Shown here piece after piece: positions 1 through 64,000 of a DNA stretch of 64,000 nucleotides. The notes under the pieces are model-generated. The model saw only the letters and a program-made list of their open reading frames with translations. It made no database searches and was not told where the DNA came from. How positions within the stretch are numbered: position 1 is the first letter of the stretch; each line of letters starts with the position of its first letter. The DNA is taken from positions 4,623,863 through 4,687,862 of the forward strand of contig CAJINV010000003.1 in the NCBI GenBank assembly GCA_905178155.1. Reading direction: 5' to 3'. Source of the DNA: Amoebophrya sp. A120. Lineage: Eukaryota; Protista; Dinoflagellata. A program made the translations under genes and the position numbers.

Positions 1-480
1 TCCGGTAATTCAAAGCCACAGAGACTAGCAGAAAGTGGTTAGTTGCTTTTTTGGAAAAATGTAAACCATCTTGACGACGACCGTGATGGAACGAGCTGCC
101 TCGCCCCAGCAAGATCATCGACTTATAGTCTCCCCTTGTTGTTCTGTGTCTTGATTTCAAAGACGCTGCTGTCCACGATTCTAGTTCTTGCTGCTCGTCT
201 AAAACAAAAAGACTACTGCAGCGCACAGAGGCTTTTGGCAAGCTAGTCTCAAGATCATCTTTCCTTTTTCTACAAAGATCGCTTTCGTTTGTTTTTGAGC
301 CACCGCGCCGGCACTCCAAAGCTCGGCACTGCGACTGGCGATAAGTAGCGCGAGCTATTTCTCCATTTTTCTGGATCTTTTCTCTTTCCAAAGTGAACAT
401 CTCGCTTTGAGACCAAACATACGGATAGTAGCATTTTCCTGGTACTTTGCTTAGTGCAGGCGGCAGATTAGTAGCAACAT

Positions 481-1011
481 ATGTCGACTTTCACTGCGTC
501 ATCATCACTAGCCATAGTGCCAAGAGCCGCAGACGCAAAAGGCAGAGGAGAGAGAGAGCACGCGCTCGACCCTATTCAAAAAAAAAAGAAAAGATCGCAA
601 AAGAAAGTAAAGAAAACCCCAAAAGCGACACAGATTGGGAGCCGAGTCTCCGGGGTCATAGAAACAAAAAAAAAAGAAATCGACAAAGAGAGGAGACGAA
701 GCTGCAGGTGGTTGGACGACCTGGACATAACTTCGGTTCCCCAGGAAGTTCAGCGGCGTCTAGGTTACCGGGCTACGACATTTTGTTGTAGCTTGTCTGG
801 TTCTCCGGAACCTAAGGTCTTGCGTTTCTGCCTGACTTCGAAAGATCTCACGCTGAGATACTTCCCGAAGGTTAGTCGGGGGCTGAACAGGCAGCAAGCC
901 GCTGACCTGTTCTGTACGCCATTGCTGATGAGGTGGTTGCTTTGGCTGACTCCAATTGCGAGGCCGGTCACCGCTAAATCGGGTGGTGCCTCGCCTTGCA
1001 AGATGTTTTAG
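481..1011 (+). CDS. Possible hypothetical protein with Lys-rich N-terminus
   Basis: ATG-initiated 176-aa ORF with no recognisable motif; may be spurious. Confidence 0.2.
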   Translation: MSTFTASSSLAIVPRAADAKGRGEREHALDPIQKKKKRSQKKVKKTPKATQIGSRVSGVIETKKKEIDKERRRSCRWLDDLDITSVPQEVQRRLGYRATTFCCSLSGSPEPKVLRFCLTSKDLTLRYFPKVSRGLNRQQAADLFCTPLLMRWLLWLTPIARPVTAKSGGASPCKMF

Positions 1012-1264
1012 AGTTTCGCTCTGAAACAGACATTTACTCGCAGAAAACTCGACAGTGCCCAGACAGTTTCTCGCCCACCTAGAGGCGAACACACATGTTG
1101 ATTTCAAAGACGCAGTCGTCCGCGAAAAAAAGTTTGGTTCCTCTACAGTGTACATCACTCGTAATTGCCGAGTCTAAACAAACGATGCTATCAGTATGCA
1201 TGCTTCGAGGTCAGTTCCTTGTGGATAAAGTCAAAAAGAAAACGCGGAGGAGTGGCGTAAAAAT

Positions 1265-1747
1265 ATGGGTGCCGAAGATTTTGATTTCGCGTTGCACGTT
1301 TGCGAGTCGATTGCGTTTACCTTGCACGGTGCGCTCCGCTTGAGTGAACCGTGCACTGGGATCTTTGGAAAATTCATCGCCAAGGATTCGGTGCCCTACC
1401 CGAATATCTTTTTCCCGATTGTTGGGTTAATCTCTCTTGTTGTGTCAGTGGTAAACATCGTGTGCAGTGGCAGCGACACGATCATCCTCGCCGTTCAGGC
1501 GTACGTTGTCGCATGGCACTCTGCGGCAGCGTTCACGCATATCAGAATAGGCGATCCGATTTTTGTCACCGGAGTGCCCGGTGTCTTCGTCGTGATGGCG
1601 TTCACGATAAGCGGTTTGCGTGCAGGCTGGGTGTCAGCGTGTGCCGGAACGGTCTTGTTCGGAGGCATCGGAGTCGTGTCTGCCAGTGCTGTTGTCAAGC
1701 GACCAACCGTGGCGCTGCACGATGCTCTTCTTCCTCGAGAGGATTGA
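1265..1747 (+). CDS. Small multi-pass membrane protein (about 4-5 hydrophobic segments)
   Basis: ATG-start 160-aa ORF dominated by hydrophobic helices (FFPIVGLISLVVSVVNIV; PGVFVVMAFTISG). Confidence 0.6.
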   Translation: MGAEDFDFALHVCESIAFTLHGALRLSEPCTGIFGKFIAKDSVPYPNIFFPIVGLISLVVSVVNIVCSGSDTIILAVQAYVVAWHSAAAFTHIRIGDPIFVTGVPGVFVVMAFTISGLRAGWVSACAGTVLFGGIGVVSASAVVKRPTVALHDALLPRED

Positions 1748-2698
1748 AGATGCTGGAGAGGCATTGCAACGCGAAAGTTTCGGCTTTTCAGCGTCACGTA
1801 TTTGTATGCATACTTTCAATGGCCCCTATATGTCTGCGTGCTTCTTCTATTCAGAACATGATGAAATTTCCGACTTCTCAATGTTTACACTTTGTGTATG
1901 ATAATGATCGCAATCGCACCCTTCAACCACTCTACGCAGCCGCGTGGAAATGCCTGCTCTCATCGATGTGTTCTGGCTGTTGGTCCTCAGCATTGTTATG
2001 CCATTTTTTTGCTGTTTGGGCTGTCGTTGTTGCAGAGAAGTTATTGTTTATTTCGCGGAACAGAATCGAGAAGCTGAACCTGTCTCAAGTTCGCTCTGCA
2101 AGCTGGGAATCTAGCAAGTATCGTTCGCGTACGTGTTACGTTTACCGTGGTTCGTTTAAAGGTATCTTCCACCCCGGTCGTCCACACGTTTCATTTTCGT
2201 TCAAAAAAAAACTGCATCGTACTTTAATTATTCCTTTACTCTCATCGTGATCTTCGTATCCTGTCAGGTTCGATTGCACAAGTGATTCAAGTATTTGCCA
2301 TACTGCGCTCAAATGTTCGCCGAGTGAATTTTTTCAACCACTTTGCAGTTTATTTCCCCCACGAAGCTATGCGTTTACTGCCCGAAGTTGTACTTGTTTC
2401 ATTCTGCTAGTAGTTGTAGACCTTTATGTTCCTTTTTATTGCTTTTCCTCGCACACCAAGCTGCTAGGGCTCCACTTTTTCATTTATAGTGCCACTGATC
2501 GTGTAAAAAGTAAGAATCCTCAAGGTGTAGTAAGTGTGGCGCAAGATTCGTTCTTCACGGAACAATAAACTAGAAATAAGCAGGGACTTCTACGTGACGC
2601 ACGAATTGTAGCTGGCCTTTCTCCTTTCACGTTGTGATCAATCCGCAGACCGCTGCCACAGGAACCGAGACGGAAACTTGCAGTGCGGAGTGGGTCGT

Positions 2699-3997
2699 AT
2701 GAAGGGCGATGATGACCACGCGGACGTGGTTTCCGTCTTGGAGCGCGCCTACGCGGGGGCGGGCGGAGGCGTGCGCAACGAAATCTCGGGGTTTGTGTTC
2801 GACCGACCCGGGGACGGCTGCCCCTTTGTGGACAGCGGAAATCTGCAGTACGGTGAGGTAACGTTTGAGGGGATGCGGAAGGTCTACAAATACCTGAACC
2901 TGCGCCCTGGCGACACCTTCTACGACCTCGGGTCCGGGGTCGGCAAGCTGCCGCTGTACGTTTTCTTGCGCACCGCTGCGGAAAATTTGTCCCAGTGTTC
3001 CTCGTTCGGCTTGGAGGTGGGCGAGCGGCGCCACGACCTGGCGTGCATGGCCCGAGAACGGCTGCGCAAAATGCTGTCGACTTTCAATCCCTCCTCGGCC
3101 GCGAGTGGTACAACTTCTAGTAGCCCTGCGTGGATGGAGAGCTGTTCGAGTCTTCTCGACAAGTGCCCGGATCTCACCTCCGAGCGGGTGAAGTCCGGTT
3201 GCAAATTCTACCTCCAGGACATCAGCACGCAGCGCTACGACGACGCAAACGTAGTGGTCCTGAGCAACCTTCTGATGGATGGCGGCATTCAAAAGAAGAC
3301 GCTGGAGCAGCTTCTGCGGTGTCGCTCGTTCCGCCGCCTGCTCACGGTCCGAGTCGTGCACCACCCGCGACTAAAGCTGAAGACGTGTGTGCATGTCGAG
3401 TGCACGTGGGCGAAGATCTGTTCCTGGCACGTCTACGACGTGCTGCCGCCGAGCGGCATCAGTTTCGCGCTCCCGTCCTCGCTTCCCGCCGCCCTGCTGA
3501 AGCACAGCCGTGCAGGAAGCGGCAGTAACGCCATGCTGGGTGCTGGAACTAGCGGTGCTTCCAAAATAAATGCAGTAGTTGTAGAGGATGTGGCCGAAAA
3601 TGGAAATGCTGATGCGCCTTTGGAGCTTCTTCTATCTGAGACCTCCGGAGCGGCCGCGGGCGGAGTTACAGCCGTCCCGCTGGTATTCCCCACCGTGCTG
3701 GCGGGGAGAACGACAGGCTCTTTTCGGAGTCGGTCCAAACCTGAACTGCCGTCCCGACAAACGGTGAGTACCCGACTTGCAGCGGTCGCAAAAACCCTGC
3801 CGCAGACATTACAGCACAAAGCCGCGGCGACTGCCAGCAAACCTGCCGCGCGTGCTTTCGCTGCACTGCGAGCAGCTTCCCTGTTGGCATCGTCGGCCCA
3901 GCCTGTGGATCCGGACGCTCCACCGCGATACATGCGTGCCCGCACCGGCGCAAGTCGTACAGAGCGACCCTGTGATGTGCGACTCGTGACAAAGTAA
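2699..3997 (+). CDS. DOT1-like class I SAM-dependent methyltransferase with low-complexity C-terminal tail
   Basis: YGEV...LNLRPGDTFYDLGSGVGK and GLEV...RH motifs typical of DOT1-family enzymes; GC3-rich codons. Confidence 0.75.
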   Translation: MKGDDDHADVVSVLERAYAGAGGGVRNEISGFVFDRPGDGCPFVDSGNLQYGEVTFEGMRKVYKYLNLRPGDTFYDLGSGVGKLPLYVFLRTAAENLSQCSSFGLEVGERRHDLACMARERLRKMLSTFNPSSAASGTTSSSPAWMESCSSLLDKCPDLTSERVKSGCKFYLQDISTQRYDDANVVVLSNLLMDGGIQKKTLEQLLRCRSFRRLLTVRVVHHPRLKLKTCVHVECTWAKICSWHVYDVLPPSGISFALPSSLPAALLKHSRAGSGSNAMLGAGTSGASKINAVVVEDVAENGNADAPLELLLSETSGAAAGGVTAVPLVFPTVLAGRTTGSFRSRSKPELPSRQTVSTRLAAVAKTLPQTLQHKAAATASKPAARAFAALRAASLLASSAQPVDPDAPPRYMRARTGASRTERPCDVRLVTK

Positions 3998-5437
3998 CCG
4001 CCCCTTCAAAGGAGTAGAGACGGCACCTGCACATTATTCGCCGTCGGTCAACATGGGGTAGAATGAATTGAGACAGGAGGTCTTCTTCAATCTCTTCAAG
4101 CAGGATGTTTTCTTTTCCAATTCAGTGCAGTTAGCATCATTCAAGAAGAAGCTGTATGTAGGCTTCTATGCATAATTGCTGAGAAGATCCGCTCAGCGTC
4201 AAGCTTATGTCCTCGTAAAAATCAAAAGCTGTCTTGTTTTTATCCAAAAGTAAGGCGATCACACATTCGTGTCTTGGACAGAGTAAGTTGTAAGTTGTAG
4301 TTACATACATATCTAGTATGCATCCAAGTTATTACTTAGTAGCAGTGTCCCTGTGTCTGTTGTGTAAAAAGAGAACACTAAGTAGTATGAAATGGTAGCG
4401 CGTCCCAAATTTTGTTTGGGTCGTGTTACGAGACATATTGGTGTAGAAGTACCCCACATTTTTTATGTTGCATTATTTTCGGATTCTTCCCGATCCTGAT
4501 GCTTTCCCCCAACCCCGCGGTTAACGCTCTTCAAACACTGATACGGACGATTCTCTGGTCTCATACCAGAGTTACCGTAGTAAAAAACCAATCAGAGCAC
4601 GAGCAGTAGCTGCCTGAGAAAAAAAGTACAGTGGCATGGCGAGTTGCGACCCAGCAGGAGTGAAAGTTCTTCCCCTGATGTTATGCAACTAGTTATGTGA
4701 AAATCAAAATCGTGAATGTGCATGTGTCGGTCTTTTTCGTTTTCTTTCCCCAGGAACCGTGTCGGTTCGCAAATCGTTTTGTGCTCTTGCTCCAGTCGAG
4801 ACGGAGACTACGGTCGGTACCTACTTAGATGTCGGTCATCGTAGCCGGCGTGGTACGCGTTTGCACGTGGCAGATACCGATACGTACACGTTCGTGTTTT
4901 TGCGAGCAGCGGACACGTTCTCGTTCAGCTTCTGATACTAGACAGTGGTTTCGGTTCGTCAATGTCGTCAGATTATTTCTTCGCTTTCGTCCGTCCATAG
5001 CTCACTGCCCTCTCGACCTCGAGTTTTCGTTCCTGCGACACACAGTCTAGGGGCTTCACGACGTTGTTGTACTAACTGTTTTTGTCGCGAGTACTCGTTG
5101 CTTTAACCCTGCAGCTGTGTGCATGCATCATCATCATACTAACTTGTCCACTCATCATCTCTTATTTGACAAACTGCAGCAGGAAACTCTCCACCATCCA
5201 CCTGTTGAACCCATTTCTTTTTTTAGAAATGCAAAACTGTACATACTCAATTATAGTAGCCCCAAAAATTTCCTCTACGCAAGTTTTTCATGGTTTGTTT
5301 TGATTCCGTATCTCCAACTGGCATGAACTGTTGCAGCGCATCACCTCGCGGCTGGTGCTCGCTTGCTTTTGTGCGCGCATCAAAGTCTATCATAGCTACA
5401 GTTACATGCTTCGTGAAACATTTTTCTGTAGCCGCGC

Positions 5438-7488
5438 GTGATTAAAAGGAGAAAGCTCGAACACAGCGCAATGACGCAACAAGCCAGGGCCTTTTGCTTC
5501 GTAGTGGCACAAGTCGTGCCACGAAACCTCGTGGATGCGTTCACGTTTGTGAAGGTACCGGGAACGGCCAGTACGCACGTCCACAGTGTGGCAGTGAGCA
5601 AACGCGGGAGAGCCTCCGCTGCCGAACAAGGTATGAATTAGCGTCTTAACTCTGGTGCGACACCTGGTAGTAAGTGGCTAGGGCAGCAGTAATCTCAAGT
5701 TTTCGGTCTTCCCTGCAGCCGAAAAAAAAACTTATAGGATGTAGGCAAGGGTTCTTTTTTTTTTGGAACAATCAGCATGCTTGCAATTTTTTTGTTTCTC
5801 TTCGAACTTTTTCAGAACATTTTCCAATTGCTTGCATTTTCACAGGTCAGATAACCGGGAATGACGAGCGTAGCCTCGCAATATCTGTGGCGCAGCAACA
5901 GCTTCGGGAGGTGGAGACGGGAATCTGTAGACCACTGTCGGGGGCGGACGACAAGACCAAGGGCGAGTGCGTGGACAGACTGCGCTCCCTTCTCGAGGGC
6001 GACCCTCTGCGAGACAGTAATGGTGTTCCTCCTGCGGGCTTGTGCGCCTTGGCCTCTAAAGTACCAACGTCAGGAAATAAAGGCTATGGCCCTGGAAATA
6101 AATCTACGTGCTTGAGTACAACTCTTGAAGGATGCTGTGAGTGGTTTCCGGAACCAGCGCCGGGGGAAAGCGGAGGCTGCGCAACGAAGGTCGGCGCTCC
6201 TGCCGATCCTTCCTGCAGTTACGTGAAGACAGAATATCCCTGTGCAAAGACTTACCGAACCCCCCGACAGTGCATCGGGCTGGACACCCATTCTCAGGAG
6301 GCCGGAGCGTGCTGCGCATGGGACGAAAGCATTCCAGCGGACTCATGTCGGGCGATCGCGATTCCCAACCATGACCAAGAGGAAGAGTGCATGCGAAATG
6401 AATGTGTCTCAGAAACCGATGCTGAAGTCGGGTTCGATGAAAGCATGGCATGGTACACGAAAAAAATGACGCCGCTAGCGGACCCCGCGAGTACAGACGA
6501 AGCAACCCGCGTACAAACGTGCTGCCACAAGCCGGAAAACGCGGCAGCATATACTTGTCCCACAACCACTACGACGAGAAAACCGAACTCCGCGAAAGAA
6601 CGCGCACCCGAAAAATCAGTCGAGGATCTACTAGGACTGGGTGGAAAGCACCATCCCGCTTCGCCGCCCCCGGAAGAATTTTTGCAGAGCAGCGACGAAA
6701 GTACATCGTCAACAACTCCGAAACCCAAGCCGACTCACGGGCTCTGTCTGACCTGCACCAAGTCATCGGGGTTTGAAGGGGGGCCCGGCCTGTTGATAGC
6801 CATGGAGCTGTTGGCCACCGCTGCGATTCTGGGACTGACCGGCACCATCGTGGGGTTAGTAGTGTGTTGCTGCCTGCCATTCGAAGGCTCGGGCAGCGGC
6901 GTCTCGACAGTGAGCTCCCAAAGGGGCGGTGTCAGTAATATCAATAAAAGCGACGCGGCGAACCGGTCGGCCGCGATCAATAAAAGCGACGCAGCAAACC
7001 GGTCGGCGGCGGGGAAGAAGAGCGTAGCGGAGGCGGGGAAGAAGAGCGTAGCGGAGAAGAGTACTAAGCCCTCCCCGCCGACAGAAGGGAAAGAGGACCC
7101 GGTGGAGGCGGCCGCGAAGGATGGGGATGCCGCGCCCGCAGCGGCTCCCGCGGGGGGTAGCAAGAAAAGCGCAGGCGCAACAAAGGGGGAGGACAAGGCG
7201 CTCGCGCGCAAGAAAAGCGCGGCTGCGAGCAACACTGCGTCCGCCGCCGCAGTAGCAGCTGGAGAAGCGTCTGCGAGCTCCCGGGACTTGCCTTTACCCG
7301 GGCCAGCAAGCTCCTCGCGGGCACCGAAAGTCATCGGCCTAGGCGGCACGGGCGGAATGAAGCCGGAGGATTACAATGCCCAATTACTTGCGGCCCAAAA
7401 CAGAGCCCAACTCCGACGGCAGACTTCTTCTGCACAGGCACAAGCGGCCGCGGCCCGGGGTGCAGCTGCTCTGGAGGGCAAGCAGTAA
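5438..7488 (+). CDS. Cys-rich single-pass membrane/surface protein with Ala/Lys/Ser-rich tail; 5' end uncertain
   Basis: GT-AG intron 5631-5845 joins in frame; Cys-rich ectodomain; TM segment LLATAAILGLTGTIVGLVVCCC; short internal tandem repeats (INKSDAANRSAA x2, AGKKSVAE x2). Confidence 0.6.
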
Positions 7489-8374
7489 GGGACCGGGCCT
7501 GCGCTTGAGTAGGGAGGCCGTTGACGACAGAGTGGGAAACACGACTTATAAACTTAGGTTCCATTTTTATTTAAGGAGCAGATGATTTTGAATTTCGATT
7601 CCCCCCGTCCCGAGCAAGATATGTCGGATAAGACTCCATAGCTGTTTCCGTGCTCTGAGTACTTGAGCCAAAAATGCACATCGATGCATACTTTTGGAGT
7701 TCGGTCTCGGTTGCTCACTTTTTGTGTTTTCCCTATACCCGCCCCCTAGAAAAAACATCAGATCTTCATGCATCATTATATCTACTTACGACTACGCCTA
7801 TGCGGCTGAACAAAAAAAAACCATTCGTTTGACGGTGCGTCGAGTACACTGAAGAAAATCGTAAGCGTTGAAGTTGTGACAGAGAGCGTTGCTATGCTCC
7901 GTGCCTCTCGGGTCCTTCGATGGGACTTACGTTGTCGCGTTGTTCTTCCTCGTTTTATTTTCCTTTAGCCGAAGGGAAGTCGAAAACGCAAACGAAGGAC
8001 AGCGGTGGGTAGCTTCTGTTTCATCAGCGAGAAATCAAACGGAGCTCAAAGTTGCTTGTAGTTGAACAGCACCATGAGCGAGGCAAACAAGTGCAGCAGG
8101 AAATGCGTACCGTGACGAACCTGGAACGGGACTGCTCTCCGAGCGGATTGTATGCGATAGTTCGGTATGCAATCGGATTGGTATGATCATGTCACATCCT
8201 GAAGTGCACTTTTCCAAAACTAGATACCAGAAAAGTTATGGAACTACAACCCCGCTATACGCTGCCGCAGCCAAGTTAGCTGAAGACAATTCATAGCATC
8301 GCCGCCGCGACGGGAAGGTGTTGCTGTTATAAGTCAAGTCTAATCCGATCGTAACGGAAGCACGACGCATCAGC

Positions 8375-10262
8375 ATGGCGCCTCCCGATCAGAGCACGAA
8401 CCCTCCGCCCAGCTGCCTGCCCAGCGATGCCTTTTCGCATTTCCAACAGCGTGAGGCGCAGTTGTTGCAGTACAATGAGGAGCTGGAGCGTGAGAAGAAT
8501 CGGGCCATTTCCAAAGCGCAGGAGGCGATGCGAGACGTGGAAAATTTGGATTTCAAGAACTACCAGCCATCTTTTCTCAAGAGTAAAGCCATGCAACCCC
8601 TGATCGATGCGACCAGTGGGGATTACCACCTAACAGATCCTGGTATGTGGTTATGCTTCGATAGCACAGAGACAGATTCATGATTTAGTGTTTGCTCGCG
8701 TGCGGAAAAGAAACCTGCAGTATTGGCACATTCCTTCGGCCTTTTACGGGACTCGAGCCACTCTTTTCTGACTGCTTGGTCGTCCAAGGTCGAAGTTACT
8801 TATCTTGTTCGGGCGTTGGGTCCCAGAAAAGCTTTCTGTTGACGTGAAAAAATTTAATACAGCTCTTTCGCATGCACGTAACGCCGAGGCCGAGCCTGCT
8901 CCTGTGCCACTTCAAACCGTTAAGGAACCTCCACCACCGGCCGTCGCGGATTTGCAACCGGCAATCGCAACCAAAACCAAGCTCGTGCACCCCATGGCTT
9001 CCGCAAACGAAGTCGAAACACTCCAAAGTACTTAACACAAATATTGCCTGGCACACAAGCAAATGTTGGCCACATCATGATTATTCAACCGCAGGGATGA
9101 AACAAGGTTCTCTTGCAACTGGTATTATGTGCTTTCGAAATCTGTACTGTAAACTTACTGACACTAGCAGGCAGCGATGCTTCCCACGTCGACCACATCG
9201 AATGATGGTCGAAGGAATGCTATGTAGTAGGTTTGTTTTTTTTCGAAAAATTCCAGATACCATTCGCTTCCAGAAGGCACGAATTATCGCTCTCCAAGAG
9301 GAACTCGACAAGGGGATTAAGCAGCTTACGCAGCGCGATGGGGACAATAACCAGCTGCGGGCAGACAACAAAGCTCTCACCGAAGAGAACAAAAGACTAT
9401 CGAGACAACACGTAATCGCGGAGGGGCACCAAGACAAACTCAAGAAGACAGTGGCTTTGCTCGAACAAAAAATTCGCGACTTTGAGAAGGACCTCGGCGA
9501 TGTAAAAAGATAGTCTTGATGATTCTAGCGGGTTCTTCACGTGCGTGCGTAAACAGAGGTGTCGGGGTCTTTTCCTTTCTTTCTCACGCCATTCGCGCGA
9601 GTCATCTATAAATACCCAGCAGTTTCTCTTCCATTCACGACTTTTCTCCTTACGAAAACGAATACAATAAATCACACCTTCAGGCCCGAAAAGAAAATGA
9701 CCAGCTGAGTCTGCAATCGCGGAAACAAGAGCAAGATATCAACAGCAAGGAAGCGCGCGTAAATCGCCTGCTGGAGGACTGCGAGCGATACCGCACCAGT
9801 TTACGCGAACTCCGCAGCCAAGACCAAGACAAAACAAAATCTGACCGCTATCAGTGTGAAAATTGTCCCAGCTACCAACGTGATTTCGCAACTGCGACGA
9901 AAGAACCTCTGAGGTTGGTTTTCGGGCATTCAATTTCAGTGTCACTTTGTTGCTTTTCCTACACGACCGCCGAAGGCGTCGTGGCGCATCATTGATGAAG
10001 AAACATGATGTCATGATTGATGCGTTATGGCTTGGGCAATTTTCGTGTGAATCACGGCAAAGAACTGGATCGGCTGTTGGCGGAGAATCGCAAGATCGAG
10101 CGGCAACGAAACGAACTGGTGGCAGCCTTTAAAAAGCAGATGAAGCTTATTGACATCTTGAAAAAGCAAAGGACGCACCTCGAAGCTGCAAGGGTGCTTT
10201 CTTTTACCGAGGACGAATTTGTGCGTATCCTAGATCTCGGGGACAAACTCGGCTCGGCATAA
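8375..10262 (+). CDS. TEX9: TEX9-like coiled-coil centrosomal/ciliary protein, 5 exons
   Basis: C-terminus ELVAAFKKQMKLIDILKKQRTHLEAARVLSFTEDEF matches TEX9 family; GT-AG introns 8643-8826, 9028-9256, 9502-9683; non-canonical intron 9849-10058. Confidence 0.8.
9849..10058 (+). mobile_element. Decayed introner-like non-canonical intron in TEX9
   Basis: Left end tatcagtgtgaaaattgtcccagc; right end reverse complement gattcacacgaaaattgcccaagc; imperfect TSD accgc/acggc; removal gives in-frame KSDR|KELDR. Confidence 0.7.
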
Positions 10263-11126
10263 TTCGGAACCAGCGCTACCACCTTCAAAGGAAGATAGAG
10301 AATCGCTCAAGTCACAGTGACATATCGAATAGTGAATCACGCAGCTCTCAAGGTTAAAAAACATCAAGGCTTCGTGGAGAGCTGCTGCAGACCGTGTGGC
10401 GTGCCATGTTCCCCCACTGATCCACCCTTGTATGGAAAGTAAGACCTCAGAAGTAAAGTGTCTTCTCGTTGCATCGGAATCGTACTGTCTCTATAATAAA
10501 AGGTGAAGCGCGACTAAAGTGAGACCAAACATGCATACAAGAACGAAGAGTGCTTCAGCATTGATTTCCATGAGAGCCGTTTGATGAAGAAATTTTGCAA
10601 GGACTCCTCGGTAGGACTCGCCGTGCGAGGAACGCCAGCGAGCGTACCGAGAGTTGACGAGAAGGACTTGTTGAAGTATGCGTCAGAGAGACCACAGAGA
10701 GAGCTACTGCACTGCGAGCGACATGAGGCTTTAGCGTTCTCGATAATCGCGTCTCGATGAATGGATCGTCGCAGCAGGCCCGAGGCACCCCAATCAATCC
10801 GCAATTTATTTGATACTTTGTTTATAGAATTAGAAAGGAGGGAATTACAATAGGCCCCACTCGTCGTACACGATCACATTCACACCCCCACCTGCATCTG
10901 AGCGATTCTGTTCGCAACGGTCTTGCACTCGCAAAAAAACCTATCCAAAACCGCATTGGATTCATACCTAGAGAGCCACATCGACTACACTGCCGGTTGT
11001 GCCAGTTGTACCCAGCGAGGCAGCATCCTGATGTTGTCGTTGAAGATGCATCAGCCACCCGCAACCCGCGTGGACGGGGTTTCTGCGAGTGGATAGTAGA
11101 TCGGACACAGAACAACGCAGAGGAGA

Positions 11127-14100
11127 ATGGCAGATAGCACCATCGGAAGCGGGACCGGGGGCGGGCCACCGAGGCCTGACCCATTGGAAATGAGCTTCAC
11201 CCAGCAGGGACTCGGGCCGATCGGGTTGGGCGATACACAAGGCTACTCCGCGAAAGTGTCACCCGGGGAAACATTGAAGACGCTCGACGAGACGGATAAG
11301 GTACTTCTAGCCGAAGATTGTCTCTGCCTTGAGTTTGTACCAATACGTTGTTGAAATGAGTCAAGAACAACAGGTGCGGCACAGGCTGTTGTCCTTCTTG
11401 AAAGTAATTACTCACATGATAATTGATCACTGACACTTATTCATTTTTCAACTCCACCATAGTCGCCAGCGAATCGCGGGACTGTGTTGGCGGTTGCTGC
11501 ATTAGGGAAGCTGGCGCACCGAGCGAAGGAGAATATAGAGGAGCAGCGAATCCACGGGCGGTACAAGGTGAAGCTCTGGCAGTTCCAGGAATTTCTGATG
11601 CAAGAAAAAGGGCTTCGGGTAGCCTGCAGCACACTTCCGTTCACAATTGTCCTGTGGTATCCAGGTGGACAGCGGTAGCGAGCTGAGGTAGGGGGTTGCA
11701 GCGCTATGTCAGCGAAAGCACTGACGAACTTGAAATGACAAAATAAGAAGACCAGTACAGCACAACACGTAAACTCCATTGCGGTCGTGAAAAAACGACC
11801 AAAATTCTTTCCCTACACCATATTCGCTGCACAATTTTCCTTTCCATAACCTGATCGTGTTTTTTTGGCTGAGTTCGGTCCACACGGACGTCCACGCGAG
11901 TTACCAGACCCGACTGGCTATCACCAGCGAATTCAACACGCGAAACGTATCGCGAGTAGCGGTCAGCCAGTTCGGAGAGGATCCAGGGCGCAACTTCCGA
12001 GAATTCAATCTGAAAACGCTAAACGACGCGACGGAGGTGAATTTGTGGCTGAAATTCGTTGCCGCCCCGATTATCAGCCAGGATACCACGGGCGGGATCG
12101 TCTCCTCCTACAACAAGCTCGCCGGCGGAATCCGCATCGTGCAGCGCCGCGCGAAGTCGGCCGAGTGCGACGTCCCCGACGACGTGGCCCAGCACCTGCT
12201 GACGGGCGTGACCTGCCACGCCGCGATTGAAAGCGACGACGATTACTCCACGGGCGTGCCAAAGCTCGCCCCCGACGGCAAAGAGCGCTATGACAAAGCC
12301 TTCATCGGCGGCAGCATGCTGCGAGAGGAGCCCAAGCACCGCTTCGTCGCCTGGCTGATGAGCGACCGAATTCTCTCTGAGAACATGCGCCGGGTAGATA
12401 GCCTGATCAACGGCTTTTGGCTCGACGACGACTCACTGGACGTTGCGGTGCAGGGGGTGTTTTACAACGGAAATACGCAAATGTACTTTTTACTTCCTTG
12501 TTTTGCTTCTTTTTCATTAAGACAAGTCACGGACTGCACGTCGGATGCGAGGATCATGCACATCAATTTTCTTGCTCTTGCATGAGGTGATGATTTGTAT
12601 GATCCTTACCTTACGATGACCTGGTGCTAGCGTCGACCGAGGTCCGAGTTGAAAAAGAACGATGCTTTTTTCAGGTATGCGTTTATGAATCTGGAGATCG
12701 AGTTTACGAAGGCAGGCAACTTGGAGATTGTGAACGACGTGCGGACGGTGAAGAGCGATTTGTACCCGTCCAGCATGGAAGTGCTCCCGGATGCCGTCTT
12801 CTTAATGCTGTTCGTGATTCTGCTCACGCAGGAGATCCGGCAGATCCGCGAGGATAGCCAGGAGGGTTTTTTGAAGGAATACCTGCTGGACTACTGGAAC
12901 TGGCTCGACTGGCTGGTCATCTTCACCTCTGCCGCCATCCTGATCAGCTACTGGTTCACCTACATCTGGCTCCTCAACCTGGAGTCCATGATCAAGGATT
13001 TGGGCACCGCGCCGGCGCAGATCCCGTCCGACGCCATCGATGACAACGTGTACAATGTGGTGCTCTGGGAAAACCTGACCTACCAGGAGAAGGTCCGCGA
13101 CATTATCGACTGGCTCGAGGGCCTGATCGACTTCAAGGTGTGGGCGGACCTCTCGCTCTTCTGGTTCAACATCCTCAACATGCTCCGCTTCTTCAAGGGT
13201 TTCCGCGGCCAGCCACGCATCGCAGTCCTGCTCGAAACCTTCAACAACGCCAGCATCGTAAGTGATCATAGCCTGGTGTTCTAGCTGTAGCTATTTCTCT
13301 ACTTCGACGCACAGTGTAGTTGATAGAGCAGATGAGATCGGCGATGGAATTCAGATTCGATATTGCTTGGCGATGCACCAAAAAAAAATTATCACAGGAC
13401 TTCGCGCATTTCCTGACAATATTCCTGGTGGTTTTTTTGAATTATGCGATCGCCGGTTACGTTTTGTACGGGGTGTACATTTCCGACTTCTCCACATTTT
13501 CCCGGTCCATCGAAGCCTTGTTCGGTACGATGGCTCCTTCTCTGTTTCAATGTTGAAAGAATGAATGTCGAATCATTGTTGAGTACGCCGGATGATGGAA
13601 CACGACGCACTGCGAATGCGAGGTGTGAGCCTGAGCACACCTTGTTTTTAGGTTCTACAGAAAGACTGAACCTGAAATACACACAACCTCCATACAGCAA
13701 TGCTCTTCGGCGAGATGAAGTTCAACGAAATGTACGATATTTCGCCGGGCCTCAGTGTGGTTTTTTTCTGGTCGTTCATGGTCGCGCTGCCTTTCTTGCT
13801 TCTCAACATGCTGCTGTCGCTGGTAATCGAAAATTTTCTCTACGTCAAGAGAGTATGCGGTGATGGAGGAAAAGGCGTCTTCGCGCAGGTATGTTGTCTT
13901 CATCAGTTTTACTCGACCAGTTTTTTCCATGCAGTCAAGATGATCGCGGATGAAGATAAACAAAACAAAATCGAATTTCATTGATTCCGAACAGATGTGG
14001 GAGTACGTTGACAACATGCGATGGCAGTACAGCTACGAGGGCGCAAAAAAGAGTGCACCGATAGACACGCTCTTGGTGAAAACCGTGCTGGCGCAAAATC

Positions 14101-15058
14101 CGGATGACGTCAAGAACGCTATGGCGGTATTTTGGCACCTTCGACTGTGTTTTTCATCGGGCTTCATCAATGATGCCTTTTTCGATTGCAATGACTGATA
14201 GATCAGGCAGAAATTCGCGCGACAGTACGGGTCAGAGCATGGTTGTGTTTGAATTGGATTTGTGCGAACAAAAATATAACGCAGTGTCGCGACCGTGGGT
14301 TATGGGGATTCAAGATCGATCGATACCACAACATCAACAAATCTCTCCTCGCGGAACGCGAAGTCACCGTCGACTATCTCGTAGCAAACGGGTGCGACGA
14401 GTTGAACGCGCATAGGCTCCTGAAGAGATGCCGGGAACAGTTGCTGAGCGAGCGACAAGTCTTCAGCGAATATGAGTACTTGGTGAAGACGCTAGAAAAC
14501 GAATTCACCCGCGTGCAGCTGCGGATGAACCGGGTGAAAGCAACTTTTGTGCAGATGGAGACAGACGCATTGAATCTGCTCGAAGTCGCGTTCGAGAAAA
14601 TGCAGAAGTGTTCGCACTGGCTCCGCTCGATTCGCCTGCAGCAAGACCTGCCCGAGGGTTGGTTTGAGAAGTACGACGCCTCAAGCGACAAGGTTTACTT
14701 CCAGCACGCAGTCACGGGGCGGGTTGTCTGGGCGCTGCCCAAGGACGCACTCAAGCAGAGGAAGGAGAAGCGGACTTTCCGTTCGGTGGTCAAGAGAATA
14801 ACGGCGGGGGCGTTTGCAAAGCGCGGGGACTTGGGAAAAGCGGCGCTGGCGTTACACGACGCGCAGGAGATGGAGGAGGCTCGGGCCCTGGAAGACGAAG
14901 AGAAAATTATGGCGGGCGGATCGCTGAAGCCGAGCGCTCGGTCGCCGGGTAGCCAGGGAGGCGCAAGTCCCGGAGCAGACGGGGGCACAAGCAAAGAGCA
15001 GTCTCCTTCACACGGGGGCGGAGAGCCACCACCGCCGGAGGACGGAGGAGGGACGTGA
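11127..15058 (+). CDS. Polycystin-2 (PKD2/TRPP)-like cation channel with C-terminal WW domain, 8 exons
   Basis: LGGIRIVQRR-like loop, W-L-D motif, YWNWLDW, LRFFKGFRGQPRI, pore ALFAMLFGE; WW domain LPEGW...VYFQHAVTGRVVWALP; GT-AG introns 11301-11462, 12483-12674, 13258-13397, 13525-13697, 13889-13994, 14127-14284. Confidence 0.85.
11658..11853 (+). other. Non-canonical intron, probably a highly decayed introner
   Basis: No AG acceptor near the next exon; TAT...ATA plus 5 nt geometry gives in-frame IVLW|IVFFW; right end reverse complement tatggaaaggaaaattg fits the shared terminus motif; TSD not conserved. Confidence 0.5.
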
Positions 15059-16064
15059 GTATCACACGCTCATTTATAATTTTCTACCCAATTAATATGC
15101 TGAACTCTTTTTCAATCTCACCTTTAGTTCTTGTTCCCAATATTGCTAAAGTACACTGACTGACCTCGTTCTACCCAGGGTCTGCAAATATGGAATTGTC
15201 GTATAATACTCAGATTTCGGTTCGTTTGGTCACGCTCGGTCCTGTGGACCGAGCGCTGGAAGCTGAATTCGTGTAGAACTAGAAACCTAAAGATACTTTG
15301 AAATTTGTCAGGAGGTATCGCGGAAGTGTGCCTCTTGTCGGGGTTTTTTATGTTTCTCTGTGGACCGGCGCAGGCGTCCTCATACTCTTACCTGCTGCTC
15401 GCAATCCGACCACTTTCTGGTGATGTTCGCATGGTGTTTGTTTGCGCATAGATGTCGCTGGTTTGTAAATATCTACAGTGTCGTTCTCGTTCGATCGGTT
15501 CGGTCCTGTCGTTTTTCGTTTTCTCTCTCCAACCGGAAAAAAGTCGTCGGTTGCGCATGGACTGCTCTTCGTACGGAGCATGGTTGTCGTCGCGAGGTAG
15601 CGGCTTCGGTGTCTTCAGCGCTTGTGCTCTTCGTGCTTTTCTCGTGCCTGGTCGTGTTTTTCGGAACCTTCTGCTCGTTCTTCGAGGTTTTCTTTCCGGA
15701 CACTCACATGATGTGTGGCTTCTATTCAGTTCAGTAATTCATGCTGCAGGACTCCTTTACCTTTAATCTACAGCTTCCCCCACCCGGATAGAAGAAGATC
15801 CCCCCACCCTATTGCCAACACACATAGATAATCTTTCACATATCAGCCCGCCCGACCGTCGAGCAGATCGTCTTTTTGCGACCAGCGTAGTGTGATAACA
15901 TTAACATCAGAGAGTGTTAGAAAGAGGACTCTCCTCCTCCTGCATTTCTGATCGAAGCATTTACTTTTCTCAGGTCGGCATCGGAGGAGGATAATACTTT
16001 GCTCCGTCGGGATCATAAATATTTGCTGAAGGTAAAATAAAAGTGGTGCTGCCCCGAAACGCCG

Positions 16065-16922
16065 ATGTATCCTGTGAAACACGTTCCGAACCCGATTGAG
16101 GCCACACCAGTGCCGGGGGCATGGATGGGGAGGACAGCTCGATCCCAATCCGAGCCTCGCAGTTACTGGGCATTTGCTCACGGCTGCGCACACTACGCAT
16201 TTTTTGTGAAGGATGATCGGACGGTTGAGCGGCAGAACCAGCAAGTCGCCCGCATGTTGGCGCAGACTAATAGACAGCGCGAGCGCGACGCTCAAACACT
16301 AAAGCAGTGCTTCTCGTGGGGCCCAAGCAGCGATCAACCCCGGTGGCCAGATAATCGCAATGTCGTGTACAAAACTGACTTGCCGGTGCAAGTTTCATCT
16401 GTGCCGCTGCGGTCACCCAAGGTCCTCTCTCCTCTGGCAGCTGAGGGAGACCTTTCGATGCGGAGAATGCGTGTGTCAAATGAGCCGTTTTCAGTCAGAC
16501 AACCCGCGTTTCCCGGGCCTAGCGAGGGTGCCAGCAGTCCTTCGGGAAGAAACACTTCTAGTCTTGCCAAAAGCCCGGAGCCGCTCTGCAGATATGAGAT
16601 CAACGGGGCGGTGCTTGCGTCGCGGACGAAGCCGGTGCCTCCGCCGGAGCAGGATAAGAACTCGGGGCATTGGGTAACCGAGGTCAATGCAAACACGGGC
16701 GAGTTCAATCCGATGACGAATCTAAATTTAGATCGGCACTTACAACAGTACCGTGACATGCAGAAGCGACAGTTCCGGGCGGGCAGCTCGGCCACAGGAA
16801 TGCCCGCAGCCGGACAAGTGCAGCGGAAGCCGGTGATAACCTGCCACGACATTCAAAGCTTCGTGCCCGTGAGAAAAGAGGAGCGAATGAAAAACTATCA
16901 CTTGATCCAGAGAAATTTGTGA
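16065..16922 (+). CDS. Hypothetical protein (285 aa, Pro/Ser-rich)
   Basis: ATG-start ORF with coding-like composition; no family recognised. Confidence 0.55.
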   Translation: MYPVKHVPNPIEATPVPGAWMGRTARSQSEPRSYWAFAHGCAHYAFFVKDDRTVERQNQQVARMLAQTNRQRERDAQTLKQCFSWGPSSDQPRWPDNRNVVYKTDLPVQVSSVPLRSPKVLSPLAAEGDLSMRRMRVSNEPFSVRQPAFPGPSEGASSPSGRNTSSLAKSPEPLCRYEINGAVLASRTKPVPPPEQDKNSGHWVTEVNANTGEFNPMTNLNLDRHLQQYRDMQKRQFRAGSSATGMPAAGQVQRKPVITCHDIQSFVPVRKEERMKNYHLIQRNL

Positions 16923-17580
16923 ATCATGCGACATTTTCCACCCACTTAGAAGACTAAAACCTGATCCTCAAGCACTAGCAAATCCAAATTCAAACTGCAA
17001 AATAAGCTTCACGCAATCAAGGAAGACGCGGCTAAAGTGCCGCCGTGTTTGTAGGATCGGAGCCGTTTTTCTAAAAGTTGAAGGTGATCTTGTTCGCGAA
17101 CGATATTTCTCGGTATGAGTCGTAGCGATCTGAAACGGACTTCCTATGAAATTGCTGAGGCTAAGAACAGCATTGCCATTGGTGTACTCGTTCACACTGA
17201 AGATCTTGATCTGCTCAAATTCTAAAGATCCTATCTGGTGCCTGTGCCACAAAATCGATCCGTGGATGTGTGGATCTGAAAATCTAAATCCGTGTGGCAG
17301 GCGAACCTCGACGTGGATCTTTGTCTTGTGCGCAAATTCATAAAAAAACAGATCATACTATTGCCGTGACGGATCAGAATGTTTCGTTCCAAATGGAGGC
17401 TGCACAATCTGGTAGTCAATCTGTATCTCGGAAAATCAAAAAGGTGACTATTGATTTAAATTCAAATGACACATTCAATCGTGACCTCATCCTTATTTCG
17501 CAACAGGGAAGAATACTCTAAATTAGAGTATCAGGAGGTAGATTTATCGTCTTTAAGCACCCAACTTTCACCACTTCAAG

Positions 17581-18432
17581 ATGCCGCACTCCTTCGGTAA
17601 GCGCGCTCGCTGCCGCGATAAATTCTCCAAGGCCTTCCGCACGAAGGGTCGCGCCGGTCTCTCCACCTACCTGACCCCGTTCAAGCGCGGTAAGCATGTT
17701 TTTCACGACCTTTGTAAGCGATTCATCTACCAAATATCATCTTTAGACAAACGCATATCATAGGACCTCTACGCTGAGACTGAGAGCCAAGCGGAAGTGT
17801 CATATCTAATACCACAAAAATTCTTCCAAAAATCCTTACCAACAGGTGACTACGTCGACATCAAGTGCGATCCGTCCCAGCAGAAGGGTATGCCGTACCA
17901 GTTCTACCATGGCCGCACGGGTGTCATCTACAACGTTACCAAGTCCGCGGTCGGTGTCGAGCTGACCAAGGTCGTTGGCAACCGCCAGCTCCGCAAGCGC
18001 CTGCACGTGCGCATCGAGCACGTCCGCCGCTCCCGGTGTAACGAAGATTTCCTGAAGCGCGTCAAGGAGACCGACAAAATCAAGGCGGAAGCCAACAAGA
18101 AGGGTACTTTAAGAATAAGATAGCGCTGGTTGCTTTATTATTAAAGGTGGCTAACTGTGCGAGTCTGAGTGTTAAAAGTCTCGTATGTTCCTTCGTTGTG
18201 CTTTGAAATGTTTTTACATGGATTTCATCAAGACGCGCATCAAAGCGAATTGCTCGTTTGGTACTCGTGAAAGTCAATGAAGTTTTGGACGCTCTTTCGA
18301 AAAACTAAAACAGGTGAGAAGATCGTCGTCAAGCGCATGCCGGAATGCCCGAAGCCGAGCGAGATTATTAAGGCCCGCCAGACCGTCACTGAGGTCTTCG
18401 CTCCTCTGGAGTTCGTTGCCAACCACTTCTAA
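17581..18432 (+). CDS. RPL21: 60S ribosomal protein L21 (eL21), 3 exons
   Basis: [15 protein letters not shown]...[26 protein letters not shown]...[11 protein letters not shown]; GT-AG introns 17690-17845 and 18104-18313; strong codon bias. Confidence 0.97.
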
Positions 18433-19147
18433 GTTGGTTGCGGATGATACTGCGGCACGACCCTGGGCGTAGTTGTATTACAAGGAATGTGAGAAAGGTG
18501 TAAGACGAAGGAAATCTGTGAAAAACCTCGCTGTCTTCATGACGTGAACTTTGAGTTGTGGTGCTCCCATCGGGAAAAGAATGTCGTGAATATTGCAGAC
18601 GATGAACCCTCCGAAAAATCTAGCTACGAGCAAGCGCCTGCCTTGCCGCTGCTCCGCAGAATAGTATACGAGGGACGGAAGTGTTCCAGCAGACTGTGAA
18701 ATCGGTTTTGCCACAGTGTTAATGACTCTCTGAACGCCAGGGGACCTCCAGTGGTTTCGGTTCTTCTGTATTGCATTTTTCGGTGAATCAGTATCAGATT
18801 GTCGTAGTCGGATTTTTCCATATGGGGGATGCTAGAACCTCCACGCGCAGCGCGTCATCTCGGTGCGAAGGAAACGAACAGGGTACTATCTATCATGGCT
18901 TCACAAGCTTAGAAGGGTGTTGCTAACAAGCACATTCTCATACGAGGACGGTGGGGTTAGTCTATATATTGCGACAAGTACTCAGTGCGCCACAGGCATC
19001 CGGCATCGTAACCGCTTACCTGTTTAGAAGTAAAAACGCTTTTTTTTCTCTACGGTTTCTGCAGATCACGAGGAGTCATTTTGATTTTGGCTTGATACCG
19101 TATCATTTTTTTCTGCTCCTCACTGTTCGACGAGTGCTCCAAGAAAT

Positions 19148-21961
19148 ATGGGGAACGACACATCGAAAAGCAAGAAGTCTGCAGGCGTACAGGATGGTCC
19201 TGCGACTGTCTGGTGGCGGGAGTTGCCCGCGAAGAAAAGGGGGCGCGCGAGCAGGAGCGTGATCGACGATGAAAGTTCGCGGAGTCACTTCGCAGTCGTG
19301 TACGACGAAACTGATGCTGCACTATTGGCAGATCGGGTACAGTTCGTCTACGACGCCATTTTGTGGGAGCCAAGCGTGCGCAAAATGGTGTTCGCCAGCA
19401 ACAAATCTTCCATCGAGGAAACGTTGCGGGCACTTGCGCAGACCAGGACGCGCAAGGAAGAGGACTGGATGCGCGACTGGTTGGACCCGAGGGATCTCAA
19501 CGACGCTCCCGGGGACGGTGCGACGGGTCAGGCGGCAAGCAGCAAACGGGCGCCGAGTGGTCCGTTGAAGCTTGGCAACAAGATTACGTTCCAGGACATG
19601 GCGGGCACCTCTCACGACATCGAAAATTTTCTGCTCCCGACACAGCTTGGCGAGCTGAAGACCCAGAGGGAGGCTCGGTACAAACAGATCAAAGTGGAAC
19701 AAAAATGGGCGCAGTTCGCGGAGGTGTTATACTCGCAATATCTGGACGGCCAGCGGCTGCGCGCACGGTGGTGCGGAAAGAACCTGCTGCGGAAGAAGCC
19801 CCAGTTTTTAAAGGTGAGCGAGCTTTTGGATCTCCTATACGAGCGTGCGGGATTGGAACCGCGCTACGCCATGATCATGGGACTCCCGGAGGCGCAAGCT
19901 CGGTTGGAACAGTGCCCGGAATACATCCTCGAGAAGGAGAACGGCGGTATTGCAGACAAGGAAAGCGATTTGGAGAGTCACGAGGAGGACAGCAAGGCTT
20001 CTGCGGGTTCGGACGATACTTTTTCGGAGGAGAGCAGCGCGCGTCCTTATATTGAGGAGATCGAGTCCTCTGCGGAAGAAGGGCATAAGCCGGTTCTTGA
20101 AAAGGGCGAGCTCGAGCTCAGCGCTGCAGAGAAGGACATCAAGAAGAAGACCGAAGCAGTAGATGCGAAGGAAGTAACTTCGCCGCCAAAGGAACCGAAG
20201 TCCTTGAGCGAGGAAGTCCGGTTGCACGCGTCGAGGTACGTTTTGATGAATACAGACGACCGATTCAATTCCTGCCGTCTGGTGCTTCGCGGTAAGTCAG
20301 GACCGTTTGAAGTGTTTCTGCGCAAGCAGATTGAGTTGAAACAGGCAAACCCCCGGTTTGTGCGCTTCAAGGCCGACACCGGCGCAATTGCAAGCAAGCG
20401 TCTCGCGGGTCCTCTAGCGGAACTCAGCGTGGAGGTTGACTGGGACCCGGAGACCACGGTCAGTGGTGTCTCGGGAAGCAGTGTGGTACGTATCGAACTC
20501 GTCAGGTTTTTCACCTCTACAAGTTCAGAGCTGCAAGACCGGAAAGAGCCCGAAGTTGCACCGGTCATCAATGGCGACGACGCGGGGGCGGTCGCAACAG
20601 CATCATCTTCCGCGGGCGGAGTCGCGAATGGGGGTGCTGTGAACACCACTCGCTTCTCAGAAACGGCAAAAGCCCCACTAAAAGCAGCACCCGCGGTGTC
20701 CACGTCGCCCACGTCGAGTAAACAGGGTCTTCTGCGCAAGCAGTCCTCGATCTTGGATGTGGTAGAAATGGAATACAAGGTGGTGTCCGCCGCGACTATC
20801 GTTTGGCCAGACACTAGTGCGGAGTTCCAACATGACAGAAGTGAACTGGTGGACCTGGCTCGTCCGGGGGACCGCTTCGTTTTTTCGTGCAAGCAAGGTG
20901 GTATCGCGCCCGTACGTCCTCTGAAGATTCGAACCGTCCGCGCAGGCGTGAGTTACATGCTCACGGAAACCGGAGAGTCGAACCTCGCGACGGTTTTGGC
21001 AACGACGGTGAGCAGTAGCGGGGGCATGGGAGGAGCTAAAATTGTTCCACCGGGTACTTCATCCACCTCGGCTGGCGACGACAAAAATGGCATAGATACG
21101 CCGCCGCGGCGCAAGTGTGCGCGGCCAGGCTGCGGGTATTGCGTGAACCAGAACCCGTACTTTCGGACCCTGAAAACGGCCGAAGGAAGGAGCTATTTCG
21201 AAACGACGACGCCCTCCGGCGCCGCTGCGGAAGCCGAGGATGATGATCCGGGACTCGACCGCTGGAACTACTGCTGCGCCGGCTGCTTCAACGGCGTTGC
21301 CCACGACGCCATGTGCCAGCGGCAGTCGGCGGACGGGATTTCCATCGCACAAAGTACAACCGACGAACAGCGACTCGTGGAGCTCGCGCGCCAACGTGTG
21401 AAGGAGGCCAAATTGTGGCCGGAAAGTGACACGTTCACGGAGAAGTTCAAGCGTCTGCTTCGAAAGGACCCGGAGGAGGCGACGAAAGTGTTGGTGAAAG
21501 ACCTTTGCGAGAGCCAGATGCTGCGGGAAAAGACCCAGCGGGTCCAGCAGCGGACCGTGGATTTGCTGCTCGACGACGGAACGTACCTGGAAGACCTCCG
21601 GAAGGCGAAGAAAGACTGGTCCGACTCCAAGGCGCGGGCGACCACGGCCAGTGCGGGGTCGCAGGGTGAGGTGGAAAGCAAAAAGGAAAAGTGGATGCCC
21701 ATGGCCGCTCGGTTTGGGATCACCGAAGACTCGCCGGACTCGCCCACTCCGGAAGACACCAGCGACACAAGCGAGGCCGTGGAAAGTGATAGTGATACGA
21801 GTGGCGATGACTCCGACGACAGCGGCAACGATGGTGCGGGGGGCGGCGCGGTAGCAGCCGGGCTGAATTTAGGACCCTTTGGCCAGATGAACATGAAAAT
21901 GAATGTGAAAGGACCCGGGGGTGGCCGTCAACAGGGCGGGGATGATTGTGCACAGCAATGA
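19148..21961 (+). CDS. Intronless 937-aa hypothetical protein with N-myristoylation-like start, Cys/His zinc-finger-like module and CaaX end
   Basis: MGNDTS start; CARPGC...NYCCAGC...HDAMC; terminal CAQQ. Confidence 0.75.
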   Translation: MGNDTSKSKKSAGVQDGPATVWWRELPAKKRGRASRSVIDDESSRSHFAVVYDETDAALLADRVQFVYDAILWEPSVRKMVFASNKSSIEETLRALAQTRTRKEEDWMRDWLDPRDLNDAPGDGATGQAASSKRAPSGPLKLGNKITFQDMAGTSHDIENFLLPTQLGELKTQREARYKQIKVEQKWAQFAEVLYSQYLDGQRLRARWCGKNLLRKKPQFLKVSELLDLLYERAGLEPRYAMIMGLPEAQARLEQCPEYILEKENGGIADKESDLESHEEDSKASAGSDDTFSEESSARPYIEEIESSAEEGHKPVLEKGELELSAAEKDIKKKTEAVDAKEVTSPPKEPKSLSEEVRLHASRYVLMNTDDRFNSCRLVLRGKSGPFEVFLRKQIELKQANPRFVRFKADTGAIASKRLAGPLAELSVEVDWDPETTVSGVSGSSVVRIELVRFFTSTSSELQDRKEPEVAPVINGDDAGAVATASSSAGGVANGGAVNTTRFSETAKAPLKAAPAVSTSPTSSKQGLLRKQSSILDVVEMEYKVVSAATIVWPDTSAEFQHDRSELVDLARPGDRFVFSCKQGGIAPVRPLKIRTVRAGVSYMLTETGESNLATVLATTVSSSGGMGGAKIVPPGTSSTSAGDDKNGIDTPPRRKCARPGCGYCVNQNPYFRTLKTAEGRSYFETTTPSGAAAEAEDDDPGLDRWNYCCAGCFNGVAHDAMCQRQSADGISIAQSTTDEQRLVELARQRVKEAKLWPESDTFTEKFKRLLRKDPEEATKVLVKDLCESQMLREKTQRVQQRTVDLLLDDGTYLEDLRKAKKDWSDSKARATTASAGSQGEVESKKEKWMPMAARFGITEDSPDSPTPEDTSDTSEAVESDSDTSGDDSDDSGNDGAGGGAVAAGLNLGPFGQMNMKMNVKGPGGGRQQGGDDCAQQ

Positions 21962-22488
21962 ATTGAATAGGCGGCCAGGCAAAGGAACATGGCTGTTTTT
22001 CCATACTCTCACGTTGATCTGGATTGTGCTCGTGTATTGAAATAGGTGTCGCAGTTGCGCGCATTCATTCTCTTTTTCTCTTTTAATTTTCTTTTTTTTT
22101 TTAGATGTGTATAGTGCTTTTTGTTGTGAGTGTAGTGTCTTTCCTCATGCAACGTTTCAAGATTCGCCCTGCCTGGAGCCACCTTTTGCGAGTGCTAACC
22201 TGTTTTGTTTCCCGAACAGGAGTTGTAGGTGACAAACTGTTTTCAGACGCACATGCCTGTTGCGCGCTGCTCGCCCTGATTTCGTACATACTCGAGAAAT
22301 CGTCGACGAAGGATCAGAAAAAGTGATCTTGCGCCGCCCGTCTGAGTGACGGGCACGTTGTTCATCCTCCTACTTTGATTTGCTTGCTAGATTGAAATAA
22401 CACTAGCAGTGTGTCCGTGGATGAAGAGTTCAACATAGGTTTAGGTGTTTTGTGTGTAAATTACTACCTCCTTGGCGAATGTGCGATT

Positions 22489-23817
22489 ATGGATATCATG
22501 TTTCAAAAACATCATGTCTTCATCGTTTTGACAATTTTGCTTTTTTCTGCATTCGAGTATACAGATGGCAGTCGAGTCTTGCTTCCACCGCTGAAACCCC
22601 GAAGCGCACAGGACACGAACGAGAGCGTCGCGTCAAGGCTGGAAGTTTTCCATGCGCTGTCCGGGACATTGATTCATGCTACGTCGGCTCTGCAGGTGCC
22701 AGTGCGTCGCGATGGCTCGATTTGCTTGGTAGACAAGCAGACCGTCGTGAATATTTTGAGCAGTCGCTACGAACCGCACAACTCAGTGTCCTTTCTCGGT
22801 GATGTGGTTCAGATGCTGCCTTACGGTTCACCAGGGAAGAACGCAAAAGATGTGGGAGCCAATGAGGTCCAGAAGATAGCGCCCTTCGGAATATACTGTC
22901 CTGACAAGGCGTCAGATAAAGTCGGTGCTGACAAAGAGGGCCAGGACCGCTCGCCGACTGGAAGTAGTAGTACGGTGTCGGACGCGGACCAGGACGACAA
23001 TGCAAATAGTAGTACGGTGTCGAGCCGCGAGAGCCGGAATATTAAGAGCGCGGAGGCGGGCTCGCCGCTCTTCCGGGTGAATGTGTTGTTTCGGCGGGAC
23101 TCGATTTTCGTCGCGCACTTGCAAGACTTCAAGATTTTGCTGGAGGGCATGGAGAGACACTACGCGAGAGGGTCTCTTGGGGTCGCTGGCAACGGGGTCT
23201 GTGCTCGCAAGGACGAGAAAGAAGAGGTAGTTAGTATCCCGCCTCCTTTGGGACCTGCGCATTACGAGGAACATAACCCCTTCGTTTGTAGCACGAACGC
23301 CGTTCTGCGTAGCGCGGTGCTGAATTACCATCGGCAGGGACTTGGGGGCATCTTTGCGTCGCTGGTGCGGGGTCTGTTTCGTGTGGCGCACATTTGGAAC
23401 GAGGTGGAGCCGTTCCGCCCGTTCCGGGGAGCTTCGAAGTGGATGGTGGAGACTACATGTTATGGCCCGGATCTGTGGATTGCTAGTCTGGATGGTTTCG
23501 AAGAAAAAGTCCTTCCGAATGCAGAGGTACAGACCGCCTTTGCACTGGCGCGGGGTGCACCCTTCAAAGCCTGGGTCATGGAGAGTGTCGAAACATCGCC
23601 GGAGTTTTTCTGCAGTACGAAGCAAATGTCTTTCCGCTGGCGGGCTGCAGACTCAACCACGTCGGACACTGCACAGCCAGTCAACTGTGAGAAGGCCACG
23701 TATCTGGAGCTCGCTTACACGTATACTCGTGATGGAAAGTACCGCCTCACAAACCTGATATTACGTCTCAGGATTCGAGGCGAGACCGTAATCAAAGCCC
23801 ATCTCTACGTCACCTAG
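22489..23817 (+). CDS. Hypothetical secreted protein
   Basis: Long ORF; signal-peptide-like VFIVLTILLFSAF after Met. Confidence 0.6.
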   Translation: MDIMFQKHHVFIVLTILLFSAFEYTDGSRVLLPPLKPRSAQDTNESVASRLEVFHALSGTLIHATSALQVPVRRDGSICLVDKQTVVNILSSRYEPHNSVSFLGDVVQMLPYGSPGKNAKDVGANEVQKIAPFGIYCPDKASDKVGADKEGQDRSPTGSSSTVSDADQDDNANSSTVSSRESRNIKSAEAGSPLFRVNVLFRRDSIFVAHLQDFKILLEGMERHYARGSLGVAGNGVCARKDEKEEVVSIPPPLGPAHYEEHNPFVCSTNAVLRSAVLNYHRQGLGGIFASLVRGLFRVAHIWNEVEPFRPFRGASKWMVETTCYGPDLWIASLDGFEEKVLPNAEVQTAFALARGAPFKAWVMESVETSPEFFCSTKQMSFRWRAADSTTSDTAQPVNCEKATYLELAYTYTRDGKYRLTNLILRLRIRGETVIKAHLYVT

Positions 23818-24385
23818 TTTTCTACTGCAGTAGCTTGTTTGTCAAACATATCCATTTTTCACGAGGACCCGAAGGTCTGCCGTTTCAACGTGATTTTGTG
23901 CTGTAAAAAACGCCTGCTTGCAGCACACACGAACTCGTCCCGTACTGTACAAAGGTAAGATGTTGACAGCGCATGCTGTGAGACTACAGTCATCTTCTTT
24001 CCAGGACCGACGCCGCGCCGCCAGCCTATCATCGATTGCTGGCGGTTGGTTTTTTTCCTTGAGTTCAACAAGTCCGTAGGCATAGCAAAACGAACACACC
24101 GACGACACCGCGAGGCGTTCGAGAGATTTCGCGAGCGTTGCCAAGCGTTGCTCAGAGCGCTGGCTTCTAGAGCTGGTGCTGGTGATGTAGTATGCGTTTC
24201 TGCCAACGTCTGAGAGATCGTAACGCAGAACATCCAGATACTCGTATGCGGCAGTAGGGACGCGAGAAAAAAATCGCATGGCTCGCCGAGAAATGAGAAC
24301 CCAAAGTTTTTCCTTCGGAACCGAAAAAGTACCTGCTCAAAGATAAAAACAAGCGAGGCCTTCCAGGGGTTCGAATTTCGTTATC

Positions 24386-27300
24386 ATGGAACAAGACGGT
24401 TCCGACGTGGATCTATCCGACGACGACCTGGATCCGTTGACCGCAGAGCAATGCCGGACGAAACTGCTGCTGCTCCTCGAGGAGCGCAAGCGCAAAAACC
24501 GGCTCGAGGAGCGGTTGGTGCTGAAGATGCGGAACCTGAACGACCAGCTGGCGGAAAAGCGGGATCAAGTCGAGGGACTGCAGCGCACCCTGGAAACCGA
24601 ACAGGCAAAAGTGGAAAACGAGGTGCGCACGCGCAGGGCGGAGCGTCAGAAGCGGCTTTCCGAGATGGACGTGCGCATTCGGCAGTACCTCACGGAGGTG
24701 CTGTTCCGCAGCAAACAGCAACCCAAAGCGCTCGCAAACAAGGAGGGCGGCGCCGAGCAGGACCAACAGCTGGCCAAACCCGCCAGCGCCGGGGGCTCGT
24801 CTGCCAATTTGTCCATGATTCTCGTCAGCTATTTCAAGCCGGGCACGTCGGAACGCTGCGATTTGCGGTACCGCGTCAACGAAACGACTTCCGTGCGGCA
24901 GCTTCGCTACGACAGCTGCAAATACTGGCAGCTAGATGGCGACGAATTTGTCGTTCGCACCTCGGTTGGATCCAAAGTTCAAGGCGACATGATGGTGCAC
25001 GAGGTAATTGCGTAAAAAGCTGGGTGACCGATTCCTAAAGGCTTAGACGATGAATATAGAGAGATTTTTACTCATTTCAGACCGAGATAGCGTGAGCTGC
25101 ATTCAAAATTGCTGATCTGGTAACCAAAAAGTTTTGCCTACGACTTATTGTTGCTTTCCAGAACAAGATGACCACCAAGAAGGCAACCGCAAGATTTCAA
25201 AACTTCTGACACCCAGATTTTCAAAGACGGCGAGATCGCACAAGTGTTTCTGCTTCCCCGGATCATGAACAACACGGTGGTGAGTGAAGCGGAGAAGAAG
25301 TCGATCCTCCCCAAGACCGGGAAGCTTGGACGTAAGAGCGCTAGCCTCGAGGAGGGAGCAATGTTGGCCGGAATTGGTGCCACCGGCGAGCAGGAACTGC
25401 GGAAGTGCGGCGGCGGCAGCTTGATGGTCAAGATTGCGGAGTTGAAGCCGAGTGAGTACCTGGCGCGCATACGATTTCGCGACATCCTCGTGTATCTGTT
25501 ACTTGCGTTGATGTGGGCGTGGCTCTGGCTGTCGAACCAACGCTGGCCCGGGCAGAGTTTTGCAATCGTCGAAGACATGGCCAGGGTGCTCGTCCACGAC
25601 GATTTCTACCAGATCAACTCCACCGCGCAGGCACTCGTGTGGTGGCAGCGGTCCTACTCCCGGTTTCTCAGTCCCCCCTTCACGCAGTACAACCTACCCT
25701 TCGGATTTTTGCGGTTGCGGCAGCAAAAGGTCCAGTACACCACGTGTCCGAGTCCCATCCTCAGCCTGGGAGAGGCGCTCCTCGCCGGCCGGAATTGCAC
25801 CGACGACAGTGCGCCCGAGACGTCCGGGATGTTGTCCGAGGGGCTGTACTATCAAATGTAAAAATGTCTGGGTCTGGAAGATTGCAAGGTTTGCCATGCA
25901 TATTTTGCATGACCCGTGATGTCTGCGATGTATGCCCCAGCATTACAATTTTTTTGCGGGTATCTTGATGCCTATCCCGCATGACAAATGCCCTCTCCGC
26001 GGAGCAAAAACTGGACGCCTCTTGCTGCTCATGCAATACAGATTTTTTTAGCTTCCAAAAATAGCATCACAAGTTGCATTCTTCCAGACCCAGACACTTT
26101 TGCAATTCATATGTACGCGTACTGGAATCACGTCGATTCGCACGGCCGCATCAAGGGCGGGAACTACGGCCGCGGCCCCACGCCGCCCTACATGTACACC
26201 TCCGACGGCAAACTGTACACGCTGCAGGGCAGCAGCGGCGAGAGCTTTGACAGCAGCGGGTACCTGGTGGACTACAACCTGATGGAGGACGCGCCGCTCG
26301 TGGCGACCAGCATCGAGCAGGACATTTTGGCGTTCCACCAAAACAACTGGCTCGACGCGCGGACGCGTCTGATTACCTGGTCCGTCACCGTGTACAACCC
26401 GCACTACGATCTTTTTCTCTCGCTGGACTACATTCTGGAAACCCCTCCGGGCGGGCAGGCGCTGGCGCGGATCCAGGTGATGCCGTTCCGGCCCAACAAC
26501 CGGGAAACGGACCAGGAGAACATGGAGGCCGCCACGTTTCACATCCGCCTGCTGTGCGCCCTATACGTGCTGTTCTCGGTGATTCCCATGGAGGTGGCCG
26601 CCCGGGAGCGCGTGTACAAGGCCGGAGGCAAGTATTTGATCACGCTGATGGGAATCGCGGACCAGATGATCGTCCTGACCACCTTCGTCGCGTACTTCTG
26701 GCAGCTCGTGCTGTTCGGCCAGGACGCGACGGTGGACGTGATGCGCGACGGGAAGACGCAGTTCCAGCACTTTGCGCAGGACGCCGAGCGCTACCGCGTC
26801 GCCTTCGAGGTGGATGGGTTGCTGGTCATCTTCCTTATGGTGCGGCTGTCGCGGTACCTGGCGATTTCCCGCCGGATCTACCTGTTGTGGAAGGCGCTCG
26901 ACCGGCTGGCCCGCCGGTTCTTCTACCTGATGGCGGTCAATGTGATGCTTTTAATCTTCTGGACCTTCCTGGGCAACACCTTGTTCGGCCGGATGTACAA
27001 CGACGAGCACTTATTGAGAGGAAAAATGCTTCCACGCCCAAAGTTGCAATAATTTGTGATGCGAAGTTTCCAAATGAATATGAAAACTTTTTGTCAGAGC
27101 GGGGTAACAAACCTCCCATAAGAAGTTACCGGCTAACTTCTCATCCACCCGGCCAGGTGCATGAGAAGTTAGCCTCAGCGAGCCCGTCCGCGGTTGCTAC
27201 CGCCTTCCCCGTCGGGCTCGCGCCCGTCCGTCGTTCCCATTCCCAGATCTCGGCTGGAGGGGGGGGGTTGAGTACATGTAAATAAAGGAGTTGAGCACTT

Positions 27301-28823
27301 TAATATATGCGCGCAAAAGTAATTCGCGGAATGAATCTCTACAAGTAGCATTTGATACGCATTTCTACTCCTAGAGTCTCTAGCATGCATGTAAAAGTAA
27401 GAAGTAGTATTTGTTTGATATGCATTTTCCCCCCCTGGTTCCTTCGTGTTGGTTGGTTTGGTTGATATGCATTTTCCCCCCTTGCGAGTCTGGTTTAACT
27501 CGCAACCAAACCAACCAACACGAAGTAACCAGGGGGGTAACCAGGGGGGAAAGTGCATAGGTTTAACTCGCAGCCAACTGCTCGCGCGCATACGTGCGTA
27601 GATCTCTTGACATCCGTCTTGAGGTTTAGGGCCGGAGCGCTCTCAACACTGCTGAAGCTTTAGAACCTGAAGGGAGTGCACGCCCGAAAGGATCAGGGCG
27701 CAAGGCTTTTCGATAGCGCTTTTTTCCAACTGGCTTCATAATTCGCTTACTCTGTTGCTTTTTTCTCCTTTTTTCCCGGGACCAACTGGCACCAAGAAGT
27801 TTTTCTTTTCGCTTGTCCCCACCCGGACAAATCGGTGTAGGTCTAGGTCTAGGCTTAGGACCATCAAATGTCCTCCTCCGCGTCCGCTGTTCCGACCTCC
27901 CACCGTCCCGCCGTCGTAAAATCTTCTTTCCTCCTTCAGTCCCGGATCGCCGCGACGTCGTGTTTCAGGGTTTTAGGGATTTAGGGTTCCTAGTTCGATT
28001 CACATGCATATAGAGACTCCGCATGTCAAGCGCTAAATTACCTTTACATGTACTCAACCCCCCCCTCCAGCCGAGTCCGAGATCTGGGAATGGGAACGAC
28101 GGACGGGCGCGAGCCGGACGGGGAAGGCGGTAGCAACCGCGGACGGGCTCGCTGAGGCTAACTTCTCATCCACCCGGCCGGGTGGATGAGAAGTTAGCCG
28201 GTAACTTCCTATGAGAGGTTTGTTACCCCGCTCTCATGCATGAAAGGAGTATGCGTCTTTCTGATGCAGAGTCTAGGCGTTTACCGTGTCGCTTGCATGA
28301 CAAGCGCCGCTCTTGCTGGGATCTTTTGGAATACAAATTTTTGCTATTCGCGACTGGAAATCTGTGATGCTGATAGATGCAAGAGGGCGAATGTTTCGTT
28401 TATTTGAAAGGTTTGCAATACAAATGCTCCCAGGTTCGGGGGTGGGGGCATTTTTCATTGTAATAGCACTGGCACAGCATAAGGATAAGCCTGATCTCCG
28501 TGTTCCGACTCTACCGCGGGGACGGCCGCTTCCTCTGGATGCCCGATCTGCGGCAGTCGCTCCAGCGGGACACGAGTTTCTACGTGGCCGCCAGTTGCTA
28601 CGCGGTGTGCTTCTACGGATCACTGGTTTTATTGCTGCAAAAAACGTTCGTGGCACTCGCAATCGAGAGCTTTGCGTTGATCAAACTCAGCTACGATCCG
28701 CGGTCCCAAGCAAATTGGAACCGGGAGCGAATATTTCGTTGGGTGCTGCCGGATCTGGTCTACAACATGGGTGCAACTCTGGTAGAGCGGCTCGAACAAA
28801 AATTGTCCCAAGATAAAACTTGA
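24386..28823 (+). CDS. Second polycystin-2-like channel with N-terminal coiled coil and possible ubiquitin-like domain, 4 exons
   Basis: GFLRLRQQKV, FDSSGY, NNWLDARTR, VYNPHYDLF motifs and pore SLISVFRLYRGD; GT-AG intron 25004-25216; non-canonical introns 25850-26116 and 27012-28470. Confidence 0.85.
25850..26116 (+). mobile_element. Introner family A copy 1 (element 25850-26111 plus TSD tgtac)
   Basis: ~30-bp TIR tatcaaatgtaaaaatgtctgggtctggaag; 5-bp TSD; removal gives EGLY|AYWN in frame. Confidence 0.92.
27012..28470 (+). mobile_element. Introner (element 27012-28465 plus TSD gcact) carrying a nested TIR element
   Basis: ~70-bp imperfect TIR (tattgagaggaaaaatgcttccac vs reverse complement tattacaatgaaaaatgcccccac); removal gives NDEH-W-HSIRISLISVFR in frame. 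Confidence 0.88.
27097..28233. mobile_element. Non-autonomous TIR element with ~185-bp near-perfect TIRs and 3-bp TSD (tca), possibly Harbinger-like
   Basis: gagcggggtaacaaacctc...gaggtttgttaccccgctc; tca at 27094-27096 and 28234-28236; no transposase ORF. Confidence 0.88.
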
Positions 28824-29516
28824 AAGCGGTGCTATTTCCTTCTTCTTCTCCACATTTTTGTTTTATTTTCCATCCCGAGCCGGAGCCGTGGGGGGGCATA
28901 GAGTTAAACATTGATAAGCTATCTCGCTGCTCCGGCTGGTGCATGAAAGTAGGGCCATGTGGTAGAGTATACCTTGCACGAAAGTGCTTCTTGGAATCGG
29001 CTCTATCTCTATCGCTGAAGAGTTCCTAGAAAGGCGCATAAACGAAAAATCCTTTGTGCTGGTTTGCTGTGCGAGTACTCACTTCTGCGGCTTGATGGTT
29101 TCCTTGACACGGACCGAAACAGGGGACGGGCCGGCACGTTCGAGAGAAGATGAGGCGACGAAAGAAAGCGAAGGATTGACAGATTTACAACGATCGGTTT
29201 GAGGCAGTAAAATACTGGAGGAGCGCAGGAAGCTTGCATAAATTTAGGACTGGAATATAATTTGAAGTCTTGTGAGTGAGCCGAAACGATGAAAGCAAAA
29301 GCAAGTAATGAGGCGGTAGAAAAAATCGGATGAGGGCGGCAGTCATGCCAAAAGAGGAACCACAAATGATGTCCTCCCAAAAATGTGGGGCTTTCCAGTC
29401 CAGCAGCACAGCAAGCCCACCTTCGTTCCGCCGTTGGGTTTCGTAACCACAAGCGAAAACAAGTGGAACAAGAAAGCCGGAGCCATACTTGTGCTTCTCG
29501 TCCCGCCTCGTCGATA

Positions 29517-32287
29517 ATGGAGGGTGATTCGCCCGCGGTCGGAGGCGGCGCCGAGTCCAGCCAGTCGCCCGACAAGATCAGCCGCGGAAAGACACGAGTC
29601 ATGAGTGGCAAGCAGCGGCACCCAACGGACCCGACGAAAAAGGAAGAGGCAGCGAGCAAGGTGGAGGACAGCATGTTTCTCACCCCCGGTGGCATCAATG
29701 AAGTGTTTAAGAACCCTGCGCACCGCCGGGACCAATCACTTCTCGACCGACTGGTAGAAGCGCTCAAAAAGATGGTGGTGGAGCGCTTCCGGAGCTTGGA
29801 GCAGGCCTTCTACCAATTTGCCGAGAAGGGTTTCCTCACCCAAGCGCATCTGGACAAAATGGTGAAGGCGGTCAAAATCCAAGTCGGTATTCGTTTACTT
29901 ATCATTTTTGTGGCCGATATATGAACATTGGGATCCGCCAAGGGACTCTTGTCCGCGCTGAGGCACGTTTGAATTTGATATTTAGCTCTCACCAACCTTC
30001 GTCGAGATTTTGCTTTCTGCTGTCTGGTAAGTAGCCAAGTTGCGACTGGCATTTTGTGATATCTATTTCTCGTCAGACGGACGCGTGGTGCGTGCAATCC
30101 ACGATAGGATGGTAAACCCGGACACGAAAGTGGTGGGATTTCTAGAGTTTCAGACGGTTATGATGGACATGACTCTGCGGAAACTGAAAGGCCAGCTCCA
30201 AACGTACACGAGGAATCATCGCCGTGTGCGAGCGAAGATAACGGCTTTCGTGCGGTCCCTGGTCTTTCAAAACACCGAAACAATGTCTGCGGCGGTTACC
30301 CGTTTCCAGTCAAAATTGACCCTCAACTTTGCCGCGCGGCTTTGGAACTCGATACGACGAAAGATATCCGACTCGAACAATCTCAGCATGTCGCAATGTA
30401 TTGATTCTTCCTTGAAGTTTAAGGGATTTGGTTTTTACATACAAAGTTTAGCTCGAAGATCGACTCCATTCGTCACTGTCCCTTCTGAAGCAATTCTGCT
30501 CCATGCAGTAAAACAATTCCGCACTCATTCACTACAGTTTTGGGCCATATCCGCTCGTGGAAGCAGTTTTTCCACGAATACGAGTACGAATTTTTCGGCG
30601 AAATTTTCAAGAGGCTGGATAGGCAACAGAGTAACAGCGTGGATGTATTCCACATGATGCTGGCCCTGGTTTTTTTGAGTCCCGAGACGAACAAAAAGGT
30701 ACTATCGATGCGGACTTTGTTTTCGGCGCGAAGAAGAGTTTCTCACTAGGAGGATTTTGTTTTATCAATTTGTTCAGTTTCATTGTGCATTTTTCCTGCA
30801 GACGCTCGAACACAAATATGTTCAGGTTCGGTTTGAGACTGTGTTTCGGGTATTTGACACGGACGACGACGGTTGTCTTACGACGGACCAAATTTTGAAG
30901 CTGTACCAGACCATCCGCACGCTGATTCCTGTTCTCGCCAACGACGAGGTCACAGCCGCGGCGAACACTTTCTTCAACGACGAACTGGGCACGCAAGAAG
31001 GCCGCCGGTTGTTTGACTTCACCATGGACCTGTACAAAAGTACGTCCAGCAATTTGCTGACGTGGGATGAGCTGTGGTCCCTGTTCGACTACTCAACCTA
31101 CCTGAAGGATAACCTCATCCCCGGGCTGCACCAACTCAATTGGGTACTGCTGCTTGATGAAACTGTAACCAACATTACCATTGTACCTTCAGCAGGAGTG
31201 AAGCAACAAAATTTGAATTGACTGTTGCCACAGATGACGCCCATGCGCATGTGTCCATGGCATGAAAAATATGGTAGCGTACTGCCATGCTTAGTCAAAT
31301 GATGTGCCGATGCAGGTGCTGAGCGAAGACGTGGTGAGCAATAAACAGAAAGCCAAGGGCGACGGCGGTGGTGCGGAAGCGAAAACGGACATGAAACAGC
31401 AGCTTGCGAGGTCACAGTCTGAGGCGCATCTGTGGTCGGCCGGAGTGAAGCAAGGGTAAGTAAACGTATGCGCACGAGCAAGGAAGATTCTCTCTGTCTC
31501 TATTCATTATCCTGCCTCCTTTGCCTGCTCTTCAAGCTCATTTTTTTTTTCGAAAGAACCAGAAAGGTTTTCCTCTTCGGAACCAAAACAGGTATTGTGC
31601 TGCGCTTCGGGGCGAGTGGAAGTACGTTCCACGCACACTTTATCCTCGTGAACTAGGTGAGTCCGCACCTCAGGAACAGGGTTGTCATATTCGAAGTACT
31701 TACTGATGCGAACAAGACCAGCTATTTCAAAGCGCACCCGACTCATCTAGGAAAAGGTTGCAACGGGCATAAGTATCTAAGCGCACCCGATTCCTTCGAT
31801 AGGAAAAGCTTGCAACGCTGTTTTTCCCTGAGGTGCGGATACTTTTCATCACGACATAGAAGCCCAAATTGACAGCCAGGAATATCTCTTTTGGAATCCC
31901 GGGACCGGGCGCGATAACCGGGGCACCAGCGGAATTGCGCTTGGGAAGCCGGGTAGCGCATTGGCCGCGCTGGCAGTCGGCAGTAAGGGAGCTGCTTCCT
32001 CCACGTCAAGACAGGAAGAATCAACCACCCCGGAGGCCGATGCGGAGGGAGAGCCGGCGACCAAGCAAAAGTTCCAGAAACTGCGGCAGTCTGTGTCTGA
32101 TACCATGTTTGACCAGACCGCGAGCGTTCCGAAGGTCCACTCCAAGGCCTGGGGCCGCGAGGCCATGTTGCGGTTTCACCTCTATTCGCTTGCGAAAGCA
32201 AAGAAGAAGCAGGGCGAGGGGGAGCTCCGAGAAGATATCGGGGCGGACAAAAGTGCATTGGACAAGGCGCTAGCTTCTGCTTTCTGA
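29517..32287 (+). CDS. EF-hand calcium-binding protein, multi-exon; last junctions uncertain
   Basis: FRVFDTDDDGCLTTDQI and FKRLDRQQSNSVD EF-hand loops; GT-AG introns 29887-30076, 30398-30537, 30699-30825, 31144-31315. Confidence 0.75.
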
Positions 32288-32288
32288 G

Positions 32289-33561
32289 TACTAAGGGGAA
32301 AAGTTCAAGAATAAGAATTTCAACAAAAAAATCATCACTGGCCCTTGAGCAATCCCAGAGCCGGGCGCCCGGTTGCTGGTTGCGGGGCAGGATTGCTGGA
32401 AGGCCGAGCGGCGGAAGGGCACACCAGCAGGCCCTGTCGGTCCAGAAACCGGAGCACCCCGTCGATTCCGCAGGCGAGCCTGTTCCTGATGGCAGTTCAG
32501 TGAAAACACAAGAAAAGCCTCTCCGGCGCCCGACGTCTTGCCTCCTTCTCCCCTAATGAAGGCATGACCCTCCACGCACTGAACTAGTTAACTTCTCTCG
32601 GTCTACTTGAGCCAGTCTTTTTAACATGAAGAGCCTTCATCATTCACAGAAAACAGACTTACTTAGGCGCCGGCTTTGGCGCTCTACTTTCTTGTAGGTC
32701 TACAGGGGCTGCTGAATGAATATGAAATATAGGACCCGAGGCTGCTGAAGTGCAGCTCATGAAGGAGTGGCCCCACAAAGATATAGAAAAGGCCTCCGAC
32801 ACAGGTAGCATTTAGCTTCTGCGCTTTACAACTATGAGACACCAGCTTGGCCGTTATCTAAAATCTCAAGAATACCAACAAGGGGGACCTCCCAAAGGGG
32901 TCCCTAAATCCGTATTCTTGAGATTTTAGATTACGGCCAAATCGAGGGAATCAGGTGCGTCTAAAATCTCAAGAATACCAACAAGGGGGTCCGCCCAAGA
33001 CACCTCCCCGAACAGGGGTTTTCGGGGAGGTGTCTTGGTTTGGGGCTCTTTTCGCACCCCCATCCGATCAGCCAAATCGACCGACTCAGGTGCATCTAAA
33101 ATCTCAAGAATACCAGAAAGGGGGTCGCCAAGTGGCCAACTCAGGTGCGTCTAAAATCTGAAGAATGCCAAAAAGTGGGCAACTTTGGTGCCCGCGCAGA
33201 AGTTCGTCGGAATCGGCACAACTTCCGGGCCCCTGCCAAACGTCCGAGGTGAACTCCCTTAGTGTGTGGCGATTAGTGCTTTACTTTGTGGAGGTTAGTA
33301 GTTTACTGCGTCCGATGTCCCGTTCGGGCGCAGGAAGGCCTCCTCCGCTACAGTGCCATAGCAGGACCTTTCTGAAAGCAGCCCGACCGAATGAGTTGCG
33401 CGGCCTTTGCTATCCGCCCCCTGTTAGTGTGTGTTTTCCAAAAATGGGATGAGTGGCGTTTGCAAATAAAACAGCACGCAGCTACGCTGTGAACTGACCG
33501 CGACGAGTCGCGTATTGATTTTTTTGTCAGTTTTCTTATTCTTGAACTTTTCCCCTTAGTA
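32289..33561. mobile_element. 1273-bp non-autonomous TIR element with TAC...GTA ends and 5-bp TSD ctgag
   Basis: TIR tactaaggggaaaagttcaagaataagaa / ttcttattcttgaacttttccccttagta; internal repeats tctaaaatctcaagaatacca at about 32857, 32960, 33095, 33150 and inverted at about 32912. Confidence 0.9.
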
Positions 33562-33572
33562 CTGAGGAACGC

Positions 33573-33633
33573 ATCGGGGCGGACAAAAGTGCATTGGACA
33601 AGGCGCTAGCTTCTGCTTTCTGAGGAACGCATC
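33573..33633 (+). repeat. 58-bp tandem duplication of the EF-hand gene 3' end
   Basis: Copy of 32237-32288 plus gaacgc, bounded by atc microhomology. Confidence 0.9.
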
Positions 33634-34975
33634 AGAACGACCGGGGGAATAGCGCACACTTCTACCCAGTAGCGGTCGCAACAGTGAATGCAAATACAAT
33701 ATTCAAACTTAAACCAACTGCAATTGATTTGTTCGGTGCTCTACGCCGGAAATGTTTTTCCATTCTCAATTCCAAACTCAAACCACATTAAACTTTTCTA
33801 TAAATACGCACAGTGCAGCGACGAGACAGAGGAGGGTTTTTGTTTTAGACTGCAACAGACCACTCCAGCCAAATCCAACAGAATGTTGATCAGGCAGGGG
33901 TGCTGGGTATGCGAGGGGCGATTCGCGTCGAGTAACTTTCCCCTCCAAAAGTTTTTTTGGTTAAAATCATAAGAAGCGGCGTGCGCTGCTAACATACCTC
34001 TTGTATTCGACACTGCACACAACTTTGTCCCGCCGTGAGAGTTTCGTCAAAACTATGCTAATGAAACGTAAGTAAAACTCTAGGTTTGCTTTTGCAGAAT
34101 GTTTGCTTTGATAGAGGTTTAGAGCTGGTTTCCAAAAAAAAAACGTACACGTCAATGAGGAACACAGTTGTACGATGCTCAGCTAGAAGCAGGGCCTGTT
34201 TAATGAAGCCGTGGGCTCAACACCTGCGAACCATACCAAAGATCAAGATGTAGATATGAACAAATGAAGGCGAGCGCGAGACAAAACAAACATGCAACTG
34301 AACCAGAATGATTTGAATGCACTAGAAGTAGAACTTTCACTCGGCTTAGCAGGATGCGGAAGCGTGGCTGAATGTTTGTGTATTGTAATGCTGCTCTGTC
34401 TACAGGTCCTGCTTGGCTGGGCTTGTATTTTCTATGCGATTCGGTCGATCTCGTTTCGATGCCCAACTAGCATCAGCTCTCATTCGGTCTGGATGAATGT
34501 ACAAAACATCGTTTTTGCAATGAAAGATTGAAACTTTTGCGTACAGTATCGGTTCAACATTGTGAATTGAAGCTTCGGTTTCTAGTCGTTCAGCAGCCTG
34601 TTGGCTCTTTCGTCTTAACATAACGTGCATCAGCATCTGCATCGTTCGAAAAGTTGGCAGCCGAGGCATGCCTTTCACCTGCCTCTGGTCGTACAGGCGC
34701 GATAAAATTTAGGCGTCATGAATGAAAGGAACATTCACCACACCCATCAAATCTATTTTGGCTCAGACGTGCAGTCGCGCACGTATTTAATACACCCTTC
34801 CCGATATTGTAAAAGTAGTTTTTCCCAGTCCCAGATTACTTCCCCTTTTTATCTTCTTCGATGATGAATTTTTCACCGACTTGACATTGACTTTTCTATT
34901 TTGTATTTGGGTCATTTCATCACTTGTCTAACCACTCCTCCTTGACTTTTTCTGCATTCGAAGGACGGCAGCAGG

Positions 34976-37900
34976 ATGGCGGACAATATTAAGGTGTGCA
35001 TCCGGTGTCGGCCGTTCAACAAGCGCGAGCTGGAGCTGCAGTCGGAGAAATGCGTGGAGATGCCGATATCGACGCAGATTTGCGTGTTCGACCCCACTGA
35101 GGAGGGGGGCAACCGCAACGAGTTCGCGTACGACCGCTGCTTTTGGTCCACCGACGACACCAGCTTCGAGAAGGCCGACCAGCAGACGCTCCAGGACGAA
35201 GTCGGGCAGGAGCTGCTGGAGAACGCGATCAAGGGGTACAACGACACGCTGTTCGCCTACGGGCAGACGGGCAGCGGGAAGACCTGGTCCGTGATCGGCG
35301 GTTCCGACATCCACGGCGCCGACGCGGGGCTGCTGCCCCGGTTGATCACCAACCTGTACGTGAAACTGCGGGAGAGCAGCGAGTGGCAGTTCACGGTCAC
35401 GGTGTCTTACCTGGAGATCTACAACGAGCAACTCCGCGACCTCTTCGCCCCCAAGTCGGGCAGCGGCGGGCCGGGAGCCGGGGATCAAACCCGCGACAGC
35501 GGGGCGAACAAGCGCGCATCGACCAGCAGTGGTGCGAATTCGCAGAATCTGGAGATCAAGGTGCACCCCACGCTGGGGATTTTCGTGCCGGGGATGACGG
35601 AAGCGGTCTGCATGTCCGAAGACGAGGTGATGAAGATGCTGGATTTTGGCTTCAACCAGCGCGCCGTGGCCGAGACCAGCATGAACCCGCGGTCCTCCCG
35701 GAGTCACACGATCTTCACGATCAGCGTGGTTTTGTACCAGGGGACGCTGGAGAAGCCGACCAAGCAGCTGAACTCGAAGATCAACATGGTCGACCTGGCG
35801 GGGTCGGAGCGGCAGAAGAAGACCAACGCGGAGGGCGACCACTTGAAGGAGGGCGCGGCCATCAACCAGAGTCTGTCGAACCTGTCGCTCGTGATCCACG
35901 CCCTGGCGGCCCAGTGCAGTGGGAAGTCGAAGAAGAAGGAGCACGTGCCCTACCGAAATTCGAAGCTGACGCACTTTCTGCAGCCCGCGCTGAGCGGGAA
36001 CTCCAAAACGGTCATGATCGCGGCCGTGTCGCCCGCCCTGAACAACATCCAGGAAACGCTGTCCACGCTGCGGTTCGCCAACAGCGCCAAGGAGATCAAA
36101 ACCAAGCCGACCACGAACGAACAGAGCAACCAGTCGGTCATGGACCAGTTGAAGGATCAAATCAAGGAACTCCAGAAGCAGCTGGCCGCGGGCGGCGGCA
36201 CCGCAGGACCCGCTCAGCTCGACCCAAACATACTCAAAGAAATCCAAGAGCTCAAGGAACTCAAAGACAAGTTTGGAGGTGAACTACAACTTTACATTTT
36301 TTTGTTGACTACAGAATGATTGGAAAGTACTGAAGTACAACACTCTGCATTCAAAAATTTTCCGCTGTGTGGTCTAGTCCCTGGGTGAACAAAGTTTTCT
36401 GCATGAATAGACTCTTCAAGAAGTAGATTGATTGAATCTGTGTGTTTCAAGCATAGAAAACCACGAAATAATTAACAACAGAATCGTTCGAGGAGAAGCT
36501 AGCGCAGGGTGAGATGACGCGCGCCTTGCACGACGATCATATGGACGCTATGGGATTGATGCCTCCAGTATCAAATGTAAAAGTGTCTGGGTCTGGAAGA
36601 ATGCAACTTGTGATGCTGAATTTGGATTCCAAAAAAATCTGTATTGCATGAGCAGCAAAGGGAGTGTAATTTTTGCTACGCGGAGAGGGCATTTGTCATG
36701 CGGAAAAAGCATCGCGAAGCCCTCAAAAAATCTGTGATGCTAAGGCATGCATCACAGACATCATGGCCTATGCAAAACGTGCATGACAAGTCTCAGAAAT
36801 TTCCAGACCCAGACATTTTTACATTTGATATCCAGATGACCCGGATGCGCCATGCTTGCTGAGTATCAGTGCCGACGCCGCTCTCTCCGGAAAAATGTGC
36901 TTCTACGTCACCAAGAAGAAGGAGGTATTTATTTGTCTTTTCTGCCCTGCGTAAGCGTAATATCTGAAGGAGGCTACAGCAAACGGATAAAAAGTGTCCA
37001 TGGACTTAACAACTTTTTCTCGGAAGTTGTAGAGAAGAACTCACGTTTTCGTTTACGAATTTTTGAGGTCAGAGCTTCTACGCATCAGATGACTTTTCTA
37101 TACGCACAACTTCTGACAGCTGGTCCTGGGCTCCGGGTCCGACGTTGACGTCCGTCTCGCCGGTCTGGGAATCACGGAGAAGATGTGCGGTTTGAGGCAC
37201 TTGAATGACGAGGCGCTGCAGATCAATCTGTTCCTCGACGCGGAGAAGAAGCTCCCGGAGGTGTACCGAAACGGCATGCGGCTCGCTCCCACGGACAAGG
37301 TGCTGAATCACAACGACCGGCTTTTCTTCGGGAAGGCGTTCGCGTTTCGGGTGCTGATTCCCGCCGTCGCGCGCACCGAGGAGAAGCGGGAGGAGGTGCT
37401 GGATAAGGAATTCGATGACCTTGTGGGGGAACTGATGGACACCCAGTCCGAGAACTTCCACCAGACCCGCGAGTTTATGGAAACCATCGGCGAGCATGTG
37501 GGGCAGCAGAATGCCGAGCGGTTCCTGAAGCAGTTCGCGCAGTGCCTGCCCCTCGTCAACGAAGCGAACCAGATCGCGAAGGAGGTGCGGCCCCAGGATC
37601 GCTTGCTCATGCGCTTGGATGTCCTCATCGATCCGATGCAGTTCCGAAACGCCCCACCGGCGCTCTGCGTTCGCCTCTACAAACTGGCGCCACCGGAAGA
37701 CGGGCCCGTCGACAATGAGGGTATACTTGTTCAGCACTTTTCTTTGGAAAAAATTCATCTGGTTTTTGTTTTATCTGGGATGGTAATTCGTTTTATCATC
37801 TTGCATGGTAATTCGGATCATAATTCCGAGATTCATTCGCATGACACTCCTCTGGTCGTACCATTGGCGATGAAAAGCAGAAACCATGCTCTGCGTTAAA

Positions 37901-38562
37901 GTTTTTCGTACTTCGGTTCGAGTTTGATGTTGCTTTGTGCTACCTGCGTTCATCCTCCGACAAGAAATACAATGGCGACTCCTCGCGGCACAAACTTTTT
38001 CGATGTGCCTAAAATGCAAATCACTTCAGATTTGAAGCGGGAGTACGTGGTTAACACAACGGCGGCCATTGCGGAGGACCTGGAGGACATTTTCGTGGAC
38101 GGCGTGGTGGACGGGCGGGCGGTGGTGGAACTCGCCGTGTTTTCGTGGACCAATTTCCTCACCCGCTTGCACGGCATGCGGGAGACCTTCGACGACTGGC
38201 ACCACGGAAAGTTACACAACTGGGACCTGGAGCCGGATCCCTGGTCCGAGGTGTCCTACCTGGACCACCACGAGCACCATGTGGAGAAGTCCTACCACAA
38301 GTCGGCCGCGGCCGAGAAGGACGTGCACCTGGACGTGGCCCTGGAGAACCTGCAGAACACAAACAACCTGAGAAACGCCTCCGGGGCGCTCCTTCCAAAC
38401 GCGGGGTTGAACTCAAAGATCGGGGAGCTGGATATCGAGGCCGTTGCGGCCATGAGCCACGAGGACCGACAAAAGCACGCGCAGACCCTGTTTCGTCGGT
38501 TGCGGGAGTCGCTCACGGTGTTGCGACGAGAGTTGGAAATCGACACCACACATAATCGGTAA
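34976..38562 (+). CDS. Kinesin-3 family motor (motor domain plus FHA), 5 exons; may continue 3'
   Basis: FAYGQTGSGKT, MNPRSSRSH, VDLAGSER, HVPYRNSKLT; pre-FHA PCLLSISADAALSG; LNHNDRLFFG; GT-AG introns 36279-36481, 36925-37119, 37721-38029. Confidence 0.93.
36569..36835 (-). mobile_element. Introner family A copy 2, inverted relative to copy 1 (element 36569-36830 plus TSD tccag)
   Basis: Same TIR; interior is the reverse complement of 25850-26111; removal gives GLMPP-D-DPDAPCLL in frame. Confidence 0.93.
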
Positions 38563-39494
38563 GCGGTTATTTCGTACGCGTGACAGTGGCGTCGTCATAC
38601 ACCACACATCACGCATTTTTTTACACGAGTACTTTGTTTTCAAGGACAATCGTTTATTGTCTAGTTGTAGACCTTGCGTTTCATTCCACGTGCACATTAT
38701 TAAGGAAGTAGTTGAAGTTCGTACTATCTTTTTCGTAAAACAGTAACAGTGCGCCTGTACTACATAGACATGAGAATAGGAAGCATGCCTGGCACTATAT
38801 CCTGGACCTAGTTGTAATTCGAATTCCGCTTTGTGTCATCTGACCGCGAAAAAACTTGTGTGGTCACGAACTCTTCCGCTTTTTGTGAACATGAACATGA
38901 ACTCATTTATTCGTTGCGCGCCACGATTATGGTCGCTATTCTGGTGTTGTGTTACGACCTTTGTGCGTGAAACACAAGATGTTCGACGGGAGTCAATGTG
39001 TATCAAGCAGGTTGTACATATGATCGTTGTGCTGCCTCGGAGGCGAGGCCGTTCGTCATGGAGAAGCAAATGGTTCCCTGCCCTTCGTATTGTCGCACTG
39101 AAGTAGATGAAATACAATCGGTGTTGTCGTCGTAATCCAATGTTTATCCATCTTCCAGAGCCATGGATCAATGAATCGTGGGCCAATCGTAATCGTGAAG
39201 GATTTTCTTAGTAGAAGAAAAGGTTCACCTGTCGCTGTCATCATCGTCGGGAAAACGCTCCGTCGTGGCCTGAAGTACAAAAAGGACTGAAAGTGAAAAA
39301 GTAGTCTACAGCAGGAAAATAATGCTGTCGTGCTATCTAAAACTAAGGTTAAAACCACTCTAGTGGCGCATGCCGCAAAACACTACCAAACTTCAAATTT
39401 GTTGCAGCTTCGTGAAAACTTTCCAAATGTGTTTTTTGATGAAATCCGTTCCTTTGCTTTGATTTTCTGTTCTGGACAGCGACGGACAGAGTGA

Positions 39495-42400
39495 ATGTTT
39501 CATCTGCGTCCCATGGATGTGGGCTCGTTCCTCGAGGGAGTGGAGGAAACCGACGAGGAAGATGCAGTTTCTGTAGAGCCGGGGCTGTCGCTGTCGCAAG
39601 ACCCGGCTGTGCAAGGAGCCAAGCAATACCTGCAAGCCGGTAGCCGAACGTTGCGCGTTTCCGAACCGGCTTCAGGACAACAAGCCTCAAAGCGCGCCGC
39701 GGAGAAGCGGACTAGTGGGCTGCAATCTGAAGAACGCTGTCAGGACGCTTCTGTGCCATCATCAAGCCGACCTACCGACTCCACCACGAAAAGCCGCTTT
39801 TCAGACGGCGTCATGAAAGAAGCTCCTGCGAGCATGCAGCGCTCGACCTCACCCGTGTTCGTCTCTCGCCCGCCTGCTTTTTCGCCTGTAGAGACAAGCG
39901 CCGCAGTAGAAGAGACAAGGGACAATAAAAGCCCACAAGGGGCTTCGGTTAATGTTCGTGCGCAGTCTCCAAAGCCCTTCCGAGTCGTGAGCACAACCCG
40001 CGCGTCCAAGCTGCTTAACCGCTCGCCAGACAAATCGCTGACAACCGGGCAAATTCATGTGATTGCGGCCGGTCTTCAGAGCATCGGCGAGCGCGAGCAC
40101 GGATCGGAACAACATCTTCCGGGGGAACAGGCAGCATTCTCGCCCGGTGAGGTTTTTCCCGGCTCCGGCACGGAGGACGCTCTGTCCTCGCAAAGACACG
40201 GTGCTAGCAAGGAGGTGTCAGCACCGTCCCCCTCCTCGTCCTCCTCGTCAAAAACAGGAATGTCTCGATTACTCGCCAGTCGTACGCTGCTCCAGAAACT
40301 GGAGCCGGGCAGTCTTTCGGTTGCGCAGGAGAAGCTACGGCAGATCAGTTCGCCCACCGGCTCCTGCAGTACTCCCGCGGGCGATGTGATGATCTCGAGC
40401 AGTACTCACCTGTTAGACAATAAACCAAGGACACCTCCTGCTGCTCTCGACGGGGATGGTTTCGTTGTGAGCGAGACGCTTTTGTGGACCACAAGCAGAG
40501 GCAGCGACACCAAGGGCAGAAAGAACAACGAAGCAGAGCTGGAGCAGCTGCAGAGCACGCCTTTGGCTTCCGGGTCTGAGCGGGAGGAGGGAGCAGCAGC
40601 AGATCGGGGCTTGGCCACTGCCTACGCAGAAGCTGAAGTGGAAGAAGTAGAACTAGAAGACCCGAGAAACTATGCCTCGGAAGCGACTCTGGTAGCAGCC
40701 ATTGATCGCGTGGCTCGCTTCAGCGGGAAGGCCAAGCGCGCAGCTCTCTTTTCTGCCGAAGAAGAACAGGCGTATCGCGACACTGTGCTCCAAGCGAGTG
40801 GCGTGCCGGTTCGGAAGCAGAGAACTCGTATGTCCACGTTGCTAAAGAAAAAGCCCTCGGATGCTTCACCTGCTGGCGCTTTATCCCACGGTTGTAGTAC
40901 GGGGCAGACGACGAGTACGACTTTCATCGCTATTCCGAAGATTGCGGGTTTGGAGGAGGAGCGAGTGCTGGCAGCCGGTCCGCTCAGCGTCGTCGGTAGA
41001 ACAAACAGGGGCGCGCTGCAGGCGGAGGGCAATTATACCGGCTCACCTGCACGCTTGGAGAGCAGCCGAATTCCCATCGAGAAGTGGAGTAGCCGCTCGC
41101 CGCACAGCAAAGTGTCACTCTCCCGCCAGATTCGCGCGCGCGCTTTTCTTTTTTCGGAGGACGATGACGACACTGTTTCCTCGCGGGGCAGCAAGGGGTC
41201 GAGTCAGGGTGGTTTAGCTGGGCCGCCCGCACCAGACCCGGGCATGCGTTTCGTGATTTCCCCACCGGACAGCGGGAGTGCAAGAAATAGTCACTTTGAA
41301 TTCCCATCCGCTAGAAGCGTGCAGCAAATTGCTCCAGCTTTTTCCAACGGAAAAAACAAAATCCAAGAAAGTTTTGAGCAGCTACCGTTCGGTTTTGCAG
41401 CGAGCCGACGAAGGCAAGACAACGCTTCGGCCTCGTCCGGGAGCGCGGAGACGGCCAGTGGATACACGCGACGCAGCCTAAAGGACCGCAAGCCTCCGGC
41501 CTTCACGGCCGCGTTTTATCCAAGTACTCCGGAGGCGGGCGTAGGATTAGGAGACCATGCTGCAGGGTCAAGTGAGAGTTCGCAGGCCGAAGCGTCCACG
41601 GAAACAACTTCTGCTGTGGTTCTCGAAGATGGAGCAAGCGCGGGCCCCTTTCTAGTAGAAACTCTTCATAAGGCGACGAGCATGCGGGCGTCGCATAAAA
41701 ACAACGTAGTCGCCGTACCGGGTGGAAGCGAAAAGAAGCTGGACATGCGCGATTTCTGCCAACGACTACTGGAAGCACCGTCGCAGGCACTTTTTACTCA
41801 TGGCGAGAAAGGTACAGATAATCATGTCGCTGAAGATGTTCATGTTGCAGCGGAGCGCATAACCAGCAGAAATCAGAGCAAAGACAGCCAGCGTGCGGAG
41901 CCGATTTCGCCAAGTGCTAGTCATCGCGCGATTGCAATTGCAAAAGCACTTGGACCACGCGTCACCATTGTACAAGAAAAAATAGCTGCCAAGACCGAGG
42001 TACGTACTTTGCTTTTTTGTACTATCGCAAACATAGTAGCTGAGTTCTGAACTACATTTGTTGCTTCTTTTTGGCGACATTTATTAATTGCAAACCGATT
42101 CAATCGACGTCGAGCAGCAATAGATGCAAAGCTGGACTTGATGTGCAATAGCGATTGAACGTGATGAACTCGTAGGAACCATCAAAGCCGGGCGCTGGCG
42201 AGGAAGTTGAAAACGCACGACCCGATGCGGCAGCCGCCGTGATTCCGCAGCTCGGCGCAGGCACGCCGGAAAATGCTGCGATTCGAGAGTCGCGTTTTCT
42301 TATCTCAGCGAAGCTGCGCAACAAGTGTGGAAATGCCGTGGAGGCTATGCGAGAAATTGTGGCTGCGGGTGATGAAACATCAGCAGTGCGGGCGAACAAA

Positions 42401-44599
42401 GGCCTGCTGAAGCAGAAGATCCTTGCCAGCTCTAGATCTGATGCGGCAAACGCAACGACGTCCCGTGTTGACTTCGAACTCGCGCAACTCGGGCATGCCC
42501 AGCGGGTTACAAATCACAATCTGTTTCCGAAAGGTGAAACCACGGAGGCGCTGTCCGACGAACCGCACGAGCAGGACGTCGAAGGAAACGACGATGCAGA
42601 AGAAACCTTCCGTGGCACCTCTTTGAAAGCTTTGGTGCACCGAACCTCGGAGGCCAGCCCAAAGCGTCGCAGCGCCGAATCGTGCGGCGATCGGGCGGCG
42701 GCTATCCCCAAGCTTCACGCCGAAGATGGCGACAGGCCTCCGCGAGACGGCGGGAGCAGCGAAAACGCAAACGCGCCCCACCCTGGGTTGTGGTCGACAC
42801 GCATTCAGGATTTCCCGAGGCAAGCCGAGGCAATTTTTCGGAAACGGCGGAGCAACGCCATGGTGAAGGACTCACACGGCGGTGAGAACCCTTTGGAGCT
42901 GACGTTACCGGGGATGCACATGCCTCCGCCCGAGCCGGCGGTTCCCGACCTGCCTCTGCAAGGCGGATGTGGGATCGCGAACTGGAACTCTCTGCTCGCT
43001 AACCGAGGACCTGTATTGTGATTTACGTGAACCATGAAATGTCTGTGTACTGTCTTCCTCTTTCTTTGCGGTTCTTTCATCTATTCATTGCATGAGAACA
43101 ACATAGAAAGCGGTCTCTCAAATGGATGTGCAGGTATCACTCGAAGAGCCGGGCGTGGCCGCGCACCCTCGGGAGGAGTTGGAGGCGCGACCGTCGCAGG
43201 TGCAGGCACCGAACATTGCGCAGGTGTCCGAAATGCGGCCCAATGTTGTGGACGACAAAGTTGCGCGCGCGATGATGCGGGTTCGAAAGGGGCGGCTCCC
43301 GGAATCGTTCTTCGAGTCCAACTATCAAATGTAAAAATGTCTGGGTCTGGAAACTTGTGATGCTGAGTGGCGTAGCATGAGGGGGCCACAAGTGCTGGCT
43401 CAGCATGACAAATTTCTGAGCTTGTAGGTGTTGCCTGTTCTGCATGACAAACTGCGTCTCCGCATGACAGAAAAATGCGGCTCTTGGGCAACGTGCAGGA
43501 CAGATTTTAGAGTCATGCCAGACAAGCATGACAAACATGCATTCTTCCAGACCCAGACATTTTTACATTTGATACCAACCGATTGCGCAATCGAGTCTCG
43601 CACGAGCAGCTGGTAGAAGCGCACGATCGTTCAGCAGCCGGGGAGCACTTTTCTGCCGCGAGCGACAACATGGGAGGAAAAGTAGACATTGCCCCAACGC
43701 AAGCGTTGCATTCCATTTCGAGTGACAGTCCCTTGGCCCGATTGCGCGGCGGAACGAGGTCGAACAAATCGTCGCCCCGGAGGCAGCAAGAGAGCCCTAG
43801 TACTCTCGGAATCGGATTCCGATTCGCGACGAACACATCGCCCGGCCGCCCCGAGGAACCTGTCCCACCTCGGGTGCAGCAGGCTGACGAAGAAAATGCG
43901 GCGGAAGTAGTAAATCGCTCCAACGTCACCCGGCCGGTTTTTGCAGCCTTCTCCACGACCTCCCCGTCCGCAAATGCTGCAGCGGTTGGACAGGGTCTTC
44001 AGCGGGTTTCGCTAAGTGCGCGGAAACGCTCCGGACAAACACCGACCAGTCCCAGGTCGCGATACGTGTTTCATTACGACTCCCCCTCGGACATGCACAG
44101 CTCGGTGCGGAATGAGAAAGCAGCGGGAGTTGCAGCAACCGCAAGCGTGAGCGATAGCAGAACGGTGTCGCATTCTAGGCGGCCAGCCAGCAAAGAAGTA
44201 TAACAATGGTTTTTAAGGATGGTGTCTCTTGTTCCGTGCGCTCACAAAAAATTAAAATATGGGTAAACATGATTTAGACCACGACACTGATTTACTGATT
44301 TTGTTGCACAGAACTACGCCGCCGAGCTGTCCGAAGTGCCTTTGAGTGAGATTGAGTCGGAGCTCGACCGTATGCGAAGCAACCTTGAGGAGTCCATCCG
44401 CCGGTCACCACCGCGGTCGACGCGTCGTGTGGTCGATGTACAGCAGGAGGAATTACGGCGGGCAATTCAGATTGCGGTAAAAAAAGACGAACTGGACCTG
44501 TTGCTGCAAAACTTTGCGAAAAACAAGGAGGTATTCGAGAAGGTTTGCGAGCTCGTCGCGCACGAATTGGCCGACGGAGGAAATAAACCGTCGACGTAA
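39495..44599 (+). CDS. Large Ser/Ala/Pro-rich, probably disordered hypothetical protein, 5 exons
   Basis: ORFs joined in frame by GT-AG introns 42000-42175, 43013-43106, 44198-44311 and introner 43323-43579. Confidence 0.7.
43323..43579 (+). mobile_element. Introner family A-type copy 3 (element 43323-43574 plus TSD ccaac)
   Basis: Perfect 30-bp TIR tatcaaatgtaaaaatgtctgggtctggaa; more divergent interior; removal gives FFESN|RLRNR in frame. Confidence 0.92.
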
Positions 44600-45579
44600 G
44601 TAGAATCCTCCATAAGAAATGGTGGTCCCGCTCCCATAAACTCTATGTAGTTCTTTACATTCGTTCCAGCTACAGTGATCTACAAAGACTTCACTTTTAT
44701 TTTCATTTTACATCGCAACATAAGAAATTGAAATGGTGTTTGATTGCAACATGACCTCACAAAGAAAAACGAAGACCCTTCACACATGAGTGTGCGACGT
44801 TGTTTTCTTCGGCACAGATTGATAGGAAGTATCCATTGTAATTTCACATTCGTGCTGTATGCATTTGACTTTAGCTTTACTGGTCAGTGTGCCATGTAAG
44901 TTAGTACAGTATTCTGTATAATGTTTATGATTGGTTTTTGTGTAGTGAATAAGAAATTACTTTCATCATGTCGCGAACAAATCGAAAAGAGAGCATTTGG
45001 TGCGGATATTGAGACAGGCGGGAGCTGTCGACGCAAGTGCGCGTGCAGTCGAACGAGAACATTGTCGTGTTCTATTCTTGCACGGAAAGTTCTTCACGTT
45101 CACGCCTCCTCAACTAAACTATCTGGTAGGTACGTACTCTCTCAAGTGACATGAGATCCGGATCCTGAGTCCTCTGTACTCTTGTGCAGAAGAACGTCGA
45201 TCTTCGATTTATATCGTTTTTTTTTTCGGCCGTCCTCGTTTGCATTTGTTTCGTCATTTTTGTCACGAGTGGTGCTGCTGTGTGTGAAAGAAAGATCGAC
45301 ATCGCTGAAAAGATCGTGGATCTGGATATGACAGGAGGTTTTCGCAGTCGCATGGATGTTTTTTTCATTCGTTTTGGTTTTCGCAGGTCGTCGTCGTCTT
45401 ATTTTCGGACTCGTAGTCGTGGCAATAGCTGCGGCTTGAAACATGCATTCAAACTTGTGTATATGTATTCACAAGAGATCAATTACTGTCACAATTTTTC
45501 TCTAAGACGCAGCTTTTTCTTTCGCGATTCGTCTGCGTAGATCGTCGCATAGTTGTGTGACCGGAACAAGCGCTTGAAG

Positions 45580-48147
45580 ATGATTGGCGTGAACAATTCG
45601 AAGAAGCCGGAACCTCCGGAGGAGGTGCGTATCGACGGGAAGCGTATGACAGAAAAGCGCAAGGAGAAACTTCTGGCAATCCAAAAGCGGGAACAGATGA
45701 AGGATGTGTTGATCGAACGGTTCAAAGAAAGGTAAGTATGTAGGTATGTACTTATCAGCACAAAAATAAAACACTCCAGGCTGAAAATTTCCAGTATCTG
45801 CTGAAATGCACGAGATCGACCGTTCTGGAGGAATCACATGTGGTTCAAATATGAAATGCTTCGAAAAGAATCGGATTAATGAAGTTGAGCCTCAGCTTGA
45901 ACTTGAGCCATATTGAAATGACAGGGTGAATGGTGGTGCTGAGCTGACGGAAGCGGAAAAGAAGCAGAATGAACAAGTGGTTCGCTCCGAGGTCGAGGCC
46001 TTTATGGATGGCGCTTCCATTACGGAAAACAACCTGAAGCGGTTGGATAAGAAAATTCGCACCAAAACTTCGGGTATAGAAAGCACTGTTGCATACTCGT
46101 GCATCCTTTTGGCCTGTGATAAACATGAACTTGAACCGACGTCAGATTTATTTTGCTGCTTAAATGACGGAAAGACAAAGATGAAGATCATCATCATGCT
46201 CTGTCTGCCAACGCTTGTGACCGACTTTTCGGTATTAAGGTACCAGCGGCAGCGCACTGGAGGCGGAGAAGTATTCCATCGTGAGTGGAACGAAAAGTGG
46301 GTCGAAGTTGTCCGCATCAAATGTCTCGGCCGCCGGAGCCGGTGGCGCGGAGAAAGAATCCTCTGTGTAAGAACGTGATTGTTTTTCTTTCACTTTTACG
46401 GTTACTGAGGGTTTTTCATAAAAAATTACGATTACCCATTTTTTCCAATTTCGACACACACATTCCTCTTGATTGCCCATCCGACGCTGACCACATCTGC
46501 TCTGCAGGGTGGCGGACTGGCGTGTGTTGGACGAATTTGCGTTGTTCAAGGAGGAGCAGTCCGTAGTGGCGCAGCGCGTCCGGAAGGTGGAGAGCGGCAA
46601 AAAGGTCCGATCCGCGCTGGGAAAGCAAGTGGCGGAACAAAAAGGTCTAAAAAACGCTGACAAAGCCGCGGATCGTCGTTGGTACGCCCTCGCCCTGGAG
46701 GACGTCGAGCGTTACGAGAAGGAGGAAGCGGCTAAGGCCGATGAGGTATAGTACTTCTGATTGACCGGTCTCATCCCGACGAGGACTCTTGCAGATGAAG
46801 AAACTTCAACCGAAAGTGACGTACTTTTTCCACTGAGACAGAGAACAAAGCTCCTGTCAGTTTTTTTTTTTTTTTTTGTATCTATAAACAACCCAAGAAT
46901 GCCAATGCGGACTTCGATAATAACTACAGTTGCATCGGCGTGGACAACTCGAGAAGCAGCTGCGAGACGAGCAACTGGATAACGAGGAGAAGGCGCGCGC
47001 GGAAGCCAAGCGGGTAGACGGCGTCCTGGACCGGTTGACGAAGCAACGGTGCAAGGAAGAGATCGAGGCTGAGGAGCGAAAGGCAAACAAAATCCGGCAG
47101 GAACAACGGGACTACATGGCCAGGGTCCAAGCCGAAAACGTGATCGATCAGCAGCGGCGAGCAGAGGAAAAATTGCGCTTGCTCGGTAGTGATTTGTTCT
47201 CGGCGAAGATCTTGATAGATACAGCACTCTAGTCGCAAAACATCTTGTTGCTCCTTTGGACCACTGATTTTTGAGACCTGCTCCGCAGGAAAATCTTTTC
47301 GTTCGAGTTTCGTGTAGTGGTCCAGTCCAATGTTGTTCATTCGAATTTTTACAAGAGGAAAAAAACGGAACTCAGAGCAAGATCGGCTGCTGATGAAGCA
47401 AAGCAACGAGAGGCAGGACGAGGAGGAGCGCCGGCGACAGGCCGAGAAAGACGCCCGGGTTGCGCGGAACGAGGCGAGCGCTGCGCGCATGGCAAGTACC
47501 GTGATGGCGGTTCAGGACGCCGCCTTGGCAGCAGCGGAGGCCCGGGCAGAGGAGGAAAACCGACGGACCAACGAACGCGCGGCGAAAGCCGAGAATGATA
47601 AAGCAGCGTACCTGCAGCGTCTGCGCGTCGAAACCAAGGATTACCATCTGAAACAAATGGCCGACAAACGCGAAGTCCAACGACAGGAGCGCGAGGAAGC
47701 CCGGCTTATGGTGCTTGTTTTCGACTCTTGATCTTCAATAATCATACTAGCGGCTAGTATTTTTGACCCAATCGTAGTCTACAAATACAAGCAATTGCAA
47801 AGCATGATATAGTAATGTATCACCCCGTCCGCTAACTTCAGCTCGAACGCAGCATCCAGGGGGACAACGAGCACGCAGCGTCTGAGCGCTTGAAGATGCG
47901 GGAGTTGCGGAAGCGGGAGCTGGGAAACCAGGCCGAGCTGTCGCGAATGATGCACGAGAAGGGCGAGCGTTTGCGGGAGGTGGAGATGAGCGAGACCGAA
48001 AAGAAGATGAATCGCGAGCTGATGAAGCAGGTGAACAAACAGCTGAAGGACGCCGGTCGCAAGCCCGTATCCATCCGGAGCCCACCGAAAAAGGAAGTCG
48101 ATCCGGAAGTTGCGATTCGCTTCGGGCTCAAAGTGCCAGACATCTAA
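45580..48147 (+). CDS. Charged coiled-coil protein (trichohyalin-plectin-homology-like, probably flagellar), about 7 exons
   Basis: E/K/R/Q-rich exons linked by GT-AG introns starting at about 45732, 46074, 46366, 46747, 47187, 47711. Confidence 0.65.
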
Positions 48148-48930
48148 CAAGCCGCGTCATTTGTTTGTTTCGAGTCTCTAAATTTTGTACAAATCCAATT
48201 TGACGAGGTGAAATAAGCAAAAAATACCATTGGCTTCCTGTACAAAGAAAATCTACTTTTGAAGATGAATTTGCTTGTGAGCGGCTATGTTTGTTGTACA
48301 TTGAGCTTCACGAAGATTCGAAGTAGACTGCACGTGGAAAAACTGAAAAACTATCACCGTGATATAATGAATTTACCAATACAGTAGGTTTGAAGTTGAA
48401 CAGCAAAACTGTAAAATCAAAACTCCGATGAAAAACTTGTTTTTGGAATTATGCTGCGTATCTGTGCCTGAAAAAATGTAACAAATTGCTACAATTGTGG
48501 GTAGTGCTCGGACATTCTTGTATTAACCGTGCTGCTGGACCAGCTAATCCTCTTGTAAATTACATCTTCGCTGTGGAATTCAACCTTTTTGCGTGCGCTA
48601 ATCTTCCAAAAAAAGGACCGACGTGTATGATTGCAGTATCTCTAAATAACAAAGACCGAACAAATCCGACGACGATACCCTTTTCCGTGAATCTTCCGTC
48701 CTCAACTACACTCTTGCCCCACCGATTGAGTAAGTACCTCTGCGGAACGTATTAGTGAATATGTGACGCAAGAATCGAAAACCGGCAACGTGGCTGTGGT
48801 ATTACGGAAAAGAATTGCTTCTCGCGGGGCTGCGCAGCGGCCTCAGCGAATAGAACTGGTTTCGTGCTGATGAGGCAGCTTCGTCAATGCTACAAGTTGG
48901 CAGGTTATGTCGCCACAGTGTGTCGATCAA

Positions 48931-50887
48931 CGAGAATCAGGAAAGCGGTAGCCCGAGAAACAAACCGAGAGGCCGAAAGGCCGAGAAACGACCGACAGGC
49001 CAAGGGGCCGAAAGGCCGAGAAGGGGCCGAAAGGCCGAGAAGGGGCCGAAAGGCCGAGAAGGGGCCGAAAGGCCGAGAAGGGGCCGAAAGGCCGAGAAAG
49101 GGCCGAAAGGCCGAGAAGGGGGGCGAAAGGCCGAGAAGGGGCCGAAAGGCCCAGAAGCCTCTCTTTCTCCGATTTCTCTTTTCTCGGTTTCTCTTTCTCG
49201 GCTGTCCTTTCCTCGGCTTCCCTTTTTTCGGTTTCGCTGTCTCGGTTTCTCTTTCTTTGTTTCTCTTGTCGCGGTTTCTCTTTCTCCGATTTCTTTTTTC
49301 TCGGTTTCTCTTTCGCCGGTTCGGTTTCTCTCACTCATCCCGGCTTCTCTTTTCCCGGTTGCCCTTTCGCCGGCTTCTCTTTTCGCGATTTCCCTTTTCC
49401 CGGTTTTTCTTTTCCCATTCCCGGTTTTGCTTTTCCCGGTTTCTCTTTTCCCGGCTTCTCTTTTCTCGGTTTCATTTTTCTTTTCCCGGCTTTTGTTTGC
49501 ATTTCCGGGCTTGGCTCTTTTCTCAGCCCTTCGGCTTCTCGGCCTTTCGGCTTCTCGGCCTGTCGGCTCCTCGGCCTGTCGGCTTCTCGGCCTTTCGGCT
49601 ACCCGGCCTCTCGGCTCCTCGGCCTTTCGGCTACCCGGCCTTTCGGCTACCCGGCCTTTCGGCTTCTCGGCCTTTCGGACGGCCTTTCGGCTTCTCGGCC
49701 TTTCGGCTTCTCGGCCTTTCGGCTTCTCGGCCTTTCGGCTTTCTCGGCCTTTCGGCTTTCTCGGCCTTTCGGCTTTCTCGGCCTTTCGGCTTTCTCGGCC
49801 TTTCGGCTTTCTAAAGCCGAGAAAATAAAATGGAAACTACCGGGAAAAGAGAAGCCCGGAAATGAAATGGAAACCGGGAAAAGAGAAGCCCGGAAATTAA
49901 ATGGAAACCGGGAAAAGAAAAACCCGGAAAAGAGGAGCCGAGAACCCGAGAAAAGAGAAACCGGGAAAAGACAAACCGGGGAAAGAGAAACCCGGAAAAG
50001 AGGAGCCGAGAGCCCGAGAATGGGCGAGGAGGGACACCGGGAAAAGACAAACCGAGAAAAGGGAAACTCAGAAAAGAGAAACCGGAAAAAGAGAAACCGA
50101 GAAAAGAGAAACCGAGAAAAGAGACGAAACCGAGAAAAGAGACGAAACCGAGGAAAGAAACGAAACCGAGAAAAGAGACGAAACCGAGAAAAGAGACGAA
50201 ACCAAGAAAAGAGAAACCGGGAAAAGAGAAACCGAGAAAAGAGAAACCGAGAAAAGAGACGAAACCGAGAAAAGAGACGAAACCGAGGAAAGAAACGAAA
50301 CCGAGAAAAGAGACGAAACCGAGAAAAGAGACGAAACCAAGAAAAGAGAAACCGGGAAAAGAGAAACCGAGAAAAGAGAAACCGAGAAAAGAGACGAAAC
50401 CGAGAAAAGAGACGAAACCGAGGAAAGAAACGAAACCGAGAAAAGAGACGAAACCGAGAAAAGAGACGAAACCAAGAAAAGAGAAACCGGGAAAAGAGAA
50501 ACCGAGAGAGAAGAAAGAGAAACCGAGAAAGAAGAAACCGAGAAAGAAGAAACCGAGAAAAGAGAAACCGAGAATCCCGGTGCTCGGTTTCCAATTCTCG
50601 GTTTCCAATTCTCGGTTTCCAATTCTCGGTTTCCAATTCTCGGTTTCCAATTCCCGGTTTCCAATTCCCGGTTTCCAATTCCCGGTTTCCAATTCCCGGT
50701 TTCCAATTCTCGGTTTCCAATTCTCGGTTTGCAATTCCCGGTTTGCAATTCCCGGTTTCCAATTCCCGGTTTGCAATTCCCGGTTTCCAATTCCCGGTTT
50801 CCGGTTTCCGGTTTGCAATTCTCGGTTTCCAATTCTCGGTTTCCGGTTTCCGGTTTGCAATTCTCGGTTTCCAATTCCTGATTCTCG
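48931..50887. repeat. Composite fold-back minisatellite with five blocks in alternating orientation
   Basis: Units ggccgaaaggccgagaag(g), tttctcggtttctc, their reverse complements, and ccaattctcggttt; bounded by 13-bp IR cgagaatcaggaa/ttcctgattctcg. Confidence 0.9.
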
Positions 50888-51173
50888 GTTTTTTTGTGCC
50901 TGGACATGGATTGACTTGATACGTGTGAGTTGAGGAGCTCGAGGTTCGATGAGAGAGGAACGAATTATTGCAAGGATATCCGTTCTTGCTCGAGATGCGG
51001 TTGACGCCGCATTTTCTCGGAAGAGAGCAATTCTTGGTCTCTCGGTCACTGCAACATCATACATACGTATGTATGCACTGAAACAAGGCGAGCCATCGGC
51101 ATGCGTCTGCTACTGCTTTTAGAAGAGGAGGAATAAGTAGGAGGATTGAAGCATCAGGGGATCATCATCAATC

Positions 51174-54100
51174 ATGAGTCAGTTCGGCATGGATGATGCG
51201 GACGGCGATCGGCCGGTGCGGCTGCCGTCGCAGATATTTCGACGTGGGGGCCTGACGCTGGACAACTGGATTTTGATCGGACGGTTTCTCTATCCAGAGG
51301 ACCTGATCACCCTGCGAGGCACGAACAAGATGCTGAATCGCCTTTTTCCGCACCTAATCCAGATCCTGATGGATCTGTGGATCACGAAAGTCGGGTCGGA
51401 ATTCCCCCTCGCGGAGCTCGAGACGGACATGATGAACTTCTTTATCGGACCCACCTACGAAAGAGTCTTGGAGCTAAAAAGTATCGTTTTTTTACGTGAC
51501 TAATGGTAAAAATCTTGATTGCGTTGTCGAGCGATGTACTAAAGCAAGAGCGTCGTGGTTTCCTTCGTGTGATGCTCTGTAGTAATGTCCAACCAAAATG
51601 ACAATGACTATGCCGAAACATAGGTAATTACAGCGAAGGGATGGAGCAGTTTCTAGCGAAGATTAGCGACAAGCGTTTTGTGAAGCCGATTTGGAGGCCG
51701 TACATCGAGGGCATCCTGCTGCTGCTCCGTTGCTACGAGTCGATTCAGCGGGGGCGAGCCAAGGCCAATCTAGGCTGGTGGTACGACGACTCCATTTTTG
51801 GTAGCCAAGCGTTTGATCGAAACCAACACGAAAACTTTCAGAAGATCAAGTACTGGTTCGGTGGCCTGGATAGCAAGAAAAAGGTACGTATTTACTGGTT
51901 TTTTTTTTGATTGGAACGAACGAAGATGAAAAGCGAAAAAGACACCTGAACGTTCATTGAAAGGCTGCATGAAGATATGTGAAACGACGAGTCGATATTT
52001 TTCTAAAGCTATGGCATTTTTCTTTTCTGCAGGTCCGCGGCAAGGCGGTAGCAGCCATGGACGAAGCAGAGGAACAGGCTTACGGTGCGCGTAGCCAAAC
52101 AGCAAAGGTGTTTTCCAGGAGCGACTTCCGAAAATACTACTCGGTTGGCAAGGGTTCAGCCTTCGAAGACTGGACGTGGCTCGATTTCCGGGAACTGGAG
52201 CCGTCGCTGTGCGGCTCTTACTTGCGCTACACTGAGTTTTTGCGACAACTTCTCGCACAGAAGAGGCGATCGCAGGAGGCGATGCTGCTGGAGAGCGCGT
52301 ATAGACTCTTCTGTCAGCTACTTTCGGGTGTGTTGTTTTATCAAGGACATGAAGATTGAGAACGAAGTTACAAGTTATAGAAAAATTACTCTATATCGAT
52401 AATATCCCAGTGGTACCGACGAGAACTCAGCATCCTTGACGAACTTGACTGCAGAAGAGCGTACTGCGCATGTTGACAAGATTCGAAAGCGAGAGCAGGA
52501 CCGAAAAGCTGCGTATGGAACACTGGACGAGCCACCAGACGAGCTTGTCGAGGTACTACCCGGGCGGTGTTTAAGATTCGAAAATGTGCTTCACTAGATC
52601 GTTTTTCTACTTGTGTCCATAGAGGGACCCCTACTCATTGGAAAATGAAATTCTGTATGCACTTGCATGATAGGTTGGAACCGCCGCTTGCGCCTGGGTG
52701 TACGAAGCTATTACGCTTTTCAACCGAAGCAAGGAAGCCATCACGCACTGCCGCTTTCTCCTGTCGTATTTAGCGGTGGCGCAGATGGGCATGGCAGTGT
52801 TGGAGTTTACCGAACCGCAGATGCTGGTGCTGAATTCCGCCCGGTTTCTGACTCGCAGTTTGTTTAGTCTCCGAAGATCGCACCTGACTACCACGGATGT
52901 GGAGCTAGCCCAGCTGATCTTCGCCCGCGGGGACCCCACGCCCACGGGAATCGCACCGCCCACCGTTATGCAGCGAGTCCTTGGCGTTGCCCCACCGAAG
53001 GACACGCAAGCTTCCAAGAAATCCAAATCAGTCTCCGGCGGCTCGACCACCTCCAGCTCTGCCACGCAAGAGGACTTTCTAGCGCAGCTGAAGACCAAAC
53101 AGAGTACTAAGGGACGCCAGAATATTTTTGTTTTGTAGTTGTTAGAGATGAAAGTGTGATTTTTTGCGAAGCCGATGACTGAGGAGGTAGGTAGAACCTG
53201 CGCGACGTGAGGGCAGTAGAATTGATTCAAATTTATGTGCTTTGCAGCGATCTGTGGATCTAAAAGATGCTTGTTTCCTCCAATCCATCACGCCAGATTT
53301 CCTCAAGGTCCAGAGCGCCGGTTATCAAGTTCCCTCCGTGTTGGTATTGCGCACGCTCGCGCCCCGGCCCTATCTGAACGATTTTCGGTACGCGGAAGGC
53401 GGAACCGTGGTCACAAAGTTTTCCGCGCTAGGCGCCAAATTTCGCAAGCACGCCCGACGGACGTACGTGGCAATCCAGGTAGCGAACATGTTCAATGAGT
53501 GGTACGAGCGACACAACCGCAACCGCGGGAAGAGTTTGTTCAGCGTGGAGTCCTTCGCACCCGGCAGCAGTGCCAACGTCGGCGGCAGCGCGGAGCCCCG
53601 GGACCCCAACGCGGACGCGGGCTCCGGCGAGAAGTTTGCGTTGCGCAAGAAGAAGCCCCCAGAGGTGGGCAAATACGGCTTCGAGTACAAACCGAAGCGG
53701 CCCTGGGACCCCAGCAATCTGTATCCAGCACCCATTCCTCGTGTGTCCTTTTTGGATCCTTCGGGCGGAGAAGACGAAAGCATGCAAAATTCGAAGCGGA
53801 AACAGAACCTGAACAAACCCCCCAGCCGGGAAAACGCCAACAACAAGCTTCCGAGCTTCAAGCATCTCCAGGGAGGGCAGATCACGCCGGCGGTATCGAG
53901 TGTGACCGGGCACCTCCCGCACGTGATCGAGGGCCCCACGAGCCGCGCCTCCTCCAGCTCTTCCACGAGGTGGCGGCAGACTGGTCCGGCCAAGAGCGAA
54001 CTCGATATGCTGATCGAAACCACCAAGCGGGACATGAGCTACGGCGACATGGTGCGGCGCAGCGCCTCGAAGGAAGAAGCAGATGCAGAGCAAGAAAGCA

Positions 54101-54819
54101 ACGCGTCCTCTTCCAAGGAGGCGGGTGGTGCAGCGGGTCAGTCGTCCTCGCAACTGCAAACCATAGTCGAGAACGTGATGAAGGAGGATCCGGCCGCCAC
54201 GGCCGAGGAACTGTCGGACCTGGTCACCGCTGCCGTGATTGAGAACAGTCTGAATCAGCTCGCGGACGCCGAAAACGCGGAGGTTCGCGTCGGGCAGGAC
54301 CTGCTGGAAGTAAGCTTGCAGGAAGCGATGGACCGGCTGCTGCAGGAGGACCGCGAGAGCGTGCGCGGCGACGACAGTCGCCCCTCTACGGCCAACGTGT
54401 CGCAGCACCAGTCCGCACAGATGAACAAGACCAGCACCAACACCTCGAAGTCCAAACAAAATAAGCCTTCGATGTCGCAGATGCGTGTCAGCTTCTACCC
54501 GGAGACGGTGCCGGAGACTATCGCTCGGGAGTACAAGGAGACGGAAGACTACCGGGATCGAATTCTCACGCTGGGGAGTCACCTGGGACCCTACGCGCGG
54601 GGCCATTTGGTGACTGCGGAGAATAACGACAGCGTGAACACCGTCCTGAATACCAGGAAGGGGGGCAAAAAGGCGCGGAAACCCATCAAGAGCATGGTCG
54701 ATCTGTATGTGCTGCCCAAGCTCTACCCCACCAACGCCGTCGGACAAAAGGCCGGGCGCCAAGTCGTCGGAACGAGACAAAACTGGTCCACTCCCGGGCA
54801 GCGTGAGGTCATGTTCTAA
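51174..54819 (+). CDS. Multi-exon hypothetical protein with possible N-terminal F-box-like motif
   Basis: LTLDNWILIGRFLYPEDLITLRGTNKMLNRL resembles the F-box pattern; GT-AG introns 51481-51623 and 51884-52032; other junctions approximate. Confidence 0.6.
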
Positions 54820-55700
54820 TCGATCCTAAAGAAAATAATCAGCACGTCGTCGTTGTGGTGAATGAAATGTGGGTCACCACGTCAGTTCACACGACTGACT
54901 GCTTGGCTTTTCGTGTGGACCTTTTTATTCCACACCGTGTAGAAATGAACAACGAGGACTCCTCTTTGCGTTTCAAAATTAAATGTCCGTGGATGTCTAG
55001 TACTTCCATTGCCTTTTTTATGGTTCAACAAATGCATTCAACCGCAATATAACATTTACAGATTAAGCTTTTTCCAATATACGTTTCTGACAACAGCTGG
55101 CTGGTTAATTTCACTCAAATGCAAGCTAATTGTCGGCCAGGGCGGCAGCAGCCGCCCACCGGCCTATAGACGCCGAGTGTCTAAATTAGATGCAAAACCA
55201 AAAGGAATCATAAGTGCGAAAAAGCAAGTTTCAGATAGATTTTTGAACACCTGTACTAGAGCTGCATTCCTGTATTCCCCCATTGATGCAACTATTTGGT
55301 TCCCATTGAAATCACATTGAAAGCTGTGCTTTGAAGAACGAAGTGGACTTTCGTGTACAAAGAAATGTCTCAAAATAGACACACTCACACTAGTCTCTGG
55401 CGTTGCCAGCACGCAGTGAAGTTTTTGTTTTTCTCTTTCTCTGCTTTTTCTCGGCTCGACGGTGCACCTACACATGACGCATAGCCATTTTTCTTTTTGA
55501 CGGCCTGATCGAGGCTTCTCAGCAGAAGACATAGAAGCGGATGGATCTCCTAAAAAGAGGCTCATAGTACAACTGGTTCCATCCAGCGATAAAGTAGAGG
55601 GAGAGCGAGACGAGTAAAAAACGATCGCGTCGAACTTCTCAGAAATAAGATAAATCCTTACTGGCACGAAGTAAGTAAATGTAACCCCATCACGCCCAAG

Positions 55701-57380
55701 ATGCTGTGTGTCTATTTTCGCATGCCTTTTCTTATCCGTCTGCTGCTCGGCGTGCTGTGGGGTCGTCGCCACCTCGTTTCTGCCGGCGCCGCTTCTTCCA
55801 AGTCATCTTCCCGGGGGACGAATATGCTAAACAACTGGGCGGTAATACTGGACTCGAGCCGGTACTTCTACAATTACCGGCACGCGAGCAACGCCTTGTC
55901 CTTCTATCACACGGTGAAGCGTTTGGGCATTCCCGATAGCCAGATCATTCTCATGCTGGCAGAGGACTACGCGTGTAATCCGCGGAATCCCTTCCCCGGG
56001 CAAATCTTCAACGACCAGAGCAAGTCGCTCAATTTGTACTCCGACGAGGGTGACGCTAATTCATCGTCGGGGCCATTTCAAAATCGCGGCCAGAGCAGGC
56101 GGACGTCGGACACAAAAGTAGACCAACTTTCGCAGCTTCAGCAGGACAGCTCCTCCAGTGTCGAGGTGGACTACCGGGGCGACGAGGTGACAGTTGGCAA
56201 CTTCCTGCGACTGCTGACCGGCAAGCACCCCAAGTGGACGCCGCGGAACAAGCGGTTGCTGACCAACCAGCAGAGCAACCTGCTCATTTACGCGACGGGG
56301 CACAGCGGCGCGGGGTTTTTGAAATTTCAGGATTGGGAAGAACTGCAGTCGCAGGATTTAGCGGACGCGCTGCATGTGATGCACCAGCAAAAGCGGTATG
56401 GCAAGGTGTTCTGGATTTCGGACACCTGCCAGGCGGCCTCGATCCAGAACGACATTTACTCGCCCAACGTGCTGGCGCTCGGGAGCAGTAGGGTGGGCGA
56501 AAACAGCTACTCGCACCACATCGACTACGACATCGGGGCCGCCGTTATCGACCGGTTTACGCACGATTCCCTGGAATTCTTCAACCGGGCCCTCGTGCCG
56601 CAGAATCCGCAGATGCACCGCGTTACGATCCGGGATTACTTGCAGGCTCTCGTGCCGGCGCGACTGTTCTCCAACCCGGAATTGCGCACGGACCTGATGA
56701 CGAGGAGTCCGGGCGTTGCTGCCGCGGACCCGGCGGGCACCGCGCTAGTGGAGTTTTTCGGAAACTCCCCGGGTGGCACGACCGTGGAAACTGTCCCGGC
56801 GGGTCGGTGGAGATTGCCAAGAACGCCGGCGGGTGTACGAGCGATGCTGTGGGGGAGTACAAGCAAGGGAGGAACTCGGAAGAACAGCAAAGGCACTGTC
56901 AAGGACTACAATGCTGCGCCCGGAATCGCGGCCGTGCTTCGAGAGTTGGAAGATGCAGAAAAGACTGCTGCGGGGGCCAAAGACGACACTCTTCCATCTT
57001 CAAATGCCGCTCAAGCAGGCGCTAGGACTACCGGAGTAGATCAAAAGCCAGCATTGGTAGAAGATGCTGACGCGAGCAATATGGAAAAAATTATCGAGGA
57101 AAAGAACACGAATGCGCGCACAAAGGCTACTGCGGTTGCGGTTAGCGTTTTGGTCCTGTTGCTCACGTTGGAAAGTAATTTGTTTTGGAATCAAAAGCAG
57201 TGGATCATGGGATCGACTCGTGATGCAAATTTATTTCGGGTAGCATGTTGTTATTTGATGGATCGGGGTCGGCAACCGCAACACCAGACTTGTTCGTGCT
57301 TACGTTGTGCACCTATTATGCACTTCTACATTTTATTTTGTGCAGTTGGAATCGTAGTAGTCGTAGATTCGAAGCCGTGA
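55701..57380 (+). CDS. GPI8: GPI-anchor transamidase catalytic subunit (peptidase C13); 3' end may be spliced
   Basis: NNWAVILDSSRYFYNYRH, LGIPDSQIILML, VEVDYRG, catalytic TGHSG and DTCQA; C-terminal hydrophobic segment. Confidence 0.95.
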   Translation: MLCVYFRMPFLIRLLLGVLWGRRHLVSAGAASSKSSSRGTNMLNNWAVILDSSRYFYNYRHASNALSFYHTVKRLGIPDSQIILMLAEDYACNPRNPFPGQIFNDQSKSLNLYSDEGDANSSSGPFQNRGQSRRTSDTKVDQLSQLQQDSSSSVEVDYRGDEVTVGNFLRLLTGKHPKWTPRNKRLLTNQQSNLLIYATGHSGAGFLKFQDWEELQSQDLADALHVMHQQKRYGKVFWISDTCQAASIQNDIYSPNVLALGSSRVGENSYSHHIDYDIGAAVIDRFTHDSLEFFNRALVPQNPQMHRVTIRDYLQALVPARLFSNPELRTDLMTRSPGVAAADPAGTALVEFFGNSPGGTTVETVPAGRWRLPRTPAGVRAMLWGSTSKGGTRKNSKGTVKDYNAAPGIAAVLRELEDAEKTAAGAKDDTLPSSNAAQAGARTTGVDQKPALVEDADASNMEKIIEEKNTNARTKATAVAVSVLVLLLTLESNLFWNQKQWIMGSTRDANLFRVACCYLMDRGRQPQHQTCSCLRCAPIMHFYILFCAVGIVVVVDSKP

Positions 57381-57652
57381 ACGAGCATTTTTTCTGAGTG
57401 ATCATGGAGACAAAGAAGTGAAAATGGGCGATCGATCAATCAGAATCATCTTCATCTTTGTGCAGAGATGCGGTGATGAGCGAAAAAAAGCGGAGGCGCA
57501 CATCAATCGGTGAATCGCAAGAGAAAGTATCATGCCAGATCTGCACGCGAAAATGAATCACGAGCTGTGGTTTTTCTTGTGAGAGGAGGAGTTGAAGATC
57601 ATATAGGCAGGATAACAAAAAATACAAGTTGCAAAATATAGACTTCATCAAC

Positions 57653-58908
57653 ATGGCCGCTGCGCGCTCGCTCCAGCAGGCTAAAAGCAGGATTTCTGCG
57701 TTCCTGATCCAGGAGAAAGCAAACCAAACGGGCAGGTGAATTGGGAAGCCAAACCAAACGGTCAAAGCCTGCTCCGCGGTCCTGATATATCGGTCAGTGT
57801 GTACGAAACGACGGGAAAAGTTCTGTGGCAGGGGAAGCAAGGCGCGCAGTGTCGGACCGAGTTCGCCAATTGGCGGGGCCCAGCGGTTGTAGATAGCGTG
57901 ACTGATCAGAATGGACCGGCTACTGTGGTCAACCGAACCAACAGCGCTGTGGGGCCTTCTCTTGGCAGCGTTGCTGCGTCAAGAGCAGAGTCTTTTTCCC
58001 ACCAGGTAGAAGATTCCTTTGCGCCAGGACTGAGTTCCGCTTCCGCGTCCGCCTCCTCTTTTTCATTGAATGCAACTGCGCAACCCAGAAAGTTGCCCTT
58101 GAAGGGGCAAAAGAGTTCCTTGGAAGAGTGCAACGCGTTCCTCCGCGAGGTGGAGTTTTGTGAGACAAAAATGCAGGCAATTATCCAGCCTGAGCAACCC
58201 TCCTGGTGGGAAGACAAGCGGAATACGCAGTTGCTCGTCCGGCTGGACAAAGTCGCGCAAGGAAACCTGAGTTTCTACACTCGCACGCGGACACTGCTGA
58301 TCCAGGGTAGAGATGCTGCGAAAATACAACAGCGGTTCATCGAGTGGCGTGGCGAGCGATTCGAACGTATACAAAAAGAAATGGAGGCACTGGATGCGGC
58401 TGAGACGGAGAAAAAGGAGAAACAGAAAGCGCGGCCGCGTCCTTCAGCAAAACGGCACCGCAGCAACAGCGGGTTTGCATCGACACACGAGCTCGACGAG
58501 GACACTAGTGATTCGTCCCTCGACGACGACGGCAATGATCTTATTTGCCTACCGAGGAAAATCGAATCGTGCCAATACTGTCCGAGGCCACTGTCGCGAC
58601 ACACGACCCGAGACGGACGCCGCCTGTGTTCCTTCGGCGGAAAGTGGAAGTGCAACGGCTCCTGCGAAGGTCGGTGGTGGTTCGCGGCGGCGCTGAAGGT
58701 GCAGAATGTGCCACAGTCCGACAAGGCGCACGCGTTTCCGGAAGAACTTTTTCCAGACTGCCTGGTCTGCAAAGAGAACTACTCGGTGGACCTTCTCGAG
58801 TATTTGCCTCCGAACAGCGGCCGAGCAGAAGGGCAAGTGACGACTCGCGGCCACCAGGCGCACTTATGCCCCGTTTGCAAACGAGGTGGACGTTGCGAAA
58901 GAGCTTGA
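57653..58908 (+). CDS. Protein with two RNase HIII N-terminal (TBP-like)-type repeats and a C-terminal 3CxxC-like zinc finger; frame break near 57719-57735
   Basis: VSVYETTGKVLWQGK and LSFYTRTRTLLIQGR; FGGKWKCNGSC...W...CLVC...HQAHLCPVC. Confidence 0.6.
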
Positions 58909-59221
58909 GTTGTGTTTCATTTGAATTCGCACCGGAGGAGAATGGACCGCTTACATCGATTTGAATTTTTGATTTTGTTTTTGCAGACTGGAAAACGAAA
59001 AGCTCGAAGTGTTTAGTACAAGAGCGGGCTGCACTTCAATCGGTCTGAGGCTCACAGTCAGTATGGCCACCTTCTGATTCGGTCTTCGTGCTCGCATAAC
59101 TCTTTTCGGTCTTGGTCCAGCAACGATTCAGAATCGGTGCATGCGTACGCATGGTCCGCAACCAATCGGTCTCGGGATTGTCAGTGAACTTTTGCAACAG
59201 TGCGAGCGTTTACTAGCGAGA

Positions 59222-60601
59222 CTGATCTGGTAACCAAATGCGTGCGCGCGCGCGCGCAGAGCGCGCGCCGGCCCACGAAGCCGGCGCGCGCGCTCTGCGC
59301 GCTTGCGATATTGCTTAGCAAACGCAGCGCGAAGGCAGTTGCCGTTACCATATAGGGCAACCGCCGGGGGGCGTGAAGGTCAGGGAAATGGCCAGAAATG
59401 AAGCGGGAGAAGGGAAAAAAAGCGGAGCAGATGGGAAAATGGCCAGGAGGTCAAAAATGTCGCAAAAACGGCAGAAATCAAGCGGGAGAAGGAGAAAAGA
59501 AGACATTTTTGCGGCTTGGCCCACGTGGTATCTGAAAAAGAGGCTGACTATTTTTTGCTTCGCGCGCTGGGCAGCTGCGTTGGAGCAGCAGGTCCGCGAC
59601 CTGTCCGGAAGCCTTGGGCCGCTTCGTAACTGGAAAAAGTTGGAAAAAAAAGGCAAAAAAATTACGCCATAACGTGGGCGGAAGCAATCGTCGGATTTTG
59701 TGCAGATCACCCGGACCACTTAGAAAATGAAAAAAGATGGGAAATTGCGCAAAAGCGCAACCCCTCCGCAGGCTTCAAAACTGCCAGTCAGGTGGGGGCG
59801 GTGAAAGTGTGCAGGTCGCCCGGGCCACTTGGGAAATGGGAAAAGAAGAAAAATCCTGCAAAAGCGCAACCCCTCCGCAGGCTTCAAAACTACCAGTCAG
59901 ATGCGGGCGGTGAAAGTGTGCAGGTCGCTGGGGCCACTTGAAAACCAGAAAAAGCGGAAAAATAGCGCAAAAGCGCAATCCCTCCGCAGGCTTCAAAACT
60001 GCCAGCCAGATGCGGGCGGTGGAAGTGTGCAGGTCGCCCGGGATACTTGGAAACCAGAAAAAAGAGCGAAAATGAAAAAAAATTGCGAACCCTCGGCGGG
60101 CTTAGAAACTGGCCACCAAGGGCGGTCCGGCGGGCGCGCGCTTGCGCCGTACCATCGCGATTGGGAAAAAAAAACCGCACTAGAAGCGGGCGGGGGTATG
60201 TTACAAAATCCCCATTTGCCCTGGGTTGTGGGCAGAAATTCGGCATCTTCCCCGGGTCTGAAGTGGACGATTTTGGTGGGCCAGCCCGGGTTCTTTGGTT
60301 TGCGGTTTTCCACATACCTTCCTGACCAGGTGGCCAGTTTGTCATGCAGGGGGCTAGAAAGGATGCCCCGTTGCGAAGTTGGATCGGCCACATACCTTCC
60401 TGGCCAGGTGGCCAGTTTGTCATGCACGGGGCTAGAAAGGATGCCCCGCTGCGAGCCAGGTGGCCAGTTTGTCACGCAGGGGGTTAGAAAGGATTCCCCG
60501 CTGCGAAATAGCAGACCGGATTTCGCTTTCAATGCTTATCGCAGGAGCCTGCGGGCCGCCGCGGGCGACAGTAGTTGTCCGCGGCCCTTTAGGGCCGCGG
60601 A
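59222..60601. repeat. Non-coding repeat element with flanking GC hairpins and internal tandem repeats
   Basis: Hairpins 59252-59302 and 60578-60601; 109-bp-period repeats at 59751, 59860, 59969; second repeat at 60311, 60389 and partial at about 60456. Confidence 0.65.
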
Positions 60602-61026
60602 GATACGAAAGTGCTCCTGTATACATCGAGGAAAACCAAAATCGAAACAAGAGCATGCTTGCTGTCCTAGTCTCCTCTACGGGTATCTCTGCGCTGTTTT
60701 AGTCTGAGTGTTTGTGTTTCCGCTTTTGCACCGGAGGAGTTCATGCACATGCCAGTGGGGGACTTCGCTAACACCATTTTTGGTACTTTTGCCTAGCACC
60801 TGAGTGAACAATAAAACGATGGAGTCATTCGTGCGAACAGGCAGAGGCCTTTGTAAAGAATCTTGATCATGCGAACGTATGTTTTCTGCATGGCACCACT
60901 GAGCGTAATCGATGAACAACACACCTGTGCTTTCTCAGGTCTCCCCTTACGTTTTCCTTTTCGATTTTCTCTCGTGGCAGAAAACACGTCTGCACAAGAG
61001 TTCTTTTGTGTAGGACGTTTTCGGTA

Positions 61027-61066
61027 ATTAAATTTTTTTTTTTTTTAAAAAAAAAAAAAATTTAAT
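61027..61066. repeat. Perfect 40-bp AT palindrome attaaa-T14-A14-tttaat
   Basis: Read directly; ends 40 bp upstream of the ATG at 61106. Confidence 0.85.
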
Positions 61067-61105
61067 ACGCATTGCGTTGCATTAACATCTTCCAGCATAG
61101 GCACC

Positions 61106-62717
61106 ATGGCGTTCGTCCGTCGCGCGTCGCGGCACCGGGCGAGTTTAGGGGACGCCGAGTTCCCCTACGAGGCCGGGCGGTATGTGCTCTACGTCTCCTA
61201 CGCCTGCCCGTGGGCGAATCGGGCCGCGCTGGTGGCGAAACTGAAGGGTTTGGACGAGAAAGTTCTTCCAATCGTGTCCGTGCATCCCACGTGGCAGCGC
61301 ACGAAGCCGGGCGTGGACTCGCACTGCGGCTGGGTGTTCCGCGCGCCGGGTGCCGGCGTGGTCCCACCCCCTCGCCCTCCTGGACAATGTCACCGCGCAG
61401 GAGGGCAAGGTGGCCAAGGGCTCCGCGCTGAACGAGGTGAGTGCGGCGGGCGAGGCGGGCAAGCAGACCGAAATTCGCACGGCGAACTGCGGGGTGGACA
61501 GCTATTCGGGCTGGAACTGCCGCACGCTGCGCGAGCTCTACGAGAAGTGCGGCGACTCGCTCGAGACCGGGGGAAAATTCACCACGCCGCTGTTGTTCGA
61601 CCGGAAACAGCGCAAAATCGTGAATAACGAGTATTTTGAGTAAAAACGCCCCCACCCCAGAGTTGTCATGCAAATCTGCACGCCAAAAAAGTTAAAGTTT
61701 CTCATGCGGAGCGCCATGAGAGGCATTTTTTACCCGTTTTTTGGAAAAATTTGTGACGCTATAATCAGCATGATATACTAGAACTGTGATGCTGCTGAAT
61801 CAACAGCAGGATTACTCTACGAGGACAAATTTGTCATGCCAAACGACCAAAGCTGGCTGATTTGTCTAGCAGATTCCCCATGTTGACTCTGGTGTGGGGA
61901 CGTTTTTACAAATGATAACGAGTCCTCGGAAATCATTCTGCAGCTGAACAATTGGCCGGCCGACGCGAGCAACGGCGCGACCACCGGAAGTGTGGATTTG
62001 TGTATGATCGGAAATGGAGAAGGCGTAGACTTTGCATTTTTGTAGACTGGAGGTAAAGCAGCTCCTGGTTTCGTCGCTGAGGACGAGAATTTTTTTATGC
62101 GCAACATACTGATTCACTTTCAACACAGTTCGAATTCTCGGTCGGAGCAGAGGATCAAGATTACCGCAGCAAAAATCTGTACTCTCGCACATAGGAAGTT
62201 GAGAAGCAATCCTTTATTTTCCCGATCCATACCCGACCCTCTTCATTTGAAGAAGGATATCGACGAGTGGAACGAGTTCACCTACGACCGCATCAACGAC
62301 GGCGTGTACCAGTGCGGGTTTGCGCGCACCCAGGTCGCGTACGACCGGGCGGTGGAGAAGCTTTCGACCAGCATGCAGAAGCTCGAGGACCGGTTCGCGG
62401 AGGAACCAAACCGCGCGTTTCTGGTCGGCGACCAGCTCACGATTGCCGACGTCCGGCTGTTTCAAACTTTAGTTCGCATGGACGAGTGCTACGTGATCTA
62501 CTTCAAGTGCTACGCCGCGAGTCTGCGAAATTTCCCATTCCTCTTGCGGTACACCGTGCGGATCTACCAGATGCCCGAGGTCCAGGCCTGCACCTTTGTC
62601 CGGGACTGCAAGATCCACTATTTCACCTCGCACCCGCACCTGAATGCGTTCGCCGTGGTCCCGCGGGATTCACAGGTCGTCGAATTGCTGGAGCAACCAC
62701 CCGACACGCTGATCTAA
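61106..62717 (+). CDS. Glutathionyl-hydroquinone reductase (ECM4/YqjG-type GST), with a +1 frameshift near 61362-61371
   Basis: GRYVLYVSYACPWANR, GWVF, FTTPLLFD...IVNNESSEII, INDGVYQCGFARTQ, LTIADVRLFQTLVRMD, KIHYFTSH. Confidence 0.92.
61632..61922 (+). mobile_element. Introner (element 61632-61917 plus TSD acgag)
   Basis: ~48-bp imperfect TIR (tattttgagtaaaaacgcccccaccccagagt vs reverse complement tatcatttgtaaaaacgtccccacaccagagt); removal restores IVNNE|SSEII. Confidence 0.92.
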
Positions 62718-64000
62718 TATCCACGGGACAGAGGACGGTTGGAGGGAAGAAGGGCGAGGTTTGTCATGCGGTCAAAGGTTGATGTGGTTCTTGCGCTCAA
62801 GGAGAGACAGTCACAGCAAGTGTCTCTGAGTCGTTAGAACGCATGCATGAGACGGACATTGGAGTCTCATTTTGCATCCTCCTTGTATCGCATGAGAAAC
62901 TTGAAGATGCCTTCATTCCACCCCAGCACGGCCACCTTTCCCGGACGATAAAAGCTCCAAGAGTGGCGCGTCGAAGGGTCTACTCGGCTTTTTGCGAGAT
63001 TTTTTCACAAAGAGAATTTGTTGAGGGCGTAGTTCTTCCGCGGGAGCCGTGGTTTAGGTTTTAATTGATCAGAAGATAAACACTATGTCCAGTTAAAGAA
63101 CCAATTCTGTCCTCACCTGGCACTGCTACCACCAGCAGGGGCAAGAATGCGCAGGGTCTATTTTTATTTTTCCGGTTGTGCTGGGGCTGCTAGGACAATT
63201 GCTGTGATGGAACAACGAACAAGCATGCCACAAGATGACGCGGAGCAAGCGCATGGACGCATGGATAGAATTTACACGAATTTTTGAAGAATAAGATAGG
63301 TACAGACGTTGTCGTGATACCGCTAGAGTTGTTCTTGATCGGTGGACGAAAGTGGTGAAGTTGTTGTAGCTACTTTGACCACTAGAATAAGGAATCAGAA
63401 TCCAACTACACGCTAGCCGTTGCTCGTACCACCCTCGCTGGAATTCTTACGCTCATCCAGCGCGATTCGATCAGATGCTGGACGGAAAATGTCCATGAAA
63501 AGCGTTTCATGCAGCAATACACTGGTTTGATGAAGGAAAGCGCTGCACTTCCAGTGGGGCCGGCTGTAGCAGTTTCAGAATAGCGTTCAGAACGAACGGA
63601 TGGCACTGTCGCTGAAAGAGTTTTTTTCTGAAATGTTTCGTGTCCAGATTCCAGAACCACACGGCAGGGAAACGATGCGGATCAAAGGTTTCGCTCACGT
63701 TGGAAACTTAGCACGAGCGTGTTCAGAAGATTTTCTCTCAGATCCTCTCTTGCACTCACTGTTCGTTCTTGTTGCTTCGGTGCCACGAGTTTAGCGATCT
63801 CCCTTCATGTTAGTCATCTGCTTCTCTGATCTTGTTTTTTCTGCTGAAAGGAGCCGATGAGCCCGGATCATTTTTCAGGTAGGGCAGACGTCAAGGCTGG
63901 TTCTACTCTGATCTCTGATCCCATATCTTGCAGCTCACGTTGAGCGTGCCATACGAGCACTTTGTTTTTGTTGATCGTGTGGTCGATCTTGGTCTTTCTC

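Follow-up and report, generated by a model that had tools for sequence, protein, structure and literature searches.

Seven transposon-like insertions interrupt six genes in the 64,000-nucleotide stretch of DNA analyzed here (the window), and at two of them, those starting at 9849 and 11658, RNA contigs skip the element together with exactly 5 nt. We modestly favor an explanation in which these introners are non-coding DNA-transposon insertions within exons that are precisely excised from the RNA, likely by a loosened form of the ordinary spliceosome working in register -1. Two exons in the window are 100% identical to the Amoebophrya sp. A120 proteins P0001 and P0007, and the insertions are introners already described from that organism, which bears out the suspicion of an earlier, sequence-only reading that the class was not new. 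Class, genome, and terminal motif have all been reported before, and as first written the finding adds little to the published record. Beyond the published work, the results favor a single cut register and show that TSD identity is dispensable. The elements, named below by their first coordinate, are as follows.

9849..10053, + strand: degenerate introner of 205 nt in a coiled-coil gene; flanks ACCGC (9844-9848) and ACGGC (10054-10058); right end GAT
11658..11848, + strand: degenerate introner of 191 nt in polycystin-channel gene P0001; flanks TGTGG and ACCTG, TSD gone; left end degenerate
25850..26111, + strand: family-A introner of 262 nt in a second polycystin gene; TSD TGTAC
27012..28465, + strand: introner of ~314 nt that a nested element brings to 1454 nt; TSD GCACT
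27097..28233, unstranded: non-coding TIR element of 1137 nt nested in 27012; arms of ~158 nt at 97%; 3-bp TSD TCA
32289..33561, + strand: eighth element, 1273 nt, outside coding sequence; TAC ends, perfect 20-nt TIR; TSD CTGAG, containing a stop codon
36569..36830, + strand: family-A introner of 262 nt in a kinesin gene, between the motor and an FHA-like segment; TSD TCCAG
43323..43574, + strand: family-A introner of 252 nt; TSD CCAAC
61632..61917, + strand: introner of 286 nt within the IVNNESSEII motif of a glutathionyl-hydroquinone reductase gene; TSD ACGAG
62003..62231, + strand: ninth element, degenerate, 229 nt; flanks TTGTG and CCCGA; supported by homology

The sequence-only reading had placed seven insertions in six genes, and all were found at the starts it gave, every gene lying on the + strand; 32289-33561, 62003-62231, and the element nested inside 27012 were absent from it. 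Read-through encountered an in-frame stop in 7/7, and excision of the element plus 5 nt reopened the frame in 7/7, both as claimed. Several of its generalizations held in part. The 5-bp TSD is perfect at 25850, 27012, 36569, 43323, and 61632 (5/7), but has one mismatch at 9849 and is lost at 11658, where the flanks agree at 1/5 positions. The proposed terminus TAY-N7-AAAA-N-YG fits 12 of the 14 ends; the right end of 9849 and the left end of 11658 (GACA in place of AAAA) fail, only the good end of each having been quoted, and the N-YG tail is weak beyond family A. All seven elements begin with TAT, and TAC was seen only in 32289 and in 2/247 family-A ends from related loci. Interiors had been said to differ between families; however, 25850, 36569, and 43323 make up one family (A), within which 25850 and 36569 lie in opposite orientations with 83% identity. 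All three, along with 61632 and the host element of 27012, contain internal repeats of one 8-mer, TGT[CG]ATGC or its complement. GT-AG ends are indeed impossible in all seven under any placement of the cut, but the restriction does not extend to the class as a whole, as 6/82 oriented copies from related loci can be read as GT-AG.

The genes themselves provided several reference points. The gene hosting 9849, which we take to be TEX9-like, had no Pfam match; that hosting 36569 matched Kinesin (PF00225, E 1e-100) and, weakly, FHA and KIF1B (E 0.005-0.009). Neither an insertion nor a gap is present at the 11658 site in P0001 and two orthologues, and the IVNNESSEII motif is uninterrupted in three homologues and in PDB chains. 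The A120 reductase protein P0007 (137 aa) begins downstream of both the 61632 and the 62003 junctions. DNA contigs from other copies of the 27012 host family join 27078 to 28234, lacking the nested element, which is presumably Harbinger-like. A TIR-like end at 30580 was rejected as chance, with coding sequence lying behind a canonical acceptor.

The strict pattern TSD5-TAY-N7-AAA...TTT-N7-RTA-TSD5 occurs six times in the window, compared with none in 97 and one in 3 of 100 first-order Markov simulations. TAT-N7-AAAA occurs 19 times versus 5.6 ± 2.4 in shuffles, with 0/100 shuffles reaching 19. That the terminus is shared across families was confirmed by a motif-blind scan for TSD5 plus inverted repeats, in which 211/244 matches start with TAT and 99 of 210 lie outside family A. 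A weight-matrix scan for degenerate pairs returned 59 versus 8-18 in five simulations, mostly ends of known elements, and singled out no additional degenerate elements; the pair score of 62003 (16.8) is inside the range of chance pairs. Family A is a repeat, with three copies within the window and thousands of DNA contigs matching element bins, whereas 9849, 11658, and 62003 look like singletons, with no match of at least 100 nt among the related loci compared. The family-A pattern was not found in viral contigs. An exact 5-bp repeat flanks 59 of 61 family-A pairs picked without a TSD filter (6-9 bp in 0/61), and these 59 include 56 distinct TSDs. The 49 oriented family-A copies divide 26 versus 23, with strand calls from a codon model checked in-sample only (48/48). 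Insertion is without target preference and in either orientation.

Contigs from four runs of one sample (X1-X4) were treated as RNA, though none of the runs is labeled so in its record, because canonical introns are skipped in them and one contig ends in poly(A). At 9849 they join 9846 to 10057, skipping 210 nt (205 + 5) with a cut ambiguity of 2 nt, and at 11658 they join 11656 to 11853, skipping 196 nt (191 + 5) with an ambiguity of 1 nt. These exact skips were present in 4/4 runs alongside four canonical introns and the poly(A) end. The RNA depth inside 9849 is zero, and the contigs pass over an in-frame GT-AG at 11658. As printed, the intron ends are GC..CG and GT..CT, neither of which is GT/GC...AG. 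Since the element plus 5 nt is skipped at 11658 though its flanks share only 1/5 positions, matching TSDs are dispensable for removal. The claimed 5-nt stagger, counted from the element ends, was upheld, while the supposed need for RTA and AAAA at both ends was not: 9849 and 11658 each lack one and yet are spliced. For 27012, the second record of X1 begins at 28465 with 240 letters lying elsewhere, and depth arithmetic gave 3.663 versus 3.66 observed. For 43323, a piece of X1 record 7 begins exactly at 43575, and an upstream end at 43317 (5.83) or 43316 (5.85) fits the observed depth of 5.84. We infer that both elements are taken out of RNA. No RNA junction at 25850 or 36569 was among the joints listed (15 of 99). 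Raw RNA runs carrying the same species label (X8/X9) contained only 7 and 2 matching reads, all at a family-A end with foreign flanks; they are from another strain and uninformative on junctions.

The position of the cut, called unknown in the Fig. 3 legend of Farhat et al. 2021 (PMC7789003), is likely N|TAT...ATA|NNNN, so that the intron would take in one base ahead of the element and four behind it. The RNA permits shifts of -2 to 0 at 9849 and of -1 or 0 at 11658. At 62003, the family motif DLYP reappears when 62002-62235 is cut out (shift -1), in agreement with P0004 and with 3 PDB alignments of 14 matches, the comparison at this position being based on PDB alignments; shift 0 yields C and shift -2 yields D. 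All nine predominant A120 non-canonical pairs in Farhat Table S4 (PMC7789003) begin with NT (9/9), although 8/9 also end with AN, which may reflect unstranded reporting, and ambiguous junctions there are subject to placement by the aligner. Among 114 oriented elements, TIR position 1 is not T at 0 donor versus 4 acceptor ends, an asymmetry that is not significant alone and depends on strand calls from the codon model checked in-sample only; the 9849 acceptor end behaves likewise. The canonical donors checked in the window are GTA in 6/6 cases, and in register -1, but in no other, a TSD of NNAGG yields a canonical GT-AG intron. Counting against the register are its basis in two RNA junctions from one sample plus one homology case and the presence of N rather than Y in the A25 orthologue at the DLYP position.

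In the mechanism that we modestly favor, one transposase lineage, probably integrase-like (Ginger/IS3EU-related), would mobilize the elements in trans. The mRNA would retain TSD bases 1-4 of the upstream copy and base 5 of the downstream copy. The TA of the element would provide positions +2 and +3 of a donor of the GTA type whose +1 is free, and distance from the element end would fix the 3' cut, AG being dispensable. Because both ends bear the same motif, an insertion would be a ready intron in either orientation and at any site. The predicted machinery is the U2-type spliceosome. For A120, 83/89 spliceosomal proteins plus U2, U4, U5, and U6 were reported, and inverted- and direct-repeat structure was found in 15% of canonical introns (Farhat et al. 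2021, PMC7789003); U1 snRNA was reported as undetected, which counts against a spliceosomal reading. No spliceosomal preference was evident in perfect TSDs, where AG occupies positions 3-4 in 11/97 versus 5, 5, and 8 elsewhere and the deficit of C at position 5 has p = 0.054. An invariant branch A at -7, of the kind described for fixed-distance systems in bioRxiv 2022.06.08.495308, was not supported, the A being replaced in 2/114. We also rejected a minor-spliceosome (U12-type) reading. TATCC resembles a U12 donor, and it is found at 19 donor versus 20 acceptor ends (n=114), with no donor enrichment; U11/U12 were reported absent from A120. A stronger formulation, to which we give slightly less than even weight, is that N|TAT...ATA|NNNN is a second splicing code carried on both ends of one transposon lineage, read in the canonical register by a spliceosome that has no U1 and is bound by neither the G+1 nor the AG rule; only the U at +2 would be needed, and the 3' cut would fall four bases beyond the element.

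The same elements and register might instead be handled by separate hairpin-guided, non-spliceosomal machinery, Euglena-like, that cuts at fixed distances from a terminal stem; we regard this as the less probable account. In Euglena, too, the code is defined by distance from paired motifs (N3-CDG...CH'G-N5-6), the 3' spacer being the longer one and the products circular (PMC12501133). Young elements fold strongly end to end, with z values in the end-joining stem test of -9.5 at 36569 and -2.5 at 9849, and a sub-terminal stem at 11658 is kept roughly in register. The donor and acceptor end logos are symmetric, neither AG nor a fixed branch A is present, and the failure to detect U1 suits this machinery. 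However, the spliced 11658 intron folds like its shuffles (z -0.35), its first 17 bases being unpaired with the far end, and 62003 folds worse than its own shuffles (z +1.3). Of 61 family-A copies, just 43, 46, 28, and 38 have TIR positions 4, 5, 7, and 10 paired, respectively, and position 4 shows C-C and G-G mismatches. The register also coincides with the one in which an AG|G site yields a canonical GT-AG intron, a constraint that an independent machine would have no need to observe.

Excision at the DNA level in the expressing cells, programmed or transposase-driven, such that RNA never carries the elements, appears very unlikely. The elements have the shape of transposons, the samples behind the DNA and RNA runs differ, and 15/99 joints were listed; but contigs of ~25x DNA cross from unique flanking sequence into the ends of 25850, 27012, 36569, and 43323 for 23-55 nt, element-skipping joints number 0 among those 15, and exact removal at 11658 without TSD homology would be hard to obtain by DNA repair. 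One low-depth contig keeps an unspliced canonical intron and no contig keeps the elements, so pre-mRNA is neutral either way. That the insertions kill their genes, remain in mRNA, or leave through nearby GT-AG sites is hardly credible even though no junction was recorded for 25850, 36569, 61632, and 62003 and both 11658 and 62003 offer in-frame GT-AG alternatives: these outcomes, which the sequence-only reading had named as its own refutation, are already refuted at 9849 and 11658 by the RNA contigs (zero depth inside the former, a non-canonical junction in all four runs at the latter), the GT-AG option at 62003 would insert 35 residues missing from three homologues, and the 65% of A120 introns that are non-canonical were validated by RNA-seq (Farhat et al. 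2021).

Old elements with diverged TSDs report naturally on where the cut falls, and they indicate a single register. Should it hold genome-wide, "no clear splicing signature" would become a rule and gene models would be fixed in a parasite of bloom-forming dinoflagellates. It would also make exact predictions, a U at donor +2 and an acceptor four bases beyond the element, by which a relaxed spliceosome could be told from Euglena-like machinery. Were the second code real, it would explain the tolerance of tens of thousands of random exonic insertions and make ~43,000 ambiguous intron borders computable.

Comparison with known systems begins with the A120 introners of Farhat et al. 2021 (PMC7789003), from which our elements show no difference in kind, the organism being the same by protein identity. 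That report describes an inverted repeat of TAT, seven loose bases, and at least three As, direct repeats of 3-5 nt, given as 5 bp in the legend to Fig. S19, a length of ~240 nt, removal from RNA, and no internal transposase; the code is therefore neither hidden nor new, as had been supposed. Our elements share the A120 genome, TAT-N7-AAA ends, a border direct repeat, non-GT-AG removal from RNA, and repetition in the genome. The A120 families in the accessible part of Gozashti et al. 2025 (PMC12130899) are likewise TIR DNA elements of the same sizes: fam12 (252-260 nt, 331 copies) resembles family A by size only, fam38 is given as "Ginger; 5-bp TSD, TA/TA termini" with ORFs of Copia/Gypsy homology, and most families there are of "Unknown" superfamily with TSD calls of 2-6 or none. 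TA..TA termini are common to our elements and IS3EU/GingerRoot (PMC10045372), but membership of IS3EU, to which a resemblance had been suggested earlier, was not sustained: the usual TSD there is 6 bp versus 5 bp here in 59/61 and 6 bp in 0/61, and none of 37 six-bp TSD matches of the motif-blind scan had TAY-N7-AAA ends. No transposase domain, and no autonomous copy, was found in 52 ORFs of the 8 elements >400 nt (4 weak unrelated matches fell below cut-off). The 5-bp TSD is shared with hAT5. Euglenid nonconventional introns (PMC12501133) are alike in MITE-like origin, absence of GT-AG, a fixed-offset cut, a longer 3' spacer, and perhaps terminal pairing, but they belong to an unrelated lineage, with the motif CDG/CHG versus TAT-N7-AAAA and spacers of 3 and 5-6 versus a probable 1 and 4; their signature N3-CDG...CHG-N5-6|R does not fit ends of TAT...ATA. 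Introns of Fritillaria borealis (Henriet et al. 2019, as described in PMC11282704 and PMC13326754) are also transposon-derived with TIR and TSD and are removed without GT-AG by a conserved U2-type spliceosome; there U1 is kept and AG-AC/AG-AT is preferred, whereas here U1 is undetected and the ends are NT-NN.

All seven insertions (named by their starts: 9849, 11658, 25850, 27012, 36569, 43323, and 61632) carry an in-frame stop, the frame is reopened at the listed sites by excising element plus 5 nt, and GT-AG is unavailable there under any cut placement, as the sequence-only reading had proposed. Its description of intact ends flanked by target-site duplications (TSDs) holds for 25850, 27012, 36569, 43323, and 61632, all recovered when the window was scanned, blind to motif, for inverted repeats (IRs) bracketed by 5-bp direct repeats (DRs), but not for 9849 and 11658, which are degenerate. 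The strict TSD5-terminus pattern occurs six times in the window versus at most once per simulation (100 simulations), and five window elements have an internal 8-mer repeat in common. Five features require separate description:

9849: degenerate introner (transposon-intron), flanks ACCGC/ACGGC, one end broken
11658: degenerate introner, flanks TGTGG/ACCTG, one end broken
27097-28233: element nested inside introner 27012, 1137 nt, 158-nt arms, 3-bp TSD; we take it to be Harbinger-like
32289-33561: eighth element, found by the motif-blind DR and IR scan, absent from the sequence-only reading
62003-62231: ninth, degenerate element, likewise absent

The eighth element is bracketed by a 52-nt exact duplication (32237-32288 and 33573-33624). 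DNA contigs stop exactly at 32288 and resume at 33595 rather than entering the element ends, so filled and empty alleles may coexist there, merged by the assembly. Within it (32833-33181) a 56-nt unit occurs four times, in both orientations, repeating part of the terminal inverted repeat (TIR; AAAATCTCAAGAATA); these units are likely candidates for transposase-binding sites. Elsewhere, 48960-50900 holds short tandem repeats of 14-17-nt units laid out as nested inverted arrays, and in 59230-60520 a GC-rich palindrome (59240-59302) precedes repeats roughly 115 and 60 nt long, where another mobile element may end.

The interrupted genes include two polycystin channels, one kinesin, and one glutathionyl-hydroquinone reductase; the gene hosting 9849 is presumably TEX9-like. 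The exon adjoining 11658 matches the A120 polycystin P0001 at 100% identity, a transcriptome protein at 77%, and strain A25 at 72%; a second window exon is 100% identical to P0007, the A120 reductase protein on record, a 137-aa fragment. These identities place the window almost certainly in the A120 genome, from which introners have already been described. The reductase gene has one frame change in a run of C's (about 61360-61380), without intron signal, that is likely an assembly error.

RNA evidence was drawn from four contig sets of one sample, in which canonical introns are skipped and poly(A) stands at the end of one. In all four sets, 9846 is joined to 10057 (210 nt gone, 205 + 5) and 11656 to 11853 (196 nt gone, 191 + 5), with no letters between. 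The identity of the TSD is demonstrably dispensable for removal: the flanks of 11658 are alike at one of five letters, yet element plus 5 nt is skipped exactly. P0001 and its two orthologues align gap-free across this site. For 27012 and 43323, the listed piece begins at the element end, and the bin depths predicted under exact removal (3.663 and 5.83-5.85) compare with 3.66 and 5.84 seen; their junction rows fall outside the joints listed (15 of 99, mostly DNA joints), and we infer exact removal of both from RNA. Introner 27012, nested element included, thus appears to leave as an intron of 1459 nt, longer than the 1000 nt at which the published analysis of A120 introns stopped. No RNA junction for 25850, 36569, or 61632 was seen among the joints listed. 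RNA reads from another strain (run X8) fuse a family-A end (25850-25883; the family of 25850, 36569, and 43323) to a foreign flank; family A is therefore common to more than one strain, and some transcripts keep the element.

Because diverged TSDs make the cut position readable, the allowed shifts from the first T could be narrowed to -2 to 0 at 9849 and to -1 or 0 at 11658, both mRNAs keeping the upstream TSD copy and losing most of the downstream one. Retention of the upstream copy at 62003, foretold before the comparison, agrees with three homologues, against which the downstream-copy option disrupts a D-L-x-P motif and the GT-AG option inserts 35 extra residues. Shift 0 had been foretold, but a better fit comes from shift -1, under which the motif reads DLYP and so matches the reductase homologue P0004 and the three PDB alignments displayed; the other two homologues have N at that motif position. 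The register is likely -1, the intron being N/TAT...ATA/NNNN (slashes mark cuts), of which no published statement was found in the literature searched. Across 114 oriented elements, changes at TIR position 1 number 0 at donor versus 4 at acceptor ends, those at position 2 number 2 versus 1, and those at position 3 number 2 versus 2; the canonical donors checked in the window read GTA in 6/6. All nine predominant A120 non-canonical pairs in Table S4 of Farhat et al. 2021 (PMC7789003) begin NT, a count that depends on aligner placement. A TSD of NNAGG gives a GT-AG intron in register -1 only, and a GT-AG reading is possible for 6 of 82 oriented copies, so inability to use GT-AG is not the class property that had been supposed. 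Such TSDs may be why 15% of canonical A120 introns carry both IR and DR (PMC7789003).

We lean toward a relaxed U2-type spliceosome as the remover of introners, because the likely register is the canonical one, the +2 U looks constrained, spliceosome parts are kept, and non-canonical Fritillaria introns offer a precedent (in the available portions of PMC11282704 and PMC13326754). Few spliceosomal proteins are missing from A120, which also has U2, U4, U5, and U6, with U1 undetected (PMC7789003); Amoebophrya from Karlodinium, described in excerpts of PMC12005148 as having canonical introns and U1, is a natural control. Counting against a spliceosome, alongside the undetected U1, no AG at the 3' end, fixed branch A, or significant bias in young TSDs was found in the introners examined. 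Hairpin-guided, Euglena-like machinery, which also cuts at fixed offsets from paired motifs (according to sections of PMC12501133), is a possible but rather doubtful agent: spliced 11658 folds at z -0.35 (36569, -9.5; 9849, -2.5; 62003, +1.3), splicing is not tracked by hairpin strength, and four of the seven loose TIR positions are often unpaired. Excision from DNA is very unlikely, since DNA contigs (about 25x) read from unique flanks into four elements, whose sites are therefore filled. That the genes are dead, or the elements removed via nearby GT-AG sites, is hardly credible, the in-frame GT(11657)-AG(11872) pair being ignored at 11658.

A family-A end used as query on metagenome contigs (12 of 64 parts covered) returned at least 163 stretches (160 loci). 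Of 61 distinct family-A pairs, picked irrespective of TSD, 59 are flanked by an exact 5-bp repeat (56 different TSDs) and none by a repeat of 6-9 bp; among the family-A copies that could be oriented, 26 lie in one direction and 23 in the other. A motif-blind scan of loci >800 nt gave 244 matches with a 5-bp TSD, of which 211 begin TAT and 188 show TAY-N7-AAA at one or both ends; matches to this motif at TSD lengths of 4, 6, 7, 8, and 9 numbered 3, 0, 0, 0, and 0. The loci were picked through family A, yet 99 of 210 elements fall outside it, with ends reading TAT-S-N6-AAAA-R. The proposed sharing of termini between families thus extends to the TAT...AAAA core but scarcely to the N-YG tail. One transposase lineage moving all elements is the simplest reading. 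A search of 52 ORFs from the eight longest elements turned up no transposase domain; the best lead is an integrase-like enzyme, because the A120 family fam38 is listed as 'Ginger; 5-bp TSD, TA/TA termini' (in the portion of PMC12130899 available). Among the metagenome loci, L025 (505-1608) holds a TAT...ATA element of 1104 nt that has a 5-bp TSD, ends without an A tract, and a 238-codon open frame without Pfam match. In L014 (3084-3344) and L059 (2011-2333), inverted repeats perfect over 18 nt are accompanied by 5-bp direct repeats, but the ends begin TAA or TTG; these may be truncated or belong to different families.

The insertions are real, partly as first described; the class, genome, and motif are already known. 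The supposedly hidden terminus code, TAY-N7-AAAA-N-YG, was stated for A120 by Farhat et al. (PMC7789003) as TAT, seven loose bases, and three or more As; their Fig. 3 legend gives the border position as unknown and leaves the mechanism open. Gozashti et al. 2025 assign most families to TIR DNA of unknown superfamily (41/58 A120 rows of one dataset, in the part of PMC12130899 available). The suggested resemblance to IS3EU extends to the TA..TA ends but not to TSD length, usually 6 bp there (in an extract of PMC10045372) and 5 bp here; hAT5 elements have 5-bp TSDs, as here (in an extract of PMC12730594). To this known picture our analysis adds the likely register and the dispensability of TSD identity.

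Follow-up and report, generated by a model that had tools for sequence, protein, structure and literature searches.

Three copies of one family of non-coding, transposon-like inserts interrupt exons of three genes in the 64,000-nt stretch of Amoebophrya sp. A120 DNA analysed here (the window), and all three are absent from RNA-like contigs whichever way the insert points. We hold it highly probable that this is true removal at the RNA level in both orientations, and very likely that removal is defined by the termini and not by the interior. A need for end-to-end pairing is likely and, given that need, putative spliceosomal catalysis is rather likely. As a whole we tentatively propose that the inserts are cut from RNA by machinery that finds the paired TAT/ATA ends, most likely a modified spliceosome.

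Anatomy of the inserts and their host genes

The annotated features, by window position, are as follows.

24386..28820, + strand: host gene 1, polycystin/PKD-channel protein of 832 aa (P0001), split by two inserts, copy 1 and the 27012-28465 element
25845..25849, + strand: left copy of the copy 1 target duplication TGTAC (right copy 26112-26116), read from sequence
25850..26111: copy 1, 262 nt, orientation A, in an exon of the polycystin-type channel; the annotated protein P0001 reads through
27012..28465: fourth element with TAT...ATA ends, 1454 nt long and from a different family, flanked by GCACT as its target duplication and carrying a 1155-nt insert nested inside it
34946..38562, + strand: host gene 2 (part), kinesin motor gene; GT-AG introns flank the exon of copy 2 on either side
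36564-36568 and 36831-36835: target duplication TCCAG of copy 2
36569..36830: copy 2, 262 nt, inside an exon of the kinesin gene and in orientation B, the reverse of copy 1
42176..44197, + strand: host gene 3 (part), unnamed coding gene with copy 3
43318-43322 and 43575-43579: target duplication CCAAC of copy 3
43323..43574: copy 3, 252 nt long and in orientation A; its 30-bp inverted repeat is perfect and its interior diverged
61632..61917: fifth element with TAT...ATA ends, 286 nt long and from a different family, flanked by ACGAG as its target duplication and located in an exon that is glutathione S-transferase-like; known from sequence alone

A 30-nt terminal inverted repeat (TIR) is common to copies 1, 2 and 3, and each copy is flanked by its own exact 5-nt target duplication (3/3). 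The TIR begins with TAT, followed by seven looser bases and then at least three A; its 22-nt end occurs five times in the window at up to three mismatches, against 0 expected. Between 26 and 30 of the 30 terminal positions pair in the window copies (26 Watson-Crick pairs and one G-U on the sense strand of copy 1), and predicted folds close the ends. The initial annotation, which had placed copies 1 and 2 correctly, described the interior of copy 2 as the reverse complement of copy 1; the relation holds, at 217 of 262 gapless positions (83%), but is not exact. With 32 nt trimmed off each end, the interiors of copy 1 and reversed copy 2 are identical at 158/198 positions (score 276; the best of 200 shuffles scored 56). 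Copy 3 had rightly been credited with the same TIR and a more divergent interior, which in the orientation of copy 1 agrees at 120/201 positions (score 127, shuffle best 48) and, when reversed, gives a weaker score of 79 (shuffle best 55). In alignment, copy 2 is reversed and copy 3 is oriented like copy 1.

The channel and kinesin genes lie on the + strand, as had been claimed, and so does the third host gene, judging from GT-AG introns that read on +. No Pfam match was found for host gene 3, in which 548 stop-free codons run across the site of copy 3 and the GT-AG intron 43013-43133 when both are removed. The window matches annotated Amoebophrya sp. A120 proteins, and the relatives P0004 and P0005 are colinear across the copy 2 site.

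Copies 1-3 are non-coding and each would give an in-frame stop if kept in the message (3/3). The frame is clean only when one 5-nt target copy goes too, with 267, 267 and 257 nt lost for copies 1, 2 and 3, respectively. None of them has GT-AG ends in any of the six possible registers (0/3), and no dinucleotide is common to both ends in any of the six. A search of 25000-44500 against Rfam at the gathering score gave 0 matches.

The elements themselves are not new, as they belong to a class already known, the introner elements of Amoebophrya (Farhat 2021, PMC7789003). That paper describes 1954 families of A120 introner elements, about 240 nt long, with non GT-AG ends, direct repeats of 3-5 nt (5 bp in its example) and an inverted repeat that starts from TAT and continues through seven looser bases into an A-run; a hairpin splicing model is already drawn there. 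The window copies are alike in kind, sharing the paired inverted repeat, the TAT start, the direct repeat, membership of a repeated family and non GT-AG removal, although the TIR is 30 nt here and 8-20 nt in PMC7789003. The TIR start of the window copies was not found in the text of its supplement, and neither its text nor its supplement was found to mention element orientation. The freely available article text covered held no orientation count for Amoebophrya elements; the datasets of PMC12130899 and PMC9860276 may list the family. The pipeline described in PMC12130899 required same-orientation matches and that in PMC9860276 allowed both orientations. What is added here is the 34:34 orientation among the matches listed, a target that is uniformly 5 nt long and of arbitrary sequence, and the exact rule of element plus five nucleotides.

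Joined forms in RNA-like contigs

Copies 1, 2 and 3 were all found to be removed exactly in the RNA-like run X4, a single target copy being left in each case (3/3). The joints run from 25844 to 26112 for copy 1 (267 nt skipped; one contig, depth 4.7), from 36563 to 36831 for copy 2 (267 nt; depth 6.2) and from 43317 to 43575 for copy 3 (257 nt; one contig, depth 8.6). The copy 2 skip is also spanned in run X1, by a single 2630-nt contig of depth 270. Removal of the 1454-nt element is equally exact in X4 (joint from 27005 to 28465, 1459 nt skipped), P0001 again reading through. The X4 contigs with element removal skip GT-AG introns as well, that of copy 3 lacking the intron 43013-43133. This RNA evidence consists of cDNA contigs from one study, in runs taken as RNA by guess and from the skipped introns; the contigs show joined forms, not efficiency, and the cut register within the 5-nt repeat is not readable from cDNA. 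The raw-read run X9 gave eight reads, on the TIR only. A further joint, from 31639 to 31861 (TT..GA), was rejected as a non-canonical splice and read as an alignment effect, there being a GT donor at 31657 and intervening letters marked unknown.

The clean frame on removal reported by the initial annotation is upheld if one target copy leaves too, but it fails as proof of splicing, since any insertion that duplicates its target would give the same outcome; taken alone, the frame says nothing on splicing. The evidence for splicing comes from the RNA-like contigs.

These contigs could in principle reflect a reverse transcriptase that switched template over a strong hairpin between direct repeats while the RNA kept the insert. 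Such anatomy is known to cause artefacts of this kind (PMC4176328), the RNA data are all cDNA-derived contigs and the skip runs exactly from repeat to repeat. However, a retained insert puts a stop into the frame of each of the three host genes and of an Rpb1 gene that carries an orientation-B copy (L027), any open frame exists in only 7/68 copies of the wider family among the matches listed, the host proteins remain colinear with relatives to either side of the insert, and the deep X1 contig crosses the copy 2 skip. A template switch is accordingly considered very improbable.

Ciliates remove internal eliminated sequences from DNA. Elimination of the elements from the DNA of certain nuclei or life stages, with RNA made from the cleaned template, would suit the exact restoration of the target site and the ends that start with TA, and the DNA-like data come from one run. 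That run (X5) nevertheless keeps the elements, as its contigs run into all three, its introns are evenly covered and the copy 2 joint occurs 0 times among the matches listed; removal from DNA is hardly credible. In X5 the summed depth is about 25 beside the elements and rises to about 1e5 over them, which indicates a repeated family.

Orientation, targets and termini across the family

The family was counted in one other assembly, the contigs of JACKZZ01, with at least 131 loci, none of which matches unique sequence of the window over 300 nt; the assembly may represent another strain or only other regions. Among the matches listed, removal of duplicates took 132 elements to 125; 121 of these are shorter than 320 nt, 116 have a target repeat with no more than one mismatch, 82 have a called strand and 68 are embedded in exons, having at least eight coding-like codons on both sides. 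Strand was called by a codon model, and in a Pfam check seven of 127 flank frames gave a match, all seven on the called strand (five A, two B). The best identity to the window copies is 90-97% (125 complete copies, among the matches listed). The JACKZZ01 copies describe genomic anatomy and the RNA contigs concern the window elements.

Orientation relative to the coding strand is unbiased, being 34:34 for the 68 exon-embedded copies and 40:42 for the 82 strand-called copies among the matches listed. With all three window copies removed in X4, this bears out the proposal that removal is independent of orientation, and it follows that removal does not rely on strand-specific interior signals. A stronger argument, absent from the initial annotation, comes from the arbitrary target duplication. 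An exact 5-nt duplication of varied sequence was found in 105/125 elements, all four bases occurring at each position of the target, among the matches listed; in 12/125 the two repeats are unequal. A GY-AG register is possible in only 3/68 copies, compared with 4/68 antisense and 7% of flank 5-mers; AG is available in 41/68 targets (52% of flank 5-mers) and GT in 29/68 (46%), again among the matches listed. The unbiased 50:50 orientation and the arbitrary targets leave only the two symmetric ends, with a constant offset of 5 nt, as the place where the necessary information can lie.

Many further families with differing TIRs were observed, sharing only the TAT/ATA termini, the A-run and the 5-nt repeat (164/200 matches, against 7 in shuffled sequence). 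Their inner TIRs are very different, yet the two arms are complementary within each family, and the ends of the 1454-nt element pair in the predicted fold despite the distance.

In being short and non-coding, with TIRs, sub-terminal repeats in both directions, a fixed-length target duplication and a high copy number, the elements resemble MITEs (non-autonomous TIR DNA transposons). They differ in being removed from transcripts, and neither a transposase nor an autonomous partner was found in the sequence covered, four longer TIR-bounded stretches holding no ORF above 151 codons. The pairing of the TIRs is equally accounted for by DNA transposition alone.

Candidate machinery and related introns

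In the pathway we propose, a putative transposase would insert the element; the random orientation and the 5-nt staggered duplication of any target are seen in the anatomy and the counts. After transcription through the insert, the ends are predicted to pair whichever way it lies. Two cuts in the same register within both target copies would then release the element plus 5 nt, which is the product seen, and exon joining would restore the pre-insertion message found in the contigs and the annotated protein.

The initial annotation ascribed excision to the symmetric stem, as opposed to the strand-specific signals of spliceosomal introns. The irrelevance of the interior is borne out, whereas stem dependence and the non-spliceosomal contrast do not follow from orientation, because a symmetric TIR offers the same 30 nt both ways, including the terminal TAT/ATA; orientation can neither tell stem pairing from TIR sequence nor exclude the spliceosome. 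The ends pair in predicted folds in both orientations. Selection for an RNA stem was looked for with a null outcome, the TIR mismatches on the sense strand comprising 39 G-U and 40 A-C among the matches listed; nor are sense folds stabler than antisense ones (34/64, with strand calls from a preliminary codon model). The polypyrimidine contrast also drawn with spliceosomal introns is weak here, since the tract is practically absent from Amoebophrya's own GT-AG introns (7-16 pyrimidines of 22 in ten introns).

A spliceosome might instead read the TIR as sequence, taking the invariant TAT for the 5' site and branching at an adenosine in or near the terminal ATA, with the 3' cut at a fixed distance; TIR symmetry would then give orientation independence for free. 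TIR position 3 differs in 1/68 5' arms and 0/68 3' arms while positions 4, 5, 7, 10, 14 and 15 vary, among the matches listed (positions 1-2 were fixed by the search requirement). Broken pairs are tolerated, there being three in the terminal 30 of copy 1, which is removed all the same, and 4-6 in 13/68 copies among the matches listed; there is also no G-U excess. Table S4 of PMC7789003 lists TT-NN, with a fixed 5' end and a free 3' end, as the leading splice classes of strain A25. Against these points, TAT and ATA are too short alone to define an intron, arms stay complementary in families with very different inner TIRs, and the 1454-nt element with its nested insert is still removed exactly. 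We regard recognition as sequence alone as unlikely.

A non-spliceosomal route, in which a structure-specific nuclease cuts at the base of the TIR stem, offset by a constant 5 nt, and the exons are sealed by a ligase, would fit the lack of a dinucleotide common to both ends and of a constant branch motif inside the element (the A in the TTTAC of the TIR is not kept in 25/68 3' arms among the matches listed), and euglenid TIR introns are reported to leave as circles, not lariats (PMC11282704). The invariant terminal ATA, however, offers branch adenosines, the G-U test is null and the spliceosome of Amoebophrya is nearly complete according to PMC7789003; we think this route rather doubtful. That nearly all spliceosomal proteins are present and U1 was not detected (PMC7789003) agrees with a modified spliceosome in which the stem stands in for U1.

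Related introns elsewhere differ in their splice sites. Introners of Polarella glacialis and Aureococcus anophagefferens form introns whichever way they point, using ordinary splice sites (10.1101/2020.10.14.339549; PMC10228655). Like the window copies they have TIRs and a target duplication, but G(T/C/A)-AG ends come from the element or a constrained target (GHN6, AGGH, NAGGH) and simple two-way classes are biased to one orientation (10.1101/2020.10.14.339549). The Amoebophrya family is unbiased, its targets are unconstrained and GY-AG is possible in 3/68 copies among the matches listed and in 0/3 window copies. The non-conventional introns of euglenids and those of Fritillaria borealis, the latter reported as spliceosomal, share a MITE-like origin, end-joining TIR stems, target-like repeats and non GT-AG ends (PMC11282704). 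Euglenid junctions are of the pyrimidine|purine type, and AG-AC/AG-AT following TAC is preferred in Fritillaria (PMC11282704). Neither rule seems to apply to the Amoebophrya copies; for the former, no register is uniform at the junctions among the matches listed, and the register is ambiguous within the 5-nt repeat.

PMC7789003 and the 2024 review PMC11282704 both leave open by what means Amoebophrya excises tens of thousands of introns that lack GT-AG ends. A general transposon-erasing route that needs no splice-site sequence is a speculative answer we would not expect to hold: any UAU/AUA-closed RNA hairpin and exactly five flanking bases would be removed, whatever the interior, orientation, target or length (about 100 to 1450 nt), by a putative nuclease-ligase system that is distinct from the spliceosome and tuned to the transposase's 5-nt stagger. 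With the needed information at the two ends, the loose hairpin idea becomes a few sharp tests (branch or none, cut register, pairing versus sequence). The same confinement to the ends explains how the elements can spread into Rpb1 and other essential genes and do little harm.

Three related elements and their host genes

The three elements lie at the positions proposed in the initial annotation, inside + strand coding sequence, and each is flanked by an exact 5-nt repeat with a sequence of its own:

Copy 1: 25850-26111, orientation A, repeat TGTAC, + strand host (polycystin-type channel gene)
Copy 2: 36569-36830, orientation B, repeat TCCAG, + strand host (kinesin gene)
Copy 3: 43323-43574, orientation A, repeat CCAAC, + strand host (unnamed gene)

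A 30-nt terminal inverted repeat (TIR) is common to both ends of all three copies. Copy 1 and the reverse complement of copy 2 are identical at 217 of 262 ungapped positions, and their interiors, with the ends trimmed, at 158 of 198 (score 276, best shuffle 56), which bears out their reported opposite orientation. The interior of copy 3, described as more divergent, indeed scores lower against copy 1 (127 in the same direction, 79 reversed), and these scores give the orientations A, B and A. The interior is partly symmetric: copies 1 and 2 on the same strand score 81, above the best shuffle (53), and a GCAT(G/C)ACA repeat occurs within it in both directions.

Copy 1 interrupts the channel gene, whose annotated A120 protein P0001 (832 aa) is identical to the window exons and continuous across the insertion site, where its relatives P0002 (strain A25) and P0003 align colinearly with the gene. 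Copy 2 lies within a short kinesin exon with colinear relatives (P0004 and P0005), and the host of copy 3 has 548 codons without a stop after removal of copy 3 and one GT-AG intron. Retention of any of the three copies introduces an in-frame stop. The clean frame claimed on removal is recovered only by loss of the element together with one target copy, not by loss of the element alone, and none of the six possible registers of copies 1-3 has GT-AG ends. A second polycystin-domain ORF is found at 11791-12585, about 12 kb upstream of the channel gene.

TAT/ATA termini and a 5-nt repeat recur in other families whose TIRs differ (164 of 200 hits, compared with 7 in shuffled sequence). Other elements in the window are:

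27012-28465: fourth TAT...ATA element (1454 nt), which carries a nested insert at 27079-28233
32289-33561: TAC...GTA element, 1273 nt, TIR of at least 30 bases, 5-nt target repeat CTGAG, at a gene 3' end
61632-61917: fifth TAT...ATA element, from a different family, within a glutathione S-transferase-like exon

The nested insert (1155 nt) has 158-nt inverted arms that are 97% complementary and a longest stop-free frame of 155 codons; X1 and X5 contain further copies of the outer element that lack this insert (joint 27078->28234). About 50 nt of the exon end upstream of the TAC...GTA element are repeated a short way beyond it (from 33574), and the duplicated stretch includes an empty-site form. 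Judged from sequence, the reading frame stays intact if the fifth element leaves together with one of its target copies. About 2 kb at 48900-50950 consists of low-complexity tandem repeats with units of 8-19 nt, arranged as a loose inverted pair.

Exact removal in transcript-like contigs

The assembled runs X1 and X4 were read as transcripts because both skip GT-AG introns, neither being on record as RNA. All three copies are skipped exactly in X4, each joint being ambiguous over the 5 letters of the target repeat, in contigs of one study that may share data with the annotation and give no efficiency:

Copy 1 joint: 25844->26112, 267 nt skipped, depth 4.7, one contig
Copy 2 joint: 36563->36831, 267 nt skipped, depth 6.2, one contig
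Copy 3 joint: 43317->43575, 257 nt skipped, depth 8.6, one contig

The fourth element is likewise skipped exactly. X1 likewise skips copy 2, at depth 270, in a contig of 2630 nt from which three GT-AG introns are missing as well. Removal at the DNA level is the least probable of the readings considered, as it was not seen in the DNA-like run X5, where the copy 2 joint has a count of zero and contigs run into all three elements. Apparent splicing made by a reverse-transcriptase artefact is very improbable; the anatomy of the elements suits it, going by PMC4176328, but stops in essential genes would result. In X9, a 2026 raw-read RNA run under the same species label, the locus is uncovered and eight reads join the copy TIR (25850-25883) to another flank; another strain may also carry this TIR, or some RNA may retain it.

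Orientation and targets across the family

Summed X5 depth is about 1e5 on the elements and about 25 alongside, indicating a high-copy family. An exact-TIR scan gave at least 131 loci, every one from a single other assembly, and the listed loci hold at least 125 distinct complete elements, mostly of 250-270 nt. The 5-nt repeat, varied in sequence, is exact in 105 of 125 listed elements and has a one-base mismatch in 12. Among these 12 imperfect repeats in the matches listed, one-transition differences run 10 to 0 in favour of left G/right A or its equivalent on the reverse strand, left T/right C (L011, L052, L056, L057, L059, L070, L081, L086, L113, L126). This post hoc pattern hints at a polarity set at insertion; it is absent in other families (3 versus 4), with L056 and L070 assigned to the copy 1-3 family.

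Host strand was assigned with a codon model for which the window served as training set; in leave-one-out testing, all 115 of its 115 calls were correct and 25 of 140 test points received no call. The family-wide count proposed in the initial annotation came to 40 A and 42 B among the 82 listed matches called, and to 34:34 among the 68 listed copies with coding-like sequence on both sides. Pfam matches, available for 7 of 127 flank frames at listed loci, all fall on the called strand with both orientations represented; one of them identifies Rpb1 (L027), which an orientation-B copy cuts inside a conserved motif. Independently of the model, both orientations occur in 10 of 17 listed loci with at least two neighbouring copies. 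Of the 68 listed copies, 3 could have GY-AG ends, a number not above controls. The RNA polymerase Rpb1 gene carries two family elements (L027:178-439 and L027:1201-2172), of which one measures 972 nt and has an exact 5-nt repeat.

Signals and candidate mechanisms

The elements are real and belong to a class already published. Farhat et al. 2021 (PMC7789003) describe 29,850 A120 introner elements with a TAT-N7-AAA motif and 3-5-nt direct repeats, the class to which copies 1-3 belong, and propose a hairpin model, with U1 undetected. Polarella and Aureococcus introners are also two-way but, according to 10.1101/2020.10.14.339549 and PMC10228655, differ in having ordinary splice sites, constrained targets and orientation bias in simple classes. 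No orientation statement for Amoebophrya elements was found in the text of the papers searched.

Orientation-independent excision holds, more sharply than could be demonstrated initially; the stem dependence and non-spliceosomal nature attached to it are not proven by orientation alone. The contrast drawn with polypyrimidine and branch signals is weak, since A120 GT-AG introns themselves have weak pyrimidine tracts and no shared branch motif (10 introns), so that absence of these signals does not distinguish the elements. The A of TTTAC in the TIR differs in 25 of 68 listed 3' arms, which counts against a fixed internal branch site; the terminal ATA is conserved.

Folds predict end pairing in both orientations. 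TIR complementarity alone is not telling because DNA transposition by itself predicts it; sense-strand TIR mismatches in listed copies show no G-U excess (39 G-U, 40 A-C), and copy 1 is removed despite three broken TIR pairs. That the TIR is read as sequence only is doubtful and ranks third, behind removal by a nuclease and ligase, itself rather unlikely. We tentatively favour first a stem-guided removal in which the paired ends would guide a spliceosome without U1 to excise the element. Removal is exact, in either orientation and at any target; no needed signal therefore lies in the interior or exon bases, and the information resides in the symmetric ends and a fixed 5-nt offset between the cuts.
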